Assembly (NCBI GenBank): GCA_964633425.1
Contig: CAZWFX010000001.1
Span: 74,687 to 138,686 of the forward strand
Source of the DNA: an uncultured Candidatus Saccharibacteria bacterium
GTDB lineage: Bacteria > Patescibacteriota > Minisyncoccia > Phycocordibacterales > UBA2100
Reading direction: 5' to 3'
Length of the DNA: 64,000 nucleotides
Shown: positions 1 through 64,000 of the stretch, piece by piece
Numbering within the stretch: the first letter of the stretch is position 1
Layout: every line of letters begins with the position of its first letter
Made by a program: the position numbers and the translations under genes
The notes under the pieces: generated by a model
What the model saw: only the letters and a program-made list of their open reading frames with translations
Database searches by the model: none
What the model was told of the DNA's origin: nothing

Positions 1-310
1 CCACGACAACGCCTTCCAGTTGACTGTGAGCCAGTAGGCTACTTGCTGCCGAAACCTTGTTGTTTGGCTGATCGTGATTGCCCTTAATGAGGATTAAGTT
101 TGCGTACTTACGAAGCCTTCTTAGGGCCTGATCCCAAAATAACATGACCTCCGAGTCGATGATTGAGTGGTTGTGATAAAGATCCCCTAAGATACAAATG
201 TAATCTACCCTACACTTCTTGGCGGTCGTCTCAATCCCGTCAATCAACCCCCAACAGTCCTTGAACTCAGACGTGACAACATGCGGGTCGCCAACAAACA
301 AAACCTTCAT
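1..310 (-). CDS. Calcineurin-like metallophosphoesterase (Mre11/SbcD-like nuclease), N-terminal part; gene continues beyond the window start
   Basis: Reverse-strand translation from the ATG at ~308-310 gives MKVLFVGDPHVV...ILGDLYHNH...IKGNHDQ, i.e. phosphoesterase motifs I-III (GDxH, GDxxH, GNHD). The ATG overlaps the stop of the upstream GroES-like ORF (ATGA overlap). Not in the ORF table because it is truncated by the window edge. Confidence 0.6.
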   Translation of the reverse strand, partial: MKVLFVGDPHVVTSEFKDCWGLIDGIETTAKKCRVDYICILGDLYHNHSIIDSEVMLFWDQALRRLRKYANLILIKGNHDQPNNKVSAASSLLAHSQLEGVVV

Positions 311-585
311 TCCTTAGTACCATGAGCTACTACTTGGGAATAGTCAATCAAAATAAATTCAACACCATCAATCTCTGCCTTACTTCCAATAGCAGCAGTC
401 GCCGAGGCCCCCTGTACATAAACCACGTCCCCAGTCCGATATCGACCAGAATCTAACATCACCCTCAACGAGATTAACTCCCGATGATTCTCCATCCTTA
501 AAAGACCCTTCTCGTTTCTCGTCTTTAAAGAAAGAGTCTCAGGAACGGAAACAGCAACCTTGTTGTTTGTAATTTCAATCTTCAT
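307..585 (-). CDS. GroES-like co-chaperonin (Cpn10-like), tentative
   Basis: 92 aa, the length of GroES. N-terminus MKIEITNNKVAV resembles MNIRPLHDRVIV. RTGDVVYV resembles KVGDIVIF. The C-terminal AEIDGVEFILIDYSQVVA resembles EKIDNEEVLIMSESDILA. Canonical AAGGGA SD upstream. Confidence 0.45.
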   Translation of the reverse strand: MKIEITNNKVAVSVPETLSLKTRNEKGLLRMENHRELISLRVMLDSGRYRTGDVVYVQGASATAAIGSKAEIDGVEFILIDYSQVVAHGTKE

Positions 586-1688
586 ACGTAAATTCCCTTT
601 AGTTTCAATAACTTACGCTTAAATGGCGAAAGTTGTTTAATGGCTTGGTGCAGTTTAGCGTGGCTTTCCGTGTATTCGGTGATGTTGTCTGGTTGCCAGG
701 AGGGGTCAGCGGCCAGTCCTTCTCCGATGGTGATCATTTTGTCTTTGGACTGACTGCTAGAGTCTTTGGACTCCACGGTATTTTCGGTAGACACGCAGTC
801 AGAAGCCAGCATAAGTTGTGAGGCTTCTTGAACTGAGGTCTTGTCTTCTTTTCTGTCTACGATCTTGTTGACCATTTCGACAAGGCTGTTAATATCTCCG
901 TCCGAGAACTTCTTAAATTTATGTAAGTTATAAAGCTTGCGTTTATCTGGTGGCCAGAAGTGCAATACAGTCTCTGAACCGCGCTCTATGAAATTGCCAG
1001 TCATCCTATTGATGGCGATATTGGCCAATCCGCCAAACGGCTGATCGCTGGGAGGTACGTACTTATCGATGGCCGAAAGGAGCCCTTCTGCGGCGATCTG
1101 GGTTAGATCTAGGTAGCTAAGATGTCCTCGTCCCCTTTGAGTCTTGGAGAAGAAAATCCTAGCTCTAGAGACAGCCAGGGGCATGTTTGTAATGCAGATT
1201 TCATTTCGGATTGCGCAGATGGCCTGATAAAGGGTCTTTATCCTAGAAGTCCACTTCCGTTGTGAGTAGATGAAATGGATTAGCCTGAAATTGGCCCTAA
1301 AAGCCATTAGGCTTCTGGCGTCCTTGGCCTTTAGTGCTGGGGAGATACTGGACTTAAACTTAAGCTGACGTTCTCTAAAGTACGGTCTGGCGTGAAGTAT
1401 ATTGCCCTTTTCTTCTGTAATGTAGCTTACAAATTTCTGATAAGCCCACGGACCCTTTGAGTGTCGCCTTATGGCATCCTGAAACTCAAATTCCAGATCT
1501 AACAGTAATTGAACCTGGAGCCTCTGAGCCTCAAGCGCATCGTCTTTCTTGGCTGCAACATAATCGGTAAATTTTGAAATCTCGTTCTGAATAGACTTAC
1601 AAAATGTCCTGATGTGCTCAGCGGTGTGTTTGTCGTGGACTTGTCCCATTTTGACTCTGGTCTCTTTAAGAAGAAGCGTCCCCGTCAA
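582..1688 (-). CDS. Sigma-70 family RNA polymerase sigma factor-like protein
   Basis: YLDLTQIAAEGLLSAIDKYVPPSDQPFGGLANIAINRM matches the sigma region 2.1-2.3 pattern (DLxQEGxxGLxxAxxKFdP...FstYAxxxIrxxI). The C-terminal LSPFKRKLLKLKGI resembles the region 4 HTH. The start is uncertain: a TTG overlaps the helicase stop, and an internal ATG (MGQVH) is possible. Confidence 0.5.
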   Translation of the reverse strand: MTGTLLLKETRVKMGQVHDKHTAEHIRTFCKSIQNEISKFTDYVAAKKDDALEAQRLQVQLLLDLEFEFQDAIRRHSKGPWAYQKFVSYITEEKGNILHARPYFRERQLKFKSSISPALKAKDARSLMAFRANFRLIHFIYSQRKWTSRIKTLYQAICAIRNEICITNMPLAVSRARIFFSKTQRGRGHLSYLDLTQIAAEGLLSAIDKYVPPSDQPFGGLANIAINRMTGNFIERGSETVLHFWPPDKRKLYNLHKFKKFSDGDINSLVEMVNKIVDRKEDKTSVQEASQLMLASDCVSTENTVESKDSSSQSKDKMITIGEGLAADPSWQPDNITEYTESHAKLHQAIKQLSPFKRKLLKLKGIYV

Positions 1689-3240
1689 TTATGCGAACAG
1701 GGCCATACAGGTATTCGTAGATCGCCTTGCGCTCATCAGAATGCCTGGCTAGCGTTGGGTGGTTGATCTTGAAATCAATCCAAGTAGCTTCAATCTTTTG
1801 GTTTCCGGTAAATGGGTTATACACCAGACTTTTAGGACCTCCTCTTGTAATCCGACCGACCGACTGCGATACCTCGATTTCAGACATCCCACCCACCAGA
1901 TAAACACCCACCTCCGCCACGCGAATGTCCGTACCGGTAGATACGCAAGAAGTTCCTACTAATACCTGTAGCTTACCATCATTAAAGTCAGCCACCACGT
2001 CATTGGGTTCACATTCACGGAATTTCTCCGGTACCGTGTCACGATTGTCCTTGTTCAAAGGCCCATGAGCAAACCCAACTTTGAGATTGGATATGTGCTT
2101 ATATATCTTGGAAAATTGCTCAATTTCATCAATCCTAATTAAGATAGGTTTTTGAATAGAAGCGAAATGCTGAACAATTTCAGCTACTTTGCTTGCGACC
2201 TTTTCTGAATAGAACAACAGGCGTCGAGTTACCTCATTGGCATCTCCTGAGTTACAGATTTCATCTGGTTCTAGTTCAATGAAGGAAAACTTGGGTTTTG
2301 AAAGGAACCCGTCATCCACCAGGGATTTCAGGGTTTTTGAGTAGACTGCGGTACCGGCGAGTCCTTCCAGCAATAGGTCCTTGCCGTCGTTTCTGAGGAG
2401 TGTGGCGGTTACGAAGAATCTATACGGAGCATTACAGGCCAGTCCTGCGGCGACCTTCTCTTGTGTGGCGGCGGCGATCATATGGGCTTCGTCTACGATA
2501 AAGACCTGGCATTTAGATAGGGCGTCCCATTCTTTAGAATTTGGTTCTACTCTAACCAGCGAGTCGTCTATTCCTATTGTAATTAGCTTATTGACCGTCT
2601 TTTTACCACCACCAAAAAAACCAACGTATTTGTCTCCTAAATGATACTTAAATTCATCATACATCTGCTTTGCGATAGATGTTGATGGTACCATAATTAG
2701 CGTTTTTAGCGCCAATTCCTTAATCACATCAAGAATTATCCTACTCTTACCTCCACCAGTAGCGAGTTCGATAGATGCTGGGCCATATGGAGCAGAGTCT
2801 ATTAAGATCCTGGCTGCTTCTTGCTGATATGGTCTACTGGGGTTCTTGGGAACATTCTTCCACGGAATAAGATCGGGTTCTGGTAATGAGTAAGATCGCC
2901 TGGGAGATCCCGTGTTTAGGATGTCAGCAACCCTTTTTGCAAGTCCGGAATAAACCCAATATCCCTTGCTGTCGTTCTTTAATAGGCATTGATACTCATC
3001 CTTTTCAATAGATAAGATCCTCTGTTTTACCCAATCCAGCTTTCGAAAATACGCCCATTTCCCCATCTTCTGTACCAAAAAGTCCTGATCTCTTAAAAGA
3101 GACTGGAGTTGCTTTCTGGTTCTGTTCAACAGAAAAGACACCTGCTTGTCTTTGTATGTTAACTCAGAAGTCAGGAGCTTAAGAGTTCCTGTGTCGATTG
3201 TGTGGATCCTGAGCTTTAACGGTGTTTCTAGTTCTAACAC
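1666..3240 (-). CDS. SF2 DEAD/DEAH-box DNA helicase (UvsW/type III res-like)
   Basis: Walker A LATGGGKS, Walker B/DEAH box FIVDEAH, helicase C-domain motifs (VLVGTSCVSTGTDI, QSVGRITR). GTG start at 3240, preceded by GGCTATAG on the minus strand. Confidence 0.8.
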   Translation of the reverse strand: MLELETPLKLRIHTIDTGTLKLLTSELTYKDKQVSFLLNRTRKQLQSLLRDQDFLVQKMGKWAYFRKLDWVKQRILSIEKDEYQCLLKNDSKGYWVYSGLAKRVADILNTGSPRRSYSLPEPDLIPWKNVPKNPSRPYQQEAARILIDSAPYGPASIELATGGGKSRIILDVIKELALKTLIMVPSTSIAKQMYDEFKYHLGDKYVGFFGGGKKTVNKLITIGIDDSLVRVEPNSKEWDALSKCQVFIVDEAHMIAAATQEKVAAGLACNAPYRFFVTATLLRNDGKDLLLEGLAGTAVYSKTLKSLVDDGFLSKPKFSFIELEPDEICNSGDANEVTRRLLFYSEKVASKVAEIVQHFASIQKPILIRIDEIEQFSKIYKHISNLKVGFAHGPLNKDNRDTVPEKFRECEPNDVVADFNDGKLQVLVGTSCVSTGTDIRVAEVGVYLVGGMSEIEVSQSVGRITRGGPKSLVYNPFTGNQKIEATWIDFKINHPTLARHSDERKAIYEYLYGPVRIIDGDASS

Positions 3241-3516
3241 GTACAGTCTATAGCCAAATCGATAGACACACGTATCGCCAGGAGAGCCACCGTTCGCCGG
3301 TACCTTTCCTGGAAACCCAGATCTTGGGTTCCGGAAAAATCGCTTCGAAGTTTTCTTGTATCTTGGATGACTAGAAAGTAGAATGCCTGTTCGTGAGGCT
3401 TCCTTGGCAATCCCAATCCATGTGTGTTTTTGGGTTTTTGGGTTTTGGGAGACTCGGATTGGTCTCGATAAGGTTTCTTATATCTAAACCCTATCAAATC
3501 ATCAACTAACGTTTCT

Positions 3517-3529
3517 TATTATATCACAT
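3517..3529 (-). promoter_or_regulatory. Extended -10 promoter (TGaTATAAT) reading leftward toward the helicase operon
   Basis: The minus strand reads TGTGATATAATAA. The TATAAT hexamer is perfect, and the TG sits one base upstream (TGnTATAAT). It lies in the 400-nt divergent region between the helicase and DUF1376 genes. Confidence 0.4.
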
Positions 3530-3595
3530 TTTCGGAAAAGATTCTGTAGTGCCGCTTACACTTTGGTGCGATTTGTCAATTTGTGTCTTTTGCCA

Positions 3596-3624
3596 TTGAC
3601 TACCAGAAACCAAACCACTAGGCT
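3596..3624 (+). promoter_or_regulatory. Sigma70-like promoter TTGACT-17-TAGGCT for the rightward replication operon
   Basis: TTGACT at ~3596, a 17-nt spacer, then TAGGCT. The ATG at 3637 is only ~5-6 nt past the predicted transcription start (near-leaderless). Confidence 0.35.
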
Positions 3625-3636
3625 CTTCCATGTAAA

Positions 3637-4458
3637 ATGACCGCTCAGCTCAAAACCGTGCCCTTCTACCTACAGGCCTGGACTCAAGACGAGTTCGTAA
3701 AAACTCTTACGGCAAGAGAGACTGGTATCTATTGGAAATTACTGGTGTTTCAGGCAGAAAACGGGTCTATCCCAGTAGATTTGGCGTCTATGTCGGCGGA
3801 TCTTGGGGTGCCGATCGTGGAGCTGAAGGAGGACTGGCCGAAGCTAAGTGGGAAGTTTCAGCTTGGGGAGGATGGGCGGCTGAGGAACCGAAAGATGCAG
3901 ATGGCGATAGAGTATGCCGAATTCCAGTACCGAAAGAAGGCGGCGCAGGATGCCGCTGAGGCTTTTCGGCAGGCGAGGAAGGGCTATTACGTAACGGATC
4001 AGGCCATGGAGAGGATTTTAAGTACGTTTCCAAGGCGAAACGGAAACCCCAAGGATGGTCACACTCGGGCGATGTCTATGATACGAGCAGCGATTCATTC
4101 TGATGAAGATTTGGAAAGGATGATTGCGGCGATAACGGCATACAAGACGTACTTAACTCATACATACAAGGCCAAGTCCGATCTGCTTCAGTTTACCAAG
4201 AGAATTGACAAGTGGATGGAGTCCTGGCAGGACTGGGTCCCTGAAAAACCGGTGGTCAGGGAGGAGGCGATTGTTCAAATCCCTGACTTTAAGACTGTAG
4301 ATGAGGAGTTGGCGTGGAAGAGGCAGCAGGGTATGTTACCCAAGTACCCTCCTGGGTCCAGGTTTCCCTGGGAGCCAAGGTACGGGGCAACCCCTCTTGA
4401 GCTGAAGGCCATCAGGGAGAAATGGACTGACTCTAAAAAGAAAGAAGCCGTACAATAA
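3637..4458 (+). CDS. DUF1376 (YdaU-like) phage replication-associated protein
   Basis: The N-terminal pattern FYLQAWTQDEFVKTLTARETGIYWKLL...ENGSIP is typical of the DUF1376 family found in phage replication modules. It is the first gene of the plus-strand block, and its stop overlaps the dnaB start (TAATG). Confidence 0.4.
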   Translation: MTAQLKTVPFYLQAWTQDEFVKTLTARETGIYWKLLVFQAENGSIPVDLASMSADLGVPIVELKEDWPKLSGKFQLGEDGRLRNRKMQMAIEYAEFQYRKKAAQDAAEAFRQARKGYYVTDQAMERILSTFPRRNGNPKDGHTRAMSMIRAAIHSDEDLERMIAAITAYKTYLTHTYKAKSDLLQFTKRIDKWMESWQDWVPEKPVVREEAIVQIPDFKTVDEELAWKRQQGMLPKYPPGSRFPWEPRYGATPLELKAIREKWTDSKKKEAVQ

Positions 4459-6974
4459 TGTCTGATGATAATCAGTCGGAAAATAGTAAAGTACAAATAG
4501 AGACATCAATTGCCTTTGATGAAGGCAAGCAACTAGCATTCCTCGGATGGCTTTTTAGAGACCCCGGCTTGTTCGCTCAGGCGGCCAGGATCGTAAAGCC
4601 CGATTGGTTTACTGACATTTTTGCCAGGAAAGCCTACAAGGCAATGCTGGAGATCGGAAAGGCCTTTCATCGACACCCAGAGCCAGCAGAAATCCACCAG
4701 TGGAGAGGTCTTAACGGAGAAGACAGTCGAACTCGCGGCAAGATCGAACAGATCGTGTCGAGGGGGATTGAGTCTAGTATGGGGTACGGTCTGGACCTCA
4801 TTCGGTCGGACATGCAGTCGTGGCTGATGGCCACATTGTTTGTTGAGACCATCCAGAAGTCTGTTCCGGTATTTAACTCAAAGGATGTCTCCAGGGCAGT
4901 AGAACTAATGGAGAAGGGGATCTTGAAGATCAAAGCCTCTTCTTTTGCAGACGGGATTCACCAAGGATTTTCAGAGTCCCCATCCAACATGAGTCTTGAA
5001 AGGGCAGATCGGCTTCGTCACAGGGAGCGAATCCTAGAGTACGGAGTGACCTTCTTAGATGACGCCTTGTGTGGGATTCGGCCCACTGAGCTGATTATTC
5101 TAGGGGCCAAGGCCGGATGTCATGCTCTTGGACAAAAAATTAGAATGTTTGATGGATCTGTTAAGGAAGTTCAAGATATTGTATCCGGAGACCTTCTAAT
5201 GGGCACGGACGGAAATCGTCGGGTTGTTACGGGATTAATTACTGGTAAGGGTGTGATGTACAGGGTCTCTCCTGTAAAAGGAGAGCCGTTTGTAGTAAAT
5301 GGAGATCATGTTCTTAAGGTTGCTTGGACAGAATTCGATCAAACGCATTACGTTACGGTTGAACAATTCCTGGCTTGGCCAGTTACGTATCAAAAAAGGT
5401 CCAAGCTAATCCGATCTGGTGGCGTGGACTACAAGGAAGTAAATCTACCAGTCGACCCGTACTTTTTAGGAGTCTTGCTTGGAGACGGCTGCCTGGCTTC
5501 TCATCCGGTTGGAATTACAACGAAAGACCCTGAAATTCTTAGAGAAATTGAAAATCAAGCAGAATTGCTAGACTTACGAATTTCTAAGTTTGATAATAAC
5601 GGGAAAAGATGTCCAACGTATCACCTGCCGAAAAAAAATAGCGCAAAGGGCAGACAGTCATCTCTTGGAAGAGATTTGGAGTATCTTGGATTATTAGGAA
5701 AAAGATCTAACGATAAATTCATCCCAGATATCTATAAAAAATCTGGAAAGAAACAAAGACTGAGTCTACTCGCCGGATTGATTGACACGGACGGATCGCT
5801 TGGATGCTCGGTTTATGACTACATTTCTAAGTCCAAGCAACTATCGTTTGATGTTTGCGAGTTGGCTAGAAGCGTTGGCTTGGCGGCATACGTAAGGTCT
5901 TGTATTAAGACGGACCAGAACGGTGTTTCTGGCGAATACTGGAGGGTTTCTATTTCAGGTAATACTGAAATGGTTCCATGTCGTATTGAAAGAAAGAAAG
6001 CAAATAAGAGAATACAGAAAAAATCCGTATTAAGAACAGGGTTTACGATCCAGGCTATTGGAGAAGAATCTTTTTATGGGTTTGAACTTTCTGATGATGG
6101 AGAATATCTTCTAGAAGATTTCACGGAGACACACAATAGCGGCAAAACCCAGTTAAGTCTGTCTATTGCATTACATAATGCACAAAAAGGAAAGCGCGTA
6201 CATTTTTTCGCACTAGAAGCAGATCAGTACGAAATAGAGCGAAGAATTAAATACTCTATTCTAGCTAACTACTACTACAGCTCAGGAAACCACAAACACA
6301 TCGACTACGGTGCCTGGCTGAATGGGGAACTTGAAGACGAGTTGGGTGAGCTTGAAACCGCCCTTCAGGGCCAGTTTGAAGACGCTGTAAAAAACCTTAA
6401 CCTTCTCTATCGTAGAGACGGTATGTTCGACCTTGATGCCCTCAAGGAAGAACTCCTTAGTCTTGTCGGGAAAACCGACCTGATCATCCTTGATCACCTC
6501 CACTACATCGACACCGACGGGGATGAAGAAAATCGGGTATACGCGGAAGCCATTAAAACTATTAGGGATATTGTCTTAAGGTATGAGATTCCGGTTATTG
6601 TTGTTTGTCACCTTAGGAAGGACTCCACGTTTAAGGGAACTCCTACGATTGTTCCCAAGCTTGAGGACTTTCATGGAACCAGCAATATTGGCAAGATTGC
6701 CACGACGGCGATTATGCTTGGTAGGGCGTTTGACCGGGAGCCTAGCGTCCCTGGGTATTTCTTACAGCCAACCTACATGAGGATTACCAAGTCCCGAATG
6801 GATGGCGGGCGAACGTACTTTGTGGCTCTGACTGAATTCAACACCAGAACCAACTGTTACGAGCCGGTATACAAGCTTGGACGTCCAAGTAATCACGACA
6901 CGGAATGGACTGAGCTGGAAAACCTCTTGCCTTTCCAGAAGAGGCTTGCTAGTATTTTGAACATCACGCTTTAG
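4458..6974 (+). CDS. dnaB: Replicative DNA helicase DnaB-like, interrupted by an in-frame intein
   Basis: DnaB N-terminal domain. The Walker A is split: ILGAKAG | C...intein...HN | SGKTQLS, reconstituting GAKAGSGKT. The C-terminal half has the DnaB motifs LIILDHLHYID and IPVIVVCHLRK. Confidence 0.85.
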   Translation: MSDDNQSENSKVQIETSIAFDEGKQLAFLGWLFRDPGLFAQAARIVKPDWFTDIFARKAYKAMLEIGKAFHRHPEPAEIHQWRGLNGEDSRTRGKIEQIVSRGIESSMGYGLDLIRSDMQSWLMATLFVETIQKSVPVFNSKDVSRAVELMEKGILKIKASSFADGIHQGFSESPSNMSLERADRLRHRERILEYGVTFLDDALCGIRPTELIILGAKAGCHALGQKIRMFDGSVKEVQDIVSGDLLMGTDGNRRVVTGLITGKGVMYRVSPVKGEPFVVNGDHVLKVAWTEFDQTHYVTVEQFLAWPVTYQKRSKLIRSGGVDYKEVNLPVDPYFLGVLLGDGCLASHPVGITTKDPEILREIENQAELLDLRISKFDNNGKRCPTYHLPKKNSAKGRQSSLGRDLEYLGLLGKRSNDKFIPDIYKKSGKKQRLSLLAGLIDTDGSLGCSVYDYISKSKQLSFDVCELARSVGLAAYVRSCIKTDQNGVSGEYWRVSISGNTEMVPCRIERKKANKRIQKKSVLRTGFTIQAIGEESFYGFELSDDGEYLLEDFTETHNSGKTQLSLSIALHNAQKGKRVHFFALEADQYEIERRIKYSILANYYYSSGNHKHIDYGAWLNGELEDELGELETALQGQFEDAVKNLNLLYRRDGMFDLDALKEELLSLVGKTDLIILDHLHYIDTDGDEENRVYAEAIKTIRDIVLRYEIPVIVVCHLRKDSTFKGTPTIVPKLEDFHGTSNIGKIATTAIMLGRAFDREPSVPGYFLQPTYMRITKSRMDGGRTYFVALTEFNTRTNCYEPVYKLGRPSNHDTEWTELENLLPFQKRLASILNITL
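5118..6137 (+). mobile_element. Intein (340 aa) with a LAGLIDADG homing-endonuclease domain in the DnaB P-loop
   Basis: Starts with Cys (CHALGQKIRMFDGS). LAGLIDADG blocks LGVLLGDGCL and LAGLIDTDGSL. Ends ...FTETHN, followed by the +1 Ser of the extein SGKT. Confidence 0.8.
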
Positions 6975-6998
6975 AGCTACAGACGACAAAGGAGACCA

Positions 6999-7472
6999 AT
7001 GTACAAAGAGATCATGCAGGCGACGCAGAGACAAACCAAGGTGACCAAGGACGAGTGCCGGAAGGTACTGGCCGAGTTTGCTGAAAACATGAAGGAATAC
7101 CTGACAGCCTCATGGCTTGAGGAGGATCGGGTAAGTTTTTTCAGGACAGGTGCGAGTATTCCTCGGGCAGGCGAGGACAAGGAGGACTACAGTGCCTTCA
7201 ACGACCTGATCGAGAACGGTGACTACGCGGCAGCCATGGCCAAGGCCATGAAGGGGGCTCAGGACAGGATTCTTTCTCTTGACTGGACCTTTGAACCCAT
7301 CGTGGTCTTCTGGAAGAGTCGTCCGTACGAGATCGAATTCAGCGCGGAGGCTCTTAAGGCGCACCTTAAGGAACTGGTATCAAACAGTGCCTTTATTTAC
7401 ATCGCGGTTAACGGGAAAGGTCCGGCGCCAACCCAGCCAGAAATCCAACAGGCCAGAGCCTCTTCAAACTAA
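6999..7472 (+). CDS. Hypothetical protein
   Basis: 157-aa ORF with a canonical AAGGAG SD 7 nt upstream. No recognisable motifs. Confidence 0.5.
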   Translation: MYKEIMQATQRQTKVTKDECRKVLAEFAENMKEYLTASWLEEDRVSFFRTGASIPRAGEDKEDYSAFNDLIENGDYAAAMAKAMKGAQDRILSLDWTFEPIVVFWKSRPYEIEFSAEALKAHLKELVSNSAFIYIAVNGKGPAPTQPEIQQARASSN

Positions 7473-7489
7473 GGCTATATTCATGGTGA

Positions 7490-9289
7490 TTGGAAAACCG
7501 TAAAGCAAAGACTGCAAGCAAGATTGTAGTCCCTAAGGGACCACTCCTAACCAAGAGGAAGCTCTCCGCAATGGAGAGAATCTCCAATATCGTTGGAGCC
7601 ACACTCGGACCTGGCGGAAGTCCGATTCTTATCGAAAGATACGAAAACGACATGCCGCCGCTAATTACAAAAGACGGGGTTACCGTTTTCAAATCTCTGG
7701 GATTTGAAGATCCTCTTGAGCAGGTGGTCTTGGATTCTGCCCGCGATGCCGCCATCAAAACGGCCAACATCGCCGGTGATGGGACAACGACAGCTACCAT
7801 TTTAGCTGAGTCTTTTGTTCGACAAATCCACGAATATTGTGAAAAGAACCCCACCTTTAGTCCGCAGGGACTGATCCGCGAACTTTACAGTGATTACGAA
7901 GAAGTCCTAGAGCCGATTTTGAAGGCCCTAGTGTTTAAGCCAGGGTCTTGTTCCTTTAGCGACTCCAAGGAATATCCGTACGACGTATATCACGGAGTGG
8001 CTGCCATTTCGGCCAACGGCGACAAGCCTCTTGCTGAGGCCGTTATGAAGTGTTACGGATTGGTCGGCGACTACGGCAACGTCTCGATCGTTGAGGCTTC
8101 TGGAAACGCAGCCTACGAGGTCGAAGCTATGGATGGCTATTTCCTGGGGTCTGGGTACCAGGATCTGGGCCAGTTCTACCCAGCCTTCATAAATGACGCA
8201 TCGCGTCAGGTGGCCAGGCTGGAGAGACCCCGGTTTGTTTTGTATTTTGGCAGGATCAACCACTTAAATTCTCTGTATCAGGCCATTTCAGATCTGGCAG
8301 AGGACTTTGACTGTAAAAATCAGACCGGTGAAAGTAAGTACGAGAACCATGACGTGGTTGTGGTCTGTACTGGCTTTAGCGAACAGGTACTTGGGACCTT
8401 GGCCGCCGGGTTCCAGACCAGCTCGGTCCTGAACGTTTACCCGTTGGTGATTCCAAAGATGCCGATGCAAAACGGGCAACTTCAGTTTCTACAAGACCTG
8501 TCTGCTATCACAGGTGCCAAGGTCTTCAATCCGCTGGACGCCCCTCTGGAGACCTGTACGACCCAAGATCTTGGTCCAGGAGTCGAGGCCTTTGAGGCAC
8601 ATGGATTCAAATCTAGCGTGATTGGCTTTGCTGACGGCTGCGAAGAGGCCGTCCTCAAGCAGGCTGATGCCATCCGGACTCAACTAATTAACCCCGAGTC
8701 TCAATTGGAACAGATCTGGCTTCAAGAACGTCTGGCTAAAATCACCAATGGTATCGCCAAGTTGATTGTAAGAGGATCGTCTACTGTCGAGGTTCGAGAG
8801 CGGAAGGATCGGGCCGAGGATGCTGTTTGTGCTGTCAAAGGAGCCATTCATCACGGGGTATTGCCTGGAGGCGCCTGGGCCATGGAGGCTCTGTCGTATT
8901 CGGCGCATCAGTGTAAAAGCGAGGCTTCCCGGAGTATCTTCAAGAAGGTCTTTTCGGAACCTCTGACTCGGTTGTTAAACAACGCGGGGTTGGTGGATCC
9001 GGCGCGTGTTGAAGCCATTCGATCTGAGATTCACAGAGGATTTACGTTTAATTCAAAGGCTCCTCTGGTTTATGACGCACTGAGTCATAAGATAGTTAAC
9101 CCTCATGACGTGTATCTGTACGACTCAGCTCAGGCAGTCTTTGAGTCCATTAAAAATAGCTTCTCTATCGCCAGCGTGGTCGGGACTCTTGGAGGCGTCG
9201 TGGCCTTCAAAAGAGACGACGAGCTGGAGCGCCAGGCCGCCAGAGAATATGCGCAAGACTACAAAGAAATGAATGAATATAAGGAATAA
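7490..9289 (+). CDS. groEL: GroEL-like chaperonin (Cpn60/HSP60 family)
   Basis: TLGPGGSPILIE...PLITKDGVTVFKSLGFEDP...AGDGTTTATILAESF matches GroEL TLGPKGRNVVL...PTITKDGVSVAREIELEDK...AGDGTTTATVLAQ. The length also fits. TTG start at 7490, preceded by GGCTATAT. An internal ATG (MERIS) is an alternative start. Confidence 0.85.
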   Translation: MENRKAKTASKIVVPKGPLLTKRKLSAMERISNIVGATLGPGGSPILIERYENDMPPLITKDGVTVFKSLGFEDPLEQVVLDSARDAAIKTANIAGDGTTTATILAESFVRQIHEYCEKNPTFSPQGLIRELYSDYEEVLEPILKALVFKPGSCSFSDSKEYPYDVYHGVAAISANGDKPLAEAVMKCYGLVGDYGNVSIVEASGNAAYEVEAMDGYFLGSGYQDLGQFYPAFINDASRQVARLERPRFVLYFGRINHLNSLYQAISDLAEDFDCKNQTGESKYENHDVVVVCTGFSEQVLGTLAAGFQTSSVLNVYPLVIPKMPMQNGQLQFLQDLSAITGAKVFNPLDAPLETCTTQDLGPGVEAFEAHGFKSSVIGFADGCEEAVLKQADAIRTQLINPESQLEQIWLQERLAKITNGIAKLIVRGSSTVEVRERKDRAEDAVCAVKGAIHHGVLPGGAWAMEALSYSAHQCKSEASRSIFKKVFSEPLTRLLNNAGLVDPARVEAIRSEIHRGFTFNSKAPLVYDALSHKIVNPHDVYLYDSAQAVFESIKNSFSIASVVGTLGGVVAFKRDDELERQAAREYAQDYKEMNEYKE

Positions 9290-9294
9290 AAATA

Positions 9295-9888
9295 ATGCTA
9301 TACGTACTAGTGAGTATCTCTCTGATATTGTTTGGGCTTTCTTTGTATCTGATCTATGCGGTCTATCGAGAAGCAACAAAAGAAAATAGCGAAGAGGCCG
9401 TAGCTACCGTCGCTCCGCAGCCACCTCATCCAGAAGATCGAAGCTGGGAGCCAACGGGGAAGCTTTTCAACTGTTCGACATACGCCAACATTGACATATC
9501 AAGTCCGGAAGTTGCGGATCTTAAGGCTCAGGTGGATAGATACGTCAAGACGCAGGAGTTCTTGGATCTACATCCACAGCTTGGCATTGACTTTTCTCCG
9601 ATGCCTCCTAGCCAGGAAAGGATTGATGGCATGAAGGTCGAATTTATAAATTCTTCTAAGTCAGAAAAGCCTGTCGCAGAAGAGGCGAAAAAGGAGGTCT
9701 CAAAGGTAGAAGAGCTGTTTGATAAAGTCAAAGACACGGATCTTCAGACCTCAATTTTGGCCGCTCCGACTCCTAATGGTGGACTAACATACAAGCCAAA
9801 GAAGGCCAGAGCTAAAAAGTCGAAAGACGACAAGCCAGCCAAGGCCAAGAAGACGGCAAAGAAGCCAGCCAAGGCCAAGAAGACGTAA
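9295..9888 (+). CDS. Membrane-anchored protein with a histone H1-like Lys/Ala/Pro-rich C-terminal tail
   Basis: N-terminal TM helix (LYVLVSISLILFGLSLYLIYAV). The C-terminus KKARAKKSKDDKPAKAKKTAKKPAKAKKT is encoded by a perfect direct DNA repeat. Confidence 0.5.
   Translation: MLYVLVSISLILFGLSLYLIYAVYREATKENSEEAVATVAPQPPHPEDRSWEPTGKLFNCSTYANIDISSPEVADLKAQVDRYVKTQEFLDLHPQLGIDFSPMPPSQERIDGMKVEFINSSKSEKPVAEEAKKEVSKVEELFDKVKDTDLQTSILAAPTPNGGLTYKPKKARAKKSKDDKPAKAKKTAKKPAKAKKT
9826..9888 (+). repeat. Tandem direct repeat encoding KPAKAKKT x2
   Basis: aagccagccaaggccaagaagacg occurs twice, 30 nt apart, at the 3' end of the ORF. Confidence 0.6.
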
Positions 9889-9889
9889 G

Positions 9890-10126
9890 ATGCCGGTCTA
9901 TCTTTTTGTTTGCCAAGCTTGCGGGGCGGAGACCAGGAAGCTCGCCTCAGCAAACAACAGGGAGACCCCCGTGTGTAAGTGCGGGGGTCAGACCGTCAGG
10001 GCAAATCAAGGGGCTAGTTCTCGGGTCATGGAGAGAATCGATCACGGCACTTCATCCAGGCCGGTTGAGCGCCTTCAAGATGCGGCCGAGCTTCGGCGCG
10101 AAAGGGCCAAGAACGGCCCTGGCTAG
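9890..10126 (+). CDS. Small zinc-ribbon protein (FmdB-like CxxC...CxCG)
   Basis: The N-terminal MPVYLFVCQACGAE....PVCKCGG is typical of the FmdB family of putative regulatory zinc ribbons. Confidence 0.4.
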   Translation: MPVYLFVCQACGAETRKLASANNRETPVCKCGGQTVRANQGASSRVMERIDHGTSSRPVERLQDAAELRRERAKNGPG

Positions 10127-10146
10127 AAGGGCTATATCCCATTGCA

Positions 10147-12066
10147 GTGGGAACCAAGCTCAAGCGTCTTCGAATATCCAACTTTAGATCTTTTCTGGGA
10201 GATCATGAATTAGATTTTCCAGAATCTGGGCTCATTCTGTTAAAGGGCGAGTCTGGCGTTGGCAAGTCCAGCGTATTTCACGCCATCGCTTACTGTCTTG
10301 GCTTTAGTCCCATCCCAGCGAAAGACCTGCAGAATTGGTCCGAGCAGTCGGGACCTATGTCTGTCACCATGCTCCTAGAGCACAATGGACAACCCGTTGA
10401 AATAACTAGGACTTCTAAAAATTCATACATTAAAATTGGTGGGCAGATGGTCTCAACTTCCAACAAGGATTTTGAGAAAAATCTCGACAAGCATCTCGGG
10501 ACCACCTCGGGTTTTCGTGAGATCTTAACTTATCGAGATCAGATGGCGCCCGTTCGATTTACCAAGCTTTCTGATTCTGAGAAGAAAGCTTTATTGAGTG
10601 ATCTTTTGGGGCTGGTGAAGATAGAGCAGGCTTTAATCGAGGCGAGCCAGGAGGCCAACAGGCTCTTGGCTGAGAAGGAGAAGGTTGGCGCTGTTCTGTC
10701 TGGCATGGAGCAGGTTCTGGGACCTGAGCCGGCGCCACCACCACTTGACAGAATGGAGGCCATAAATCTAGAACTCAAGGAGCTAGATCGACTCGAAGAG
10801 AACGAGCGGGCTGAGTACGACATTCGGACCAAGACCAACACTTCCCAGTACAACAAAGACCTGGAGGATCTCAAGTACCTACTTACGATGGTACCGCAAG
10901 TACAAGATCCAAGGGATCCTGTCGTGGAGCAGAGCTACAGGGCCCTGATTGAACAAGAGGCGCAGAGGCTAAAGGCTTGGGACGAGATCCTGGCTAAGCA
11001 TAGGGCGAAAACCAAAGGACTGGAGCTTCAATTCAAGGCCTGGGAGGCTGCTGAGCGAGAGATTTGTTCAGTCGAGAAGTCGATCAGAGACCTACATGTA
11101 GATAGATGTCCTACATGTAGTCAAGAGTGGGATTCTACACAACATCGAGCATTACTAGAGACAAAACTGCAAAATTTGCGTTTGAGTCAACCGCCCAATC
11201 CAAGCGACGAACTAAAGGCCTGTGAATACGAAAGGATCGCCATCGAGGCCACGAAGCCCTCAATGGCCGAAGAGATCGCTGAAGCCAGACTCCTAGTAAA
11301 AGAACAAGAATCTCGGTTCTTGGAAAAGCAACAGAATCGAAATTCAAAGATAGATTCTATTAAAGCTCAAATCGCCACCCTTACAGCTAATTGGAAATCC
11401 AACCAAAAGCCTTTCCAGTTTTCTCGTATAAATGAAGTGGCTGCATTACGGCAGGAACAGGATCGGCTCTCCAAAGACATTTCTCTACGAGACGCTGCCA
11501 AGAAGTCCTGGGAACTTAGCCTTGCAAAAATAAAGGCCCAAAGACAGATTTTGGACGATGTCCAGCAGAAACTAGCAGTTGAGCAGGACTGGCAGGCATT
11601 GCTCAGGGGTTTTTTGGGGAGGATTGTTGAAGAGGTACTCTGGGAGATCTCGTCTAAGGCCAACGACATCCTTAAAAACCTACCCAACACCTCTTCCGTT
11701 ACCGTTGAGTTTCAGGTCCAGAAGGCTTCAGGGAAGGAAGCCATCACTCCAATATTCCGCTTTGGCGGCCAGGAGGCTTCCCTGAAGTCTGGGGCCTCTG
11801 GAGGTATGGCCACGGCCATTGAGCTGGCCATCGATCTGGCCCTGGCTGAGACCGTGGCATCCCGAAAGGGGATCTCGATGGGGTGGCTGCTGCTAGACGA
11901 GGCCTTCAACGGGTTTTCTCAGGGGGTCCGTGAAGAGGTCTTGACGGTGCTTGGCTCCTATGCTAGAGATCGTCTTGTGGTCGCTATTGACCACGCTGGC
12001 GAAATGCAGGCCATGTTTAGTACATCGATCGAAATTAAAAACGGGGGTTTTCATTGGTCAGAGTAA
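10147..12066 (+). CDS. SbcC/Rad50-like recombination ATPase (T4 gp46-like)
   Basis: N-terminal RISNFRSF...LLKGESGVGKSS (Walker A). A long coiled coil with a central CPTC zinc hook. C-terminal signature and Walker B (ASGGMATAIELAIDLA...LLLDEAF). GTG start preceded by GGCTATAT. Confidence 0.8.
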   Translation: MGTKLKRLRISNFRSFLGDHELDFPESGLILLKGESGVGKSSVFHAIAYCLGFSPIPAKDLQNWSEQSGPMSVTMLLEHNGQPVEITRTSKNSYIKIGGQMVSTSNKDFEKNLDKHLGTTSGFREILTYRDQMAPVRFTKLSDSEKKALLSDLLGLVKIEQALIEASQEANRLLAEKEKVGAVLSGMEQVLGPEPAPPPLDRMEAINLELKELDRLEENERAEYDIRTKTNTSQYNKDLEDLKYLLTMVPQVQDPRDPVVEQSYRALIEQEAQRLKAWDEILAKHRAKTKGLELQFKAWEAAEREICSVEKSIRDLHVDRCPTCSQEWDSTQHRALLETKLQNLRLSQPPNPSDELKACEYERIAIEATKPSMAEEIAEARLLVKEQESRFLEKQQNRNSKIDSIKAQIATLTANWKSNQKPFQFSRINEVAALRQEQDRLSKDISLRDAAKKSWELSLAKIKAQRQILDDVQQKLAVEQDWQALLRGFLGRIVEEVLWEISSKANDILKNLPNTSSVTVEFQVQKASGKEAITPIFRFGGQEASLKSGASGGMATAIELAIDLALAETVASRKGISMGWLLLDEAFNGFSQGVREEVLTVLGSYARDRLVVAIDHAGEMQAMFSTSIEIKNGGFHWSE

Positions 12067-12311
12067 ATAAAGAGATTTTGTGCTATGTCCGAGATCAGGC
12101 ACAACTACACATTATGACATCATCAAGAAAAGATGATGTGGGATTTGGGATCTTGTCTGAGTCCGAATGGGTTGCCTTGTGTTGGATCAGAGCGGTTCAG
12201 GATGTGCAGTCCAAACTGCACCAAGAAGGACATCAGAACTCAGCTTACCTACATGAGATCGATACCTCAGTTAGGGCCCTTGATGTGTCGTCGGTGAATG
12301 ACGATGCTTAA
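12054..12311 (+). CDS. Hypothetical protein
   Basis: ORF that overlaps the upstream stop and the downstream start, so it looks translationally coupled within an operon. Confidence 0.3.
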   Translation: MVRVNKEILCYVRDQAQLHIMTSSRKDDVGFGILSESEWVALCWIRAVQDVQSKLHQEGHQNSAYLHEIDTSVRALDVSSVNDDA

Positions 12312-12663
12312 CATGGCGTCCGTTGTGGATGGGGACCTTTACATCCTTCTTTTTGATAAGAATAAGAAACTCTACTTGGAAAGAAGTGACGATGATCCAA
12401 AAATCATCTTGTCTTATGTTTTTAAAGAAAAGGAGACAGCTCTTGATTATGCAGACTACCTAAATACAGTATCGGATAGACAACAAAAAGTACATAGACT
12501 AGATGATATTCAAAATCTGGTCGATTGGCTTGGGCCAATTACCCTAGAGCTTGGAGACTCAGCGCTAAAATTGGTCTTGGTCGATAGTATCAAAACCTCA
12601 AAAACCAAGAAACGCCCCGTTTACAAAGAGATCGCAACCCTAAACAAGGAGAACAAGAACTAA
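12298..12663 (+). CDS. Hypothetical protein
   Basis: ORF in the operon, overlapping both neighbours. Confidence 0.35.
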   Translation: MTMLNMASVVDGDLYILLFDKNKKLYLERSDDDPKIILSYVFKEKETALDYADYLNTVSDRQQKVHRLDDIQNLVDWLGPITLELGDSALKLVLVDSIKTSKTKKRPVYKEIATLNKENKN

Positions 12664-12917
12664 TGCTACCTACTGGATATGAAGAGACCGTGAGTGCCAT
12701 GTCGGAAGAGGAGATCCGTCGTCGAATCGCCGAGCTTACCCTGGCTCGATTGGAATGGGAAGATCGGCGTAAGTCCAACGAAGAACTTCAAGCCGCTAAA
12801 GAGACCGTTTCCACCCTAGACGATCCATTTAAGAGCGCCATCAAGGAACTCAAGGAGATGGTGGCCTGCTGCAAGAAGGTTCTAGACGACCGAGGACGCG
12901 GAGTCGATGTCGGATAA
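12663..12917 (+). CDS. Hypothetical coiled-coil protein
   Basis: TAATG overlap with the upstream gene. Confidence 0.35.
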   Translation: MLPTGYEETVSAMSEEEIRRRIAELTLARLEWEDRRKSNEELQAAKETVSTLDDPFKSAIKELKEMVACCKKVLDDRGRGVDVG

Positions 12918-13278
12918 CACAAACAACAAGATTATTGGCACCCTGGCCATTTTGACATGGGCATTACTCTTGGCCAGCCTTCTTCTTTCTGGCTGTGCTG
13001 CCCTGATCCGCGCAGCTCAAGAACCGTACCAGGAAAACCCTGGACCACCAGTGGTTATCTTCGGTGGCTATAGCGGAGACATGCCCTGGGCTAGAGTCGC
13101 AAATTCCCTGAACGTTGGCGTTGTAGTAAACGTCGACTGCCCTGGCAGAATGACCTTCGATTTGCCACCTAAGACCTCGCAAAGATTCTTCTTTTCGACC
13201 TTTACACTTCCAGGAGAACGATTCGAATGCCGGGTGTTCTCCTGGGAAGTCAAAAACCTGGTCGAAATCATTCAGTAA
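12907..13278 (+). CDS. Putative lipoprotein
   Basis: Signal peptide followed by a lipobox LLLSGC. Confidence 0.4.
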   Translation: MSDNTNNKIIGTLAILTWALLLASLLLSGCAALIRAAQEPYQENPGPPVVIFGGYSGDMPWARVANSLNVGVVVNVDCPGRMTFDLPPKTSQRFFFSTFTLPGERFECRVFSWEVKNLVEIIQ

Positions 13279-13308
13279 TCATATCCCCAGGCTACAATCT
13301 TTGGTGAA

Positions 13309-13866
13309 ATGCGAGTCTTCGCAGTAGACCTCAGTCTACACACCGGTTGGGCCTTTCTTGAAGATCAAAACGTCATCGACTACGGCCTTATAGAGGCCGG
13401 AAAACCCAAGGATTTTGGTAAATTCCCCTGGAATTACTTGAAGATAGCCAAGAGTCAAGCCAAGGCCATTTTTAGTCAAATTGCAGACAGGAAACCGGAT
13501 CTGGTTGTTGTGGAGCAAACCAATAAGGGGCAAAACCGATTCTCCCAGAAAATCCTGGAATTTTTGCATTTTGCCTTGCTTCAAGAGCTGGAGTGGGTGT
13601 ATGATGTCAAGTACGTGGACACTTCAGCCTGGAGGAAGGCACTAGACCTAAAGCTGACCAAAGAACAAAGGGCAGCAAACAAGCTTTCAAAGAAAAAGAA
13701 AAAAGAGCTAGGGATTTCAGGCAAGGTCACCCCGAAGCACCTTGCAGTAGAATATTGTTCTAAATTGCTAGGAAAGTCCTTCAAACTAAAGGACAATGAC
13801 ATTTGCGACGCCATCTGCATCGGAATGGCCGTGGCAAATGGGTGCAGCTTTTCGTTACCGACCTAA
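13309..13866 (+). CDS. RuvC-like Holliday junction resolvase
   Basis: N-terminal VFAVDLSLHTGWAF resembles the RuvC motif ILGIDPGxxxxGxAV. Acidic VVVEQ. C-terminal DNDICDAICIG resembles RuvC DAADALAIAI. Confidence 0.7.
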   Translation: MRVFAVDLSLHTGWAFLEDQNVIDYGLIEAGKPKDFGKFPWNYLKIAKSQAKAIFSQIADRKPDLVVVEQTNKGQNRFSQKILEFLHFALLQELEWVYDVKYVDTSAWRKALDLKLTKEQRAANKLSKKKKKELGISGKVTPKHLAVEYCSKLLGKSFKLKDNDICDAICIGMAVANGCSFSLPT

Positions 13867-13882
13867 CGAGGTTATATTACAA

Positions 13883-16297
13883 TTGACTAAATATACAGAA
13901 GAGGAAGTTATCAAAGAAGCTTTGTCGTTTTTTAACGGCGATGAGCTGGCAGCCGACGTGTTTACAAAATACGCTCTCAGCGACAGCGACAACAACTACT
14001 ATGAGAAGTCGCCGCTAGATACGTTTAATCGACTAGCTACTGAGTTTAGTAGGATAGAGGCCAAGTACCAAGCTCCCCTTTCCCACCAGGAAATCTACGA
14101 TTACTTGGTGGGTATGACCATTATTGCTCAGGGGTCGCCGATGGCTGCCATTGGCAATCCCTTTCAGCTACAGAGCGCATCGAATTGCTTTGTGATTGAA
14201 AATACGGTGGATTCCTACGGTGGGATCTTCTTGACGGACCAGCAGCAGGTCCAGATCATGAAGCGTCGTGGCGGCGTTGGCAATGACATCTCTGGCATCA
14301 GGCCCAAGGGGATGCCGACTTCTAATGGAGCCAAAACAACCGATGGTATTGGCGTCTTCATGGAGAGGTTTTCCAACTCTACCAGGGAGGTGGCACAAAA
14401 CGGGCGTCGTGGCGCCAGGATGATCACGATCTCGGTGCATCACCCCGAGATCCTTACCTTTATTCGCATCAAGAGGGACCTCCAAAAGATCACTGGAGCG
14501 AATATTTCAGTGAGGGCTACTGACGAGTTCATGCGGGCCGTTAGGGATGGAGCTGACTACCAGCAGCGGTGGCCGGTTGATTCAGACAAGCCACTAATAA
14601 CCAAAGCTGTTTCAGCAAACGAGATCTTTGAAGAGATTGCTCAGTGCGCCTGGGAATGCGCCGACCCAGGAATGCTTTTTTGGGACTCTGTCATAAGAGA
14701 GTGCCCGGCCGATTGCTACCCAAGGTACCGAAGCATCAGCACGAACCCTTGCGGCGAGCTGAATCTGTCGGCCAACGACTCTTGTCGGTTGATCTTGATC
14801 AACTTTAAGAAGTTCGTTAGGAATCCCTTTACCAACAAGGCCTATTTTGACTACGAGGCACACGCCAAGGCTGCTCGTGTCGGACAGAGGCTGATGGACG
14901 ACTTGGTCGATATTGAACTAGAACAAATCGACAAGATCTTGGCCAAGATTGAACAGGATCCGGAGCCAGACCTTATCAAGCAGGTCGAGAAGGACCTTTG
15001 GGTCAAGATTCGTGAGGCTTGTCAGAATGGCCGCAGGACTGGCCTTGGGGCTACTGGAGTAGGTGACGCCGTGGCGGCACTTGGTATCAAGTACGGCTCA
15101 AGGGAGTCCATTGACGCAGTGAGCCTCATGTATGAAAACCAGGCAAGGGCTGCTTACAAGGAGAGCGTCCAACTAGCCAAGGAGCGCGGCGCCTTCCCTG
15201 AGTTTAACCGTGACCTTGAAGCCGGTCATCCATTCCTTGATCGGGTAGGTGTTTACGAGAACCCCGATTACGCCAAGTATGGGCGTCGGAACATCTCGTG
15301 CCTGACAACCTCTCCGGCCGGATCGGTCAGCTGCCTGGCCCAGACCACATCCGGAATCGAACCCGCCATCTTTCTTTCGTACATGAGAAAGCGGAAGGTG
15401 GTGGCTGGCGATCCTAGTGCAACATACGTAGATGAGCATGGAGATCACTGGCAAAAATACCAGGTGTACCATTTGGGACACCAGGAGTGGCAGCTAGCCA
15501 ATCCAGACAAGCCAGAGACCGAAAGTCCGTACTGGGGCTGCACTGCCGAAGACATCAATCCAATGGATAAGATCAAGCTTCAGGCTGCTGCCCAACTCTG
15601 GGTCGATCACGCCATTTCCAATACCATTAACTTGCCAAATACTGCTACCAAGGAGGACGTAGCCAACGCATACCTTTTTGGCTGGAAGGCTGGCTGCAAG
15701 GGCATTACGGTCTATCGGGCTGGATCCAGAAACTCCGTCATTTCCAAGACCGACGACACGGTTAAGAAGACCAACATGATCGTTGAGACCAATGCTCCAA
15801 AGCGCCCGGCAGAGCTGCCCTGTGACATCCACAGGTCGCGCATCAAAGGGGACGAGTACACGATCTTGGTAGGTCTCCTGAACGGCAAGCCCTACGAGGT
15901 TTTTGCCGGATTGACTTCTAATATCGAACTGCCAAAGAACGAAGAAACCGGGACGTTAACCAAAAAGGCCAGGTCCTACGACCTAACCCTTAAAAATGGT
16001 ACCGAGTACAAGGACGTGGTGTCTTTGTTTGACAACCCAAACCATGGAGCCTTCACCAGGACCCTTTCAACCGCCCTAAGACATGGCGTACCAGTCCGCT
16101 ACCTGGTCGAGCAACTCAGGAAGGACAAGCACTCAGATCTATATAGCTTCTCCACCGTCATGGCCAGGGTGCTTGCCAAGCACTACATCCAAGACGGGGT
16201 TGAAGCCGGCAAATGCCCTGAATGTGGGGAAAAGGCCTTAAAGTACATCCAGGGTTGCCCAATGTGCCAGGAATGTGGCTATAGTAAGTGTGGGTGA
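13883..16297 (+). CDS. nrdJ: Class II (adenosylcobalamin-dependent) ribonucleotide reductase NrdJ
   Basis: Active-site TNPCGE, GCKGITVYRAGS, and the C-terminal zinc ribbon CPECGE...CPMCQECG. The ORF track starts at 13796, which overlaps ruvC. A TTG at ~13883 preceded by GGTTATAT is the preferred start. An ATG at ~13838 is an alternative. Confidence 0.8.
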   Translation: MTKYTEEEVIKEALSFFNGDELAADVFTKYALSDSDNNYYEKSPLDTFNRLATEFSRIEAKYQAPLSHQEIYDYLVGMTIIAQGSPMAAIGNPFQLQSASNCFVIENTVDSYGGIFLTDQQQVQIMKRRGGVGNDISGIRPKGMPTSNGAKTTDGIGVFMERFSNSTREVAQNGRRGARMITISVHHPEILTFIRIKRDLQKITGANISVRATDEFMRAVRDGADYQQRWPVDSDKPLITKAVSANEIFEEIAQCAWECADPGMLFWDSVIRECPADCYPRYRSISTNPCGELNLSANDSCRLILINFKKFVRNPFTNKAYFDYEAHAKAARVGQRLMDDLVDIELEQIDKILAKIEQDPEPDLIKQVEKDLWVKIREACQNGRRTGLGATGVGDAVAALGIKYGSRESIDAVSLMYENQARAAYKESVQLAKERGAFPEFNRDLEAGHPFLDRVGVYENPDYAKYGRRNISCLTTSPAGSVSCLAQTTSGIEPAIFLSYMRKRKVVAGDPSATYVDEHGDHWQKYQVYHLGHQEWQLANPDKPETESPYWGCTAEDINPMDKIKLQAAAQLWVDHAISNTINLPNTATKEDVANAYLFGWKAGCKGITVYRAGSRNSVISKTDDTVKKTNMIVETNAPKRPAELPCDIHRSRIKGDEYTILVGLLNGKPYEVFAGLTSNIELPKNEETGTLTKKARSYDLTLKNGTEYKDVVSLFDNPNHGAFTRTLSTALRHGVPVRYLVEQLRKDKHSDLYSFSTVMARVLAKHYIQDGVEAGKCPECGEKALKYIQGCPMCQECGYSKCG

Positions 16298-16300
16298 CGT

Positions 16301-16486
16301 ATGTCTAGGTCAAAACAACGATCTCGATGTCAGCATAGCTGCGTGTCGTGTAAATCATGGAAAAAGGGCTATCCGTCATTGACTGCGCAGGACGCCAAAT
16401 CTCTCGAAGATGCCCATCTTCAGCTCGAAGAGGCGAAGATGGTCAAGGATGAAGACCACGAAGAAGACGAGCAGGCTATATATTAG
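16301..16486 (+). CDS. Hypothetical small Cys-containing acidic protein
   Basis: 61-aa ORF directly after nrdJ. Confidence 0.3.
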   Translation: MSRSKQRSRCQHSCVSCKSWKKGYPSLTAQDAKSLEDAHLQLEEAKMVKDEDHEEDEQAIY

Positions 16487-16489
16487 ACG

Positions 16490-17272
16490 ATGTCTTTTGT
16501 AGACCCATACGCAGATCAAGAAGAAGAGGTCGAAGAGGAGGTCCAGGAGCCTCAAGTCGATTCTCGCTCCGCATTCAAGGAAGCACGCAAGAAGCTAACC
16601 AAGGCAGCCTTTTACGAACAGCTGGCCAATGAAGCCATTTTCAATGGAGGATCCGAGGAAGACGATGAGGTCAACTTGGAGATCCGAGAGTGGGCTGAAC
16701 GTCAGATGTTTGAACTGTTAAATGTAAGCCAGCCCACAAAATCTACGGTATCTGAGCAGTTCTCTGAAGAAGAGGTGGAGGTTCTAAAAGCCCTATCTCG
16801 TCTTACGCACGAAGAGGTTGAGGCTCTAAAGGCTCTGACCAAGACCATTGCGGTTACGGCCACCGGGGTGCCTGTTCCCAAGAAGCTCTCTGGCCCTTCC
16901 GCAACGCCCCCACAGCCACCCAAGCCCAAGGCTCCGGCTCCGCCAAGGATCAAGGCCAAGAAGAGCAAGGAGGAGGCTCCCAGGAGCAGGGTCAAGCCCC
17001 TAAGAGAGCGTCCCCGTGAGATCGAAAAGCCGCAAGAAGGTGTCTATAGGAGGATGAACCAGGGGGTCCAGCTTCCCAAGGAAGCCCTGGCGCCACCGCC
17101 CACGGCCATTCCATTCCCCGTTGGAGAGGCGTATTCGGCAGCACAGGCTCAGCTAGCGTCAAACCTTATCACCGGAGGAGTTAACACTGCTCAGGTGGAT
17201 TCAGGGACAGGACCGTCGACTGGACTAAGTCCAGACCAGCTCGGTGGACTAATCAACGGCTATATTAGGTAA
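16490..17272 (+). CDS. Hypothetical acidic / Pro-rich protein
   Basis: GGCTATAT 8 nt upstream. Internal peptide repeat EVEVLKALSRLTHEEVEALKALTKT. Confidence 0.4.
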   Translation: MSFVDPYADQEEEVEEEVQEPQVDSRSAFKEARKKLTKAAFYEQLANEAIFNGGSEEDDEVNLEIREWAERQMFELLNVSQPTKSTVSEQFSEEEVEVLKALSRLTHEEVEALKALTKTIAVTATGVPVPKKLSGPSATPPQPPKPKAPAPPRIKAKKSKEEAPRSRVKPLRERPREIEKPQEGVYRRMNQGVQLPKEALAPPPTAIPFPVGEAYSAAQAQLASNLITGGVNTAQVDSGTGPSTGLSPDQLGGLINGYIR

Positions 17273-17275
17273 ACA

Positions 17276-17803
17276 ATGACAAAAAAGGTACCCGCTAATT
17301 TTACAGAACGTCTTACTGCGGTAGAGCAGCAACTGGAATTTCTTAACGGACAGATGCGTCTCCTTGATCAGGTCCTTGGAAACTACAACGAGCGTTTTAT
17401 CGCCATTACGTCAATTCTTGGGACAGACGCCGTTAAGGACGCCTTGGCTGGCGTAAAGTATGTTAGGGACAAGTCGAGGTTTGACGAGAACACCAAGGCG
17501 ATGGAAGACGGCTTGACCAAGGGCTTTATTAGAGACGTCGAAGTTGTTACGGAAGTGGCGGGTGTTTGCGGAACGCAGCTTCTGGACGATTCGGCGGATC
17601 CGACCAAGTTCTTTTCTCAATTCAATGAGTTTATATTTTCGCCGATGCTTACCGACGGACTGGGGTCGGTCCTGCTTGGTGCCAAGGTAGGAGACGTCCG
17701 GGAGTTTCGTGGAGCCAAGCTCCGCGTGGATCGTATCTACGAGGTAGACCACACCAAGATGACGGCCGAGATCGCGCAAGCAGAGGCGCCACAGGCGTCG
17801 TAA
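17276..17803 (+). CDS. Hypothetical protein
   Basis: GGCTATAT 10 nt upstream. Confidence 0.4.
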   Translation: MTKKVPANFTERLTAVEQQLEFLNGQMRLLDQVLGNYNERFIAITSILGTDAVKDALAGVKYVRDKSRFDENTKAMEDGLTKGFIRDVEVVTEVAGVCGTQLLDDSADPTKFFSQFNEFIFSPMLTDGLGSVLLGAKVGDVREFRGAKLRVDRIYEVDHTKMTAEIAQAEAPQAS

Positions 17804-17914
17804 TTTCCTTGCTTTTCCCTTGGTTGTGGGATACGATCAAGAAGTTATCCACAGGCCCTCATCAAGGTCAATCTTTGAAGAGACCCTGTCGGGTTATCGC
17901 CACAATAGGATTGC

Positions 17915-19048
17915 ATGTCTAAGAAAAACCTGCACGGAGTGTTACCGGCTCAAGTTATATCTTCTCTAAAAAAGATCGGAGAAGATGCCTTTCAGAAGCA
18001 AAAAGAGCGTCGAGACGAAGCTACGTTGATTACGTTGGGTCGAGAGTTGGCATTTGCCGACTACTTGTCTTCCTCCTTAAAAGAGGCTTTCAAAACCGAG
18101 ATCCCTAAGGTTTTTCAGGCCAAAAAGCCACCAAAAGCGAAGCCTATCAGAAGGGTCCTCAACCTGGTCCTCTCCGACACCCATTTTGGAGCCAATCTAG
18201 ATCCCAGAGAGACCCGGCGTAAGTATTCTTCCGTAGAAGCAGCACGGCGCTTGGCTAAGGTTGTCCAACAGGCCATTCAGTACAAAACCGAACATCGAGA
18301 TCACACCGAACTTCTGGTTCATGTTTTAGGTGATATGCTGCAGGGTCAGCTGCACGATCCAAGAGACGGAAATCCTCTGGCGGAACAGAGCGCGGAGACC
18401 ATTTGGCTCCTAAGTCAGGCATTCAAGAGATTATCTGAAGAATTTCCCGTTGTCAAGGGGGCGTTCCAGCCTGGAAACCATGGAAGAGACAAAGCCAGGC
18501 ACAAGGAAAGGGCTGTGTATCAAAAGTGGGACTCCAATGAGACCGTTTGTTACTACGCCATCAAGCAAATTGCTGAAATGGCAAATTGGAAGAACGTAAA
18601 GTTTGCCCTACCCTATACCCCATATTACCTGATCGACGTTCTTGGTCATGGGATTTTTGGTACCCACGGAGATACTGTACTCAACCCAGGAAATCCTCAC
18701 AAAACCATCAACGTAGGCAATATCAGCAATCAGATCAATAAAATAGTGGCCGCAGAAGCCAATATGGGCTCTCTCAAGCCGAAAATCTTCGTTATGGGAC
18801 ACGTCCATATCGGAGCAGACTTCAATCTACCATCAGACATCACGGTAGTGACCAATGGTTGCCTGATTCCACCAGATCCGTATTCTTTGTCTATCGGATC
18901 GTTCGACGCCGCCTGCGGGCAGCAAATGTTTGAAACCACCGAAGAACATCCGTTTGGGGATCATCGGTACATAAGGGTCAATGAGAGGACCGATCTAGAC
19001 TCGTCGCTAGACGGCCTAATCTTGCCTTTCAAAGGTCTTGATGCGTAA
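17915..19048 (+). CDS. Calcineurin-like metallophosphoesterase (second copy; SbcD/Mre11-like or phosphatase)
   Basis: Motifs LSDTHFG (DxH), LGDMLQG (GDxxD), GNHGRD (GNHD/E), THGD, MGHVH (GHxH). Confidence 0.65.
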   Translation: MSKKNLHGVLPAQVISSLKKIGEDAFQKQKERRDEATLITLGRELAFADYLSSSLKEAFKTEIPKVFQAKKPPKAKPIRRVLNLVLSDTHFGANLDPRETRRKYSSVEAARRLAKVVQQAIQYKTEHRDHTELLVHVLGDMLQGQLHDPRDGNPLAEQSAETIWLLSQAFKRLSEEFPVVKGAFQPGNHGRDKARHKERAVYQKWDSNETVCYYAIKQIAEMANWKNVKFALPYTPYYLIDVLGHGIFGTHGDTVLNPGNPHKTINVGNISNQINKIVAAEANMGSLKPKIFVMGHVHIGADFNLPSDITVVTNGCLIPPDPYSLSIGSFDAACGQQMFETTEEHPFGDHRYIRVNERTDLDSSLDGLILPFKGLDA

Positions 19049-19443
19049 TGGTTCCCGTGGCCTTGGCCGAGCTAGATCAAGCTATCGTGGACGTCCTGGC
19101 CCATATTCAAAAAGCCAAGATCATACTTGAGACGTCAATAGCAAACATCCCTAAACTCGAAGAAAAAATCGAGGAAACTCAGGAGATGCTAGAGTCGATC
19201 CAAGAAGATTTAGATACCGTAAAGTCAAAATCCGTAGTAGATTTAATGACTTATGAGAAATTTCTGTCTAGAAAATTCACTATAGAGGATCTTATTTCAG
19301 ACTATAAGATAGAAAAGGCCAAAAACGCAAGTTTGGCCAAGACAGAAGAGGCTCGTTTGATGGAGTTACGGGCGATTCTAGCAGATCTAGAGAAATCGAG
19401 GGCTGAGTGGAATCAGGTAGTGGACTTTCCGACCAATGACTAA
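19048..19443 (+). CDS. Hypothetical coiled-coil protein
   Basis: ATGA/TAATG-type overlaps with both neighbours. Confidence 0.35.
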   Translation: MVPVALAELDQAIVDVLAHIQKAKIILETSIANIPKLEEKIEETQEMLESIQEDLDTVKSKSVVDLMTYEKFLSRKFTIEDLISDYKIEKAKNASLAKTEEARLMELRAILADLEKSRAEWNQVVDFPTND

Positions 19444-19657
19444 TAGCTATCTCGAACAGATAAAGAATCTTTTGGAAAACGATGATGACTGGATTTTTTC
19501 CAGAAGGTATGGGTTTTCTGCGTCCAAACTGGCAAAAAAATACCCGGATGGGGTTCCAGAAAAGATTCTTACTGAAGTTCTCCAGTCCACACAAGAAGAA
19601 CTTGATCAGGCATGGGAAGAGATTGTTGAAGAACTTAAGGAGATCATGAAGGTATGA
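19436..19657 (+). CDS. Hypothetical acidic protein
   Basis: ORF. Confidence 0.3.
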   Translation: MTNSYLEQIKNLLENDDDWIFSRRYGFSASKLAKKYPDGVPEKILTEVLQSTQEELDQAWEEIVEELKEIMKV

Positions 19658-20004
19658 ATGCCATTGAAGAGGTAGCAAGAGCGGCCGAAAAGGCCAAAGT
19701 GGAGCAGGAATTAGCCAACAGATCCCGAGGGCCGGTCTTTACGTCATCTAAGGACAAGATTGGACTTCCGCAAGAAGATCCTCAATATGCTTCTGCTAAG
19801 TGTAACACCTGTTATGGCAAGGGCTACGCCATCAGGCACGTCAAGCCGATAGTGTCCCCTTATGGGAATTCCTACGATCGGTTTTATGTTGTGTGTGAAT
19901 GTGTGCATAAAGGATACACCAAGATCAGACTGAAGGTTGAGGAGGGGCTCGGCCAGGGACTGACTCTTGAGGAGGCCGCTAAGAAAGCGAAGTTTGTTCT
20001 CTAG
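19654..20004 (+). CDS. Hypothetical Cys-cluster (zinc-binding) protein
   Basis: CNTCYGKGY ... CECVHKGY. Confidence 0.3.
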   Translation: MNAIEEVARAAEKAKVEQELANRSRGPVFTSSKDKIGLPQEDPQYASAKCNTCYGKGYAIRHVKPIVSPYGNSYDRFYVVCECVHKGYTKIRLKVEEGLGQGLTLEEAAKKAKFVL

Positions 20005-20032
20005 TTGACTTTCTGCCTCGACGTGCTATATT
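20005..20032 (+). promoter_or_regulatory. Promoter TTGACT-16-TATATT in front of dnaE part 1
   Basis: TTGACT, spacer ttctgcctcgacgtgc, then TATATT. The ATG at 20045 is ~5 nt past the predicted transcription start, and there is no SD. The GCTATATT belongs to the recurrent motif family. Confidence 0.45.
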
Positions 20033-20044
20033 GGGCATAGCCCA

Positions 20045-21739
20045 ATGATTAACCCACCAACATGCCACTGCCACCCTCTTAGTCTTGACACTGGAAGTCA
20101 AATCAACGACTTTATCAAGAAAGAACAAGAGCTGGGAACCGGTTACGTTACCGCCACAGACCATGGATCCATGGGATCTGCGTATCTAATTTACACAAAG
20201 GCCAAGAAGGCCTCCCTAACACCGATTCTTGGTATCGAAGTCTACCTCAGAGACCCCGACTGCGACGTCTTAAAAGAACTGACACCAAGCCCGGAAGACT
20301 ACCTTAAATTTGGCAATCCCAAGTCTAAGTACATGCACGCCACTCTCCACTACATGGACGTGGAGGCCTACGAGGCAGGCTGCTCGGTTCTTTCAAAAGC
20401 CCCAAGAGAAAAGCACGGATCTGAAGACAAGCCCATCTACACCTGGGACGATATTGCTACCCTTGGGGCCAAAAATGTCACTGGAGGATCCGGCTGCCTT
20501 ATTGGTGTGGTGCAGCGACATCTCATGGTCGGAAGACCCGACGTCGCTGAAAAATACTATGTAAAATACAAGAACATGTTCAAAAAGGACAACTTCTTTG
20601 TTGAGGTTTTCCCTCATAAATGTACCCATAACTGGGTATCTGGTGTTTTCGTTACAGTAAAAGACAGTAACGGTGAAACCAAACAGCTTAGGTTTTACGA
20701 AGAGAAAAAGCTTAAGACCAATCACTCAGAAGAGGTCACGGCCTCTAGCCTGGCTCGATCTCCAGCCAAACACACCCACTTATTGGGGATTAAGAACTAC
20801 AGGACCTGGGACGAGGTCTCTTACAAGATCGTCTCCGTAAGGCACGTAGAAGAGTTTGTTCAAAATGAGTGTACTGTAGATGCCCCAGACGGAGATCTGC
20901 AAGCCAGAGCCAACAAATTCGTTTTGCAGATGGCCGAGAAGTACGGAGACCCAGTGATCAGCTCCGATGACAGCCACTACGTAAGCCCGGAAGACAAAAT
21001 TGTTCAGGACGTGGCTCTGGCTCAGTCGGGTAAGTGGAGGTTTTTCGGTAGTTATCATAGGCAGAGCGCGGCCGAGCAGTTTGCCTGTTACAAAGAGACT
21101 TTGGGGCTTGGTGAAAGGGAGTTCGAAAAATGGACGAACAACGCTCTAGAATGGGCTTCTAAATTCAAAAACTTTGAGTTTTCTTACAAACCATCACTAG
21201 CCAATAAATTCTATCCGTCCGACACCCTTGGATACCTAAAATCCTTGATGGAAAAGCACGGAAGAATAAATAACGCACCAGAATACACCCAGCGCCTAGA
21301 GACCGAAATTCAAATGCTTCACAACAACGGCAAAATCGATTTGTTGCCGTACTTCTTTCCCGCCGAAGAGGTCTGTGAAGAGTACGCTATCAACGGAGAG
21401 CTTGCGGGGCTTGGCCGAGGCAGTGCCGCAGGGTTGCTGGTGTCGTACTACCTGGGTATTACCCACATAGATCCAATAAAGGACGGCCTGTCAATGGAAA
21501 GGTTCATTTCCATTGACCGTATTTTGGGAGGCAAGCTTCCAGATATCGACCAGGACCTTTCGTCAACAGATTACCTTGTTGGTACCGCAATAGATCGCGT
21601 TACGGTAGAAATGGAGGACGGTACCGTTAGGGAATATTTGTCTGAGGAACTCATTCAGACCGAAGAGGGCCCCATGACCATCTTCGAAGCGGCAACTAAA
21701 AAGCTGGATATCTTGGATTTGGATGAGAGTGATGAATAA
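20045..21739 (+). CDS. dnaE: DNA polymerase III alpha (DnaE) N-terminal segment: PHP domain plus palm, with an acidic C-terminal extension
   Basis: PHP His cluster (HCHPLSLDTGS...ATDHGSM...GIEVY...SDDSHY). The palm motif LAGLGRGSAAGLLVSYYLGITHIDP...ERFIS...LPDIDQD matches [23 protein letters not shown]...ERFLNPER.SMPDIDIDF. Confidence 0.8.
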   Translation: MINPPTCHCHPLSLDTGSQINDFIKKEQELGTGYVTATDHGSMGSAYLIYTKAKKASLTPILGIEVYLRDPDCDVLKELTPSPEDYLKFGNPKSKYMHATLHYMDVEAYEAGCSVLSKAPREKHGSEDKPIYTWDDIATLGAKNVTGGSGCLIGVVQRHLMVGRPDVAEKYYVKYKNMFKKDNFFVEVFPHKCTHNWVSGVFVTVKDSNGETKQLRFYEEKKLKTNHSEEVTASSLARSPAKHTHLLGIKNYRTWDEVSYKIVSVRHVEEFVQNECTVDAPDGDLQARANKFVLQMAEKYGDPVISSDDSHYVSPEDKIVQDVALAQSGKWRFFGSYHRQSAAEQFACYKETLGLGEREFEKWTNNALEWASKFKNFEFSYKPSLANKFYPSDTLGYLKSLMEKHGRINNAPEYTQRLETEIQMLHNNGKIDLLPYFFPAEEVCEEYAINGELAGLGRGSAAGLLVSYYLGITHIDPIKDGLSMERFISIDRILGGKLPDIDQDLSSTDYLVGTAIDRVTVEMEDGTVREYLSEELIQTEEGPMTIFEAATKKLDILDLDESDE

Positions 21740-21784
21740 CACTGGAGTTTTTGGCAAATTTCTGGTACTGTTCTAGGCAGACCT

Positions 21785-22051
21785 ATGGACCCCAAATCAC
21801 TAGCAAAATCCTTTATGGATCTTTCAGTTGAAGATCAGGCCGAATTCTTTCTACAATTAACCATCTTGTTCCGTAAGGTGATGCCCTCGACGCAAGAGCG
21901 GCTTCTCAAGGAACTGGCCAATAAGATTTACTTTTTGGATCACGAAGACGATTCGTACCTAAACGGTCTTGTGGTGGCTCTGTTCGATCAACACGACGAA
22001 GAAGAAAAAACCGTGTATGTGGAATCTACAAAAAATGGGCTGAATAATTGA
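21785..22051 (+). CDS. Hypothetical acidic 88-aa protein inserted between the two dnaE segments
   Basis: The ORF fills the gap exactly. No homing-endonuclease motifs. Confidence 0.3.
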   Translation: MDPKSLAKSFMDLSVEDQAEFFLQLTILFRKVMPSTQERLLKELANKIYFLDHEDDSYLNGLVVALFDQHDEEEKTVYVESTKNGLNN

Positions 22052-24331
22052 ATGAAGATAAAGGAAATCCTCTCGGTTAAAACAGAACGGAAGCCCGGAT
22101 GGCTAGATCGCCGCTTCGGAGAGCACTTTGCTCGAATTTCAACCGTTACTACCAGGAAGCTGAAATATGCCATCAGGGACGTCGCCCGCTTTACTTACGG
22201 CAAGGGCATGATCCCGTATGACATCGAGCGACTGGCCAAGGCCATTCAGACTCCACCACAGGGCGTGAACGACTACGACTTCGTATTCGGCTATGAAGAG
22301 GCAGGACGTTTCGTTGAGGGTACGATAAATACTGACCCAGCTCTAAAGGAGTATGTCAAAAAATACCCTAACCAATGGAAGATTGTAGTCAAATGCCTTA
22401 GCTTGGTTAGAAACAGCTCGCTACACGCCTGTGGTTATGTAATCGCCTCCAGGCCAATCCGGGAGTTTATGCCGCTCTCTTCCATAAAGGGAACTGAGTG
22501 TACAGAATTCACGGCTAATTCATCAGACGGGATATCTTCCGTTGAGGGCGTAGGCGGCATCAAATACGACTACCTTAAACTAAACTCTCTAAAAGATGTT
22601 CAGATTGCAGTTAAACTAATACAAAAACGATCTGGACTTCAAATACCTGATTTTATTACAAAAAATGGGCGATGTCCAAAGGTCAGGATCCTACCATACA
22701 AAGGCCAATTAGAAGACATCTGGACGTCGTTACCTGAAGAGCCTGAAGTTTTTTCGGACATTTCCAATGGGGATACGGAGTCTGTTTTTCAGCTTTCTAC
22801 TCAAGGAGCCTTGAAGTGGCTGAAACTTTTTAATCAGGTAGGAAGGGACGAAAAGCCACTAATCTCGTCTGTAAGAGATATCGCTATTTTTACAGCCCTA
22901 GATCGACCAGGGCCGCTCGATATCGAGCTTACCAATCCAGAAGACGGGTCTAAGCACAACGCCTTGGTTGAGTACGTGAGAAGGGCCAGAGGACTGCCTC
23001 CATCAGAGGATATTTTGGAGGTCTTTGACAAACTTTTTCCTGAGACCAAAGGGATTCTTGTTTTCCAAGAACAGCTCCAGAGAGCATACCAGACACTCAC
23101 AGGCTGTTCTGGGGCTGAGGCCGATGAGTTCCGCTCAAACGTCGCCAAGAAGAGGGCGACCAAGGTGGCGGCCGCTTACGAGACGTTCGTTAAGCGGGCT
23201 GGGCAAATCCTTGGATCTGAAGAAAAGGCGGCTCAGGTATTTCAAGCTTTCGGAACCTGGTCAAACTATGGGTTCTGCCTAGCTCACGCCGTTAGCTACG
23301 CAAGACTTGCGTACGTTATTGCCTTTCTTAAGCGTCATTTTCCACTTGAATGGTGGACGGCCGTGTTGTCAAACGCCACCAAGGACGATATCTCCGATAA
23401 GTTCTGGCCAAAATGCTCAGAGATTATTGATTTGCCAGACATGTCAAATCCAAGAGATCGATTCGATATCGTAAATGAAAGAATTCAAGCCCCAATAGGA
23501 ATGCTTTGGGGTGTCGGCGGCAAGGCTCAAGAACAAATAGTCGCTTTTGCCCCATATTCTACAATCGATGAGTTTTGTGGTGGTATCCAAAAGTACAAGG
23601 AGCTAAATGCTATCACCACAACCGAAACAAAAGAAGTTAAGGGCGTGGTGAAGACTGTTTCTAAAAGGCGTCTTGGAAGATCGGCTGTCCATTCTGGTGT
23701 CGTGTACTCGCTCGTTGTCTCGGGAGCTATGGACAGCCTGTTTGAGCCAGGCCTTACCCTTGAAGAAAAGCTCCTGGCATACGAAAAAGCCATTGCCAAG
23801 GCCTCTGGAGCAAAAAAACACAAACCAGTCAAACCACAATTTAAGGATCTGAACGCCTACAACCAATTCCTAATGAGGAAGAAGCTCTTGCCAGTCTTTA
23901 CACAGAGCCTTCCAGATCTAATGGTAGACTGTAAACATCCATTAGTTTCAACTACTTATGGCAAACCCAGGTACAAGATAGCCGATCGGTTTGTGGACTT
24001 ATGGGGACTTAAGGAGCTTCGGCAGTTTGAAGAACACGGAAGTTCCATTCCGTCCGGAGGCTACCGAGCCGCCATTCCAGGATACGTCTCTAGCGTTAGG
24101 CGTTTTACGTTTGATGGCAACAAGGAAGCTTGTGCGATTGCTTTGAATATTGAGGGCGTCAATCAAGAATTTGTTAAGTGGCCGGATTGGAACTCTAAAA
24201 AGCTAGATCCGCGATACGACGCGGATCTGGAAAAGAGTCTGCTAGTTTTACATGTCGTAAAGCGACGTGAAGATCGGCCGTTCGTCGTTGAAAACTTTGA
24301 GGTTTTGGCCTCTAATCAAGCAAAACCGTAG
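22052..24331 (+). CDS. dnaE: DNA polymerase III alpha (DnaE) C-terminal segment: fingers and downstream domains
   Basis: [24 protein letters not shown] matches DnaE [46 protein letters not shown] matches R.TGxHAAGVVIS..PL...VPL. Confidence 0.8.
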   Translation: [759 protein letters not shown]

Positions 24332-24362
24332 GGATTAAAGACACTTAGGCTATATCCTAAGT

Positions 24363-27300
24363 GTGACACCAGAAGAAAAACAGCAGCTTGAGCGCCAGCT
24401 CCTGTTCACTCCTTGCAAGACAAAGGAGGAGCTGGGGGACTGGATAGATCACATGCTGGGGTATCGGTTACCCGACTGCATTGTTGACGCCGACTCCAAC
24501 TCCTCTCCATTAGATCTTGTTTGGGAGATCTACCACGAAGCTCTCTACGTAAACAATCCAAATTTCGAAAAGATTCTAGCATACGCGAACAGATTTGGCG
24601 CGAAAACCCTGGGCGCTAGTGCCCTAGAGCTTTTGATGGTCTTTCATGACCAAAGAGACGTTGTCCACCTGGCTGCCATTGAGGAGCAGTCAACAGACTG
24701 CCTCAACTACGTTAAAAAGGCACTCCGCAATCCCGTAATGGCACCTTTTGAGGTTCAGGGAGATAAACGAGCCATTACGATCCAAGTCTTTAAAAAAGAC
24801 GGTAAATACTATTCCCCTAAGGAATATGAAAAAATCCCGGATGTAGAAAAGTTTGGGTTTCAGGAGTATTTCAATAAAATTGAAGTCATTGTGGCGACTC
24901 CAAAGTCGCTCAACGGGAAGCATGGCGCTTTCTTTTGTATTGATGAAAATACACCATTACTAATAGCAGATAAAACCAGATCGAGGAAAAGTCGGTCGGC
25001 CAAATTTGTCTTTAACACCATAGCCGGGCTCCCGGTAACAGGCAGGAGGGGTCGTCTTCCTATAGAAGATCTTGACATTTCTAACCCACAAAAGGATATT
25101 GAACTACTTACCTTCAATTTCTCTACAGGAAGCCTGGAGCCAAAGAAGATCCTTCGCGGACATCGTAAAAGGGCACAAACGATAAATATCGTGGCGGGCA
25201 AGAGGAGTTTGATTTGTACGCTAGATCATCCCATCTTTGTATTCGGGAAAGGCTTCACAGAAGCCGGTGCTGTGTCTCTAGGAGATAAGATTCTCGCGAT
25301 CGGCAAGGGTGGCTGGGGAAATCGACAATTCCTGTCAAAGGAGATTCAAAACAAAGATTCGATCATACGAGATCCTGGAGATCTATTTGAGCAGGTCGTC
25401 TTAGGTTCTCTCCTTGGCGACGGATCTTGTCTAAAACATACTCGCAGCAAAAACGCTTATTTTTCTGAACGACACTGCATTGAGCAGGCTGAATATCTAA
25501 ACTGGAAACGTCAGATAATTGGTCAGCAAGTAAAAACCTCAGAATGTAAAAACATAGCCAGCGGGTATACCGGGAATCCTCAAGCTGGATTCTATACACA
25601 AAATAGTCATATATTTAACCAATGGTTAGGATTTAAGCAGAACTTTCAAAATCTCGAAAAGATTAGTCCCATTGGACTTGCAGTTTGGTATATGGACGAC
25701 GGGTACGCTAAAGGATTTAGTATAGCTTCTCATGGGTTCACTAAAAATCAAAATGAGAGACTTGTTGAAATTCTTTGGAATAAATTTCAAATAAAAGCTA
25801 GAGTTGCTAGAGAAGTTAAGAAAGACGGAAGATCCTATTGGTATATAACAGGAGGATTAGATGCAAAAAAACGCTTGGTAGAAATTTGTCGTCCATACAT
25901 ACACCCACAAATGGCGTTCAAGTTTGATATAGAAAGTCACTCCAAACAGTGTGTCGCTTGTGGTCATAAATTTTGGCCACATCAGCAAGGACCAAGTTCA
26001 AAAACTTGTGGACAGGCCGTATGTCTGTCGGTCCTAGCGGGTACATTTGAAGCCGTGTCTGTCGATAGAATTGAACCTGCAGGAGAAAGAACCGTTTATG
26101 ATTTTACGGTAGAAAATAACCACAATTTTTTCAGTGGACAGATCCTTAGCCATAATTGTATGGACGAAACAGACCTTCTTGACAACGAGTCTATCGTCCA
26201 AGAAGCCGACGGAGTACCCACCCCAACAAAAGATAGAAGAGCCAAGCACCCGATCGTCTATATGACATCTACCAGAAAGAAGGCGGCGGGTAGGGTCCAG
26301 AAGCTTATTGATAGGGCAGAGCAAGAAGACATCCGTGTTAGACACTGGAACTTGATTGACATCACAAAACCATGTCCCCCAGAAAAACACCAACCAAACG
26401 AACCTAAGGTCTCGATGTATGTGGACGACAACGCCCTCAAGGCCATCCCAGAAGAATCATACGAACAGCTAAACGAAGGCGATCGACTAAAATATCAAAA
26501 ACACGAGATGTTTCAGGGCTGTAAGTCCTGCCCATTGGCCGCCACTTGTAAGAGTCGGTTGGCTACTCATCAAAAATCCAGTAATTCTACACTCTTACTG
26601 GATCACGCATTCACCACCAAAAAGGTAACTAAGGGAAATATTGAATTCATTAAGTCGCAGTTTCTATGCAGGAAACCGCTGTCTACCGGATCTATCTTTT
26701 CTAGGTTTAGCAGAGAAAGGCATTTACTTTCAGCGGCTGAGATCTATGAAAAGCTAGAGCAGCAAGAGGCCCCAGCCAACTTTAACAAGCAAAGTCTAGT
26801 CAAGTATCTAAAGGCTCATCCACTGGCCAAATTTTACGGTGGTATTGACTTTGGTTACACCCACATGTTTGTTGCTATAGTCGCGGCCAAGGTCGGTCTC
26901 CACTGGTTTGTATTGGACTGCCTTATGGCCACCGAGTTGGAGACCATGGAATGCGTGGATTTGTGCAAGAGATCCTTTTATCATTACGGAGCTGAATGGT
27001 ATCCGGATCCTGAAAATCCACAACTTATAAGTACGTTTAAAAAGCATGGATTTAATTGTATCGATTTTTCCAAGAAGAAAGGGACGGTCTTGGCTGGAAT
27101 TGAGGCGATTCGAGCAAAGCTCAATCCTGGACCAGATGCCGAACCTCAAATGTTCTTTCTGAAGGGAGATCCTTCTATTGACGGGGAAGAAGAGTCTTTA
27201 GTGGAAGCCATGGAAAAATGGGCCTGGAAGTTGTCTCCTGCCGGAGAGCCGACAGACATCCCTGCAGAAAAGCATAAGGACCAATGCTTTACGTCAGATA

Positions 27301-28538
27301 CGGAGGTACTGACCCCATCTGGGTGGGTTTCCCTTAAGGACATCACAACAGAGGATGAGGTTTTGTCTATTACCAGAAACGGCGTCGCTTATTTTGAAAA
27401 ACCGTATCGGGTGATCCATCAAACATATTCTGGACCTATGATTTCAATTCATAAAAATCATTTAAAGTTCAGCTCAACTAAGGGACACGCCCATTCCGTA
27501 ATAAGTCAATTTAACTGGAGGGTAAAGAAGAGATGGATTTTTGATAAAAAGACGTTCGATGAACTCCCGGCTGAGTCTTATTGGGCTAACTCGTTCAAAG
27601 AAATTGCTGAAGGTCCGGGTCTGTTTGAGGGAGGACAAGACGAGGCCTGGGTTGCTGGGTTTTGGGTTGCCGAGGGATGCTTTGATCGGTCCAACCCAAC
27701 TCAAATTCTAATAGATCAAAAAAAAGAAAAACACAAAAAAGAATGTCGTGAGAGGCTTAGCCGTCTCGGGTGGTCATATTTTGAAAAGACAAGAGCACAA
27801 GATCGGCTTATGACTAGGTTTTGTATTAATAGTCAAAGAGATCGAATAGTTAAATGGAAAGAGTGGTTTAATCATGGAGCCAAGAATAAAAAACTCAATC
27901 CGGGTATTGTTTTACAAATGACAAAAACGGAACGTCGCTCGTTTTTTGATGGATATATGGCAGGAGACGGCTCTACGACCCAAAGTCTTTGGCATTTTGA
28001 TTCTATTTCCAGAGATCTTATTGATGGAATCCAATTTTTAGCGTTGTGCCTTGGATATGGATGTCGTGTAGTTACCTATGACTGTATGAGAGAAGATCGT
28101 CCTTCTACCCTTAAGGGTAAGATGCATCGATCATGGAGAGGACATGTTTTAAGATCTAGACCTGTTTGTCATATCAAAAAGAGTAGTTTTTTTGAATGGA
28201 CGGCTAAAGACATTGAGGTTCACTGTGTTTCCGTATCCACTGGGATCTTTTTGGCTAGAACCGCAGGAGATGTCTTCGTGGCCGGAAACTGTGACGCATT
28301 GCGTTATATGGTTTACAACATCACTCCGGTAAGGGCCACAACCGGCAACCGAGGAGGCCGACCTACCAACGAAGAGGTGGCCTCTAGGCCCAAAACCCTG
28401 TCAGAGCAATTTTGGGATACCATGAAATCAGAAGGCGAGCCTCTTTTTGGCCTAGATATGTCAGAAAGGCCGGATCCTTATGACACAGACCCGTCGTCCG
28501 GAAGGCCGTCGCCGAAGATCCGTAAGAGGTTCTTTTAG
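24363..28538 (+). CDS. Terminase large subunit (TerL) interrupted by two inteins; about 649 aa of extein
   Basis: Extein: deviant Walker A ANRFGAKTLG. The Walker B GAFF|CMDE is reconstituted across intein 1. RNase-H-like nuclease motifs YGGIDFGYTH and KHKDQ|CDALRYMVYN are reconstituted across intein 2. GTG start preceded by GGCTATAT inside a hairpin. Confidence 0.75.
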   Translation: MTPEEKQQLERQLLFTPCKTKEELGDWIDHMLGYRLPDCIVDADSNSSPLDLVWEIYHEALYVNNPNFEKILAYANRFGAKTLGASALELLMVFHDQRDVVHLAAIEEQSTDCLNYVKKALRNPVMAPFEVQGDKRAITIQVFKKDGKYYSPKEYEKIPDVEKFGFQEYFNKIEVIVATPKSLNGKHGAFFCIDENTPLLIADKTRSRKSRSAKFVFNTIAGLPVTGRRGRLPIEDLDISNPQKDIELLTFNFSTGSLEPKKILRGHRKRAQTINIVAGKRSLICTLDHPIFVFGKGFTEAGAVSLGDKILAIGKGGWGNRQFLSKEIQNKDSIIRDPGDLFEQVVLGSLLGDGSCLKHTRSKNAYFSERHCIEQAEYLNWKRQIIGQQVKTSECKNIASGYTGNPQAGFYTQNSHIFNQWLGFKQNFQNLEKISPIGLAVWYMDDGYAKGFSIASHGFTKNQNERLVEILWNKFQIKARVAREVKKDGRSYWYITGGLDAKKRLVEICRPYIHPQMAFKFDIESHSKQCVACGHKFWPHQQGPSSKTCGQAVCLSVLAGTFEAVSVDRIEPAGERTVYDFTVENNHNFFSGQILSHNCMDETDLLDNESIVQEADGVPTPTKDRRAKHPIVYMTSTRKKAAGRVQKLIDRAEQEDIRVRHWNLIDITKPCPPEKHQPNEPKVSMYVDDNALKAIPEESYEQLNEGDRLKYQKHEMFQGCKSCPLAATCKSRLATHQKSSNSTLLLDHAFTTKKVTKGNIEFIKSQFLCRKPLSTGSIFSRFSRERHLLSAAEIYEKLEQQEAPANFNKQSLVKYLKAHPLAKFYGGIDFGYTHMFVAIVAAKVGLHWFVLDCLMATELETMECVDLCKRSFYHYGAEWYPDPENPQLISTFKKHGFNCIDFSKKKGTVLAGIEAIRAKLNPGPDAEPQMFFLKGDPSIDGEEESLVEAMEKWAWKLSPAGEPTDIPAEKHKDQCFTSDTEVLTPSGWVSLKDITTEDEVLSITRNGVAYFEKPYRVIHQTYSGPMISIHKNHLKFSSTKGHAHSVISQFNWRVKKRWIFDKKTFDELPAESYWANSFKEIAEGPGLFEGGQDEAWVAGFWVAEGCFDRSNPTQILIDQKKEKHKKECRERLSRLGWSYFEKTRAQDRLMTRFCINSQRDRIVKWKEWFNHGAKNKKLNPGIVLQMTKTERRSFFDGYMAGDGSTTQSLWHFDSISRDLIDGIQFLALCLGYGCRVVTYDCMREDRPSTLKGKMHRSWRGHVLRSRPVCHIKKSSFFEWTAKDIEVHCVSVSTGIFLARTAGDVFVAGNCDALRYMVYNITPVRATTGNRGGRPTNEEVASRPKTLSEQFWDTMKSEGEPLFGLDMSERPDPYDTDPSSGRPSPKIRKRFF
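24936..26156 (+). mobile_element. Intein 1 in TerL (407 aa) with a LAGLIDADG endonuclease, inserted at Walker B
   Basis: Block A CIDENTPLLIADK. LAGLIDADG-like LGSLLGDGSCL and LAVWYMDDGYA. Block F/G TVYDFTVENNHNFFSGQILSHN. +1 Cys. Confidence 0.75.
27285..28289 (+). mobile_element. Intein 2 in TerL (335 aa) with a LAGLIDADG endonuclease, inserted at the nuclease catalytic Asp motif; non-canonical C-terminal GN
   Basis: Block A CFTSDTEVLTPSGW. LAGLIDADG-like WVAGFWVAEGCFD and FFDGYMAGDGS. C-terminal ...DVFVAGN with +1 Cys. The penultimate residue is Gly where His is usual. Confidence 0.65.
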
Positions 28539-28558
28539 GAGGCAATCTTTAAGTCCAA

Positions 28559-29539
28559 ATGGCTCAATTTAGGTATTTTTCTGGCTTGTCTATGTATTCG
28601 GATGCTAGCCCTAGCTCCAATCCTGACAAAAATAACATGGCGTGGAGCGTCACTCGTTCCTTAACCATGAACAACCCTGGGAATCAGTTTTACGACCTAG
28701 CCCCAGGAGAGACCCTAAGCGTCTTTAACGGTACCAGGAGCACGTCAATCGGATCTGGTACGGAGTTTGTCCTGGCCTTGTGGCTAGACACCACACTCTA
28801 TCGGATGTCCTGGACGGGCATTGGGGCGGCCCCCGTCTTTAGAACCGACAGAGGTCTCGCTGTTGACGGCGTTTCCTTGGCCCTAACAGCTAACTCTAAC
28901 GGGACGCTTACTGTTGTTGGTCCTGGCGTAACGTTCGCCTCTGTAGTGGCAGGAGACACTGTCTTCCTACCAGGCCCGTCCACTGGAGACTCTGCAACCG
29001 AGTTTTCCACCGAAAATGAGGGTTTTTGGACTGTCTTGTCTGCCTCAAACACCACCCTCCAACTTAAGCGCCCTAATAACGAAACCTTCGTAGGATTGAC
29101 CGAAACTGTTGTCCCAACAGACAACACCCAATTCATCGCGTTTTCTGCCTCTGGAGTCCAAGTAGGCGATACCATTAGGTTATCCGCCGGGTTTTCAGAC
29201 GTAAGCCTAAAGTCATACACGATTTCGGCCGTGGCCCCAGAATGGGTTGAGTTCTACGACAGCTCTTCACTTCCCGTTACAGAGACGGCCATTCCAGGCG
29301 TTGCTGGAGTAACGATTTACACAAAAGCCAAGAATTTCATATACTTAGAGTACGATCAGGAGTGTGTTGCTCAATTAAACGGAGACACTGGTACGACCAA
29401 CAGGCTATCACCAGTAGTGGCGGGTGATGAGGATTGGACTGGAATCACGGTACGATTTGGTCCTTGCTGGTCATTGACGGTAATCAACACAAGCCAAGAA
29501 ACTCTCCACCTATTGGTTGGAGGGGCCGAGAAAGCATAA
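28559..29539 (+). CDS. Hypothetical virion protein (Ser/Thr/Gly-rich)
   Basis: ORF between terL and the portal gene. AGGAGG SD. Beta-rich composition. Confidence 0.35.
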   Translation: MAQFRYFSGLSMYSDASPSSNPDKNNMAWSVTRSLTMNNPGNQFYDLAPGETLSVFNGTRSTSIGSGTEFVLALWLDTTLYRMSWTGIGAAPVFRTDRGLAVDGVSLALTANSNGTLTVVGPGVTFASVVAGDTVFLPGPSTGDSATEFSTENEGFWTVLSASNTTLQLKRPNNETFVGLTETVVPTDNTQFIAFSASGVQVGDTIRLSAGFSDVSLKSYTISAVAPEWVEFYDSSSLPVTETAIPGVAGVTIYTKAKNFIYLEYDQECVAQLNGDTGTTNRLSPVVAGDEDWTGITVRFGPCWSLTVINTSQETLHLLVGGAEKA

Positions 29540-29542
29540 TTC

Positions 29543-31633
29543 ATGTCTGAAGTTAAAGATCCTATCTTACAGTCCTTAGTTGAAAATGAAGATCCGAGGG
29601 TGGATTCAAACGGAGGGCCTTCAAGACTTTACAAGAGCGTTGCGGACACTCTTTCGCTAACGGCGTCTGAGGATGAAAAGGTCCATCGGCTCGCATTTGA
29701 GCGAGATCCGAACAGAATCTACAACAGCTTCATCTACGTTGGCAAGTCAAATCGCGTCTTGGCTGATTCAACGATCAAGAAGATGGTCCTTACGGACGAT
29801 CTCGTCGGGACGATTGTCGGCCGCAGGCAGGATCACCTATCTCGATTTGGTCGAGAGCAGCCCAACCGCTCGTCTCTGGGATTTGTTATCGAAAAGACCC
29901 AGTACATGGCCCAAGAGATCGCCAAGATTAAGGACGATCAAAAACGCCAGCAGGTCCTGGATGAACTCAACGAAAAGATCCAGCGAGTGATCCGCCTCAT
30001 TTCCACTTGCGGAGACCCAAACGCGGCCACTGACAAAATGGACTTTTCTGAGTACCTTGGGTTGATTGCTCGAAATGCTGTAGCCCACGGACGGTGTGCT
30101 ACGGAAATCGTTTACGAGACAGATATCTGGACAGGAACTCAAAAGTTCTCCTACTTCAGACCGACAGACGTCGCGACTATTTTTAAGGCTCGTCCATTTA
30201 GCCGTCAGACTCAGTCTGTTAGAGAGTCGGGCCTAAAGGAGATTGAGCGTCTCCAGGAATGTCAAATCGATCCTCAGAAATGGATTAACGAGGAGTACGC
30301 CTGGATCCAGGTAATGGAGGACGGAACTCCCAAGATGGCCTTTACGGCCAAGGAGATGGTCTGTAAGAACTTCTATCCGGCTCTCGACGTAGAGCTAGAA
30401 GGCTATCCAGTCACTCCAATCGACGTGGCCATTACTTCAATTATAAGCCACATCAGCCTCACTCGCTACAACAAGTTATACTTCGAGTCTGGCAGATCCG
30501 CCAAGGGTATGTTGGTTCTAGAATCTAATTCTATTGACCAAAAGGAAGTGGAAAAAATCCGCCAGGGCTTCCAAGCCATGATCACCGGCAACAACAACGC
30601 CCACCGGATGCCACTTATCAATATCGATAAAGACGACAAACTGATCTTTTCTCCGTTTGAGACTGGCTCAAAAGATATGGAATTTCAATATCTTAGCGAC
30701 ATGACCGCTAGGATTATTTTCAGTGCTTTTGGTATGTCTCCGGATGAAATCACTGGGTGGGCGTATCTTTCCAGAGGTATGTCGAACCAGGGATTGGCGG
30801 AGTCGAACAACTCGTTCAACTTGACGGCGACCAGAGACACGGCGATTCGCTCGTTGCTTGGCAATGTAGAGAACTATCTAAACAGAGAGATTCTACCGTT
30901 ACTAGATCCTCAACTGGCGGACAAGGTGGTGATCCGTCTGGTTGGTCTGGATGCCGAGACTCCAGAAAAAGAGTCTATTCGTCTGCAGCAGGACCTCAAG
31001 ATCCATTACACAATGGACGACGTCCTACGCAAGGTCAACAAGCCGCCCATTGGCAAGTGGATGGGTGGAGAGCTGCCATTTAGTCCGGACTACCAAGCCA
31101 AGCTGGATGCCTATTTTACCGTTGGCGAGATCCTTGAATTCTTTTGCGGAAGAGAAGGGGCCTCCAGGGATCCTCTCTTGGCCTATCGTAGAGATCCTTT
31201 CTGGTTCCAGCACTTGCAGTTCCAGCAGTCTGAAAGACAAATGCAGCAGCAGGAACAGATGATGCAGCAGGAATCGCAGCAGCAACAGGGAGGCGGAACC
31301 GACGGGGACTCTGGCAAGGATACTCCTTCTCAGAAAGATCCGCAGCAAGGACAGATGACCGAACAGGATCAGGCTAGGGGCGGGAACGATCCGCAAAACC
31401 TACCCAAAAACCCAGATCCAGCCAAGTCCAATAAGGGATTTGAGCGTAAAATGGCCGATCTTAATGCCAGCATCGGAGAGGCTTTAACAGAAATCTCCAA
31501 GTCTGAGTATACCAGATCGGACCAGATGGCCCAAAAACAAAATTCAGTAGTACGAAATCTAGTAAAAGATCTTAACAAAGAAGCCTCCAGGGCTCTTGAA
31601 GATATGATGAGGTTGCTTAGACCTCTTAAGTAG
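29543..31633 (+). CDS. Putative portal protein
   Basis: A 696-aa protein directly downstream of terL and upstream of a Mu-F-like head protein. Gln/acid-rich C-terminal tail. Assignment is mainly by position and size. Confidence 0.45.
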   Translation: MSEVKDPILQSLVENEDPRVDSNGGPSRLYKSVADTLSLTASEDEKVHRLAFERDPNRIYNSFIYVGKSNRVLADSTIKKMVLTDDLVGTIVGRRQDHLSRFGREQPNRSSLGFVIEKTQYMAQEIAKIKDDQKRQQVLDELNEKIQRVIRLISTCGDPNAATDKMDFSEYLGLIARNAVAHGRCATEIVYETDIWTGTQKFSYFRPTDVATIFKARPFSRQTQSVRESGLKEIERLQECQIDPQKWINEEYAWIQVMEDGTPKMAFTAKEMVCKNFYPALDVELEGYPVTPIDVAITSIISHISLTRYNKLYFESGRSAKGMLVLESNSIDQKEVEKIRQGFQAMITGNNNAHRMPLINIDKDDKLIFSPFETGSKDMEFQYLSDMTARIIFSAFGMSPDEITGWAYLSRGMSNQGLAESNNSFNLTATRDTAIRSLLGNVENYLNREILPLLDPQLADKVVIRLVGLDAETPEKESIRLQQDLKIHYTMDDVLRKVNKPPIGKWMGGELPFSPDYQAKLDAYFTVGEILEFFCGREGASRDPLLAYRRDPFWFQHLQFQQSERQMQQQEQMMQQESQQQQGGGTDGDSGKDTPSQKDPQQGQMTEQDQARGGNDPQNLPKNPDPAKSNKGFERKMADLNASIGEALTEISKSEYTRSDQMAQKQNSVVRNLVKDLNKEASRALEDMMRLLRPLK

Positions 31634-31635
31634 CT

Positions 31636-32310
31636 ATGATCACTAAGAAAATCGCTAAAGCCATTGGCTCTATAATTGATAGGGCCCTATTGACCATCAC
31701 AAACAACCTTTTGGATGGCATTGAGGAGGTGTATCGGTGGTCTGCGGTATTGGCCGGAGCGTCTTCGGCTGACAGGGAGGCCCTGGCGGACCTTTCTCGT
31801 GTTTCTGAGATGTACATGGTCGCAGAGACGGCAAGGGCCAAGGCGACCGCCATGAAAGCGGTTTCAGACGCCATCAAGAACGAGACGTCGGTTGAAGAGG
31901 CCTTGGGACAGGCAATGGAGAAGGCCAAGGCCAACCTGACCAGAATCATTGAAAATGAGGTTAGTGTGGCCAAAAACCTTGGGGCGCTTGAGGGGATAGT
32001 TGAGAAAAGCCCTTCAGACGATCCTGTGATGTTTTGGATTTGCCAACACGATCACAAACTTTGCGAAGAATGCAAAGAACTTCACCTTTTACCAGACGGA
32101 TACACCCCCAGGGTCTGGAAGGTGTCTGAGGTAGAACACGGATATCACAAAAAGGGAGACCCAAGCCCCAAGTTTGGCGGTTTGCACCCAAACGAGAGAT
32201 GCGCTCCAGCCAGCGTTCTACCGGGATGGGGGTTTGATCGTGGCCAGCTGAGATGGATTTCCGACGGTCACGACGAGTGGGCCACACAAAGAAAACTAGA
32301 CAAGAAATAA
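31636..32310 (+). CDS. Head morphogenesis protein, Phage Mu F / SPP1 gp7 family
   Basis: C-terminal conserved LHPNERC (family signature HPNCRC), preceded by CQHDHKLCEEC. Located after the portal gene. Confidence 0.55.
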   Translation: MITKKIAKAIGSIIDRALLTITNNLLDGIEEVYRWSAVLAGASSADREALADLSRVSEMYMVAETARAKATAMKAVSDAIKNETSVEEALGQAMEKAKANLTRIIENEVSVAKNLGALEGIVEKSPSDDPVMFWICQHDHKLCEECKELHLLPDGYTPRVWKVSEVEHGYHKKGDPSPKFGGLHPNERCAPASVLPGWGFDRGQLRWISDGHDEWATQRKLDKK

Positions 32311-32326
32311 TCTTTGTAGGTAACAC

Positions 32327-32695
32327 ATGCACTCTTATATTTACGCCCATCCATTTAGGACGACCGCAACGGGCAGCGGAACCGCGGCAGGGACTATTAC
32401 CCTAACCGACGTCCAGGGCATTTATGTTGGCCAGGTTGGCTGGCTCAAGTCCGCTGCGGCGGGCCCGTCAAGAGTCAAGGTGCTGAAAATTAACACCACC
32501 TCCAAGACCGTAACCCTGCAAATTCTGCCAAATGAGATGAGTCAGACCTCCAGCGGACAGTTTACTTACCCAACCGTAAACTACAACCCGTCGGATATTA
32601 GCGGCTTCTTGCTTGCCAATAGCCCTGTAATTTCGTTTCCTGGACAAGTCGTTCAGGTTTACCTTTCGTTTTCTAAGCCAGGCGCAGTTGTCTAG
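32327..32695 (+). CDS. Hypothetical protein
   Basis: TAATCTTTGTAGGTAAC late motif upstream. Confidence 0.4.
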   Translation: MHSYIYAHPFRTTATGSGTAAGTITLTDVQGIYVGQVGWLKSAAAGPSRVKVLKINTTSKTVTLQILPNEMSQTSSGQFTYPTVNYNPSDISGFLLANSPVISFPGQVVQVYLSFSKPGAVV

Positions 32696-32737
32696 GCTAG
32701 AAACTTAATCTTTACCACTAGGAGATTTTGAGATAAA

Positions 32738-33496
32738 ATGTCGGTTACTTTGAAGCAGTTCGGAGAAGAGTTTAAGATTCAGCGCCTGGATCGTAAGTTT
32801 GGCGGCACTACCGCTGACGTACTTACGGTTGACGGAGACGGCGTCCTGACTGCCGGAGATCTTTCGGTAGACGCTGATGGCGTTGTTACGATTGCGGGAA
32901 CGGCCGTTCTTTCTGGCACGGTTTCTGACAACCTGTCGATGGCGTCTGGCAAGGACATTACCTTTGCTGGCGGCGCGTCGGACCTGGACATGTCGCTGTC
33001 GTCCGGTGCATTTCAGACTCCAACTGGTCAGACCACACTGAACGGTGCCGTGTCGCTTGCCTCGGGCAAGGATATCGTGTTCGCTGGCGGCGCGTCGGAC
33101 CTGGACATGTCGCTGTCGAGCGGCATCCTAAAGGGCCCGACTGGCCTGACAACCTTTGCCGGCAAGATCGCTGCTACGGCATCGGCGTGGGCCATTACGG
33201 ACCCAGGTAACGCCGGAGCCATTCCGGTGACCTCATCGGGAGTGTGTGCAATGACCTCGGCTGGAGCCGAGACACGCACCCTGGCGATTCCGACCTTCGT
33301 TGGTCAGCAGCTCACCCTTATCTGCGACACCTATGTAGGCAATATCGTGGTTACTTCCGCTCAGGCGATCAACCAGGCGGGAAATACCACAATGACCTTT
33401 GGTGCGGCGGCTGACTACATCAAGCTTGAGGCAGCTACGGTTGGTGGTGCTCTCAGGTGGCGTGTAGCGGCAAACGACGGAACTGCCCTATCGTAA
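32738..33496 (+). CDS. Hypothetical structural protein with an internal duplicated segment
   Basis: GKDITFAGGASDLDMSLSSG occurs twice at the protein level. TAGGAG SD. Confidence 0.4.
   Translation: MSVTLKQFGEEFKIQRLDRKFGGTTADVLTVDGDGVLTAGDLSVDADGVVTIAGTAVLSGTVSDNLSMASGKDITFAGGASDLDMSLSSGAFQTPTGQTTLNGAVSLASGKDIVFAGGASDLDMSLSSGILKGPTGLTTFAGKIAATASAWAITDPGNAGAIPVTSSGVCAMTSAGAETRTLAIPTFVGQQLTLICDTYVGNIVVTSAQAINQAGNTTMTFGAAADYIKLEAATVGGALRWRVAANDGTALS
32941..33123 (+). repeat. Tandem ~120-nt duplication inside the ORF
   Basis: ggcaagga(c/t)at...ttcgctggcggcgcgtcggacctggacatgtcgctgtcg is repeated ~120 nt apart with few mismatches. Confidence 0.6.
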
Positions 33497-33507
33497 TTTT
33501 TAATCAC

Positions 33508-33537
33508 GCTGGCAGTTCTCAACCGAGGGCTGCCAGC
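33508..33537. terminator. Hairpin, candidate bidirectional terminator between convergent genes
   Basis: GCTGGCAG ... CTGCCAGC is a perfect 8-bp stem that can extend by CTC/GAG. No T-run, so it is not a classic intrinsic terminator. Confidence 0.3.
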
Positions 33538-33761
33538 ATTCCCGCTATCTGGTGCGCTGAACACAGCTTCACCATCATAAATCTCCTTCCAATCCACTTG
33601 TAGTCGTCTACTTCCAGTACCCACTCATCACCCACTTTCCAGACAGTGGAGACTACCTGGTGGCTTCGCCACAGCCATTCCTGGGCCTGTTGGGCAACCC
33701 TGTGATCGATTACTGGCAGCGTGCTCACAGAGCCGGCTGTGGGGATGTCTGACAACTTCAC
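33519..33761 (-). CDS. Hypothetical protein (antisense to the surrounding head genes)
   Basis: 80-aa ORF. Confidence 0.3.
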   Translation of the reverse strand: MKLSDIPTAGSVSTLPVIDHRVAQQAQEWLWRSHQVVSTVWKVGDEWVLEVDDYKWIGRRFMMVKLCSAHQIAGMLAALG

Positions 33762-33861
33762 TAACTTAGACCTCCATTTTTAGATTGCATCCAGAAAGAT
33801 GTGGTTGTCAAGTCCTAAATAGCCCCTTGACGAAAACGCCTTCATGGACTAGGTTTGCCAA

Positions 33862-34257
33862 ATGGAACTCATTTTAAGGTCTTTGTTAGCATTCTTAGCA
33901 TCATTTCATCTGGAGTTTGGGCTGGCCTATACCTTCAGCGCCTCTGAAGGGCCGCCTTCCAATCCCAATCCCAATGCAGCCTGCCTGGGGAGGGACCTCC
34001 GAGATGACTCTGACTTTGCTGTTGCCCACAGATCCCTGCCATGCAGATCCAAGATCCGCATTTTTAACCTTGACAACGGACGTCATGTTACGGCTATAGT
34101 GGCAGACAGAGGCCCTTACGGCAAGACCAGGAACGGGAAGTACCGAGCCGTCCTGGACATGGCACCCCTGGTAAACAGGGCCCTTAAGGCCAAGGGGCAG
34201 GCCAATGTCATGATCTTGTTCGTAAAATCAGACAATAAACAGGAATCGGCTAAATGA
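33862..34257 (+). CDS. RlpA-like double-psi beta-barrel (DPBB) protein, putative peptidoglycan-binding or lytic-transglycosylase-like
   Basis: AVAHRSLPCRSKIRIFNLDNGRHVTAIVADRGPYGKTRN...LDMAPLVNRAL matches the RlpA DPBB core (AAHrtLPfgT.vrVtNl.NGrsvvVrinDRGPf..gRiiDLS.aAa..Lg). Hydrophobic N-terminus. Confidence 0.65.
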   Translation: MELILRSLLAFLASFHLEFGLAYTFSASEGPPSNPNPNAACLGRDLRDDSDFAVAHRSLPCRSKIRIFNLDNGRHVTAIVADRGPYGKTRNGKYRAVLDMAPLVNRALKAKGQANVMILFVKSDNKQESAK

Positions 34258-34847
34258 ACAACCCCAACGACAAATCCACACAAGATCCAGCACAAGATCC
34301 AGCCAAAGATCCGTCAAATTCAAAACCACAAACAGGATATCTCCTCGCTCCACTTCCGACTCAGGTATTTGGAGCACCGGCCATGACACCGACATATACA
34401 ATGCCCGGAGCTTATATCCCTGCTGGACCGATTATCTTCGCTCCTACGTTTAAACGTCAGACGGTCCTTTCAATGAACCTTGACGACAAGGGCAACCTCA
34501 AATACCCCCTCCAAAAGGGAGACTATGTCGCCAACGTGGCGTACCCAGGGGTGAAATTCGTGATCAAGGACATGATCCCATCTAGGACGTCCCAGTACGG
34601 AGGATATGAGGTTCGCGTAGAGTACGTGGAAGGATCGGACTCGGTAATGAAGACCTGGGACCCCTATCTCTGGGACCCTGCCTCAGATTTCTATCCCTAT
34701 GATCTGGCAGTTCAGTTTTGGCCAAACAAATACACACCCAAAACAGATAATCGTTATCCACACAAATGCACGTTTTGCGGAGGGCCTGCCTATATCGGCT
34801 TTAGCTCACTCGACTGCAAAAATAAGTGTAATGGGAAGAAACGTTAG
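34254..34847 (+). CDS. Hypothetical protein with a C-terminal Cys cluster
   Basis: HKCTFCGG...CKNKCNG. Confidence 0.35.
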   Translation: MNNPNDKSTQDPAQDPAKDPSNSKPQTGYLLAPLPTQVFGAPAMTPTYTMPGAYIPAGPIIFAPTFKRQTVLSMNLDDKGNLKYPLQKGDYVANVAYPGVKFVIKDMIPSRTSQYGGYEVRVEYVEGSDSVMKTWDPYLWDPASDFYPYDLAVQFWPNKYTPKTDNRYPHKCTFCGGPAYIGFSSLDCKNKCNGKKR

Positions 34848-35206
34848 TGACCAGAAAAGCGATCGTAGAGGTGCTTGGCTAGATACCCAAAAGATGTCCC
34901 GAATATGGTGCCAAGTAGACCATAAATGGTCTGTTTGAACTTGGCCATCTTGACTTCCTTTGCGGCGATTAGATCTAGGGATTTTTCGTGAGATTGGACC
35001 TTTTGCGATAGGTCCTCGACAGAGCTTTTGACGGATTTGATTTCGTCAGAGAGACGGACACTGCCTTCGCTGACTTGAAGGCTAATATACTTTAAGGCCG
35101 TTGATGTCTCGGCCAATGACGACTTGATTTCAGATCTTTCTGACTCCAGGTCTGTAAGCCTGTTGTCGAGATATCCATAACTATCGGCAAAGGTCTTTGG
35201 GCCCAT
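34844..35206 (-). CDS. Hypothetical coiled-coil protein with a C-terminal TM helix
   Basis: TAATCTTTTAGGTAAC late motif upstream on the minus strand. Confidence 0.4.
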   Translation of the reverse strand: MGPKTFADSYGYLDNRLTDLESERSEIKSSLAETSTALKYISLQVSEGSVRLSDEIKSVKSSVEDLSQKVQSHEKSLDLIAAKEVKMAKFKQTIYGLLGTIFGTSFGYLAKHLYDRFSGH

Positions 35207-35231
35207 CTCTTGTTACCTAAAAGATTACCAC

Positions 35232-35687
35232 TCACAAGCCCAATTCCCTCAGCGCCTCCAAGGCGTCGTCGAGTGTCGAGTGGGGCCTCTCATACTGCGT
35301 CCCCCACGAAGGATCTTGGTGGTCTGGATCCGCGTGCCCCTGGTGGCCCAAAACAGCGTGGAGTAGCTCGTGGGCTAGACTGGTGCCGCTAAATTGCCTG
35401 GTCCCAGGCTCCCAAGCCACCTGGCCAACATACAGATCAGGCCAAAAAACTCCAGAAGCACATAGATCCATCAGCGGCCCCTTCATGTTGTACCTTAGAT
35501 AAAATCCTGTCCCGTAGGAACAGTTTAGATTTTGGCTAAAAACCCAAAGGATTTCAGGGGGTTCCGTCGTTTGTTTGTAAACACCATTCCAAACCACTGC
35601 GATAGCCAGGTCTTGGTTTGGAAGTTTTAGGGGTTTTGCGGAGCAACCGATGAGAAGGGCGGCGATCAGGGCGATTACGTACTTCAA
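35232..35687 (-). CDS. Secreted lipoprotein zinc metallopeptidase (HExxH)
   Basis: Lipobox LIGCSA. SLAHELLHAVLGHQGH contains HExxH plus a downstream His. Strong SD GGAGGTGA with a TTG start. Confidence 0.5.
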   Translation of the reverse strand: MKYVIALIAALLIGCSAKPLKLPNQDLAIAVVWNGVYKQTTEPPEILWVFSQNLNCSYGTGFYLRYNMKGPLMDLCASGVFWPDLYVGQVAWEPGTRQFSGTSLAHELLHAVLGHQGHADPDHQDPSWGTQYERPHSTLDDALEALRELGL

Positions 35688-35761
35688 GGCTCACCTCCAT
35701 CTTACTATAGATAAAGCTTAATGGCCGGTGGGCCAAAAAGTCAAGGGCTATATTTGGTAAG

Positions 35762-36328
35762 GTGGAACACAAAAAGAAGCCTGTTGGTGGAGAGCAGCCC
35801 AACAAACTACCTCTTTTCCTAGACAGGAAGAGGAAGGTGTCCTACTCGTTGTATCGGTGGGATAAACCCGAGGAGGTGCTTTATCGGGTCAACAAAGAAT
35901 CAACTCTTCGGCTTTTGGTGGAGGAGGCGATGGCAAAAGGGGTGTCTCTGGATCGGGTAAACCTAACCAATGCGTACCTGTACGGCCTAACCACACCCAA
36001 GACTCATAGGGTTATGCGATCCGCCAAGTTGGACTGGTCCCTACTGGCGTATTCTCAGTGGACCCTGGTGGATTTGTCGTATTCTTCAATACAAAAGGCG
36101 GTTTTAACAGGCAGTCAGTTTAGGATGTGTGTCTTTGAAGAGGTGGATTTTGAAGAATCTGATCTAACCAGATGTCGTTTTGTGGAGTGCAGGTTCGTTC
36201 GCTGTAACTTCAAGAACACCGTTGCTAAAAAGACCAAGTTTTACAAGTGCCTGTTTGACAGGTGCCTTAGTCAGCCAGATCTTGGTTTTAAGTCTCACTT
36301 GATAAAAACCCAAAAAATAGACTTCTAG
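35762..36328 (+). CDS. Pentapeptide-repeat protein
   Basis: Clear 5-residue periodicity: VDLSY SSIQK AVLTG SQFRM CVFEE VDFEE SDLTR CRFVE CRFVR CNFKN. GTG start preceded by GGCTATAT. Confidence 0.5.
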   Translation: MEHKKKPVGGEQPNKLPLFLDRKRKVSYSLYRWDKPEEVLYRVNKESTLRLLVEEAMAKGVSLDRVNLTNAYLYGLTTPKTHRVMRSAKLDWSLLAYSQWTLVDLSYSSIQKAVLTGSQFRMCVFEEVDFEESDLTRCRFVECRFVRCNFKNTVAKKTKFYKCLFDRCLSQPDLGFKSHLIKTQKIDF

Positions 36329-36780
36329 AAGGCCTGGAGGGTATACCGAAGACAGTCCCAGTCTTTGGGTACTGGATTGGAGACGATCTTATGCCACTGC
36401 TTGGCCACCTTCTCATCGGTAACCCCGTGGACGTTGCGGTTTTTGCTAGGGAGAGTGAAGGTGACCACAACTACTTGGAACCCATGCTCCTTCCCGATCT
36501 GGTAGTAAGGAGACATCTCCTTTACGGTCGTGTTGGTGTTGTCGATGATGATCTTGATTGGTTGAATGAATGGGTCGGTGCTGGAGCCTCTGGCCAACTC
36601 CTTGGCCAGTCTCAGGCATCTACCATGAGCGTCGCCCAGTTTGGCTGGGTCGAACTTGTAGGTGTCGTCCTCTTGGACAAAGTAGTCGTCCGCCGAGCAG
36701 ACATAGCCACCAAGGGTCTTGGCAAAGGTAGACTTCCCAGACCCAGAAACCCCTCTTAGAATAAACATGGTGTTTGGCAT
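36325..36780 (-). CDS. P-loop nucleotide/polynucleotide kinase (T4 Pnk kinase-domain-like; no phosphatase domain)
   Basis: FILRGVSGSGKSTFAK resembles T4 Pnk IILTIGCPGSGKSTWARE. IIIDNTN resembles VIISDTN. Only 151 aa. Confidence 0.5.
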   Translation of the reverse strand: MPNTMFILRGVSGSGKSTFAKTLGGYVCSADDYFVQEDDTYKFDPAKLGDAHGRCLRLAKELARGSSTDPFIQPIKIIIDNTNTTVKEMSPYYQIGKEHGFQVVVVTFTLPSKNRNVHGVTDEKVAKQWHKIVSNPVPKDWDCLRYTLQAF

Positions 36781-36823
36781 TGGGTGATTAGAGCACAGGA
36801 CCTACGCAGCAGTCAAGCACGAA

Positions 36824-39800
36824 TTGTTTGACGCACCGCGTTATGCATCACGACAGCCAGTAATCTTTACACCAGTGAGTCAGTTACCTACGCCACAGAC
36901 AAGATCTCAGATACTCGGCTCTATGGTCGAGTATTTTCTTTCAAAGTACGGGCTTAAATCCCTTAAAACTGGAAGTCCTGTGCTTTCTCTGTTTGAGGCT
37001 ATCGCCCAGTCTCAACTGAGAACCTCCGACGACATCTTTTCAACCCTCCGAGGCATCGCCCTGGAGTTCGCCACCGGCCAGTCCCTGGACCGGCTCGGCC
37101 TGGACGAACTGACACCTCGACTGGTCGCTAAAACCGCCAGCGGTTATACCACATGGGGAGACTCCTCCTTTACCAAGATCTCCACCGTGATCTTCCAAGG
37201 ATCTGGCCCGGTAATCGTAGGCTCTAGTTCCATCGCTGTCTCCGACGCTACCGACTTCCCCACAGTCGGGACCCAATACGTCTACCTCGGAAGAGGAACC
37301 TCTAATTACGAAGGTCCATTGGAGATTTCTTCCATCGACAATCCAGGCGTAACTGGTGGAAATTATTGGAGAATTAATCTAGTAGGGTCGACCACAAGGT
37401 ATCATGCACCTGGCGAGTCCGTTATTTTGGCACAGGGAGGCAACCGGACCATTGCTTCGGGCCAGCTCGTTCAAACGGCCCAAGGGGCGCTTTCAGCGCC
37501 TTTGCGGTTCAGGGTGGTATACACTGCCACCATCCCTGACGGTGAAGACACTTTAGAAAACGTTCTTGTCACGGCAGTCCAGACAGGCCTTTCTGGAAAT
37601 GTTATCAAAGAGGGTATCAACACCGTTGTCTCTCCTCCATATGCGGGAGCCACGGTCTTCAACCCTTCTCCATTTACGAATGGTAGAAACCTTGAGCGGG
37701 ACGAAGACTACAAGGAAAGGATCAAGCTCCGGAGGCGATCTCGGACGCTTGGTACGGCCACCGCTCTAAAGACCTACGCTCTTGGAGTTGAGGCTCCAGA
37801 CGAGAATGCCACGGTCACGTCGACCTCCCTGGTCACCAAGGAGGGAGAGCCGGCCGTTCTTTATATCGATGACGGTACCGGATACGAGGAAAGACACTCC
37901 GGAGTCGCGGAAGAGGTCTTGATCGATCTGGCATCTGGCGGGGAACAGTATTTTAGGGTTTCTCAGGTGCCGATCTCCAAGGCCGTGTCGCTGACCAGCC
38001 TTTCAGCTCCTTACGTACTACGAGCAGGGAAACTCGCGTTTAGCGTGGGCGGCGTGGTTACGGAACACACCTTTGACGCCAGTTCATTTTCTTCAATTTC
38101 TTCAGCTTCGGCCAACGAAGTATGTTCCTCCATTAACTCAAATGCTGGCCTGAACTGGTCCGCCAGAACTTACGACGGCGGGTCCAAGATCGCCGTTTAC
38201 GCTAAATCAGATACCAACGATGACGTCCAGTTGTCGACCGCCTCCTCAGATGACGTAAATGATGTCCTTGGATTTGGTTCTGAGAGGGTCCTTACTACCA
38301 GCCTATACAAGAACGATCTGTTGCTTAGCAAGGACGGGTTGGCGGCGACTGTTTATTCCAGACCCTTCAGCGAGTGGCAGTCTCTGGCCAGCCCCCAGGG
38401 CCTTTCCCTGAGCGTTGATGGAGTCCAGATGGACTACACGTATGTCTCCGGAACCCCTACGGTTGGACAGCATACAGCATTTACAGACCAGGACTTTATT
38501 GACGCGGAAACGGGATATAGCACCCTGGGCAAGAATAGCTTGGCCGCATGGGCGAAGGTGCTAAATTACCGTATACCTGGAATTACAGCCACTGTCGTAG
38601 GTAATCGACTGGCCATCACCTCCAACAGAGGAAAGTCTGACAGCGCGTCAGTACAGACACTGTCCGGGACACTCGTTACTAATTCTGTGTTTTACGAGCA
38701 GGCCAGTTCACTGTCGTCGTCTATCGGGAAAAATTCAGACTACACGATCAATCGTAACACAGGGGAGATTCGTCTCCAGACACCACTGATCGCAGGAGAC
38801 AAGCTGTCTCTTGGTACTTCGTACACCAGGGCCTTTTTGCAGACCCCCGACGTTCTTTCTACCGTGCTGTCTGCCGATGCCAATATGTGGTTCGTTGTGG
38901 ATGGCCAGGCGGAGGTGGTTGCCATCGGGGAGATGCTTGGGCAGGCCTACACGCTAACCAAGACGGCCACGGCGTGGGGAGCCTTACAGGCCCTCACCAA
39001 CTCTCGACTGGCTGCAAATGCGGAGGTCGGAGACTGGCTGATTGTCTGGGATTCATCCCCCAACGCCCTTGGCGTTTCTGGGGCCTATCGGATCAGCCGC
39101 GTGACTGGAACTGACGTGGAGTTTGAGGTTGACGGAACTACGTCCAATGGCTCCGGCACCTTTGCGGAAGGCGGCATCGCCCTAGTAAGAACCAGTCAGC
39201 AAGTGCAGAAGCTTACCCTGGCGCGACTTACAGGTGGAACCCCAAACACATATACGGCCACCTCTTTGGCTAACCTGATTGATTTGCGAGGTGCCACTGC
39301 GTCCGTCTATCGCACCAACAAAGTGCGAATTGCCACCAATTCATTTGGTGACGTAAGGGACATTGCTCTGGTGGCTCAAGATCAGGCTGCGGAAGACTTT
39401 GGTCTTAGCTCGTCCAGCTACACAGACAACCTTCAGGGACATCTGGGATCGATTGAGACTTCCAATGGGCAGGTCGGTACTCCCGTCTTTCAGTCCCTTA
39501 ACGTATCTACGGCAGGTGCCACTACGATAGACGTGGATAACTGGTCGTCGTCGGGGATCTTCACAGATCCGCCCAGCCATTATTCCGCCATGGGCCTTTT
39601 TAGCCCATCCTATTCTTTGGCCCGTCCCCGGTTCGGATCGAACAAGGGCTTTGTGTCTTCTCTTTCCGACACCACTCCGGGAGCACCAGACACGCTGGTT
39701 CTAAGGAACACGGCGGCCCAGGACTGGCTTGAGACCACACAGCTAGCCCTTTTAAGTCCGTACTGCCTATCCTGGAACGATCAACTCAACCTGATTGTTG

Positions 39801-42562
39801 ATCAGGATACCACCTACGGCAGATTCGCGATTCCGTTTGCCAGAAAGGTGACGCCTACGACGTCAACCTATGGGGCCACCAACGCCTTTACAGACGCCGA
39901 CAACGGTGGCGTTTCTCTGGCAAGGGCCTTTGGGTATGGTTCTAACGTTTTTGACTGGGGAGACTTTGCAGTCTGGATGTCTCCTAGAGTCTTAATTACG
40001 CAAGACGCCAACATCCTATGGAGGTATTACCGTCCAGGCCCAGACGGCAACAACATGACCTTGCGGTATGCACTGCCGGCCAACCCAGATCTGACTCCGG
40101 CCCTGGAGTCAGATCCAACGGCTGGGGCTGACACCGAGCTGAGGGTCGTGCTGGGTTCTGGCAACCTCCGCTCTGGATACACCCTACCAGCCAATTACCC
40201 GATGGGGGTTGTAGCCCCCAGTACAGACGCCGGAAGCATGACCTCGGTCTATTACATGACCGGCCTCAAGGTCATTTCCTATCAGAGAACAACAAACGTT
40301 GCTACGGTTAGGTTTGAATTCCCCAGCGCAGACGTTACCGAGTCTGGGTTGGATAACAACCCAGTTAAGCTGTATGCCTTCTCTACGCTGTCAGCCGCTC
40401 CTTCTGGGACATGGGACTTCAGCGCCGTGACTCTTTCTGAGTGGGTCCCCGCTTCTGGAGTCTACGACAAAGCCGTCTTTGCTGACGTCGGGGTCGACGT
40501 ACCACTAACTGCCGGAAATGTTGGTGTAATGTACTTTAGCCCAACAGCGACAGCTTCCTTCCTTGGAGGATCTCCGGCGGTGGCCCAGGGAGACTACCTT
40601 AGGGCAGAAGCCGCGAGTGGCCTGCCAGCAGACTTCACTGGGTTTACGGCCAGCATCCAAAACGTCCCAGGAACAGATCTTTACCACCTAAAGGTCCTGG
40701 TCCCAAGCCTGGCAGTAAACACCGTAATCCAGTACGCCAATGTGGTGGATACCTCTCAGTTTAAGATCTTCGCCAATGCTGGGTCTACCGCTAATTCCAT
40801 CGTTTCTTCCATCAATGCCCTGGGAGGATTTGTATCAGGGACGGTGATTTCCGGTGGCACCAATGTCATTACGGAATCAACAGAAGAAGCTCAAGACAAC
40901 ATTTCTCCAATTCCAACCCTAAAAGACGGAATCAACTACGTCCAGTCAACGACATCCCCTGTCCTGATCAGTGACAACTACACCTTTACCTTTAAGGACG
41001 GGATCACGGCCGCCTTGGCCACCGGGACCGACTGGCTTAACGAGGACGTCTACCTCGTTCCTACAACACCGAAGAACGTGGTGGACTGGATGAACATCCT
41101 TGGGGTTACTGGCCTTTCTCAGGTGGCTGAGATTGTGGCCAGCGACGCGGGCAAGCGAGTTCAGATCTCCAGCCTAACCACTGGCAGCGGCGGATCCATC
41201 CAGGCCATTGGAGGTAAGGCCAACTCGGCAACAGCTTCCGTCGTGGGATCTTCCCAAACAGTTGGATCTCAGATTTTGGCCACGGTTCGCTCGTCCGACG
41301 TCACCGGCATGTTTGCTGGTTGCTGGGTTTCAGTGGATAACGCACTGGGCCTGGACAAGACAGGGTCTATCTTTAACGGATCTTCCAAGATCGAAACCCT
41401 GTCTTCGACCGGAACCATCACCTTTGGCGCAGCCACGTCCCTATACACAGAAATCGTGGCCTCGTCGAAAACAAACCTGGCAGTTTCAATCCAGAAGGTC
41501 GACGACTTTGTCCTGATCTCGGATTCCGGACTTGGAGCAAATACCATAGTCGGCGCCCTGGGCGGAGTGTCTGAGAATGACTACGTCCAAATCAAAACCG
41601 TTACCGCCAGCCAGTCAGGTACGGACGTAAACGAGCTTAATATGGGCCTGTTTAAGGTTGTCCGAGTCGATAGCACCAACGGTCTGGTTTGGATTGAAAA
41701 CTCCACCGCAGTTGACCAAAACCTCTGTGACGTGGACCTGAGATTCTTCGACGAAAGCTCCATTATGCCAGGAGATACGTTCCGTATCGACACTCCATTC
41801 TACGGGGTGTCCAATATCGGATCGTGGCTGATTACCGAAGTCGGAAATGACTTCACAGACGACTCGGTGATGACCGTGAGTATCTCGGACAAGTCCATTA
41901 CCGACACGACCAGCGGAGTGGCCCTTGGATCCGACTACGTATATCTTAGGTTCACCGGCGCCCCGTATCGCGGCATCAAGCAAATTTACTCGATTTCTCC
42001 ATACGACTCCGATGCCTCACTTTCGTACATCAAGCTATCCGGAACCGCAGGTCAGTCGTCCATCGGAGCCGCTGGAGAAACAGTCCTTACGGTCTTGGAC
42101 AAGCTATCCTTCCCGCTCACCCTTAACGCAGGCCTGGACGGGTATTCTTACTCAACCGGACTGATCAGGGAAGTCAATAAGGTTATCTATGGGGATTTGT
42201 CCAGCCCGTCTGTCTACCCAGGAGTAGCAGCGGCTAATTCCAAGATCAACATCGAAGGCCCCTTGGTCAAGAAGATCAAAATGGGATTCCAAGCCAGAAT
42301 CTTTAAGGGATTTTCCAAGTCCGTTGTGGCCGAAAAGATCAAAAACGCTGCGGCCGGTGCGATCAACTCTTACGGGGTCGGTCAGTCCATTAGCGTCTCT
42401 GACGTTATTAAAAAAGTACAGCAAATTGGCGGCCTTAGGTCCGTCGTTGTGTTGTCCCCTGTATACAACTCGGCCAATGACCTTATTTCAGTCCAGCCGT
42501 TTGAACGGGCCATGGTTTTGAATCCTTCGTTGGACATTTCGGTAGTCTTTGTTGGTGAGTAG
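36824..42562 (+). CDS. Giant virion protein (1912 aa), baseplate J / T4 gp6-like N-terminus
   Basis: The N-terminal conserved region resembles the Baseplate_J family. Long beta-rich Ser/Thr/Gly body. It heads the tail/baseplate module. Confidence 0.45.
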   Translation: MFDAPRYASRQPVIFTPVSQLPTPQTRSQILGSMVEYFLSKYGLKSLKTGSPVLSLFEAIAQSQLRTSDDIFSTLRGIALEFATGQSLDRLGLDELTPRLVAKTASGYTTWGDSSFTKISTVIFQGSGPVIVGSSSIAVSDATDFPTVGTQYVYLGRGTSNYEGPLEISSIDNPGVTGGNYWRINLVGSTTRYHAPGESVILAQGGNRTIASGQLVQTAQGALSAPLRFRVVYTATIPDGEDTLENVLVTAVQTGLSGNVIKEGINTVVSPPYAGATVFNPSPFTNGRNLERDEDYKERIKLRRRSRTLGTATALKTYALGVEAPDENATVTSTSLVTKEGEPAVLYIDDGTGYEERHSGVAEEVLIDLASGGEQYFRVSQVPISKAVSLTSLSAPYVLRAGKLAFSVGGVVTEHTFDASSFSSISSASANEVCSSINSNAGLNWSARTYDGGSKIAVYAKSDTNDDVQLSTASSDDVNDVLGFGSERVLTTSLYKNDLLLSKDGLAATVYSRPFSEWQSLASPQGLSLSVDGVQMDYTYVSGTPTVGQHTAFTDQDFIDAETGYSTLGKNSLAAWAKVLNYRIPGITATVVGNRLAITSNRGKSDSASVQTLSGTLVTNSVFYEQASSLSSSIGKNSDYTINRNTGEIRLQTPLIAGDKLSLGTSYTRAFLQTPDVLSTVLSADANMWFVVDGQAEVVAIGEMLGQAYTLTKTATAWGALQALTNSRLAANAEVGDWLIVWDSSPNALGVSGAYRISRVTGTDVEFEVDGTTSNGSGTFAEGGIALVRTSQQVQKLTLARLTGGTPNTYTATSLANLIDLRGATASVYRTNKVRIATNSFGDVRDIALVAQDQAAEDFGLSSSSYTDNLQGHLGSIETSNGQVGTPVFQSLNVSTAGATTIDVDNWSSSGIFTDPPSHYSAMGLFSPSYSLARPRFGSNKGFVSSLSDTTPGAPDTLVLRNTAAQDWLETTQLALLSPYCLSWNDQLNLIVDQDTTYGRFAIPFARKVTPTTSTYGATNAFTDADNGGVSLARAFGYGSNVFDWGDFAVWMSPRVLITQDANILWRYYRPGPDGNNMTLRYALPANPDLTPALESDPTAGADTELRVVLGSGNLRSGYTLPANYPMGVVAPSTDAGSMTSVYYMTGLKVISYQRTTNVATVRFEFPSADVTESGLDNNPVKLYAFSTLSAAPSGTWDFSAVTLSEWVPASGVYDKAVFADVGVDVPLTAGNVGVMYFSPTATASFLGGSPAVAQGDYLRAEAASGLPADFTGFTASIQNVPGTDLYHLKVLVPSLAVNTVIQYANVVDTSQFKIFANAGSTANSIVSSINALGGFVSGTVISGGTNVITESTEEAQDNISPIPTLKDGINYVQSTTSPVLISDNYTFTFKDGITAALATGTDWLNEDVYLVPTTPKNVVDWMNILGVTGLSQVAEIVASDAGKRVQISSLTTGSGGSIQAIGGKANSATASVVGSSQTVGSQILATVRSSDVTGMFAGCWVSVDNALGLDKTGSIFNGSSKIETLSSTGTITFGAATSLYTEIVASSKTNLAVSIQKVDDFVLISDSGLGANTIVGALGGVSENDYVQIKTVTASQSGTDVNELNMGLFKVVRVDSTNGLVWIENSTAVDQNLCDVDLRFFDESSIMPGDTFRIDTPFYGVSNIGSWLITEVGNDFTDDSVMTVSISDKSITDTTSGVALGSDYVYLRFTGAPYRGIKQIYSISPYDSDASLSYIKLSGTAGQSSIGAAGETVLTVLDKLSFPLTLNAGLDGYSYSTGLIREVNKVIYGDLSSPSVYPGVAAANSKINIEGPLVKKIKMGFQARIFKGFSKSVVAEKIKNAAAGAINSYGVGQSISVSDVIKKVQQIGGLRSVVVLSPVYNSANDLISVQPFERAMVLNPSLDISVVFVGE

Positions 42563-42593
42563 CTACAAAAACGGCAATCTTTTAAGGTAGAAT

Positions 42594-44696
42594 ATGGCCT
42601 ATATTTACGGTTCTGACACATTTTGGGATGCAAAGGTCGATCTAAGCGACCCTGGTGGGGCAGCCATCAACAAGTGGATGGCGGCTGACGCCAACGCTAT
42701 TAGGACCTATCTATCTGAGACCAGGTCGGCCATCTTGGCTGGTCAGGGGCATGGATTTACTGGGCAGGCGTCCGCGCCGGTGATCACTGGGATGGATTCA
42801 TTCCTTTGGATGTCGTCCACCAACAACATCCTGAAGTACCATTTTGGCGGATCGGACAAAACTGTACCATTTGGTACAGTCACCACAAAGGGAGACATCC
42901 TGGTCTGGACAGGATCTACCTGGCAGGTAGTCCCAGCTGGCACCAACAATTACGTCCTAACCGCAGATTCAGCCCAGACCGCTGGAGTCAAGTGGGCCGC
43001 CGTCGCAGCCCCCACCACGTATTACCAAACCGTTCAAGCCAACGCCGTAGATCAGACCCAAAGAGACAAGCTGAACTTTAGCTCGCTCTTTACACTGTCC
43101 GACTCAGCATCTCCCTCCAGGACCACGGTTACAATAGCCAATACCGCAGTTACTCCAGGAAGCTACACAAACACCAACCTTACCGTCGACGCTCAGGGCA
43201 GGATCACAGCAGCGGCCAATGGTTCTGCTGGTTCGGCAACCCTTACGGCCGCATACGCGGCTGGTTCAAGTCAGGCATCCAGTACATTTAACCTAGATTC
43301 TACCAGACTGGGGTTGCTAATCAAGGACAACGCGACGCCAATCACTGGGTCTTTGTTTGCTGTCCAAAACGTCGGTGGCCCTACCGTAACGTTCTTGGAT
43401 ATCGGAGCCACCCAGACCCAGGTGCTGAAGTCTGGTATGGCTGACGGGGCTTCGGCTGTCGCTGTCCAAACAGACACCCAGACCACTTGGTCTAACGCGA
43501 CAGCAAAGCTTCTTCGGGTTGCAAATGCTAACGCCGAGAAGTTTGCGGTATACGCTTCTGGCAACTATAACTCGTCAACGGACGATTTCTACTGGGATTC
43601 TGCCAACAAGAGATTGATGATTGGGCAGCCTGCGACAGGAACGGGCAGGATGACCCTTTCTGGCACGAATGGCTCTACCTCCCAAATGAGGATTTCTAAC
43701 TCGGCTGGAGGCCCATCAGATCTTTTGATGGGAGCGGCCGATACTCCCGCAGGAGCCTTTATTGGGTCTCTGTCGAATCATCCTCTCTATCTTAGACAGC
43801 AAAACAACAACATCGTTACGGTAAATGCCGCCAGCGTAACTCCCTACACTCACCTACTGGCCGACCTGGGGACCACCTCAGTTCGCTGGGCGGCTACCTA
43901 TCTAGGTAACGATACCGTAGGAACGACCGTTGGGTCGGCTGGATTATCCCTTAAGAACGCCACGCTAGCTACCGTTGGCGCCCAAAAGTATTCCCCAGCC
44001 ATTACCCTAGAAGGACAGGGATGGAAGACCAACGCGACGGCTGACAGTCAGTCCGTGGTATTTGCACTTCAGAATATCCCGGTTCAGGGAGCAGCCTCAC
44101 CAACCGGCGGCCTTTCCATTCAGCGTAACGTCAACGGAGGTGGCTACTCTGAACTGATGAATATTGGCGGTTCTGACCTTATCGTCATGAACCAGTCCCT
44201 GAACATGGGGGTTAATACCAATATCGTTGGCGGCGGAGGAACCTCTGCGGCTGACTTCTCTGGCGGATCGGGTGTTTTCAAAACCACCACCGGCGCAGCC
44301 ACGTTCGGCGGTAGCTCAAACACCTTCACAAATGCCATTACCGTTACCGGAAGCTCGGTTGCTCTGGTAAGGGCCAATGCCAGCGAGACACAGCTTACCA
44401 CCACTGGAGCCACGGACATTGTTGACTACACAACTGCGGCAGCCGGGAATTTCTTGGTTGGTGTCTATTATCGTGTAGTCACGGGTACGACCAACGTTGG
44501 GATTGACTTGACGTTTACTGACCAGACTGGGGCTCAGACTCAGGTACTCGTCCCGGCTGCTACATCTACGGCCGTCGGATCGTATTCTGTTACTCCAGTC
44601 TACATCAATGCAGCCAACGCCACACACATAAAGGTCACAGCCACAGCCGGAACAGCCAACCGCGTCTACGTTTCCGCTACCGTAACGGGATTCTAA
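42594..44696 (+). CDS. Tail fibre protein
   Basis: The N-terminal anchor motif DILVWTGSTWQVVPAGTNNYVLTADSAQTAGVKWAA is shared with the antisense tailspike at 56501-57409. Thr/Ser/Gly/Ala-rich. Confidence 0.5.
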   Translation: MAYIYGSDTFWDAKVDLSDPGGAAINKWMAADANAIRTYLSETRSAILAGQGHGFTGQASAPVITGMDSFLWMSSTNNILKYHFGGSDKTVPFGTVTTKGDILVWTGSTWQVVPAGTNNYVLTADSAQTAGVKWAAVAAPTTYYQTVQANAVDQTQRDKLNFSSLFTLSDSASPSRTTVTIANTAVTPGSYTNTNLTVDAQGRITAAANGSAGSATLTAAYAAGSSQASSTFNLDSTRLGLLIKDNATPITGSLFAVQNVGGPTVTFLDIGATQTQVLKSGMADGASAVAVQTDTQTTWSNATAKLLRVANANAEKFAVYASGNYNSSTDDFYWDSANKRLMIGQPATGTGRMTLSGTNGSTSQMRISNSAGGPSDLLMGAADTPAGAFIGSLSNHPLYLRQQNNNIVTVNAASVTPYTHLLADLGTTSVRWAATYLGNDTVGTTVGSAGLSLKNATLATVGAQKYSPAITLEGQGWKTNATADSQSVVFALQNIPVQGAASPTGGLSIQRNVNGGGYSELMNIGGSDLIVMNQSLNMGVNTNIVGGGGTSAADFSGGSGVFKTTTGAATFGGSSNTFTNAITVTGSSVALVRANASETQLTTTGATDIVDYTTAAAGNFLVGVYYRVVTGTTNVGIDLTFTDQTGAQTQVLVPAATSTAVGSYSVTPVYINAANATHIKVTATAGTANRVYVSATVTGF

Positions 44697-44697
44697 T

Positions 44698-45744
44698 ATG
44701 GCTCTAGTAGGCAGATGGACACTAGACGGCCAGGCCTTTGACTCTTCGGGGCAGGGCAACAACGGGACTGTAACAGGAGCCCTCTACACCAACGGCAAGG
44801 GCTCTCCAGGTCTTTGGTTCGACGGTACCGACGACAATGTGGATTGTGGCACGGGCAGCAGCATTGCCTTTACGTTGTCCACCCCATTCACTGCCTGCGC
44901 CTGGATAAACAACTCGCTTGGCTCAGACGACATCATCGTCGGAAACTCCTGGGGCGGGCCGGGCTGGCACCTGCGGGTAACCTCCACCAACAAGATTCGC
45001 TTCATCCTAGTTGGCTCAGGCGGAACGACCCATCGGTACGTTGACTCCACCAGTTCACTGACCACAGGCTGGCATCACGTAGCCGCTACATGGGATGGCA
45101 CCTCGGTCATCAAAGTCTACATTGACGGCACCGACGTTTCCAACACCCAGCAAACAGCTGGGTCGCTAACTTCCATTACCAGCACCAACCCAGTCACCAT
45201 TGGCCTGTCTGAAGCCTCTGCAGCGTATTCTGGCCGCATCGACGATGTTCGTATCTACAACACAGCTCTAGATGCAACTTCTATTGCCGGAATCTACGCC
45301 GAGCCAAAATCTGGTGTTAGGACCGGGTCTTCTCTAGTCACCGGGTCTCTGTCCTTTAATTCTTCAGTTACTGCCAATGTCCCAATGCTCAACACCATCG
45401 GGACGTATCTGATGTCTAACCCGTGGATTTCAGTCAATGGAGGAATCGGATATACCAATAGTTACGTGGACTTCGCCACGGCTGGCTACCAGGACAGCGT
45501 TTATTACAAAGACGCTTTTGGAATTGTCCATGTGATTGTCGGCTGTAAAAACGGCACGGCTAATGCTTCAATGTTCACTTTACCTTCCGGCTATCGCCCA
45601 GGAGCCAGCCTAATAGTCGCCGCTTACGTAAATGGCACACAGGACTGGGTCAAGTTTATGTCTGATGGCACCTGCATAAATCTAGTCGGAGCCGTAACCA
45701 CGGGTGGAATTCTTTGTGTAGCGCATTTTCCAGGAGAACGGTAA
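44698..45744 (+). CDS. Tail fibre / receptor-binding protein with a LamG (concanavalin-like) domain and distal domain copy 1
   Basis: Laminin-G_3-like LWFDGTDDNVDCG...GWHHVAATWDGTSVIKVYIDG...GRIDDVRIYNTAL. The C-terminal domain GGIGYTNSYVDFATAGYQDSVYYKDAFGIVHV...FTLPSGYRP is a paralog of the next two ORFs. Confidence 0.55.
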   Translation: MALVGRWTLDGQAFDSSGQGNNGTVTGALYTNGKGSPGLWFDGTDDNVDCGTGSSIAFTLSTPFTACAWINNSLGSDDIIVGNSWGGPGWHLRVTSTNKIRFILVGSGGTTHRYVDSTSSLTTGWHHVAATWDGTSVIKVYIDGTDVSNTQQTAGSLTSITSTNPVTIGLSEASAAYSGRIDDVRIYNTALDATSIAGIYAEPKSGVRTGSSLVTGSLSFNSSVTANVPMLNTIGTYLMSNPWISVNGGIGYTNSYVDFATAGYQDSVYYKDAFGIVHVIVGCKNGTANASMFTLPSGYRPGASLIVAAYVNGTQDWVKFMSDGTCINLVGAVTTGGILCVAHFPGER

Positions 45745-46200
45745 ATGGCAAACAACCTCCTTGTAATTCCTGGTCCATTGGTCCTAGACGCCGCTACCTG
45801 TGCAGGAGGAACCTCTAACGTAGCCATCGAAGGCAACGTAGGATCCTCTACCGTATCAGACCCGTTCACTTACGTCAATGGTGGGGTTGGATATACAAAT
45901 AGTTACGTGGACTTGGCCCTAAATGGATACCAAAACACGTCCTATTATAAGGACGCAGCCGGATTCGTCCATCTCATTCTAGGAGCAAAAAGCGGCACAG
46001 GAGGAGCGTCAATTTTTACGCTGCCTGAAGGATACCGACCATTTCTAGGTCACGTAATTGCACAAATCTACGTGGATGCCGGGGCATTAAACTACATCAA
46101 AGTTGTCGATGACGGTACTGTTTATTGCCTTAATGGCGGGGGTACAACCCAAGTTATTGGGTCAATTACCTTTTTAGCTGCCCAGACACTACCAGGATAA
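45745..46200 (+). CDS. Receptor-binding distal domain paralog (copy 2)
   Basis: GGVGYTNSYVDLALNGYQNTSYYKDAAGFVHLILGAKSGTGGASIFTLPEGYRP. Confidence 0.5.
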   Translation: MANNLLVIPGPLVLDAATCAGGTSNVAIEGNVGSSTVSDPFTYVNGGVGYTNSYVDLALNGYQNTSYYKDAAGFVHLILGAKSGTGGASIFTLPEGYRPFLGHVIAQIYVDAGALNYIKVVDDGTVYCLNGGGTTQVIGSITFLAAQTLPG

Positions 46201-46203
46201 CCC

Positions 46204-46803
46204 ATGTCCAAGCTATTTCTACCAGATACGTCACTTACCGGGCCTGTTACGATAACGGGGTCATTCTCCACTTCCAAGCCACTCGTTATGAGTGGCTCGA
46301 TGCTTTCTTCGGTCACCAATCCTCCATGGATAGCCGTCACGTATTCCAATAGTTACGTGGATTTGGGGTCTGGATATTCCTCGTCAGCCTATTACAAAGA
46401 CGCAATGGGTATTGTCCGAGTGGTAGTCAATGCCAAGAGCGGGACGGCGGGGGCCACGATCTTTACCTTGCCGGCTGGATATAGGCCCGTAGCGCACAAT
46501 CTTGTAGCTGCGTACGTAGATGGAACAACGGGGGGCAGCTATGTCCAACTGGATGCTGGGAGTGGTTTCTCCAGTAAAAGACGCTACGGTCTGGATTGCC
46601 CTGGGAACCAACGACATCGCGGCGTCGGAAACCTCGACCAATCTAATCCTATATTGCAAGCAGCTATGTCAGTTGGCTCGTGCCGGTGGAGCCAAGAGGC
46701 TTATCGTCTCGACCATCCCGACATTTACCGGGATCACCGGTCCTCAAGATACCAACCGTACCCAATACAACGCCTGGGGCAGATCTCTCCCTGGTATCTT
46801 TGA
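46204..46803 (+). pseudogene. Receptor-binding distal domain paralog (copy 3), truncated and running into an out-of-frame tail
   Basis: The paralogous segment VTYSNSYVDLGSGYSSSAYYKDAMGIVRVV...FTLPAGYRP runs up to ~46560. The later reading frame is Arg/His-rich junk. An SGNH-like ORF occupies the +1 frame from 46520. Confidence 0.4.
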
Positions 46804-46924
46804 CGATCTGCTAGACGTCGATACCATCATTGGATCTACCCCAGCCTACTTTGCTACCGGTGGCGTTCATCTAACAACAGTTGGAATGGACGCGATCTAC
46901 GCTTCATTCCCAACCCTAACTTAA
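46520..46924 (+). CDS. SGNH/GDSL hydrolase-like fragment (blocks II-V only)
   Basis: VWIALGTNDIA (GxND block II) and GGVHLTTVGMDAIY (the DxxH block, with Asp replaced by Gly). The Ser-containing block I is missing, and a TAG lies directly upstream in this frame. Confidence 0.4.
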   Translation: MEQRGAAMSNWMLGVVSPVKDATVWIALGTNDIAASETSTNLILYCKQLCQLARAGGAKRLIVSTIPTFTGITGPQDTNRTQYNAWGRSLPGIFDDLLDVDTIIGSTPAYFATGGVHLTTVGMDAIYASFPTLT

Positions 46925-46933
46925 AAGGAACCA

Positions 46934-47447
46934 ATGTCCAACTACATCACAATCGATCCACTATCCGTCTGGCGGTGGATCTGCTTCCAGCGTCTTTGAA
47001 GAGGCGTCGAGTTCAGATTTCAACACCTATGCCTTCAACTGGTTCTCCAACAGCCAGGACAGCTCTGGCCCAGTAGACGGTGGAATCGGCGGAACCGGCT
47101 TCGGAGCCAACAGTGTTACTTGCCGCAACGTGTCAAATCGCTACGAGTTTTCGCTGGCGCCCAAGCACAAAATCGTCCAAATTGTCACGGCATCTAGGGC
47201 TGTGTCTCTGATCGACGACGTAATCCTTGTTGACACGACCGGTGGAGCAGTCACGCTTACGCTGCCAGACGCGACATACGGGGCTCGCGAGCTGACTATT
47301 AGGCGCAAGGCGGGTACGGCCAGTATCACGGTCACCCCGTACGGCACCCAAAAATCAACGGGGCCTCAAGTCTGACCATCAGTGATGACTTGGCTACTCC
47401 GATTCAATCGGACTGGTCTAACTGGTGGACACTCAGGTAGCCACCCC
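46934..47447 (+). pseudogene. Small gene disrupted across three reading frames
   Basis: An ATG with an AAGGAA SD at 46934 runs only 22 codons. The coherent sequence continues in the +1 frame (...GGSASSVFEE...ITVTPYGTQK) up to 47375. After the run cccaaaaatc it continues in another frame (INGASSLTISDDLATPIQSDWSNWWTLR). Confidence 0.35.
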
Positions 47448-47482
47448 AACGCTCCCTCGTTCCCCCCAGTAATCTTTAGGAG

Positions 47483-50400
47483 GTGCCTACCCTTGGTCAC
47501 CTCTTAGGATTCTTGCTTTCTGGAGACGCTTTTTCGGTGGATTTCGCCGAACATGACTCCGGCAAGATCTACCTCACGTTCTCCCAAACACCCAAAACCA
47601 CCGACGCGGCCGCCGCAAACGACGGCCTTAACCCATCTAACTATACACTTTCCGGAGGCTTCACCAACGATATTGTCTTGGTTGAAACTACCGCAGATCC
47701 GACCATTTTAGCTCTAACGCCGCGATATCCTTTAACAAATGGATATTGGCAGATCCAAGTTGCCGCTGCTGTTGTGGATTCAACTCTGGCCAACACGATG
47801 GGGCTTCCCAACAGTTGGACCTTTTTGGTTGGTGGCATGTTTGAGGCGGAGGTGGTGTCGCAGGGTGCTACGAGTCCGATGGCCCTGGACGTTTTGAATG
47901 AATTTTTGAATCCGGCCTATGTAGGCAAGACCAACTGGGACAACATCATGGAGTCTGTGGCTGTGGCCGAGCAGGTGGCTTATGACAACGCCAGGCTGGC
48001 ATTCGATCAGACCCACATTTCTTCTGCTGTAGGGAAATATCTTACACAGAGGGCCGGAGACGTTGGCCTGGCTCGCCAGCAAGGAGTCTGGCTAACAGAC
48101 GACAAATTCAGGCAATATGTCATTAGATCGACCAATAGGAAGCTAACGGAAGAGTCTCTCCTGTCTCTCTTGGAGGTGTTTTACGGGATTGATTCCGTTC
48201 GTGCCACCTGCACTTCAGTCTTGCCAGAGCCCTATGCTATCACAGAAGGCGATGAGCTGGATGTTTTGATTGACGAGAGGGACTCCTTCAAGGTGGTCTT
48301 CTCTGACACCGACTTCGGGATGCCAGGCCAAGGGACTGCGATTGAGGTGGCTGCGGCCATCACCAGATGGGCGGCTCTGAATGGCTGCACGGCCATTGCT
48401 CTACCGTACCAGGATCCAGAAAGTGGCGAGACGTATGTCAAGATCTATTCCTATGGTATTGGGCTGGGTTCTACCGTACGGGTTACCGGAGGGACCGCTC
48501 AAGAGCACCTACACTTCCCTACATTTCTTGACATTTACACGGCAGATCCACTCCCGTCATGGGACGTCACCTATGACTCCGTAACACAGAGGGTGCGGTT
48601 TACAGTACAGGGCGTCGGAGTGGCCTTAAACCCCAACCTGCAAAGTGTCTTGGTTGGCGATTACGTTAACATTACTGGCACGGAATTTGCAACAGACAAT
48701 CTCGGCAGCTACAAGATCTTGGATCTTTCGGTCGAGTACACGTTCGAAGCCACACCTCAATTGATTATGTGGTTTGAGGTGGAAAATCCAAACGGATTTA
48801 CACAAACAGTAACACAACTAGAAACCAATTCAATCTCGTTTTATCGTCCTACCAAGGTCAACTCTTACGTAAGCCCGGCGACTTCCGTTATCGTGGCCGA
48901 CTTTGAAGATGGAGTTACGGTAAAACTACCCGCGACCTCTTCGGCCGTCGCCCGTGAGCCGTACTATGCCGCGTATCTGCATTCTCCAACAGAAGTGGAA
49001 ATTTCCAGCTATGTTGTAAAAGACGGCACGGCCACCATAACGACATCTACGGCGCATGGTCTGTCTGCTGGACAAAGGATTATGCTGGAGGGGCTCACCC
49101 CAACCAACGTAGAGCCGACCACCACGCCAGCCGTCTCTGGGGTGTCCGCGACGTCGCAGGTGACTGTCTGGTCTTCCACCGACACCGGCGTCATCCATTC
49201 CTATGGATCTATGGCCAAGATCAACGACACTCGCGTGGTAAGTATGCAGGGGTTCGATCACGGAGGGACCCTTTCTTCCATCACATTAACCAACGATGGC
49301 AATACCACAGACATCGTAACGACCGAGGCTGGTGGCCTCAGAACTTCCAATTTTAGTTCCATCGGGACCACCGGAGGAGCAGCGGTGTCTCACTCCAATG
49401 CAGTGCCGTATTCGGTCAACTGGGCGGCCATTCTTGGAGAACCAGGAGCCTTTGTTACTGGCGGAATTCAAGAAAGTACCGGTATCTATTCTGGTAGCAC
49501 CCAGTCTCTGTTTGTGCTGACCGACACCGGAACTGTTACGGTAAACTCAAGCGCCATGACGCAGGCTCACGCAGGTCATGTCATGGGAGCGGTCGGAGAT
49601 GACCTTTACGTCTTCGGAGGAATGGGAGCCAATTGGCAATTTACGATACCCAACTGTATCTCTTTCAACAAGGTAACTGGGACATGGACCACCAGGGACT
49701 CGATGAACAGTCCCGGTCTAAGCCCAAACACATATGCGGCTGGTAGATTCGAAGGAGCGGTTTCGGCCCTCTCCAATGGCGAAGACTTTATGGTCACCGG
49801 AGGAAGGTCGTTGGCCATGGGACCCTACTACGACGGTCCTACAGTGGCTCTGTGGAGGCTAGACGACAGTGCTGCGGCTCCTGGTTATTTTGGACCCTAC
49901 GGCTCTGGCATGACAGGGACCGACACCAACCTGGTAACAGCCGCCCCAACTTCTTACAATGCCAATTCCAAAAATGGCGTGGCGTTCCCACTGGCGACGT
50001 CCAAGCTACAAGGAACCCCCAACGCTGGGCTAATCAACACCCTGGTGTCTAGATCTTTTACGGTCGAAGGATGGTGGAGATACGAAGGCTCTAACCCACA
50101 AAACGCATTTTTTGCAGTTTCGGCTACCGGAGGAGGTACCCCAAATAACCTGCTCTTTGGCTTTGGGCCCAGCTACTCAGCCACCACTAAGTGGGGGATC
50201 TGGTGGGAAAATCAATCAGAGGCCAGAGTCCTTAGAGAGTCTTCTGCCACAATTGCCTCTACCGTTTTAAGGGAGTGGAATTATTGGGCCGTAACCGTTG
50301 CCCCAGATACCGCTGCAGACGAAGTAATCGTTAGTTTGTACATCAATGGCTTGCTGTTGCAGTCCTGGCCTGGAGTCAAGACGGCTTTCGGCGGATCCAA

Positions 50401-51793
50401 CACCACCCTTTACGTTGGCCAAGATCCCAATGCAGGCTACGGAGCCACCGCGTGTGGCGCGGGTATTAGTCAGATTCGCGTCTCTAATATTTGTCGTTCC
50501 GCCACTCAAATCTGGCAAGCCTATACCGAATCAACAGGAGAGGTCTTTTGGCACGTTCCGTCAGATCTATCTCCATCCACGACCACCCCAGACAGAATTG
50601 GCGTGGTTTATAATTCCACCGACGTCTATGATTCCAGCGGGGATTCTTGGACCAAGGGCCCGCCCATGACCTACGCCAGGTTTGGCCATTCTCAGGTCAC
50701 CCTTCCTACTGGAGAAATCTTGGTGGTCGGAGGTATGGGCTACGATCCAACCAAGTTCGGCCTGGGCACCGTTCCTGAGATCCTGAGAGAATGTGAAATT
50801 TGGTCCCCAACTGCCAATCGCTGGAGACCAGCAGGAAGACTTCCTTCCGGAGCCGGTGGATTTGTGGCGGCAGTCCTCAATGGCAATGACGTTTATGTTG
50901 TTGGATCTATTGATGGATTTGCCTACAAGTACGATTCAGTGAAGAGAACTTGGTCTAGGGTGGCCACACAGTATTCACCTGGGACCACCCACCGGCAGGC
51001 GGAATGTCTAAACGACGTGATTGTTGTGACGGGGGGATCTGGGGTCGATGGTCTCGCCGCCGCGAACGACAGGGATCTTCTGGTCTTAAACAGCCCATAC
51101 TTTTACAAGGGATGCATGGATGGGGTCTACGAGGCACTCACGGCGTTTGGATCTACCATTACCGTCTATGACCCCAAGTTTCCAGCGTATGCGGTTGGGA
51201 CTGGTGGGATCGTAACGGCCATGAAGGCGGTGGCGGACACGGATCTAAACATCCCAGGGCCATTTTTAATGTCTCCCACAGAAGGGGTCTTTACCACAAA
51301 GTACAGGACCACATTAAACGAGGATGTATTGGCCAATCAGACTTACACTCAGCTAACCCTAACCGACGTGGCTGACTGGCCAGAAGACGGGTACGTGGTT
51401 ATCAATTTTGGCCAATCAAATCAGATTGGTCCCATCAGGTACTACGCCAAGACCGACGACTACACCATCCTGATAGATGGATCTGTGGTCTTTGACGATG
51501 ACTATGCCATAGGCTCTTACGTGGACGTGTTGGTTAACAATTCCCCCTACGTCCCAGAATCTCCGACCTCACTTGGAGTGTTTTACCTTACGGACTCACC
51601 GTCTGGTAGGGCCGCAGCTCAGAGGGCGGTCGAGGACGCCGTGGCGGCTGGAGTTACCGCCAATATTTCCATCGCCTATCCGGGAGATCGGGGTCTTGGC
51701 GCAGAAGGATACGCCCAGTCTGGATCTGGCAAGCTCTCTGATGTCGTAGAGGTCTTTGCCCATGAATCTGATGGCTTGCAGGAGGACACGTAA
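47483..51793 (+). CDS. Giant tail/baseplate protein (1436 aa) with Kelch-type beta-propeller repeats and a LamG-like domain
   Basis: Kelch-like repeats VGDDLYVFGGMG, GEILVVGGMGYD, NGNDVYVVGS, NDVIVVTGG. LamG-like segment TVEGWWRYEGS...WNYWAVTV...LYINGLL. The start is uncertain because the GTG overlaps the AGGAGG. Confidence 0.45.
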   Translation: MPTLGHLLGFLLSGDAFSVDFAEHDSGKIYLTFSQTPKTTDAAAANDGLNPSNYTLSGGFTNDIVLVETTADPTILALTPRYPLTNGYWQIQVAAAVVDSTLANTMGLPNSWTFLVGGMFEAEVVSQGATSPMALDVLNEFLNPAYVGKTNWDNIMESVAVAEQVAYDNARLAFDQTHISSAVGKYLTQRAGDVGLARQQGVWLTDDKFRQYVIRSTNRKLTEESLLSLLEVFYGIDSVRATCTSVLPEPYAITEGDELDVLIDERDSFKVVFSDTDFGMPGQGTAIEVAAAITRWAALNGCTAIALPYQDPESGETYVKIYSYGIGLGSTVRVTGGTAQEHLHFPTFLDIYTADPLPSWDVTYDSVTQRVRFTVQGVGVALNPNLQSVLVGDYVNITGTEFATDNLGSYKILDLSVEYTFEATPQLIMWFEVENPNGFTQTVTQLETNSISFYRPTKVNSYVSPATSVIVADFEDGVTVKLPATSSAVAREPYYAAYLHSPTEVEISSYVVKDGTATITTSTAHGLSAGQRIMLEGLTPTNVEPTTTPAVSGVSATSQVTVWSSTDTGVIHSYGSMAKINDTRVVSMQGFDHGGTLSSITLTNDGNTTDIVTTEAGGLRTSNFSSIGTTGGAAVSHSNAVPYSVNWAAILGEPGAFVTGGIQESTGIYSGSTQSLFVLTDTGTVTVNSSAMTQAHAGHVMGAVGDDLYVFGGMGANWQFTIPNCISFNKVTGTWTTRDSMNSPGLSPNTYAAGRFEGAVSALSNGEDFMVTGGRSLAMGPYYDGPTVALWRLDDSAAAPGYFGPYGSGMTGTDTNLVTAAPTSYNANSKNGVAFPLATSKLQGTPNAGLINTLVSRSFTVEGWWRYEGSNPQNAFFAVSATGGGTPNNLLFGFGPSYSATTKWGIWWENQSEARVLRESSATIASTVLREWNYWAVTVAPDTAADEVIVSLYINGLLLQSWPGVKTAFGGSNTTLYVGQDPNAGYGATACGAGISQIRVSNICRSATQIWQAYTESTGEVFWHVPSDLSPSTTTPDRIGVVYNSTDVYDSSGDSWTKGPPMTYARFGHSQVTLPTGEILVVGGMGYDPTKFGLGTVPEILRECEIWSPTANRWRPAGRLPSGAGGFVAAVLNGNDVYVVGSIDGFAYKYDSVKRTWSRVATQYSPGTTHRQAECLNDVIVVTGGSGVDGLAAANDRDLLVLNSPYFYKGCMDGVYEALTAFGSTITVYDPKFPAYAVGTGGIVTAMKAVADTDLNIPGPFLMSPTEGVFTTKYRTTLNEDVLANQTYTQLTLTDVADWPEDGYVVINFGQSNQIGPIRYYAKTDDYTILIDGSVVFDDDYAIGSYVDVLVNNSPYVPESPTSLGVFYLTDSPSGRAAAQRAVEDAVAAGVTANISIAYPGDRGLGAEGYAQSGSGKLSDVVEVFAHESDGLQEDT

Positions 51794-52231
51794 ATGCAAT
51801 CACTTAACCTAATGCACGGAGCCGGGGTCCTTTGTTACTTTAACGGGGTCCTGCTTGGGCGTGTCACAGAATTCAGCTATGAGTATTCGGTTGGAGGAAA
51901 GGCGATTAGGGGCCTGGATTTCGCCATGCCCTTTGAGCTGCCTGACGGTAGCATTTCTGTGACCGGTACTATCAAATTATTGAGGCTGTCTGGCGACGGC
52001 GGGGCCCAGGGCATCGGGGCCTTACCCCAAGTCCACGAATTTGGCAACCTAAAGTACAGCACGTTAATGATACTTGACAGGAACACTGGAAGGCCTGTGT
52101 TTAAGAGTGATTATTGTAAGGTAACCTCTGAAAGCTGGGGGGTTCCGGCCAAAGACTTGGTTCGTGGCTCTATTTCCTTTACTGCCATTGGCTTTAGCAA
52201 TGAGGTAGCCACGAGCAATTTGGTGTATTAG
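51794..52231 (+). CDS. Hypothetical virion protein
   Basis: ORF between the structural genes. Confidence 0.4.
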   Translation: MQSLNLMHGAGVLCYFNGVLLGRVTEFSYEYSVGGKAIRGLDFAMPFELPDGSISVTGTIKLLRLSGDGGAQGIGALPQVHEFGNLKYSTLMILDRNTGRPVFKSDYCKVTSESWGVPAKDLVRGSISFTAIGFSNEVATSNLVY

Positions 52232-52296
52232 CGATTGTGGCGTTTTGCCACATGTGGTCCGTAGCCTCAACAACACAGTAATCTTTGTAGAGACAA

Positions 52297-55200
52297 ATGA
52301 GCGTAACTAGGTCTAAAAATTGGGTGGCAGGTCAGCGAGTTGATGTCCCCCATCTTCGTGAAGTGGATAGTTCAGTAGCCGGTGACTTCGATGTCCTGGC
52401 CGGACACATCCTGGCAGGAAACGTATCCTTAATCGTCAATGGTTTTAGGATCTTAACCACCGGTCTGGTTGGTCAGCCAGCCACGACCATCCAGGTGGTA
52501 ACTGCAGGGTCTGGTCTTATTCATCCACTGGCGACGTCTAGCGGATCCATCCACAAAGTCCCGGAAGATCGAGACACCGAGGTTTTGTCTACGACGAACG
52601 CGAGGGTAACCGGGTCTTTTACGACATCGGCGGTAAATTACATTGGGATTGATCTGGTCAGGGTAGCCGACGACGACACCTCAGACACGGTTCAGTTTAT
52701 TGATGAGGCGACCAGGCAAGAGGTACCCAAAAGGGTCCCTTTGGCCAAGACCATGGATTACAAGATTCATGTTTCCACCCAGGACTTTACTTCGACGCCT
52801 GGGCTGGCACCTCTGGCCATTGTAACCACCGATGCTTCAAACAACGTAGTCACAGTTCAAGACGCCAGGGATTTGTTCTTTAGGTTGGGTGATGGCGGGA
52901 CCTTACCCGATGGGCTGGCGACCTATGTTTGGCCAGACAGGACGGAGGCTGCGGACAATTTTGAGTCTGGTGACAAATCTCTGGCCAGTTTCAAGGAATG
53001 GGTGGACGCTGTCCTAACCCGGATTTGGGAACTTGGCGGCGGTGAATACTGGTACTCGCCTACAGCAGATCGTAACGTCAGGATGATCCGGACCGGGTCG
53101 GCCATTGTCAGTTCCGGGGACTGGTTTGCCTGGGACGGCACTAACGTTTCATGGCAAGGCCTCAAGGTCATCTTTGACAACTCTACCGGGTATTACAACG
53201 AGATTAAGGATCAGATTGCAACCTCTGCTGGTCTAACAGATCTGGCTGACGGCGAGTGTATCTACGTTGACCTTGATCGTACGCAGAACCTCAGTGGAGG
53301 ATCTGCTCTGCAGCCAGTCAAGGCTGTGATGTCAACACTTGGAACTCCAAGTGTTCCTGGATCTAGATTCGTCTTCCTTTGGAGGATCGGTTCGGAAGTA
53401 TTTAGCCGAGATGGTCAGTGGAAGGTCAACGCAGCCCTGCCGCCAGCCACCACATCGGCCATCGGCGCGGTTAAACTAAATCAGACACCAGGATCGTCTT
53501 CGGCACCGGTAGTTCCGGCCATTGACACCAACGGCCTCATCTCGGTCACCGCGACGGTAGTTGGATCTACGTCCTACTATGCGGTAAACGGAGTCGGTGC
53601 TAACTCTGGGGCCAACACCAGCTCTTCTGGCGTTAAGGGCACCGGAGGCACTTCGTCTTCGGGCGGATCTTTCCACGGAGGAAACGGGATCGAGGGTGTC
53701 GGAGGCGCATCTGACTTTGGAAATGCCGGAATTGGAGTTAAGGGTACGGGCGGAGCTGCGACCAATGCAGCCGGTGCTGCAGCCAGGGGAGGTTCTTTCA
53801 CAGGAGGCAATGGAACTGGCGCAGGAGCCGCTGGCGTAGGTGTTTATGCTACAGGAGGAACCACCGGAGCAGCTGGGGCACAGGGAGCTGGAGTCCAAGC
53901 CGTTGGAGCAAATAACGCAGGAGGTGCCGGAGACGCAGGAACTGGTGTTATTGCTACAGGAGGGACCAATACCACAGGGTCCGCTGGTTCTGGAGTAGAA
54001 GCTACCGGCGGATCTGTGTCTAATGCCGCAGGAACGGCAGGTGTCGGTGGAATTTTTGTTGGAGGAGACTCTACAGGAGCAGGAACCGGAGCGGCAGGCG
54101 TAACTACTGTTGGAGGAACCTCTGGTGCTGCAGGAGGTAGCGGAAACGGACTAGAAGCCACCGGAGGATCTAATACTTCTGGTGCAGCCGGTAATGGACT
54201 GGCCGGAACAGGCGGTGCCACAACTTCAGGAGATGCCGGGGCTGGACTTGTTGCTCAAGGCGGAGCTGCCACAACAGGAACGCCAGGAACAGGAGCCGCT
54301 GTTACTGGCGGCAATGCCTCTTCAGGAAACACCGACGGAGGGACGGGAGCAACTATAACCTCCGGGAACGGGAACGGCACCGGACATGCCGGCTCTGGTC
54401 TTGTCGTGTACTCCGGAAGTGGGAAGACAAGTCCTGGTGTGGCCATTGTTAAGTCTACCCACGACTCAACTACAGATTACGCAAATTCCCAAGGAGAACA
54501 GCTTTCTCTTCAGAAAAGCGTGTCGGCTGGAGGCAAGGATCAGGTAGACGCCTCCCTTGTCGTCTATGATTACGGTTCGAACAAGCTTTTCCACATTCCA
54601 CAATTTGGGGCTCCGTCTTCTAGATACGCGAGCTTTAAGGAGTCTTGGACGCAGGGCTCGACGTCTGAGGTCGAGGCTATGTCTTGGACCAAATCCGTAG
54701 ACACAGGTGGCGGAGTGGGTACCTATTCTCTTAATGGTCCCAGCTACGCCTCTTCCTATAGAGGCAACTACGTTACGCTGTCCTCTCAAGGGTCTTCGTC
54801 TACGGCACATGCCAGGCTTGAAACCACCAGGGCAATGTTCCCGTTACCCACGATTACTGGCCAGACCGGTTACGTAAGTTACTTGAGTGCTGAGATGATT
54901 GTTGGCGTGGCAAACACCGAAGCCAATTCGGACCTGAATCTGTGGGTTGGATTTTCAACAGATCCTTCCGATCCTACAGGATCCGGCAACGGTACGATTG
55001 CCTTTAGATACCTTGAAGGAACCGATACCGGCACCAACTGGTACGCCTACACCAAGGCAGCAGGCGGTACCGGAGGATCTTACGAGACCGCCACCACAAC
55101 AGGCAAGTCTATTACCAATACGGCGATTCCGTCAAAGACCTTGAAGATCGAACTTTATGGAGCAAACACGGAGAGATCTGGTGGTAGTGGTACGGCGGTG

Positions 55201-55374
55201 TTCTGGGTTGATGGGGACGTCGTATTGGTGACTACCTCTACGATGCCGACCAACGCACCCGTAAAGTTCTTTGTATCAAGTGCGTCCGATCCAATTCCGC
55301 TTCCGCTATTTTCAACAGACCTACATGTAGGTGAAATTAGTATACATTGGGTGGTTCAGGGCCCAACCCGCTAA
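52297..55374 (+). CDS. Gly-rich tail fibre protein (1025 aa)
   Basis: A long array of GGxxGxxG-type repeats (ATGGTTGAAGAQGAGV...) from ~53580 to 54420. TAATCTTTGTAG late motif upstream. Confidence 0.5.
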   Translation: MSVTRSKNWVAGQRVDVPHLREVDSSVAGDFDVLAGHILAGNVSLIVNGFRILTTGLVGQPATTIQVVTAGSGLIHPLATSSGSIHKVPEDRDTEVLSTTNARVTGSFTTSAVNYIGIDLVRVADDDTSDTVQFIDEATRQEVPKRVPLAKTMDYKIHVSTQDFTSTPGLAPLAIVTTDASNNVVTVQDARDLFFRLGDGGTLPDGLATYVWPDRTEAADNFESGDKSLASFKEWVDAVLTRIWELGGGEYWYSPTADRNVRMIRTGSAIVSSGDWFAWDGTNVSWQGLKVIFDNSTGYYNEIKDQIATSAGLTDLADGECIYVDLDRTQNLSGGSALQPVKAVMSTLGTPSVPGSRFVFLWRIGSEVFSRDGQWKVNAALPPATTSAIGAVKLNQTPGSSSAPVVPAIDTNGLISVTATVVGSTSYYAVNGVGANSGANTSSSGVKGTGGTSSSGGSFHGGNGIEGVGGASDFGNAGIGVKGTGGAATNAAGAAARGGSFTGGNGTGAGAAGVGVYATGGTTGAAGAQGAGVQAVGANNAGGAGDAGTGVIATGGTNTTGSAGSGVEATGGSVSNAAGTAGVGGIFVGGDSTGAGTGAAGVTTVGGTSGAAGGSGNGLEATGGSNTSGAAGNGLAGTGGATTSGDAGAGLVAQGGAATTGTPGTGAAVTGGNASSGNTDGGTGATITSGNGNGTGHAGSGLVVYSGSGKTSPGVAIVKSTHDSTTDYANSQGEQLSLQKSVSAGGKDQVDASLVVYDYGSNKLFHIPQFGAPSSRYASFKESWTQGSTSEVEAMSWTKSVDTGGGVGTYSLNGPSYASSYRGNYVTLSSQGSSSTAHARLETTRAMFPLPTITGQTGYVSYLSAEMIVGVANTEANSDLNLWVGFSTDPSDPTGSGNGTIAFRYLEGTDTGTNWYAYTKAAGGTGGSYETATTTGKSITNTAIPSKTLKIELYGANTERSGGSGTAVFWVDGDVVLVTTSTMPTNAPVKFFVSSASDPIPLPLFSTDLHVGEISIHWVVQGPTR

Positions 55375-55844
55375 TCGCAAGTGTACTCCACTAGGAGTTG
55401 ATAGTCTTCCGGGGTTAGTTCCGAAACCCCACAAACCGTCCCATTCATCAAATGACATCCTGGGTGCAGGGTCTCATCCATGTGGGCCTGGATTCCGATG
55501 ATGTGGCCCATTTCGTGAGCTACCACGTCTGGACCGGCTCCGTTAGCCACCCAAAAAATTGCGTCGACTGCAATTGAATAGCCCCACAGGGTAAGGCTGG
55601 CCTTTGCGTCCATTTGTTCTGCTCTAATAAACATCTGTCCTGGAATTGGATGTCCCACCTTGAATCGGTAACCGGCTGGTACCCAAAAGTCCAGGCCTTT
55701 TTGGACTACCTCGTCTGAGAGTCCGGAGTTGTTTTGGACTATGTATTCTTGGCCTGTGTTGTAGTAATTCTGGCACTCAATTTTGCCACAACCACCAAGG
55801 AGAAACGCCAACGACAACATCAATGCGGACATGTTTTTGCTCAT
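55371..55844 (-). CDS. Secreted lipoprotein metzincin-like zinc peptidase
   Basis: Lipobox LLGGCG. HEMGHIIGIQAH matches HExxHxxGxxH. A sigma70-like promoter lies immediately upstream. Confidence 0.55.
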   Translation of the reverse strand: MSKNMSALMLSLAFLLGGCGKIECQNYYNTGQEYIVQNNSGLSDEVVQKGLDFWVPAGYRFKVGHPIPGQMFIRAEQMDAKASLTLWGYSIAVDAIFWVANGAGPDVVAHEMGHIIGIQAHMDETLHPGCHLMNGTVCGVSELTPEDYQLLVEYTCD

Positions 55845-55850
55845 GTCCTC

Positions 55851-55880
55851 ACTCTAAGCAAGAGCGGGCCGGGTTGTCAA
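55851..55880 (-). promoter_or_regulatory. Sigma70-like promoter TTGACA-18-TAGAGT for the metzincin lipoprotein gene
   Basis: The minus strand reads agggcTTGACAacccggcccgctcttgctTAGAGTgaggacATG. The -10 lies 6 nt from the ATG, so the transcript would be leaderless. Confidence 0.4.
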
Positions 55881-55883
55881 GCC

Positions 55884-56501
55884 CTATTTTAGCTCTTTGG
55901 GTTTCTTTGCCAGGACTGGCATTTTGGGGCCCTTCTTTACGAAGGGCTTGATCTCCACAGACTTGGGCTCCGGAGTTTGCTCGACCGGCTCGGAAACAAC
56001 CGCAGCACGGACCTCTACGGCCTTGGCCTCGGACGAGACAGGGGACACTTCGATTTCAGGGTCCTTTACCTTGAACTCAAAGGCCACCCCTGGCTTCTTT
56101 GAAGCGGCCAAATCCTCCGCTGCCTTAATGGCCTCGGCTGAAATTTCTCGGGGAACAACACCCTTGGCGTTTCGGGTATTCTCCTCTTCCTCTAACCTAA
56201 GACGTTCGGCCTCTTCCTCCGCAAGACGAGCAACCTCTCGGGCTGTTCTTGCCGCAGCCTCTTCCCGAGCGATCCTTGCCGCTGTAGCGGCGGCCTTTTC
56301 GGCCTTGGCTTTTTCCCATTCCTCGGCCTTGGCTTCGTAGTTTTCTAGTTTAAAGATTTTACCAGGGATGGGATCTCCACTAACCAAAACGGCCAGTCCA
56401 GCTTCTTCCAGCTCAACGGCCTGTTCGCTCGTGACTTCAACGCAGTGTTCTGGCCAGATCCCCAAAATCTTCTGGGAAGTTCTATTTTGTAAGACTTTCA
56501 T
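55884..56501 (-). CDS. Hypothetical Ala/Glu-rich coiled-coil protein
   Basis: ORF between the tailspike and the peptidase. Confidence 0.35.
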   Translation of the reverse strand: MKVLQNRTSQKILGIWPEHCVEVTSEQAVELEEAGLAVLVSGDPIPGKIFKLENYEAKAEEWEKAKAEKAAATAARIAREEAAARTAREVARLAEEEAERLRLEEEENTRNAKGVVPREISAEAIKAAEDLAASKKPGVAFEFKVKDPEIEVSPVSSEAKAVEVRAAVVSEPVEQTPEPKSVEIKPFVKKGPKMPVLAKKPKELK

Positions 56502-57409
56502 TAGTAGGCTTCCTTGTTAAGGTATAAGAAGATCTGTGCTCCAGGTGTGGCTGCTACGGTGTTTAGGGCTCTTCCCAAGATATTTCCAGAAACCACCTTT
56601 TTCCCATACCCTCCAGTGGCCCCGGAAACTCCAACAGCATCTCCTGCACCTTGATTTGTGCTGGCTGTTCCTGCAAACCAGCAACGCTCCATAATAAAGC
56701 CGGTGTCTGAGGCAGTTACTAGAAACTCCGAAGCTCCTGATTGCTGTAAACCAAAGAACTGGCAGTCGTGGACATAGGCCTGTCCCATGTCGTGTAGGTA
56801 CAATAACGAATACTGGAGATCCGCCCCGATTAAGGAATTCCCATGGAACAGTAAGTGATCGATCTCGACTCTGGCGCGGCCATCGGTTCCGCCTATGTTT
56901 AGAAGAGCAAAGGCTCCGTTATTTGAGTCCAGGTAAATACGCGATTTACTGCCTTCTCCGGTGAGTCGAATCGTCTCGTCGTCCGTAGCACCAAAGGTTA
57001 GGGTGGTCAGTGCGGCTGTTACTCTAAATGTACCTCGTGGAAAGTAGACAGTGCCTCCAGCAGAGGCCGCCGTCAGAGCCGCACTAATCGCTGAGGTGTC
57101 ATCCGTAACCCCATCCCCTACAGCACCATAATCAGTTACGTTATAGACATCAAGCCCGGTCCCTCCACCGGCCGCAGCTGCCCACTCCAGACCAGTCGTC
57201 TGAGCGGAATTTGCTGTCAACACATAGCCGTTGGTTCCCGCAGCCAACTGTACCCAGTCCGTTCCAGTGTTGGCTAGGATCTGCCCCTTCGAGCCATTCA
57301 ACGGGAACCCATCCGGAGTCTCCCACTCCAAATTCTCCGAAATTGTGCCGTCCGTGTTCCTTTTGGTAATTTGAAGGTTGGAGTCGACGATGTTGATCTT
57401 TACGCTCAT
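56501..57409 (-). CDS. Tailspike / depolymerase-like protein with a pectate-lyase-superfamily beta-helix
   Basis: VTDYGAVGDGVTDDTSAI is a hallmark of pectate_lyase_3 / GH28-like tailspikes. The N-terminal QILANTGTDWVQLAAGTNGYVLTANSAQTTGLEWAA is homologous to the N-terminus of the 42594 fibre. AATCTTTGTGGTAG lies upstream on the minus strand. Confidence 0.6.
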   Translation of the reverse strand: MSVKINIVDSNLQITKRNTDGTISENLEWETPDGFPLNGSKGQILANTGTDWVQLAAGTNGYVLTANSAQTTGLEWAAAAGGGTGLDVYNVTDYGAVGDGVTDDTSAISAALTAASAGGTVYFPRGTFRVTAALTTLTFGATDDETIRLTGEGSKSRIYLDSNNGAFALLNIGGTDGRARVEIDHLLFHGNSLIGADLQYSLLYLHDMGQAYVHDCQFFGLQQSGASEFLVTASDTGFIMERCWFAGTASTNQGAGDAVGVSGATGGYGKKVVSGNILGRALNTVAATPGAQIFLYLNKEAY

Positions 57410-57451
57410 CTACCACAAAGATTGTCGTAACTACCACCAATCTTAAAGACC

Positions 57452-57964
57452 ATGGCCGACCCAACACTAGCAGAACTTACCAAGCGGATTGACCTAGACA
57501 AACTGTACCCACCATTCAAGGCCAAGGTATTGGAACTACTACAAAATTGCCTTGACAAAGGAGCAATTTACGTGGTGACTTCTGGGCTTAGAACCTATGA
57601 AGAACAGGCCAAGATTTATGCCATTGGCAGGACGACTAGGTTAAACGAGGGGATCAAGACCAAGGCGTGGGCTGGCAAGAGTCCCCACAACTTTGCGATT
57701 GCGATTGACTGTATGCACTCAGCCCCTCCATGGCAAGGTAAGCTTGTTCCAGATGATGCCAACAAGAACTACAAGCTATACGCAGACGAGGCCGTCAAAC
57801 TAGGGCTAGATGCTGGATATTACTGGAAGGGAAACTTCCAGGACACCAACCACGTTCAACTAGATGTTAAGGCGCAGGGTATTACCTGGGACGAACTGGA
57901 CAAACACTATCGCTCTGGAGGATACCCAGCCGTGTTCGCGTACTTAGACAAGTTTTCTTGGTAA
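57452..57964 (+). CDS. Endolysin, peptidase M15 family (L-Ala-D-Glu peptidase / VanY-like)
   Basis: SGLRTYEEQ...SPHNFAIAIDC...DTNHVQLD matches the M15 zinc-ligand pattern (SGxRs..Q, H..GxAxD, DxxHxE). Confidence 0.7.
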   Translation: MADPTLAELTKRIDLDKLYPPFKAKVLELLQNCLDKGAIYVVTSGLRTYEEQAKIYAIGRTTRLNEGIKTKAWAGKSPHNFAIAIDCMHSAPPWQGKLVPDDANKNYKLYADEAVKLGLDAGYYWKGNFQDTNHVQLDVKAQGITWDELDKHYRSGGYPAVFAYLDKFSW

Positions 57965-58006
57965 TTATCGTAAGTTGTATCAAAATTTAGAATAACTAGG
58001 ACACAA

Positions 58007-58549
58007 ATGGCCAATTCAACAATCGCCTACGCCATCTACCAACTGGCCCTCATGCAAGTCAAAGACCGTGGAGCCAAACTGGTCTATAAGAAAGACTCTA
58101 AGTTTTGGAGAAACCTAGAGAAATTCGTCGCTGCCATAACCCCCAATAAACACCTCAACGAAGGCACCACAACCACCTACGGCAAAACCATCTACCTGGC
58201 CGACGGATTTGACGACCTGCCCTACGAGCAGAGGGCCGAAACCATCGCCCATGAATTGGTGCATGTAGAACAATTCAAGAGAATGACCTGGGTTGGGTTC
58301 ATGTTCGTTTACGTATTCGTGTTCTTTCCCATTGCCCTGGCCTATGGCCGGTACTGGCTGGAACGCCAGGCCTACCTAACCGGATACAAAGTGTTCCTCT
58401 CTGCCCTACCAGAAGAGGAAAAACCCTTCTGGAAAGAAGACCTGCCAAAAGAATTCGCTGAATACATGGCCAGCGGTACCTACTACTGGGGCTGGCCTTT
58501 TAAGAAAAGCTCCCGAAAATGGATGGCTAACCAACTAAAGGATCTCTAG
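58007..58549 (+). CDS. Membrane protein with an HExxH motif next to a TM helix (possible lysis-associated protein)
   Basis: IAHELVHVEQ is followed by the TM segment VGFMFVYVFVFFPIALAYG. Confidence 0.3.
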   Translation: MANSTIAYAIYQLALMQVKDRGAKLVYKKDSKFWRNLEKFVAAITPNKHLNEGTTTTYGKTIYLADGFDDLPYEQRAETIAHELVHVEQFKRMTWVGFMFVYVFVFFPIALAYGRYWLERQAYLTGYKVFLSALPEEEKPFWKEDLPKEFAEYMASGTYYWGWPFKKSSRKWMANQLKDL

Positions 58550-59402
58550 GATTAAATTCCACAGTGATTCCAATTAGTTGACCGCTTTCATTCCGAACAC
58601 CGAAGAGTCTGAAAAGTCCTGATCCGTAGCCTGTTTTGGTAATCAGGCCTTCGTTTACGGTTTTGGCTGGGTGTTCTGTGGTGGCTTTGTAGAGTTCTCG
58701 GCAACTCGCCCAGAGTTTGGCCCAGGCTCTGGCGCAGAACTCGCTTTCGTCAATGGACGCATGGTCTTGGAAGAGAACTTTTTCGGTGGGAAAGAAGCCA
58801 AGGATTGCGGTTCCGGCGTAGATTTCTCCCAGTGGTTCCTGGAAGAGTTCCGGCTGGGCTGACAGATCTTCATGACTTCCATGGACCATGATCCACCGAT
58901 CAATGAACGGTGGCTGTAGCGGATTGGCCGCCCTGGCGTAGTGGATGAAACCCTCCCAACGACCACCCATCATACCGTCAATCAACAAAGCCCGATCTTC
59001 GTTGTTGTCGTTCTGAGGATCTAGAACGTAAATCGCCTGCCCGACTTCAGTACTTCCCACTAGCCACGGAGAACCAGACGTCAAAGCCTGGTAGTCTTGT
59101 TCCGTAGAGTCTCGTAGACCTTGGATTTTATTGAGGATTTCCGTCTTGTCTGCTGACACTAGTTGGGAATCGTCACACGTAAGTCCCTTAATAGACCACA
59201 TAGTCTTGAGTCTTTTGTTCTCCAGGTCGAGTTCTTTGGTGAGCCGATCGAGTTCAGCGATCATTTCAGCGGGATTTTTCATGGTTAAGTTTCCTTGGTT
59301 TGGGGTTTGCGAGCAATCTTTAAGATCGTGTCTAAGGATGTAAACCCGTCGTTTTTGTCTTCTGTGCAGGAGGCCGCTAGGTCCAATGTGGCAAGCCCAC
59401 AA
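58527..59402 (-). CDS. Hypothetical protein (weak phosphoesterase-like motifs)
   Basis: LIDGMMGG...MVHGSHED is only loosely GDxxDRG/GNHE-like. Confidence 0.3.
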   Translation of the reverse strand: MWACHIGPSGLLHRRQKRRVYILRHDLKDCSQTPNQGNLTMKNPAEMIAELDRLTKELDLENKRLKTMWSIKGLTCDDSQLVSADKTEILNKIQGLRDSTEQDYQALTSGSPWLVGSTEVGQAIYVLDPQNDNNEDRALLIDGMMGGRWEGFIHYARAANPLQPPFIDRWIMVHGSHEDLSAQPELFQEPLGEIYAGTAILGFFPTEKVLFQDHASIDESEFCARAWAKLWASCRELYKATTEHPAKTVNEGLITKTGYGSGLFRLFGVRNESGQLIGITVEFNPRDPLVG

Positions 59403-61886
59403 TTCTCAGCTGAGGTAGAAGACGCGACTCTTAACAATCCCCTCTGGTACCAATCGGACATCGACCACACCAGATGGAACAAACTCTACCCATATCGCCT
59501 TTCGGTTGTCAAGGCCGTAAAGACCGAAAACGGTACCGATTATCAAGAAAATCTTAAATGGCAGTATACGTTGCCTATCCCTCCGGAATCATTAGATAAT
59601 TCCATGAATTTTGCCATTGATCTGGCAGCCACGTTAGAGGGTATCCATGCAGATCACAACGGGGTGGTATTTCAAGACATCAATTTTTCTGGGACGACTG
59701 GGGTATTGCCTCTTAGGGGAGCGGCGCCGTCAAAAGACTTCAGCCCGCTGAATTCTATTTTTGGAGGGACGCTGGCTGCGGCAGGGAGGACCGGTGCGTC
59801 CGCCTTGTCTGTGGTCAATGGAGGAGTGGCTCCTACGCCCAATTTTCTAATTACACAAGAAGACATTCAGGCTGGAGACATTGGAAAGTCGAGTGGTTAC
59901 GCGCAGTTTCATGTACTTTCGCAGTTTTTGAGGAACTACGCTAACTTCAAAAAGACCGTAGATGGAAGGGCTTATCGTTTGGTCTTTAGTATTTACAAAG
60001 ACAACGAGTCTTTCTTGGTAGAGCCGGTAAGATTCAGGCTGAATCGAAACGCAAGTTCTGCGTTAGAGTACACCTATTCGTTAAGCCTGAAGGCCTACGG
60101 TAAGATCAAGCTAACAGGAACCGCTGAGGCGGCCGAGGCTTATCACCCTAGCGTGACGGACCCAAATCTGGTGAGTCAAATGCTGGCCACGGTTCAGGCT
60201 GGGCGACAAACCATCTATGACGCGACCGACGTAATGAGCGCCATCGGGATGGACATGGATCTGTTCTTGCATGAGCCCATTAGGAAGATGGCCCTCTTCC
60301 TTAAAGAAGCAGCCGGTTCGGCGCTTTCCGTGGCGGAATTACCCAAGACCATGGTTTCCGGCTTCAGGGACGCCGTTGTGGCCTATGTCGGAGTGGCCGC
60401 CTATGGCAACCAGTTGATTAACATGGCCGACAAGCCAAGCGTATTCAACCAAATGGTTAATGATATTAAGGCCATAGCTGAAGAGACAGGCATGGTACAG
60501 TCCGGGCTTGGCAGTCGGGTCTTTGGTAACAACTCCAGCAATCGTCAACCGGGCTTGGGAAACGCCAGGTCTGGCGCTAGCTCTGCGGATTCTTACAATG
60601 CAGATCCTGCGCACAGGGTTTTTGAAGATCCCATTAAGGCGTATTCGTTATTTTCTGCCATACATCCAGCGGACCTGGCTCTTCCAGCGTCTTCCATTCG
60701 AGCCATCAACGAAGAGCGTCAGGATGTTATTAGGATGACCAGGAAGGACTTTGAGGTCATTCGAGACAACCTAGAGAAATTTCTTACTGCTTTTGAGTTT
60801 TACATTGGAGGAGGGCACGATACGGTAGCCACCCTTTACGGCACCAAGCTGACCCACAACGACAGCCTTGAGCCCAGCGACGAACACTTTGAAGTTATTT
60901 ACGCCCTCAATCGGTTGATACAAGTGGCTTCTAAGCTGGCCGCCACCAGGCTAACCAACCAAATCAACATTAGCCCGGTTGAGTACGTGGCTGGTTTGGC
61001 CAGTCGCAGCGGGATCGCCTTTACAGTTCCTGTGTCTAAGTTCATTGTTCCGTTTCCCTATGGACACAACCTAGAAGATCTGGCTAGGATTTATCTAGGG
61101 GATCCGGATAGATGGATGGAAATATCACAGCTCAATGGGCTTAGATCTCCTTACGTAGATGAGGAGGGCTTTCAAAAGCCCCTACTGGCTGATGGAAATG
61201 AAAATCAACTTCAAGTAGCCGATTCTTCAAATTTGGCCTTAGGTCAGACGGTCTGGGTGGTTAGCAACACCAAAGCGAAGACCAAGAGGCAGATCGTTGG
61301 GATTGAGGATTTTATGACGCACAGCGTCATAACACTCAACGGCGACCCTGACCTTGAAGACTATCACTATCTGGCAGGAGCTTACCTACACGCCTTCTTG
61401 CCAGGAACGGTTAACAGCCAGATGTCCATCTACATCCCGTCATCCACTCCGGTTGATGACGACACCTACCAAACAAAAGACATCCCTGGACTAGAGGACT
61501 TTGATCCGATTATCGCTGCTGGTGGGGTTGACCTACTCTTAACCAACGACAACGACTTGGTTATCACAACCGACGGAGACGCCAGACTGGCCATTGGCCT
61601 GTCCAACATCATCCAACGAATTAGGGTAATGCTGTCTGTCACCAAAGGCACCTTGAACCAGCACCCTGAATTTGGCTTGCCGTTGGCTGTTGGAGCCTCT
61701 CTGGCTGAAATGTCTGCCAAGGACATCGCTGAGTCTATTAAGGGTATGTTCAATTCAATTCCCTCTTGGTCAGCCAGAGACATCCAAGTTAACATAACCG
61801 GGCCGACCTGCAAGATCGGGTTTAACGTTTACGTCCCTGGGACCGGGCAACTACTACCCGTGTTTTTTGAGATCGGTATCACTTAA
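59295..61886 (+). CDS. Baseplate protein with a C-terminal GPW/gp25-like domain and a LysM-like motif
   Basis: C-terminal IIQRIRVMLSVTKGTLNQHPEFGLPL matches gp25/GPW i.q.i..iL.T..GER...P.FG. The internal HNLEDLARIYLGDPDRWMEISQLNGL is LysM-like. The start is uncertain because the ORF overlaps the antisense ORF. Confidence 0.5.
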   Translation: MVWGLRAIFKIVSKDVNPSFLSSVQEAARSNVASPQFSAEVEDATLNNPLWYQSDIDHTRWNKLYPYRLSVVKAVKTENGTDYQENLKWQYTLPIPPESLDNSMNFAIDLAATLEGIHADHNGVVFQDINFSGTTGVLPLRGAAPSKDFSPLNSIFGGTLAAAGRTGASALSVVNGGVAPTPNFLITQEDIQAGDIGKSSGYAQFHVLSQFLRNYANFKKTVDGRAYRLVFSIYKDNESFLVEPVRFRLNRNASSALEYTYSLSLKAYGKIKLTGTAEAAEAYHPSVTDPNLVSQMLATVQAGRQTIYDATDVMSAIGMDMDLFLHEPIRKMALFLKEAAGSALSVAELPKTMVSGFRDAVVAYVGVAAYGNQLINMADKPSVFNQMVNDIKAIAEETGMVQSGLGSRVFGNNSSNRQPGLGNARSGASSADSYNADPAHRVFEDPIKAYSLFSAIHPADLALPASSIRAINEERQDVIRMTRKDFEVIRDNLEKFLTAFEFYIGGGHDTVATLYGTKLTHNDSLEPSDEHFEVIYALNRLIQVASKLAATRLTNQINISPVEYVAGLASRSGIAFTVPVSKFIVPFPYGHNLEDLARIYLGDPDRWMEISQLNGLRSPYVDEEGFQKPLLADGNENQLQVADSSNLALGQTVWVVSNTKAKTKRQIVGIEDFMTHSVITLNGDPDLEDYHYLAGAYLHAFLPGTVNSQMSIYIPSSTPVDDDTYQTKDIPGLEDFDPIIAAGGVDLLLTNDNDLVITTDGDARLAIGLSNIIQRIRVMLSVTKGTLNQHPEFGLPLAVGASLAEMSAKDIAESIKGMFNSIPSWSARDIQVNITGPTCKIGFNVYVPGTGQLLPVFFEIGIT

Positions 61887-61897
61887 TCTTTACTGAC

Positions 61898-62182
61898 ATG
61901 GCCATCAGGTACGGGAAATACTCTTCTAGAAAATTCTGGTTCAGCGTCGGAACCTCCGTTCTTATTTTTCTATGCGGATTGGTGGCTGCCTACATTGCAG
62001 GGTTCAGGAGCGCACTTGAGGTAGTGGTTGGTGGCTTGCTTGGAGCACTTGGTATCTACACGGGAAGTTCAGTTGGAGCCAAGTACGTAGCGGGAAAGAC
62101 CGGGCAGATCCCGGACGATGAGGGTCCGATGCCCGAAAAGAAGGATCCGCCCAAGGATCCGCCCAAGAAGCTAAAGGATTAG
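61898..62182 (+). CDS. Small two-TM membrane protein (holin-like)
   Basis: Two hydrophobic helices, then a charged C-terminus KKDPPKDPPKKLKD. Confidence 0.35.
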   Translation: MAIRYGKYSSRKFWFSVGTSVLIFLCGLVAAYIAGFRSALEVVVGGLLGALGIYTGSSVGAKYVAGKTGQIPDDEGPMPEKKDPPKDPPKKLKD

Positions 62183-62484
62183 TGTCTGTTGTAGCATTGT
62201 TTACATCTTAGTCGGTTCCGATAGAAGTTCTCCAGCGGTAAGATCTCCAAACAGCTCCTACACATTTTGAGGTTAGATCTGTCATTACAGGGTCTACAGA
62301 ACCCATTCCATTCGGTGTGGGTTTGGGTATGGCAATTAAGGCATGGGGGCAAGGTGGAGGTGTAGGTTTTACGCCTACATTCTTTACAATAGTCTTGGTG
62401 GCCTGAATTAGAACAGGCTTTTCGATGGAAGCAAGATGGGGGCAGGAGGTTTTTGCAAGACAGACATTTGATGAACTGGGTCAC
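62179..62484 (-). CDS. Cys-rich zinc-finger protein
   Basis: Several CxxC pairs (CLSC, CKEC, CLNC, CRPC, CRSC, CKQC). Confidence 0.35.
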   Translation of the reverse strand: MTQFIKCLSCKNLLPPSCFHRKACSNSGHQDYCKECRRKTYTSTLPPCLNCHTQTHTEWNGFCRPCNDRSNLKMCRSCLEILPLENFYRNRLRCKQCYNRH

Positions 62485-62611
62485 ATAGGAAAGATTACTT
62501 CATTCCATTTGAGTGAATGTAAGGAAGTTGACAATCAATCTGATGTCCAGGGGAAACTACCCCAAAATTTTCAAGCGGATCAATTAAGATCCCTGGAGCT
62601 AAACGAAAACA

Positions 62612-63094
62612 ATGGCTACTTCTTATAAGGCTGAATCGATTGCTAAAGACCTGGCGGACAAGCTGACCTCACGTCAGCCCTTTGCTGCGGGCGCGACCCT
62701 TGCTGTTACACTGTCGTATGACACCGACCTCAACCCGCTGATTACCGTTGGTCCTGGAACCAACGGATCGCGGACTGCGGTAATTAAGGTCATGCCAGAG
62801 TCGTGGACGAATGCCAAGGATTCGCTTGGTAATACCGCCCAGCAGTACGCTCCTACGGTCATTATGATCGCGAAGGAAGCGAACTATGTTGGAGCGACCG
62901 ACAACGTCGTCGACCCCCTGAAGGAGTACGACCTTCTGTTCCTTTACGGTGCATGTGCGGCTTACGGTACGAAGCTAGAGCTTTGGACCTCGGCTGCCGG
63001 CGCTGCCCCAACTGCGTCGACCTTTAGCACTGCGTCCAACAGAATTGCTGAGTTTTATCCACAGCACTATCGCCCACTACAGAGCCAGTCGTAA
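62612..63094 (+). CDS. Hypothetical virion protein
   Basis: 160-aa ORF with beta-rich composition. Confidence 0.4.
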   Translation: MATSYKAESIAKDLADKLTSRQPFAAGATLAVTLSYDTDLNPLITVGPGTNGSRTAVIKVMPESWTNAKDSLGNTAQQYAPTVIMIAKEANYVGATDNVVDPLKEYDLLFLYGACAAYGTKLELWTSAAGAAPTASTFSTASNRIAEFYPQHYRPLQSQS

Positions 63095-63126
63095 TCGAGG
63101 GTTAACCCAAGGAAGGAAACTCCCAC

Positions 63127-63942
63127 ATGGATACAACCCTAGACCTAGACAAGCTAATCGAGGAGACGGCTGCGCGGCTTAAGCTGCAAAAGTCCGCCAT
63201 CGAGGATAGCCCGAATGCTTCGTCAGAAGGATCGGGTCCGCCTGCGGACGCTGACCCTGATGTGAAGGAAGATAAGGAAGAGCAAGACGCTAAGGAAGGT
63301 AAGGACTCGGGCGAAGGTTCCGAGGGGTCAGCCCCTCCGGCTGATGCTCCTGCTCCTACCGAGGATCCTGCGGCCGATGCCCTCCAGGCTGAAGCCCCAC
63401 CGACCCTAGAGCAGTTGGTTTCTGAGTATGCTGCGCTGCCAGACCATCTTTTGGATCTGTGCCTTCAGGCTGCTCAGCAAGCGAAGGCGATGAAGGTTGC
63501 CCCAGTGGCTCCTCCAGTAGCCGCTCCGGCTCCCCCAATTGCTCCAGCAGCTCCTCCAGTAGCGCCTCCAGCGGCTGCGCCTTCGGCAGACCCCATGCTG
63601 GCCCTCAAGTCGGAGAACCTGAAGTACATGCAGGAACTCAGTGCGGCTCTCGCTAAGAACGAGGAACTCATCAAACTTAATGAACGAAACACCAAGATCG
63701 TGGAAGAGTTCATCAAGGATTTTGATAAGCCCACGATGCGGAAGTCTTTTGTCGCCTCTTCGGAGGTTAATCCTCCCAAGGACAGCGCACCAGACTTGAC
63801 CAAACTTTCCAAGGCCGAAATCAACGGGATGCTCCGTGCGAAACTACGCGATGGAAAACTAACGAAGTCCGAAGCGGACCTGGTTTCAGGTTTTGCAATG
63901 GGTTCGAAGACGATTAAGGATATCGCCCACCTGCTTAAGTAA
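63127..63942 (+). CDS. Hypothetical Pro/Ala-rich protein (scaffold-like)
   Basis: APVAPPVAAPAPPIAPAAPPVAPPAAAP low-complexity core and an acidic N-terminus. AAGGAAGGAAA SD. Confidence 0.4.
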   Translation: MDTTLDLDKLIEETAARLKLQKSAIEDSPNASSEGSGPPADADPDVKEDKEEQDAKEGKDSGEGSEGSAPPADAPAPTEDPAADALQAEAPPTLEQLVSEYAALPDHLLDLCLQAAQQAKAMKVAPVAPPVAAPAPPIAPAAPPVAPPAAAPSADPMLALKSENLKYMQELSAALAKNEELIKLNERNTKIVEEFIKDFDKPTMRKSFVASSEVNPPKDSAPDLTKLSKAEINGMLRAKLRDGKLTKSEADLVSGFAMGSKTIKDIAHLLK

Positions 63943-64000
63943 GCTAGGTTGCTAACATAAAAGGACGAGGCCTCTGGTGGCTGTGCTGCCAAGCCAGGAG

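Follow-up and report, generated by a model that had tools for sequence, protein, structure and literature searches.

A Divergent Group I Chaperonin and a Candidate Cpn10-Fold Co-Chaperonin in Divergent Operons of a Putative Mx1-Like Phage

Genes at the Locus

The window (the whole stretch of DNA analysed, 64,000 nucleotides) probably derives from a tailed, Mx1-like phage of ~156 kb. Near its start, it harbors a gene for a 92-aa protein and a gene for a chaperonin (groEL), which, as the first-pass annotation had described, belong to different operons on opposite strands; the operons are divergent, and the starts of the two genes lie 6.9 kb apart. The genes considered here are as follows:

1..310, minus strand: SbcD/Mre11-type metallophosphoesterase, N-terminal part, cut by the window edge (reads MKVLFVGDPH...GDLYH...GNHD)
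307..585, minus strand, ATG start: 92-aa protein with a predicted Cpn10/GroES fold, candidate co-chaperonin (AF2 model, Foldseek, hhalign)
582..1688, minus strand: 368-aa protein resembling sigma factors, encoded just ahead of the small gene (phrog_351 RNA polymerase sigma factor, 1.9e-07)
1666..3240, minus strand: DEAD/ResIII-type helicase, first gene of the leftward operon that holds the small gene (Pfam ResIII 1.2e-17, DEAD, Helicase_C; phrog_16 2.2e-60)
6999..7472, plus strand: 157-aa ORF just ahead of groEL, where a canonical groES would be expected; not GroES-like
7490..9289, plus strand, TTG start: phage group I chaperonin (GroEL/Cpn60 homolog), 599 aa (Pfam, PHROG, PDB, Mx1)
10147..12066, plus strand: SbcC/Rad50-like ATPase, downstream of groEL (phrog_77 5.8e-52; Pfam AAA_23, SbcC_Walker_B)

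The helicase gene is syntenic in Mx1 and in metagenomic loci. The Mx1 ortholog of the 368-aa protein is annotated as a putative sigma factor, and in 54 out of 64 loci the sigma-like gene is the next one upstream of the small gene. The stop codon of the sigma-like gene overlaps the ATG of the small gene (ATGA), and the stop of the small gene overlaps, in the same manner (ATGA), the start of the SbcD-like gene, the orthologs of which match phrog_100 (SbcD-like subunit, ~1e-25) and SbcD in PDB. The partner of the SbcD-like protein, the SbcC-like ATPase, is encoded on the opposite arm, where its gene comes after groEL in 45 out of 72 related loci.

Both ORFs of main interest were found at the positions and on the strands claimed for them, with the motifs quoted from them: AGDGTTTATILAESF corresponds to residues 95–109 of the 599-aa product, whereas MKIEITNNKVAV, GDVVYV and EIDGVEFILIDYSQVVA are present in the 92-aa product. 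Judging by their relatives, both (307..585 and 7490..9289) are real genes and not chance ORFs, since the 92-aa protein belongs to a family of which 94 unique sequences were collected, and the 599-aa protein has 162 relatives in IMG/VR. Because of an in-frame TGA at 7487–7489, the TTG at 7490 is the sole possible start of groEL; residues 4–17 of the product are conserved with Mx1 and one metagenomic relative.

The Phage Chaperonin

Bioinformatics analysis bore out the earlier identification of the 7490–9289 product as a GroEL homolog. It matches Pfam Cpn60_TCP1 (PF00118; E-value, 1.2e-30; 107.1 bits against a cut-off of 34.3) and phrog_5725 "chaperonin groEL" (7.7e-73, spanning residues 27–577), as well as bacterial GroELs in PDB (~1e-45) and gp146 of phage EL (6tmt; 7e-17). 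The protein aligns with E. coli GroEL end-to-end at 27% identity, and shares 42% identity with the annotated GroEL of Mx1, its closest cultured relative. It lacks a GGM tail, and both its intermediate and its apical domain contain small insertions.

The nucleotide-binding site, which the first-pass annotation had singled out for checking, is intact. Residues T30, G32, P33, K51, D52, D87–T91, S151, D398, G415 and D495 are conserved in 76–77 of the 77 clade members, and the ATP-site positions G414 and L31 in 74 and 60 of the 77, respectively; the clade has Gly in place of K34 and Ala in place of G416. The hydrophobic apical groove (helices H and I), to which substrate and the mobile loop of GroES bind, is only partly conserved: Y199, F204 and L259 are kept and the residue at L237 is still a hydrophobic one, while Y203 and V263 are replaced by Ala, and L234 and V264 are variable. 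The sequence comparisons support outright the assignment of the 599-aa protein to the group I chaperonins as a divergent member with an intact ATP site, predicted to hydrolyze ATP. This half of the system is already known, as it is annotated in Mx1. The claim that phage-encoded Cpn60 is rare holds for cultured phages, with a homolog in 255 out of 50,697 phage records, but not for viral metagenomes, in which GroELs are numerous and frequently accompanied by a GroES (PMC5649160).

The 92-aa Protein

Searches of the 92-aa product against Pfam and PHROG matched no family, and in particular not Cpn10. At E ≤ 1, Pfam Cpn10 (PF00166) matched neither the window protein nor a single one of 25 family members, and the 92-aa protein is therefore not filed as a member of PF00166. 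A profile search of PDB sequences with the 92-aa family returned nothing significant (Cpn20 at E = 0.22). When all of the fetched loci, the window and the complete genome of Mx1 were scanned with a purpose-built Cpn10 HMM, the sole weak matches outside the training set were three members of the 92-aa family (best E = 0.05), with no match anywhere in the window. The same HMM found no canonical GroES in the related GroEL loci, and in the complete Mx1 genome a canonical GroES is neither annotated nor detectable. The 157-aa ORF in the canonical groES position was rejected as a candidate, having neither a Cpn10 nor a PHROG match and only sub-threshold HU-like matches.

Profile–profile comparison (hhalign) of the 92-aa family with seven genuine GroES sequences (E. 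coli and six annotated phage GroES) gave a probability of 88% (E = 3e-6), the confident match being confined to the C-terminal 40 columns. With the enlarged family, the probability was 87%, compared to 0.8% for a reversed control and at most 1.5% for 30 shuffled controls. Thus, the Cpn10 hit anticipated for the small ORF was obtained with profiles of genuine GroES, but not with the Pfam model, and the comparison suggests homology to GroES with moderate, not overwhelming, strength. In the relaxed HH alignment, which is collinear, G27-F28-A29 stands opposite G24-I25-V26 of GroES, and an 11-column deletion falls at the position of the roof beta-hairpin, which is absent from the 92-aa protein.

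The AF2 model of the 92-aa protein, obtained from a 25-homolog alignment (pLDDT 84.7, pTM 0.73), has a beta-barrel core, a short helix at 59–68, and a low-confidence loop at ~13–36 that is topologically equivalent to the mobile loop of GroES (between strands 1 and 2). Foldseek matches of this model in PDB at ranks 1–34 are exclusively Cpn10/GroES, T4 gp31 (1g31) included, with probabilities of 0.85–1.0 at ranks 1–32; the best E-value (2.5e-3) is modest, and the TM-scores are ~0.5, in part because of the long loop. ADH-type domains, which share the GroES fold, appear in this list only at E ~3. In BFVD, the top matches are annotated viral GroES (probability, 1.0; E-values down to 8.5e-5). Past the Cpn10 block, the matches in both databases fall sharply to noise, and nearly all of the named top BFVD matches represent one family.

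The loop of the window protein contains the motif G27-L28-L29-R30-M31. Across the family, G27 is found in 86% of the sequences, and a hydrophobic residue in 97% at position 28, in 71% at 29 and in 90% at 31. The family form, G-hydrophobic-Ala-x-hydrophobic, is non-canonical, in that it is not made up of three consecutive hydrophobic residues. Taken from the model and its structural matches, these data support a Cpn10 fold for the 92-aa protein, which would be a very divergent member, with a divergence comparable to that of T4 gp31; the first-pass suggestion of a GroES-like small ORF is upheld to this extent.

Genomic Linkage

The small gene and groEL are never adjacent; they lie 2.5–6.9 kb apart in 58 relatives, and the canonical layout of neighboring, co-transcribed groES and groEL was not found. 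Of the related IMG/VR loci anchored on GroEL, 63 extend 8 kb or more upstream, and 60 of these contain the small family; in the remaining three, the module lies beyond the fetched flank. Every long contig found from the side of the small protein has a Cpn60 gene 4–6 kb away, and among the 50,697 cultured phage records the family occurs only in Mx1, which also has the closest GroEL. All of this co-occurrence comes from a single syntenic phage lineage with the whole block conserved, and is therefore not independent evidence of a functional pair. Nor is separation on opposite strands an argument against a partnership, since the obligate partners SbcC and SbcD are split between the same two arms.

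The tightest genomic linkage of the small gene is to the SbcD-like nuclease gene, with which it shares the ATGA overlap, lies directly upstream in 58 out of 64 loci, and moves together in the rearranged genomes L030 and L032. This coupling, together with the DNA and transcription functions of the rest of the operon and the absence of a Pfam Cpn10 match, favors a reading that we regard as rather unlikely, namely, that a Cpn10-like barrel was recruited elsewhere, most likely as an accessory of the SbcD/Mre11-type nuclease or in another replication/recombination role, the likeness to GroES being one of fold only. However, the structural matches are specifically to co-chaperonins rather than to ADH-type domains, the collinear HH match to GroES takes in the loop motif, and a conserved hydrophobic motif occupies a loop predicted to be disordered, where GroES has its mobile loop. 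Moreover, several loci, L014/L015 and L036 among them, have ORFs inserted between the small gene and SbcD, and in L007 a Thg1-like gene takes the place of SbcD behind the small gene. We know of no SbcCD system with a Cpn10-fold subunit.

Comparison with Known Systems

The module is orthologous to that of Mx1, one arm of which contains the helicase, the sigma-like gene, the small protein and the SbcD-like gene, and the other arm GroEL (WNM70305.1), a Zn-ribbon gene and SbcC. The Mx1 small protein (WNM70310.1; annotated as hypothetical) shares 31% identity with the window protein and 44% with the family consensus, but has 154 aa, with a C-terminal extension, rather than 92 aa. Elsewhere, the gene order of the window phage differs from that of Mx1, e.g., in having terminase and portal on the GroEL arm. 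The window phage also possesses extra inteins relative to Mx1.

Like the 92-aa protein, T4 gp31 and RB49 CocO are small phage proteins of the Cpn10 fold that are missed by ordinary sequence searches and encoded away from any groEL, with a long mobile loop bearing a Gly-hydrophobic motif and no roof hairpin (for gp31, its absence was reportedly described by Hunt et al. in 1997). Some viral GroES also have no roof hairpin or have non-canonical loop residues (PMC5649160), and, since both they and gp31 do without the hairpin, its loss is not disqualifying. The 92-aa protein and gp31 share no detectable sequence family and are related by fold only; the sequences of gp31 and CocO, for their part, bear next to no similarity to that of GroES. 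Furthermore, T4 encodes no GroEL, for which reason gp31 partners that of the host, whereas the window-type phage always carries its own.

The presence of gp31 among the structural matches and the location of the small gene outside the groEL operon would fit a gp31-type co-chaperonin that serves mainly the host GroEL, with the phage GroEL lidless, as has been reported for EL gp146. We consider this unlikely, as all of the sufficiently long genomes with the small gene also carry this GroEL clade, the groove residues Y199, F204 and L259 are kept, the phage GroEL is much closer to the co-chaperonin-dependent bacterial GroELs (~1e-45) than to EL gp146 (7e-17), and a GroES would in any case be provided by the hosts themselves. 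A modeling artefact, in which AlphaFold and Foldseek converged by chance on a GroES-like fold for some other small beta protein, could draw on the alignment of just 25 sequences, the poor earlier model from 2 sequences (pLDDT 55), the TM-scores of ~0.5 and Foldseek E-values of 1e-3 to 1e-5, but is highly improbable, given that all five models of the template-free AF2 run reached pLDDT 80–85, that 34 out of 34 top PDB matches and nearly all of the named top BFVD matches fall in one family before the sharp drop to noise, and that the sequence-only profile comparison agrees, with clean controls.

Like the window GroEL, EL gp146, OBP gp246 and AR9 gp228 are Cpn60-family ATPases of large phages, and no canonical GroES is annotated in their genomes, but they are far more divergent from GroEL than the window protein. 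For EL gp146, the identity to GroEL is 22%, and independence of GroES has been reported; cultured-phage chaperonins of this kind appear to function without a co-chaperonin, although Bracher et al. explicitly allowed that these phages might have a remote homolog of GroES (PMC7185714). The viral groES-groEL operons (Marine et al. 2017, PMC5649160; Flavobacterium phage vB_FspM_immuto; Cellulophaga phages) resemble the window phage in combining a group I chaperonin with a Cpn10-fold protein in large dsDNA genomes. In those operons, GroES is recognizable by BLAST/CDD and lies beside groEL, whereas in the window clade the small protein is undetectable with Pfam, and is encoded 2.5–6.9 kb away in a divergent operon, where its gene is coupled to that of an SbcD-like protein. 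By the criteria of PMC5649160, the window clade would score as "GroEL only".

Proposed Chaperonin System

We favor, with a probability of roughly 0.6, a two-part chaperonin of an Mx1-like phage, GroEL plus a Cpn10-fold lid, split over two divergent operons. The 92-aa protein would assemble into a ring-shaped lid, and its flexible loop (Gly27 and the hydrophobic residues 28, 29 and 31) would insert into the apical-domain groove of the phage GroEL. The lid would cap the folding chamber during the ATP cycle, and the capped chamber may let phage proteins fold, most plausibly large structural ones, such as the capsid protein. The small protein would presumably prefer the phage over the host GroEL. 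Thus, the first-pass annotation is supported as regards the fold and, in part, the function. Fold, motif and co-occurrence make it plausible that the phage bears a complete chaperonin pair, the two members of which would interact.

GroES–GroEL pairs of phages are in themselves not new (PMC5649160; Flavobacterium phage immuto); what is new is a GroES-like partner that sequence annotation fails to reveal and whose gene is not linked to groEL. More tentatively, and with greater doubt, Mx1-like phages and, by extension, other "GroEL-only" lineages might encode a cryptic, roof-less Cpn10-fold lid in another operon, co-evolved with a remodelled apical groove. If so, the co-chaperonin independence of viral group I-like chaperonins would largely be an annotation artefact, and the coupling of lid and SbcD, mirrored by that of GroEL and SbcC, might mean that two two-component machines, both of them split, are expressed in concert from a divergent promoter region. 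Phages thought to carry GroEL alone may then own a complete chaperonin pair.

Organization of the divergent region

The first-pass annotation had proposed that a GroEL homolog and a GroES-like protein are encoded in different operons on opposite strands. Both open reading frames were found in the places named, with the motifs quoted for them, and the two genes do belong to separate operons, the small gene to a leftward and groEL to a rightward one. The features of the window discussed in this section are as follows:

1–310 (−), SbcD-like gene, truncated by the window edge
307–585 (−), small gene, 92 aa
582–1688 (−), sigma-like gene
1666–3240 (−), helicase gene
4458–6974 (+), DnaB-like replicative helicase, 838 aa
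7490–9289 (+), groEL, 599 aa
9295–9888 (+), 197-aa ORF
10147–12066 (+), SbcC-like ATPase
20045–21739 and 22052–24331 (+), DNA polymerase in two consecutive ORFs
24363–28538 (+), 1391-aa ORF with terminase signal
29543–31633, portal gene

In the leftward operon, the helicase gene is followed by the sigma-like gene, the small gene, which is placed at the end of the operon, and the truncated SbcD-like gene; the small gene has an ATGA overlap with its neighbour at each of its two junctions. In the rightward operon, groEL is preceded by a DnaD/DUF1376-like gene, the intein-bearing dnaB and a 157-aa ORF, and is followed by the 197-aa ORF, a Zn-ribbon ORF and the SbcC-like ATPase. The start codon of groEL is TTG, with an in-frame TGA directly before it; because residues 4–17 of the product are kept in two relatives, the N-terminus was taken to be called correctly. 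A scan for sigma-70 promoters and terminators found neither in the divergent intergenic region. DNA search revealed no near-identical DNA to this region among phages, and no contig on record encodes the exact window protein.

The genes for the SbcD-like and SbcC-like subunits of one nuclease lie on the two different arms of the divergent region, each beside a gene of the proposed chaperonin pair, and this layout is kept in most related genomes. The DnaB-like helicase is split by an intein that carries a LAGLIDADG homing endonuclease: residues ~221–504 match Hom_end_hint, LAGLIDADG_3 and Hom_end, and DnaB_C resumes at residue 561. The 1391-aa ORF, which combines terminase large subunit fragments with a LAGLIDADG homing-endonuclease signal, probably encodes a terminase interrupted by an intein, and there may be more than one insertion. 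The portal gene comes after it; the packaging genes of the window phage are located on the GroEL arm, unlike those of Myxococcus phage Mx1, the closest cultured relative. The two polymerase ORFs match one profile, phrog_405 (Pol III alpha in the Mx1 annotation), the first over its N-terminal and the second over its C-terminal part; the ~300-nt gap between them may represent an intron or a mobile element, or the gene may truly be split. The 197-aa ORF, located between groEL and the Zn-ribbon gene, has a hydrophobic N-terminal segment and a C-terminal tail very rich in lysine/alanine, with no family matches and no Mx1 counterpart at the same position. No tRNA genes were detected in the 64-kb window by ARAGORN; Mx1 carries 22 (PMC10720576). 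The GC content across the window is 44–54%, compared with 55.5% for Mx1 and ~69% for Myxococcus, and the host is therefore probably other than a high-GC myxobacterium.

The phage GroEL

Judged by its sequence, the 599-aa protein is a group I chaperonin homolog, as had been claimed. It matches Pfam Cpn60_TCP1 (1.2e-30, well over the threshold) and, over residues 27–577, the PHROG family "chaperonin groEL" (7.7e-73). Bacterial and mitochondrial Cpn60 structures are matched at ~1e-45 to 1e-32, whereas the match to the phage EL chaperonin reaches only 7e-17 and those to group II chaperonins are no better than 1e-8. The protein is 27% identical to E. coli GroEL and, when aligned with it, keeps the T30-L31-G32-P33 phosphate loop, K51, D52, D87-G88-T89-T90-T91, D398, G414-G415 and D495. 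Nearly all of these ATP-site positions are conserved in 76–77 of the 77 unique clade members, the exceptions being G414 (74/77) and L31 (60/77), and so the objection that the large ORF might lack an intact ATP-binding site falls away.

Some GroEL homolog is present in 255 of 50,697 phage records. The closest cultured relative of the 599-aa protein is the annotated GroEL of Mx1 (WNM70305.1; 42% identity), and GroEL relatives were found in 162 IMG/VR contigs, 80 of which were retrieved as the GroEL-anchored set (GroELs 38–48% identical, genomes mostly 120–177 kb). The clade alignment, with 77 unique members, covers the window protein and this set (L016–L095). Within this clade, phosphate-loop K34 is replaced by Gly in 73/77 and N479 by Asp in 72/77 GroELs, and the GGM tail/repeats are absent, with a conserved C-terminal "RD.ELER.EA" motif instead. 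Insertions in the intermediate and apical domains are clade-wide, as is a partial remodelling of the apical groove, in which Y199, F204 and L259 are retained and V263 is replaced by Ala. The phage GroEL itself is ordinary, already known and annotated in Mx1.

Several groEL genes of related contigs are irregular. In L014, an NCBI metagenome-assembled contig, the gene (2400–4793, −) encodes 797 aa with a Hom_end/LAGLIDADG_3 signal, therefore pointing to an intein inside a phage chaperonin; in L082 and L083, the GroEL match is ~370 nt longer than usual. In the JGI contigs L011 (4239–6063) and L012 (4252–6068), the gene is called in two or three pieces, whereas it is intact (605 aa) in the near-identical L013; the pieces are frameshifts, due to either sequencing errors or recent pseudogenisation.

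Family and predicted fold of the small protein

The 92-aa protein has no Pfam or PHROG family match, and a profile search of PDB sequences gave no significant match. An exhaustive HMMER search was needed because a word-indexed homolog search returned only the protein itself and one 75% relative. It found 23 true relatives; a profile search added more, and after HMM scans of the GroEL-anchored loci the family comprised 94 unique sequences. The top HMMER match, a 1356-aa repeat protein (P0003), was rejected as a false positive that matched through "IAVYEKVAVDVPEH"-type repeats. The Mx1 ortholog (WNM70310.1, 154 aa) carries the annotation "hypothetical", although the authors of that genome used HHpred (PMC10720576). 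In the closely related contigs L004 and L005, the sigma-like gene that precedes the small gene encodes 762 aa (L004, 3308–5596) versus 355 aa (L005, 2949–4016), which suggests a large insertion in the former, possibly an intein or mobile element.

An AlphaFold2 model built from 2 sequences was too poor for use, whereas one built from 25 homologs with no templates was confident (pLDDT 84.7, pTM 0.73), predicting a beta-barrel core and, at residues ~13–36, a long loop of low confidence. Foldseek search of the PDB with this model returned exclusively Cpn10/GroES chains at ranks 1–34, which come from H. thermophilus, T. thermophilus, M. tuberculosis, human (Hsp10) and E. coli, with T4 gp31 (1g31) among them; probabilities were 0.85–1.0 for ranks 1–32, and the matches past rank 34 were noise (E > 1). 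Among predicted viral structures, the best matches were annotated as co-chaperonin GroES (E from 8.5e-5, probability 1.0).

Without any structure input, hhalign aligned the small family to a GroES reference alignment (E. coli GroES and six annotated phage GroES taken from records) with 88% probability (E = 3e-6). The enlarged family gave 87%, compared with 0.8% for the reversed profile and at most 1.5% for 30 column-shuffled profiles. The relaxed alignment is collinear end to end, with G27-F28-A29 of the family opposite G24-I25-V26 of GroES and an 11-column deletion at the expected position of the roof hairpin. The most conserved motif of the family is found inside the predicted-disordered loop: G27 (86%), a hydrophobic residue at position 28 (97%), Ala or a hydrophobic residue at position 29 (71%), a hydrophobic residue at position 31 (90%), and then Q/N and K/R. 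A conserved motif within a loop predicted to be disordered is what one would expect to see in a binding loop.

The GroES-like character proposed for the 92-aa product is thus supported by predicted fold and remote homology and not by Pfam, whose Cpn10 model matched neither this protein nor any of the 25 family members. The small protein very probably has the Cpn10 fold. It is assigned to a family of its own, new to the Cpn10/GroES fold and outside PF00166, whose profile it does not match, and is a new, unannotated relative of a known protein type.

Search for a canonical GroES

A Cpn10 HMM built from sourced GroES sequences was run with filters off against every ORF of at least 40 aa in the window, in the complete genome of Mx1 and in all of the fetched loci, among which were the 80 GroEL-anchored loci. 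No canonical GroES was found in any of them, and the only weak matches outside the training sequences were three members of the small family (E = 0.05–0.17). GroES is likewise absent among the 272 annotated Mx1 features, and Cpn10 from the precomputed Pfam annotation around four metagenomic loci. As alternative co-chaperonins, the 157-aa ORF upstream and the 197-aa ORF downstream of groEL were rejected; both are without Cpn10 signal and are not conserved in Mx1 at these positions.

Proposed association of the small protein with GroEL

Of the GroEL-anchored IMG/VR loci, 63 include 8 kb or more of upstream sequence, and 60 of these contain a small-family member; the other three have the helicase module outside the fetched flank. 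In 58 loci the gene is in the same divergent arrangement, at a distance of 2.5–6.9 kb (median, 4.0 kb). Sampled from the side of the small protein, each of the three long contigs (L011, L012/L013, L014) has a Cpn60 gene 4–6 kb away. Among cultured phages, the small family was found in Mx1 only. As these genomes are all members of a single syntenic lineage, the co-occurrence fits a partnership without proving it. A mutual-information test for covariation of the loop with the apical groove of GroEL, underpowered at 61 paired genomes, gave p ~0.07, with clade-splitting columns as the top pairs.

A competing explanation is that the small protein has a function unrelated to chaperonins and linked to the SbcD/Mre11-type nuclease (phrog_100, ~1e-25; PDB SbcD) encoded directly downstream. 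This linkage is the main argument for such a function: the SbcD-like gene adjoins the small gene in 58/64 loci, and the two were relocated jointly in two rearranged genomes. However, inserted ORFs part them in several genomes, and in L007 (306–1474) the gene after that of the family member P0005 (121 aa) is Thg1-like (tRNA-His guanylyltransferase family) rather than SbcD-like. Moreover, SbcC, the obligate partner of SbcD, is encoded beside GroEL, so that one known two-subunit machine is already divided between the arms in this manner. The structural matches of the small protein, finally, are specifically co-chaperonins. Fold prediction and remote homology thus support the interpretation of the first-pass annotation at their own level, and we estimate a probability of roughly 0.6 that the small protein serves as the co-chaperonin of the phage GroEL.

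Comparison with known phage chaperonin systems

According to the literature, phages encode GroES only (T4 gp31), GroES and GroEL in operons, or GroEL only (PMC7185714; PMC5649160). Among virioplankton GroEL contigs, 40% have a recognisable adjacent GroES, and a "GroEL-only" clade without GroES has been defined (Marine et al. 2017, PMC5649160); for phage EL, a distant GroES homolog could not be excluded (Bracher et al. 2020, PMC7185714). By sequence and neighbourhood criteria, the window phage would be classed as GroEL-only, but it differs in having a cryptic, gp31-like Cpn10-fold protein encoded elsewhere, and the case falls between the known categories.

Phage chaperonins attract study as folding machines of minimal or unusual design, and it is a question in the field whether those without a GroES neighbour truly act lidless. 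Here, a whole clade of large phages (162 IMG/VR contigs by GroEL, and Mx1) shares a conserved protein of predicted Cpn10 fold that escapes standard annotation, a caution that neighbourhood or Pfam alone is poor ground for inferring co-chaperonin independence. With Mx1 as a cultured, tractable representative, the clade offers a specific answer, and one open to testing, to the question whether "GroEL-only" phages lack a lid.

Follow-up and report, generated by a model that had tools for sequence, protein, structure and literature searches.

Seven genes in the window, which here means the whole 64,000-nucleotide stretch of DNA that was analyzed, start just downstream of the sequence GGCTATA(T). 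With a probability of about two in three, we take this sequence to be the core of a -35-less promoter that gives leaderless or near-leaderless mRNAs, probably through the primary sigma factor of the host. The window covers part of the genome of an uncultured phage that is distantly related to Myxococcus phage Mx1.

A GGCTATA motif adjoining start codons

The sequence GGCTATAT occurs six times in the window, at positions 7473, 10130, 16474, 17258, 24348, and 35746 and only on the plus strand, compared with 0.74 copies expected from shuffles. None of 100 shuffles had six or more. All six exact copies are on the coding strand and end 7 to 10 nt 5' of the first in-frame start codon of an ORF of at least 175 aa. 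A seventh member is the helicase site, GGCTATAG, on the minus strand and 7 nt from GTG 3240. The shorter GGCTATA is present 10 times in the window (3.8 expected). Enrichment upstream of starts had been named as a check in an earlier, sequence-only reading of this DNA, and it was found: the -35 to -1 regions of 54 ORF calls have 8 copies of GCTATA versus 0.23 expected (p = 9e-11).

We read each site as GGC followed by the hexamer TATA(T/A)N, with the spacer counted from the end of the hexamer to the start codon. The helicase site (3248..3255, minus strand) is GGC + TATAGA, 6 nt, and GTG 3240, and the helicase is the head of a helicase/sigma-like/92-aa operon. The others are plus-strand copies of GGCTATAT. 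At the GroEL-like chaperonin (7473..7480), GGC + TATATT is separated by 8 nt from TTG 7490, and at the SbcC/Rad50-like ATPase (10130..10137), GGC + TATATC is separated by 8 nt from GTG 10147. Two proteins of unknown function follow. A 260-aa protein has GGC + TATATA (16474..16481) 7 nt before ATG 16490, and a 175-aa protein has GGC + TATATT 9 nt before ATG 17276, with the motif (17258..17265) inside the 3' end of the upstream ORF. The large terminase gene terL has GGC + TATATC (24348..24355) and a 6-nt spacer to GTG 24363, and the gene for a pentapeptide-repeat protein has GGC + TATATT (35746..35753) and a 7-nt spacer to GTG 35762. GGCTATAG at 16277..16284 (+), inside the end of nrdJ and 16 nt before ATG 16301 of a 61-aa ORF, may be one more member, in this case with a short leader. 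Copies of GGCTATAG at 13066 and 34092 are intragenic, with no start nearby.

The sequence-only reading had listed ten such sites, with coordinates that were right or off by one (24349 is 24348, and 20026 is 20025). Seven of them, those before helicase, groEL, sbcC, the ORFs at 16490 and 17276, terL, and the pentapeptide gene, stand. The ruvC site GGCTACAATCTTT (13290..13302, plus strand) is not of the GGCTATA class. Its conserved part is AATCTT, which is 7 nt before ATG 13309 of this RuvC-like resolvase and 6 nt before the ATG of an orthologous gene (L089), and it belongs to a second, larger class, AATCTT(T). That class is absent from the sequence-only reading. The dnaE site TGCTATAT at 20024 does not belong to the -35-less class either. 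It is part of a full sigma70-type promoter, TTGACT-N16-TGC-TATATT (20005..20032, plus strand), 12 nt before ATG 20045 of the gene for the DnaE N-terminal part. This promoter matches the consensus at 10/12 positions and has a TG, and its -35 box, TTGACT (5/6), is 16 nt upstream. A hairpin, TTGGGC/GCCCAA, lies between its -10 element and the ATG (z = -2.0). Finally, the nrdJ variant GGTTATAT (13870..13877, plus strand) is doubtful because its 5-nt spacing to TTG 13883 is too short for transcription to start at the TTG. The encoded N-terminus agrees with that of the L094 ortholog. In L089, the syntenic ORF is preceded by AATCTT rather than by this variant, but its N-terminus does not align.

The start codons themselves are supported by orthologs, which align from residues 1 to 4. 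The GTG and TTG starts proposed earlier are therefore upheld. Alignment begins at residue 1 or 2 for the helicase, at residue 1 for GroEL, and at residues 1 to 11 for TerL, which contains inteins. GroEL TTG 7490 also has an in-frame TGA immediately upstream. In SbcC, the AAA_23 domain begins at residue 7, and the following in-frame start is not reached until codon 70.

Start codon usage and Shine-Dalgarno sites set the promoter-adjacent genes apart from the others. GTG starts are found at 7/20 promoter-adjacent genes versus 1/34 others (p = 0.0027), which is what one would expect of transcription beginning on a purine that is also the first base of the codon. The claim that no Shine-Dalgarno sequence stands between motif and start also held: an SD-like tetramer is present at 2/20 versus 15/34 genes (p = 0.014), and the duplex energy with the anti-SD is -2.8 versus -4.7 kcal/mol. 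The GGTGA that adjoins the TTG of GroEL in the window is not kept in L088.

GGCTATA is invariant, between divergent flanks, before the orthologs of helicase, GroEL, and SbcC in metagenomic phages (54 to 90% protein identity), a comparison that the sequence-only reading had proposed. It is kept at the GroEL site in L088, L089, L091, and L092 and at the SbcC site in L089, L091, and L092, and the helicase sites in L096, L095, and L097 have GGCTATA + 6 to 7 nt + GTG. We compared 17 sites at these three orthologs, from the window and L088 to L097. Their spacers are 6 nt (seven sites), 7 nt (three), 8 nt (six), or 9 nt (one), which we counted as agreeing with a benchmark of 6 to 7 bp (PMC12340547). 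The start codon is GTG at 13 sites, TTG at 2, and ATG at 2, so 15/17 have GTG or ATG. TATA begins the hexamer in 17/17, and A is therefore always at position 2, whereas position 6 (-7) is T at eight sites, C at six, and A at three.

A probable start-adjacent promoter and the sigma factor that may read it

A -10-like element, placed so that transcription would begin at or beside the start codon, is the best-supported explanation of these observations, as the sequence-only reading had proposed. It would account for the invariance at orthologs, for the canonical promoters at the same place in some relatives, and for the rise in GTG and fall in SD sites. GGC would occupy -15 to -13 and TATA(T/A)N would occupy -12 to -7, an arrangement that resembles an extended -10 promoter. 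With the hexamer ending 6 to 9 nt before the start codon, RNA polymerase would start at the G or A of GTG or ATG or at most 3 nt upstream of it. A start at the codon would leave no room for a Shine-Dalgarno sequence, and so translation would be leaderless or nearly so. The seven sites match TTGACA at background level (1 to 3 of 6), and contact of the host primary sigma with GGC may replace the -35 contact. The seven genes would be mostly early or middle (the helicase-sigma operon, the GroEL-like chaperonin, SbcC, and the two unknowns), with TerL and the pentapeptide-repeat protein in addition.

Canonical promoters are also found close to starts. In the window, the -10 element stops exactly 6 nt short of an ATG in three -35/-10 promoters, a further sign of leaderless messages. 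The hexamer is preceded by GC in two promoters that have -35 boxes, and a true TGC is present only at dnaE. In L094, the syntenic counterpart of the gene at 16490 has TTGACT-N18-(GGC)TATAAT-N11-ATG, that is, GGCTATAAT after TTGACT-N18. More distant GroEL and helicase orthologs have TTGAC-N17-TAGAAT + 6 nt + ATG or other forms (TGcTAGAAT + 8 nt, TACAAT + 7 nt, and TAGCAT + 6 nt), and no promoter was found at the terL start in distant relatives. Family-wide, a -35 box of at least 5/6 accompanies 3/23 GCTATA sites (p = 0.01, an enrichment that consists of these three sites) and 0/54 AATCTT sites. We suggest three start-hugging classes: the -35-less GGCTATA, the canonical TTGAC-N17/18-hexamer 6 nt before ATG, and AATCTT(T).

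The marked genes had been described as following a small gap and as the first genes of transcription units. This is only partly so. The gaps are 3 to 258 nt, two motifs are within the preceding ORF, and no terminator-like sites were found before the motifs; terminator counts in the window are at shuffle level. The motifs are more probably internal promoters within a read-through array than heads of terminator-bounded units.

The phage encodes a sigma factor of its own, a 368-aa sigma70-family protein (582..1688, minus strand) that is the second gene of the operon behind the 3248 motif. It shares 38% identity with the "putative RNA polymerase sigma factor" of Mx1 (E = 3e-74) and matches phrog_351 (E = 2e-7), and a profile of 30 orthologs matches RpoD/SigA (E = 2.6e-12) over sigma70 residues 371 to 562. 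The protein stops after region 4.1 and hence has no region 4.2 helix-turn-helix, and in the profile alignment the conserved aromatic residues of region 2.3 are missing. AATCTT(T) stands before structural genes and is conserved family-wide together with this sigma; AATCTT precedes the gene before portal in 40/55 loci. A region 2.3 without aromatics would suit an atypical -10 like AATCTT more than one resembling TATAAT. It is therefore more likely that the phage sigma reads the family-wide AATCTT late motif than GGCTATA.

Some observations count against a host-read leaderless promoter. A sigma70 -10 element would not usually have T at -7 in as few as 8/17 sites, and here GGC never varies. This suggests that recognition may not be by an ordinary housekeeping sigma. 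Spacers of 8 to 9 nt predict leaders of 1 to 3 nt and not strictly leaderless RNAs, and two GroEL sites use TTG, a poor leaderless start in mycobacteria (PMC4633059). The motif is also found at TerL, normally a late gene, and the model does not explain the hairpins or palindromes at half of the folded sites.

Other readings of the motif

The sequence-only reading had proposed a dedicated phage promoter class. If the phage's own sigma read GGCTATA, the start-hugging, leaderless architecture would be the same, and a host-type promoter upstream would prime an autoregulated helicase-sigma operon. We consider this unlikely, although a sigma without region 4.2 would suit a motif without a -35 box, and an invariant GGC with a poorly kept -7 T is unlike a standard -10 element. 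An extended -10-like sequence, TGTGATATAAT, on the minus strand at 3518-3528 and about 270 nt upstream of the helicase start, could supply the early transcription. A class specific to the phage sigma, however, should differ from the host-type consensus and never join host-type elements. The hexamer is TATA(T/A)N, and GCTATA-type elements do occur with canonical TTGAC boxes in L094 and in the wider family. In addition, the motif that tracks this sigma is AATCTT, which never has a -35 box and which suits its region 2.3 better, and the phage sigma would have to read both motifs or be joined by a second factor. The host sigma is the more likely reader because the hexamer is near the sigma70 consensus, because related elements have TTGAC -35 boxes, and because the sigma operon is itself behind the motif, as it is in four lineages.

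Two other readings draw on inverted repeats. A significant hairpin or palindrome is present at 7/14 folded sites (z of -2 to -4.5 against shuffles). At terL, a perfect 9-bp inverted repeat, ACACTTAGG/CCTAAGTGT (24341..24364, plus strand), flanks the CTATAT of the motif, and its 3' arm covers the GTG start. It folds at -12.0 kcal/mol (z = -4.5), and 0/200 shuffles were as good. The SbcC hairpin is retained in L089, L091, and L092 with different stems. In one reading, GGCTATA would be read by a phage-controlled polymerase (with the phage sigma lacking region 4.2, or with the host sigma and a phage factor that reads GGC), and the repeats would bury SD-less starts in read-through RNA so that only transcripts begun at the motif, the leaderless ones, are translated. 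We regard this as improbable. If true, a single device would insulate both transcription and translation across a soil phage lineage that prefers GUG as its leaderless start.

The same repeats could mean that the motif is mainly a regulatory site and not a promoter. It might be an operator, bound by a dimeric repressor of phage or host, or it might form the loop and stem of a hairpin that hides the start codon in read-through RNA. This is very unlikely. No significant hairpin forms at half of the folded sites, most of the window sites among them, and the register of the stem shifts relative to GGCTATA, which is invariant and asymmetric. The 6- to 9-nt spacing and the canonical promoters at orthologous places would also be left unexplained.

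Least probable of all is an element that works in the RNA, where ribosomes might recognize it in place of an SD or an endonuclease might cut a long polycistronic transcript at it and so create 5' ends near the start codon. The motif does stand where an absent SD would be, among genes not separated by terminators, but it is close to the consensus of a -10 element, it has no match in Rfam, and inspection showed no complementarity to the 3' tail of 16S rRNA. In L095 and L096, the same motif is also about 25 to 35 nt before an ATG, in relatives it occurs together with -35 boxes, and canonical promoters stand at syntenic or orthologous places, which argues for a promoter rather than a ribosome site.

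Significance and comparison with known systems

If the -35-less promoter reading is right, then this phage family, which is large and common in the environment (at least 80 metagenomic loci, with genomes of about 165 to 175 kb), needs gene calling that is aware of leaderless starts. The public gene call for GroEL in L088 is 27 codons short and misses the TTG start. A testable transcription programme would follow, in which host-type promoters are succeeded by GGCTATA and then by AATCTT with a sigma unable to read a -35 box. It also predicts that the host, and Myxococcus for the Mx1 genes with TAGATC-N18-ATG, efficiently translates messages with a 5'-terminal GUG or AUG. To our knowledge, there is little documentation of leaderless translation beyond Actinobacteria and Deinococcus-Thermus.

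The start-adjacent arrangement is itself not new, having been described in Deinococcus, actinobacteria, and Thermus phage phiYS40. Experiments in D. radiodurans have shown that leaderless genes have as their promoter a TANNNT -10 element 6 to 7 bp before the ORF (PMC12340547). In Actinobacteria, TA-like signals about 12 nt upstream of the start mark leaderless genes (PMC3160421), and leaderless translation in mycobacteria depends on a 5'-terminal ATG or GTG, which is both necessary and sufficient (PMC4633059). Like these systems, the window has a -10-type element 6 to 9 bp before the start (6 to 7 bp in those), no SD, and ATG or GTG starts, and the -35 box, dispensable there, would be dispensable here too. 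Unlike Deinococcus TANNNT, its block is GGCTATA, with an invariant GGC and a weak -7, and it is phage-borne. In phiYS40, middle and late mRNAs are mostly leaderless and promoters abut the starts, as later papers describe it (Sevostyanova et al. 2007, via PMC3594737 and PMC12340547). The likeness, as far as those descriptions go, is that of a large phage with start-abutting promoters; phiYS40 is an unrelated phage with a host from another phylum.

Among sigma70-family holoenzymes, extended -10 (TGn) promoters use a strong -10 element and a conserved G at -14 in place of the -35 box. The window motif shares the G at -14 but differs in its invariant C at -13 and in having G instead of T at -15, in 17/17 sites, so it lacks the TGn itself. 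The late promoters of T4 (TATAAATA) are short, -10-only elements read by gp55, a sigma-family protein without the -35-binding part, and T4 late mRNAs have ordinary leaders. The likeness to T4 late promoters best fits the AATCTT class of the window. The GGCTATA genes, in contrast, have mostly early or middle functions, and the motif also heads the operon of the sigma gene itself.

Among cultured phages, Mx1 (OR576727) is the closest relative: its portal protein is 45% identical, it is syntenic with the window, and it has both the sigma ortholog and AATCTT. The GGCTATA class is absent from Mx1, which relies far more on SD sites than the window does, and promoters are not mentioned in its genome note (PMC10720576). 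It does have a start-hugging motif of its own, TAGATC-N18-ATG. Eight copies occur in 50 kb, where 0.2 would be expected, and 7 of these are at annotated starts.

GGCTATA upstream of start codons

The sequence GGCTATAT occurs six times in the window, compared with 0.74 copies expected, and no shuffle reached six. All six copies are on the plus strand, and each stops 7 to 10 nt short of the earliest possible start codon of a sizable ORF. They precede genes for a GroEL-like protein (TTG at 7490), an SbcC-like protein (GTG at 10147), TerL (GTG at 24363), and a pentapeptide-repeat protein (GTG at 35762), as well as two genes of unknown function (ATG at 16490 and ATG at 17276). A seventh site, GGCTATAG, is on the minus strand and ends 7 nt before the GTG of a helicase gene (3240). 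We called 54 ORFs in the window with a codon-usage score. GCTATA was found eight times in their −35 to −1 regions, with 0.23 expected (P = 9e-11). No −35 box was present at the seven sites, where matches to TTGACA were at the background level.

A sequence-only reading of the window had listed ten such sites, reading them as a dedicated phage promoter class that gives leaderless mRNAs. These seven hold, whereas the other three belong to another class or are doubtful. The ruvC site (GGCTACAATCTTT) is a member of a second motif, AATCTT, which also precedes the ortholog in L089, a metagenomic contig of a relative. At dnaE, the sequence is a textbook promoter, TTGACT-N16-TGC-TATATT, with the ATG 12 nt away. 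The nrdJ site (GGTTATAT) is only 5 nt from a TTG that agrees with the ortholog N terminus, and its membership in the GGCTATA class is doubtful. The marked genes had also been proposed to head transcription units. However, generic sigma70 and terminator scans of the window gave no excess over shuffles, and with terminator counts at that level the genes do not form terminator-bounded units.

Closer relatives (54 to 90% identity) came from protein searches with GroEL and the helicase, and their contigs were then compared. The motif is kept in these related phages before orthologous helicase, GroEL, and SbcC genes, with GGCTATA invariant and the flanks divergent (L088, L089, L091, L092, L095, L096, and L097). 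At 17 sites, the hexamer after GGC reads TATA, then T (11 of 17), and then T (eight), C (six), or A (three). Between this hexamer and the start codon lie 6 nt at seven sites, 7 nt at three, 8 nt at six, and 9 nt at one, and the start codons are GTG (13), TTG (2), and ATG (2). The finding is real and functional-looking, and this footprint is the strongest evidence for a putative functional element whose distance to the start matters.

Judged by homology, the unusual GTG and TTG starts proposed by the sequence-only reading are also real. The GroEL, helicase, TerL, DnaE, and RuvC orthologs of metagenomic relatives and of Mx1, the Myxococcus phage that is the closest cultured relative, align from residues 1 to 4 of the window ORFs. 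The GroEL TTG has an in-frame stop immediately 5′ of it, and in SbcC the P-loop domain starts at residue 7. In L088, a 90% relative, the public GroEL call passes over the conserved TTG behind GGCTATAT and so starts 27 codons too late (572 aa versus 599 aa; 2549 to 2570), an example of misannotation due to this start-hugging arrangement. A DnaB-like helicase (4458 to 6974) and TerL (24363 to 28538, 1,391 aa) have intein and LAGLIDADG domains. DNA polymerase III alpha is encoded in two pieces, ORFs 20045 to 21739 and 22052 to 24331, with an 88-aa ORF between them.

Proposed promoter function and leaderless transcripts

Several results point to the GGCTATA element being a promoter and not a ribosome site. 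Of all upstream hexamers, GCTATA shows the strongest enrichment across 47 family loci (24 versus 3.1 expected), and a canonical −35 box accompanies 3 of 23 family GCTATA sites but 0 of 54 AATCTT sites. In L095 and L096, GGCTATA is also found ~25 to 35 nt before an ATG. The gene of L094 (another relative) that is syntenic with window ORF 16490 is preceded by TTGACT-N18-GGCTATAAT-N11-ATG. More distant members of the family have recognizable sigma70-type promoters at their GroEL and helicase orthologs, with the −10 hexamer ending 6 to 8 nt before the start, as in TTGAC-N17-TAGAAT-ccctgc-ATG of L033.

We infer leaderless transcription from the spacing, the scarcity of Shine-Dalgarno (SD) sequences, and the GTG starts. 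SD-like words were present in 2 of 20 promoter-adjacent genes, compared with 15 of 34 other genes (P = 0.014), and predicted anti-SD pairing was weaker in the promoter-adjacent genes. This upholds the earlier statement that no SD lies between motif and start. GTG starts were concentrated in the promoter-adjacent genes (7 of 20 versus 1 of 34; P = 0.0027). This concentration fits a purine transcription start at the first codon base, and it also fits the mycobacterial rule, by which a 5′-terminal ATG or GTG is enough for translation (PMC4633059). By the same mycobacterial standard, the two TTG starts would be poor leaderless codons. Spacers of 8 to 9 nt predict leaders of 1 to 3 nt, not of zero length.

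Independently of the motif, three canonical TTGAC(G/T/A)-N17/18-hexamer promoters leave exactly 6 nt between the −10 hexamer and an ATG (33827 to 33864, plus strand, start 33862; 36816 to 36778, minus strand, start 36780; and 55880 to 55842, minus strand, start 55844). These provide independent evidence for what would be leaderless transcripts from host-type promoters. A promoter before 58007 was rejected as a fourth case, with only 4 nt between TAGGAC and ATG. It stayed in the adjacent set of the GTG and SD tests, which makes both slightly conservative. GGTGA, found beside the starts of GroEL and ruvC, was also rejected as an SD; its spacing is 0 to 1 nt, and it is not conserved in L088. Overall, we put the probability that GGCTATA is a promoter of leaderless or near-leaderless transcripts at roughly 65%.

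SD-like words form a much weaker peak before window genes than before Mx1 genes, more than 100 of 206 of which have one at −12 to −8. The weak peak suggests a host with weaker SD dependence.

Half of the folded GGCTATA sites (7 of 14) are in hairpins significantly more stable than shuffles; most window sites have none. At the terL site (24341 to 24364), CTATAT is enclosed by a perfect 9-bp inverted repeat with a 3′ arm that spans the GTG (z = −4.5). At the SbcC sites of L089, L091, and L092, the hairpin is kept and the stems differ. Inverted repeats enclosing GGCTATA, with the 3′ arm ending at or in the start codon (z = −2.6 to −4.5), are at this terL site and at L089 3388 to 3421, L091 394 to 427 and 3661 to 3694, and L092 4787 to 4820. 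They could be an operator, a hairpin in read-through RNA, or a processing site.

AATCTT and a phage sigma factor

The second and larger motif class, (C/T)AATCTT(T), is more enriched upstream of starts than GCTATA, preceding 13 of the 54 window genes compared with 0.64 expected (P = 7e-14). It precedes structural genes and ruvC, mostly 6 to 9 nt from an ATG or GTG. Its first bases are at 13296, 28544, 32309, 32707, 36862, 42576, 46498, 47471, 52280, 57439, 59315, and 61885 on the plus strand and at 35221, 57418, and 62491 on the minus strand. Conservation extends throughout the family. In 40 of 55 family loci, AATCTT is upstream of the gene preceding portal, and AATCTA or AATCTC takes its place in most of the rest. 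The motif lies 6 to ~35 nt from that start, and an SD intervenes when it is far off. Such behavior would be expected of a late promoter. Mx1-like phages probably use AATCTT in this role.

ORF 582 to 1688 (minus strand) and the annotated sigma factor of Mx1 are orthologs. In a search of PDB, the match of a 30-ortholog profile to RpoD/SigA (E = 2.6e-12) spanned regions 2 to 4.1. Because the protein ends there, it is predicted to be a sigma-family protein without the region 4.2 helix-turn-helix for reading a −35 box. It has a conserved N-terminal extension of ~130 aa, and orthologs are present in at least 30 family loci. The genes for helicase, sigma, a ~90-aa protein, and a metallophosphatase form a conserved operon. 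In L096, a 90% relative, the apparent gene in sigma's position after the helicase encodes 762 aa, compared with 368 aa in the window. A strong extended −10-like sequence, TGTGATATAAT (3518 to 3528, minus strand), lies in a 396-nt divergent region ~270 nt upstream of the helicase GTG and might serve the operon as a further early promoter.

The helicase-sigma operon is headed by GGCTATA in four lineages. This position, and the canonical −35 box that sometimes accompanies GCTATA, do not favor the phage-specific, dedicated class of the sequence-only reading. Together with the lack of −35 boxes at AATCTT sites, they suggest as the simplest scheme that the host sigma would read GGCTATA at early and middle times and that the phage sigma would read AATCTT late. 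The invariant GGC and the weak −7 position at GGCTATA sites leave some probability for a different assignment of the two sigma factors.

The phage family and known systems

The window has a GC content of 0.50. Megablast of 20 kb of it found no match among GenBank phages, an exact 40-mer was absent from IMG/VR, and scanning IMG/VR with GroEL turned up no relative. The portal protein of the window shares 45% identity with the Mx1 portal, and the window and Mx1 have in common the gene order GroEL-like, SbcC-like, ribonucleotide reductase, DNA polymerase III alpha, helicase with a sigma-like gene, terminase, and portal. A portal-profile scan found at least 80 loci of the same family in metagenomes, many on contigs of 160 to 175 kb. 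These results indicate that the window is part of a distant, uncultured Mx1-like myovirus. The exact portal protein matched only one 5.8-kb Logan contig. In a scan of genome contigs, family contigs were binned with Myxococcales, Saccharibacteria, and Bacteroidales metagenome-assembled genomes, which says nothing usable about the window's host. No tRNA genes or Rfam matches were found in the 64 kb.

The Mx1 genome note (PMC10720576) does not mention promoters, and a search of the available literature found no paper on transcription of Mx1-like phages. Mx1 has a related arrangement, TAGATC(AACGCNGTA)-N-ATG at fixed spacing. In 50 kb of Mx1 (L006), TAGATC-N18-ATG occurs eight times, compared with 0.2 expected, and seven copies are at annotated coding sequence starts (for example, L006 4498 to 4524, 5261 to 5287, 13756 to 13782, and 48493 to 48519 [minus strand]). 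This pattern suggests that middle genes of a cultured Myxococcus phage are leaderless. Small early genes of Mx1 have TTGAC-N17-TAGTAT instead, with leaders of ~25 nt and GGAG SD sites. We sought the TAGATC upstream half at the window's GGCTATA sites and found none.

A −10 element beside an ORF that gives leaderless mRNA is established in Deinococcus-Thermus and Actinobacteria, and such an arrangement has been reported for middle and late genes of the Thermus phage phiYS40 (PMC3594737). In Deinococcus radiodurans, leaderless genes have as their promoter a TANNNT element 6 to 7 bp upstream of the ORF (PMC12340547), and across bacteria such genes are recognizable by TA-like signals ~12 nt upstream of the start (PMC3160421). 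The spacing of the window's element agrees with these tested D. radiodurans and TA-like systems.

Follow-up and report, generated by a model that had tools for sequence, protein, structure and literature searches.

A conserved [C/T]AATCTT word as the candidate core of a -35-less late promoter class in Mx1-like phages, with a truncated phage sigma factor as its likely reader

Late transcription in phage T4 relies on the phage-encoded sigma factor gp55, which uses TATAAATA promoters at the -10 position with no -35 element. The middle and late promoters of Thermus phage P23-45 are also devoid of -35 elements, have an extended -10 and yield many leaderless transcripts; they are served by the host sigma-A, remodelled by small phage proteins. 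Phages of the phiEco32 / phage 7-11 group encode a sigma factor, and their middle and late promoters have -10-like cores, TGATGT among them (PMC4331800). The genome announcement of Myxococcus phage Mx1 annotates a 'putative RNA polymerase sigma factor' and describes no promoters (PMC10720576), and our literature search found no description of the promoters of Mx1-type phages.

Like T4, the phage represented by the 64-kb stretch of DNA analysed here (the window) encodes its own sigma-family protein and carries a short, highly conserved word, without a -35 element, in what would be the -10 position. As in T4, the word is repeated directly before many late genes on both strands, including at the ends of upstream genes, but it is [C/T]AATCTT and not TATAAATA. 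The initial annotation had described a recurrent TAATCT-type element upstream of genes. That element is genuine, with all eleven of its instances found in the sequence, although some of them lie 1-7 nt from where they had been placed. The two minus-strand copies fall at 35220-35227 and 57417-57423 and the endolysin copy at 57439, while those given as 32709 and 17863 begin at 32707 and 17870. Sharpening the definition to [C/T]AATCTT gave 27 copies in the window, 14 of them 7-26 nt 5' of credible start codons. Four good copies had been overlooked (36861, 59314, 61884 and, on the minus strand, 62497).

The word is strongly over-represented near gene starts. AATCTTT was seen 25 times against 11.7 expected, and TAATCTTT nine times against 2.3, a count reached in none of 100 shuffles. 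An unbiased k-mer test on the -40 to +3 regions of 64 ORF starts returned GGCTATA (p 3e-11) and AATCTTT/TAATCTT (p 1e-10) as the top two words. Without recourse to annotation, 15 of the 51 AATCTT copies have the start of an ORF with 80 or more codons within 5-17 nt downstream (background 5.8%, p 1e-7), the best result of all 6-mers. AATCTT also ranked first among 60 composition-matched permutations, ahead of all 59 others.

The genes preceded by the motif are of the virion, tail, lysis and packaging types. Between the terminase and portal genes, CAATCTT at 28543..28549 (+) lies 10 nt 5' of the ATG (28559) of a 326-aa gene. TAATCTT at 32308..32314 (+) is 13 nt from the ATG (32327) of a 122-aa head-module gene, and TAATCTT at 32706..32712 (+) is 26 nt from the ATG (32738) of a 252-aa gene; the latter is the sole window copy with a long leader and AGGAG. 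On the minus strand, TAATCTT at 35221..35227 is found 15 nt 5' of the ATG (35206) of a 120-aa gene. TAATCTT at 36861..36867 (+) heads a divergent unit, 8 nt 5' of an in-frame GTG (36875) that would begin a protein of ~1895 aa from the tail or baseplate with a baseplate-wedge-like domain. Further copies on the plus strand are CAATCTT at 42575..42581 (13 nt 5' of ATG 42594; 700 aa), TAATCTT at 47470..47476 (7 nt 5' of GTG 47483; 1436 aa) and TAATCTT at 52279..52285 (12 nt 5' of ATG 52297; 1025 aa). Two copies stand back-to-back within a 42-bp divergent intergenic region (57410-57451): CAATCTT at 57418..57424 (-), 9 nt 5' of the ATG (57409) of a 302-aa tailspike-like gene, and CAATCTT at 57438..57444 (+), 8 nt 5' of the ATG (57452) of the endolysin gene. 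CAATCTT at 59314..59320 (+) is 8 nt 5' of an in-frame GTG (59328) of an 852-aa baseplate-like gene, TAATCTT at 61884..61890 (+) is 8 nt 5' of the ATG (61898) of a 94-aa ORF, and TAATCTT at 62491..62497 (-) is 7 nt 5' of the GTG (62484) of a 101-aa ORF. The last of the 14, CAATCTT at 13295..13301 (+), 8 nt 5' of the ATG (13309) of a RuvC-like resolvase gene, is ambiguous since GGCTACAATCTTT also reads as the other promoter class (GGC + TACAAT). The resolvase gene and the 94-aa and 101-aa ORFs are of unknown function or not obviously late.

Two more copies on the plus strand are less certain. CAATCTT at 17869..17875, 40 nt 5' of ATG 17915, is a doubtful member, and no copy was found ahead of its orthologue in the relative L005. 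TAATCTT at 19017..19023, 25 nt 5' of ATG 19048 (131 aa), is a possible one. The position of the motif also bears on gene starts: it moves that of a 1912-aa ORF to GTG 36875 and that of an 863-aa ORF to GTG 59328, and in Mx1 it suggests a gene start at 13023 rather than 13002.

The word resembles a -10 hexamer. It fits the TAnnnT pattern as [C/T]-A-A-T-C-T, with A at position 2 and T at position 6. In 43 aligned copies, no position between -20 and -1 exceeded about 60% conservation, a weak G at -1 being the most that stood out, and a scan with the sigma-70 consensus gave no match at the motif sites. A clear TTGACA -35 box marks the host-type promoters found in this window but is lacking from the AATCTT class. 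These findings support the proposal of a -10-like hexamer without a -35 element. Several copies head divergent units, at 57410-57451 (two copies) and 36861 in the window and at positions 3044, 8983 and 13176 in L005; a promoter must therefore exist at these places, where a sigma-70-type match is absent. We considered a Bacteroidota-type TAnnTTTG -7 element and dropped it, as the spacing is one base off and classical TTGACA -35 boxes are found in the same genome. A scan for intrinsic terminators ahead of the motif-bearing genes remained at chance level.

Mx1 and six metagenomic relatives also have this word ahead of structural genes. These relatives came from protein searches; a 20-kb megablast query returned no close DNA relative among 50,697 phage records, and a portal scan of metagenome contigs yielded no confirmed one. 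Upstream of the gene that follows the terminase gene, in the terminase-portal interval, the alignment of eight phages has AATCT as its sole invariant block, between diverged flanks. The motif is family-wide although GC content spans 38% to 55%. Mx1 (OR576727), the one member of the family in culture, is the closest named relative of the window phage, with a portal protein 45% identical and a sigma factor 38% identical to those of the window. Both phages have a helicase-sigma gene pair and CAATCTT ahead of structural genes; in the window, however, the helicase and sigma genes are on the minus strand, far from the terminase and portal genes. Among the 7-mers enriched ahead of Mx1 ORFs, CAATCTT ranks second, and ~20 copies precede structural genes, including those for the portal, tail sheath, tailspike, baseplate proteins and a baseplate J-like protein. 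Orthologues in L004, L005, L001, L010 and L011 are also preceded by motif copies. In the relative L002, which carries AATCTTAATATT, the word may not be the -10 itself but may lie immediately 5' of one, TAATAT.

A divergent sigma-70-family protein of ~355 aa is encoded at 582..1649 (-). It has regions 2, 3 and 4.1, and its homologues are found in Mx1 and in five of the six relatives, every motif-bearing relative of sufficient length having one. The window protein is 38% (about 37%) identical to the 'putative RNA polymerase sigma factor' of Mx1, WNM70309.1, whose gene spans 2071-3078 in that phage. The family profile matches RpoD/SigA structures with E values of 1e-8 to 1e-6, over a stretch that begins in region 1.2/2 and closes with the first helix of region 4, and the Mx1 homologue scores below threshold against Pfam Sigma70_r2 (19.5 bits against 24). 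The AlphaFold model of the window protein has a pLDDT of 85.8, and its top 50 Foldseek matches are all sigma chains. The region 4.2 helix-turn-helix, which reads the -35 box, is absent: the alignment with RpoD reaches no further than the LxxxExxVLxLR helix in region 4.1, and all 36 aligned homologues end 3-5 residues past this helix. A sigma factor with no region 4.2 cannot, therefore, read a -35 box. We asked whether the next ORF after the sigma gene might encode a detached region 4 and rejected this, as that ORF is GroES-like and without a Pfam match. No second sigma or other transcription factor was found among 20 more small proteins of the window.

The analogy with T4 has its limits. The sigma factor described here is larger, with regions 2, 3 and 4.1, and matches group-1 sigma structures, while gp55 is minimal and region-2-only. 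The window proteins gave no Pfam or PHROGs match to a gp55-like family, and neither a gp33 nor a sliding-clamp co-activator was recognised in the window. Nevertheless, the -10-like word, the set of genes that it precedes, its conservation in the family and a phage sigma without region 4.2 all support the resemblance to T4 late promoters that the initial annotation had suggested.

Our preferred explanation, which we consider probable, is that [C/T]AATCTT(T) represents the -10-like core of a family-wide, phage-specific class of late promoters without -35 elements, read by the host core RNA polymerase carrying the phage sigma factor. Late genes for virion, tail, lysis and packaging-associated proteins would be driven by these promoters. 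The sigma-70-family protein would be made earlier and then switch them on, because in the window its gene lies downstream of the helicase gene, with GGCTATAG in the helicase upstream region, and in L011 it follows a host-type TTGCAC-N17-TGGTACAAT promoter. What ties the sigma to the motif is their co-conservation, from which the protein encoded at 582-1649 appears the most likely candidate reader. The AATCTT word would be the one that tracks the conserved sigma, as the second -35-less class of the window, GGCTATAT, is not conserved in Mx1, which has another second motif, TAGATCAAC. The regulatory logic is close to that of the phiEco32/7-11 group, likewise inferred from sequence, in which early genes use host promoters and a phage sigma reads a short core before middle and late (structural) genes. 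Those phages belong to an unrelated family with another core word, and the anti-sigma partner that they have was not found here.

The pairing might be otherwise. AATCTT may be a real promoter element read by the host holoenzyme, with sigma-A or an alternative sigma and perhaps a phage activator or appropriator, and GGCTATAT, or TAGATCAAC in Mx1, could be the target of the phage sigma instead. The window holds two -35-less classes for the one sigma-like gene found, TAATCT fits a generic TAnnnT -10, and the identity of about 37% between the sigma factors of the window and Mx1 could match the divergence of their middle-class motifs. The window covers 64 kb of a genome of roughly 156 kb, so that other specificity factors are possible. 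Nevertheless, a word that is invariant at 38% to 55% GC, presumably in different hosts, points to a reader borne by the phage. The host-type promoters of the window have a clear TTGACA -35 that the AATCTT class lacks, and the host-type promoter of the L011 sigma gene is as expected of a late sigma made early. We thus regard a host reader as unlikely, if the most serious of the alternatives.

If phage sigma and host core do read the word, transcription would start about 7-9 nt beyond the hexamer, which for most genes places it at the start codon or 1-3 nt ahead of it; as the register of the hexamer is ambiguous (TAATCT or AATCTT), these predicted starts are uncertain by 1-2 nt. The distance from hexamer to start codon is 7-10 nt in 9 of the 14 window copies (7-8 nt in seven copies), 12-15 nt in four and 26 nt in one. 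With a start site 6-9 nt 3' of a -10 element, most motif mRNAs would be leaderless or have leaders of 1-3 nt, as predicted also for the GGCTATAT and TTGACA classes, and a minority would have leaders of 5-20 nt. The predicted leaderless mRNAs of many genes set this system apart from T4 and bring it closer to P23-45, whose late promoters are also -35-independent with start codons at or beside the transcription start; the phage studied here differs from P23-45 in carrying its own truncated sigma.

These distances bear on the version of the promoter put forward in the initial annotation, a -10-like late promoter with starts near the motif and functional Shine-Dalgarno (SD) leaders of 10-20 nt, in which late genes are SD-led and early ones leaderless. 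AGGT or AGGAG does follow the motif at 32308, 35227, 42575, 47470 and 32706, and the long-leader copies of Mx1 have GGAGG. Nine of the 14 window copies, at 7-10 nt from the start codon, leave no room for such leaders. Rather than in every motif gene, a usefully placed run of at least 4 nt matching AGGAGGTGA was found in only about five of the 14, or six if GGTGA at 13295, 2 nt from the ATG, is counted; eight have no such run, so that eight or nine copies are without a usable one. For SD-led initiation, the run would have to lie 5-10 nt 5' of the start codon and within the transcript. The purines of the SD-bearing copies overlap the predicted start site, and the four or five copies with AGGT/AGGAG there may have a closer start and short SD-led leaders. 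The motif class of Mx1 is itself mixed. Eight copies are exactly 7 nt from an ATG, usually with C at -1 and the A of the ATG at +1, and four of these starts are those annotated by the depositors. The other copies have leaders of 10-37 nt with a clear GGAGG, longer SD-bearing leaders being more frequent in Mx1 than in the window. The proposed split between leaderless early and SD-led late genes does not hold in the window, and we find general SD-led leaders for the late class improbable.

It is very unlikely that the word acts instead at the RNA level, whether as an endoribonuclease processing site or as a translation enhancer of non-SD type in the 5' leader of late mRNAs, with transcripts starting further upstream. 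The motif is strand-specific and near start codons, and in the window just one sense-strand copy lies inside genes against 7.4 expected under a codon-shuffle null. This depletion is unremarkable, AATCTT ranking 10th of 60 permutations in the window, and we rejected it as a sign of RNA cleavage because AT-rich hexamers generally fall below the codon-shuffle expectation. Mx1 shows no depletion: its genes contain 26 sense copies where 23.7 are expected. There, the distance from motif to start varies from 7 to 37 nt and the long leaders have their own GGAGG, which therefore fits a promoter rather than a ribosome-binding signal. No evident complementarity was seen to the standard 3' tail of 16S rRNA, and the divergent units would still require promoters of another kind. 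The evidence also disfavours, as very unlikely, the specific form in which a phage- or host-encoded endoribonuclease recognises [C/U]AAUCUU and cuts long late transcripts a little 5' of each cistron, giving leaderless or short-leader mRNAs: the divergent units need other promoters, and the 26 sense copies in Mx1 genes would be left uncut. A chance or compositional artefact, e.g. of TAA stop codons and T-rich intergenic DNA, is already refuted: the copy at 32308 takes its TAA from the stop codon of the gene before it, but this is the only copy to overlap one, and the shuffles, the permutation controls and the conservation in eight diverged phages exclude it.

The Mx1-like family is large and almost unstudied, with genomes of 140-180 kb and about a hundred to two hundred environmental relatives. 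These analyses offer a regulatory map for it, in which a conserved late class, with its candidate late sigma, joins a middle class and an early class of host type. Were these predictions to hold, the sigma would be a naturally occurring relative of sigma-70 that has kept regions 3 and 4.1 but lost region 4.2, and leaderless mRNAs would direct the synthesis of many late structural proteins; the two features would be of use in studies of -35-independent initiation and of host-independent translation. The sigma and its motif might also be used in Myxococcus as an orthogonal promoter/sigma set.

Counts of k-mers in the window confirmed the proposal of the initial annotation that a recurrent word stands in front of late genes. 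AATCTTT is present in 25 copies against 11.7 expected, and TAATCTTT in nine against 2.3 expected, a number reached by no shuffle. We scored all 6- and 7-mers in the -40..+3 regions of 64 mechanically called ORFs against the whole window, and the best words were GGCTATA (p 3e-11) and AATCTTT/TAATCTT (p about 1e-10). AATCTT was also the top hexamer in a test independent of any gene list, which counted words followed within 5-17 nt by an ATG or GTG at the head of an open frame of 80 codons or more (15 of 51 copies, background 5.8%), and it ranked first among 60 permutations of its letters. Under the sharper definition [C/T]AATCTT there are 27 copies, 14 of which sit 7-26 nt upstream of credible starts. 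The positions first reported were correct to within 1-7 nt, and four good copies can be added to them, at 36861, 59314, 61884 and 62497 (-). For two of these four, the very large ORF behind the copy begins instead at an in-frame GTG located 8 nt past the hexamer. The copy at 17869 is a doubtful member, being 40 nt away from its ATG and absent in the metagenomic relative L005, and that at 13295 is ambiguous because GGCTACAATCTTT reads as the other class too. On the head and packaging side, the word precedes the gene between terminase and portal and two head-module genes; on the tail and lysis side, it precedes the genes of four giant tail/baseplate proteins, the tailspike-like gene, the endolysin gene and that of a baseplate-like 852-aa protein. 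The remaining genes behind it code for a RuvC-like resolvase and three small ORFs.

The window, 64 kb long with a GC content of about 50%, is part of a large tailed phage. Its portal is identical to that of a 156-kb NCBI contig, and a search of 50,697 phage records gave no relative at the nucleotide level. Of the named phages, Myxococcus phage Mx1 is the closest by protein (portal identity 45%). Among its genes are a helicase gene, an SbcC-like ATPase gene and a ribonucleotide reductase gene, with a GroEL-like chaperonin gene (7490-9289, +) lying apart from a small GroES-like ORF (307-585, -). The structural and lysis genes code for the large terminase, the portal, very large tail/baseplate proteins, a tailspike-like protein and an endolysin. 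The large terminase (1391 aa, 24363-28538, +) and a DnaB-like helicase (838 aa, 4458-6974, +) carry LAGLIDADG/Hint-type insertions that are probably inteins; inteins are also found in some portal homologues of the family (P0094, P0109, P0110 and P0114). DNA polymerase III alpha is encoded in two pieces, a PHP/N-terminal part (20045-21739, +) and a finger/C-terminal part (22052-24331, +), with an 88-aa ORF between them (21785-22051, +). It is likewise split in L005, without the spacer ORF, and is a single 3.9-kb gene in Mx1.

Sequence comparisons indicate that the AATCTT motif is a trait of the whole phage family. In L005 (portal 55% identical to that of the window, GC 39%), CAATCTTT stands ahead of the orthologues of the 326-aa, 1912-aa and 1025-aa genes, and TAATCTTT ahead of a fourth gene. 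The genome of Mx1 (55.5% GC) is complete and was annotated independently; of all 7-mers, CAATCTT has the second strongest enrichment ahead of its ORFs, and AATCTT is again the best of 60 permutations. About 20 copies of the motif in Mx1 stand ahead of structural genes, including those of the portal, a putative prohead protease, the tail sheath, the tailspike, a baseplate assembly protein and a baseplate J-like protein; the motif also precedes the lone plus-strand gene within the early region. In the other relatives, pooled, AATCTT ranks first of 60 in a 4-12 nt window and fifth of 60 in a 4-40 nt window. Finally, AATCT is the sole invariant block in an alignment of the region upstream of the gene between terminase and portal from eight phages, whose portals are 35-74% identical to that of the window where measured and whose GC contents span 38% to 55%. 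The most distant relative, L002 (IMGVR_UViG_3300033072_000988; portal 35% identical, sigma 28%), has an extended word, AATCTTAATATT, in which a TAATAT hexamer directly follows the motif (8836, 13797 and 14825). This form may be a variant architecture of the promoter and would be of use in analysing covariation with the sigma protein.

Four observations favour a promoter over an RNA signal, and the initial reading of the word as a -10-like late promoter is well supported by inference. First, the aligned copies show no conserved companion element, in particular no -35. Second, several copies head divergent transcription units, so that initiation must fall within a few dozen bases. The clearest case is the 42-bp gap between the tailspike-like and endolysin genes (57410-57451), where two copies stand back-to-back as a perfect 7-bp inverted repeat, AAGATTG-N13-CAATCTT (57417-57445), and where nothing resembling a sigma-70 promoter was found; the copy at 36861 is similarly placed, as are three of the four in L005. 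Third, the start codon in Mx1 lies anywhere between 7 and 37 nt from the motif, and leaders that are long have their own GGAGG, unlike what is expected of a ribosome-binding signal. Fourth, the short distances leave no room for another -10 element before the coding sequence. Were the word an RNA cleavage site instead, it should be depleted on the sense strand inside genes. Such a depletion seemed present in the window against a codon-shuffle null, but it vanished against permutations of the same letters and is absent in Mx1.

Besides this candidate promoter, the window harbours a second -35-less word, (G)GCTATA(T), its most enriched upstream word, 6-9 nt ahead of the start codons of replication/middle genes and the terminase gene (7474, 10131, 16278, 16475, 17259, 20025, 24349 and 35747 on the plus strand, 3254 on the minus strand). 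As GGCTATAT, it precedes the helicase-sigma pair and the chaperonin, SbcC-like, polymerase III alpha and terminase genes. Within the structural module, GGCTATAT also precedes the gene of a 188-aa pentapeptide-repeat protein (35762-36328, +), which may be a DNA mimic or an anti-defence gene. The second word is present in L005 as GGCTATAAT; Mx1 has no (G)GCTATA(T) and has TAGATCAAC about 17 nt upstream of the ATG. A third class is host-like, with TTGACA and TAnnnT separated by 17-18 nt (33811 (-), 33827 (+), ~36815 (-), 55880 (-) and 59512 (-)). The first four sites are each followed, 6 nt further on, by the ATG of a small gene lying within the structural module, a spacing that implies leaderless mRNAs. 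The genes of this class are small and mostly antiparallel to the module; two of the products are an AAA_33 kinase-like protein and a protein with a weak DPBB/lytic-transglycosylase match.

Bacterial RNA polymerase starts transcription 6-9 nt downstream of the -10 element. Measured from the last T of [C/T]AATCT, the start codon lies at 7-10 nt in nine copies of the window, at 12-15 nt in four and at 26 nt in one, and most mRNAs of the AATCTT class would therefore be leaderless or have leaders of 1-3 nt. In the GGCTATAT and TTGACA classes, the corresponding spacing is 6-9 nt. Between word and start codon, only six of the 14 copies of [C/T]AATCTT have a stretch of 4 nt or more that matches AGGAGGTGA; the one at 13295, GGTGA, is too near the ATG for a Shine-Dalgarno role, and the other stretches overlap the predicted start site. 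The initial annotation had contrasted late genes having Shine-Dalgarno-led leaders of 10-20 nt with leaderless early genes, a distinction that these data do not support in the window. Shine-Dalgarno sequences are in use for genes inside operons and at the long-leader Mx1 copies. In Mx1, eight copies lie exactly 7 nt from an ATG, mostly with C just upstream of the A, and four of these eight ATGs are the depositors' own annotated starts. The motif also suggests alternative starts or unannotated ORFs in that genome, for example ATG 13023 instead of 13002 for the 'putative prohead protease'. Two ATGs of the tRNA region, 47050 and 48198 (17050 and 18198 of the L007 locus), are further examples.

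The proposed reader of AATCTT is a phage-encoded sigma protein that would be made ahead of the late genes. Its candidate gene (582-1649, -), downstream of the helicase gene, codes for a protein that shares 38% identity with the 'putative RNA polymerase sigma factor' of Mx1. Alone, the window protein matches no Pfam family, and the Mx1 protein matches Sigma70_r2 below threshold. A profile of 36 homologues matches RpoD/SigA structures (E about 1e-8) in an alignment that begins in region 1.2/2, covers region 3 and reaches the first helix of region 4. With a pLDDT of 85.8, the AlphaFold model is confident, and its best 50 Foldseek matches are all sigma chains. All family members end a few residues past the first helix of region 4, and thus the region 4.2 helix-turn-helix, the -35 reader, is missing. 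We considered a detached region 4 in the ORF directly 3' of the sigma gene (4-nt overlap), but rejected it, as this is the GroES-like ORF, also kept in Mx1 and the relatives L010 and L011. A sigma homologue is found in every motif-bearing relative of sufficient length. In L011 the sigma gene stands behind a host-type promoter of its own, TTGCAC-N17-TGGTACAAT, and in the window it lies behind GGCTATAG; either set-up would suit a factor produced ahead of the late genes. AATCTT is conserved and the second -35-less word is not, being GGCTATAT in the window and L005 and TAGATCAAC in Mx1, which makes AATCTT the word that tracks the conserved sigma. If AATCTT is a promoter, we infer, rather than demonstrate, its pairing with this sigma, which we hold to be somewhat probable.

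Like T4 late transcription, the proposed system combines a phage sigma with a -10-only word repeated before late genes. It is not a member of the T4 system, because the consensus differs and the 355-aa sigma spans regions 2 to 4.1 and is not a gp55-type minimal protein. Thermus phage P23-45 also has -35-less late promoters and leaderless mRNAs, but obtains them by remodelling the host sigma-A. Phage-sigma promoters have been inferred in phiEco32 and 7-11, which the window phage resembles in this respect (PMC4331800). No promoters of the Mx1-type family are described in the Mx1 genome announcement (PMC10720576) or in other literature found. The main value of these findings lies in corrected gene starts and in a promoter/sigma pair that can be tested directly in Mx1.
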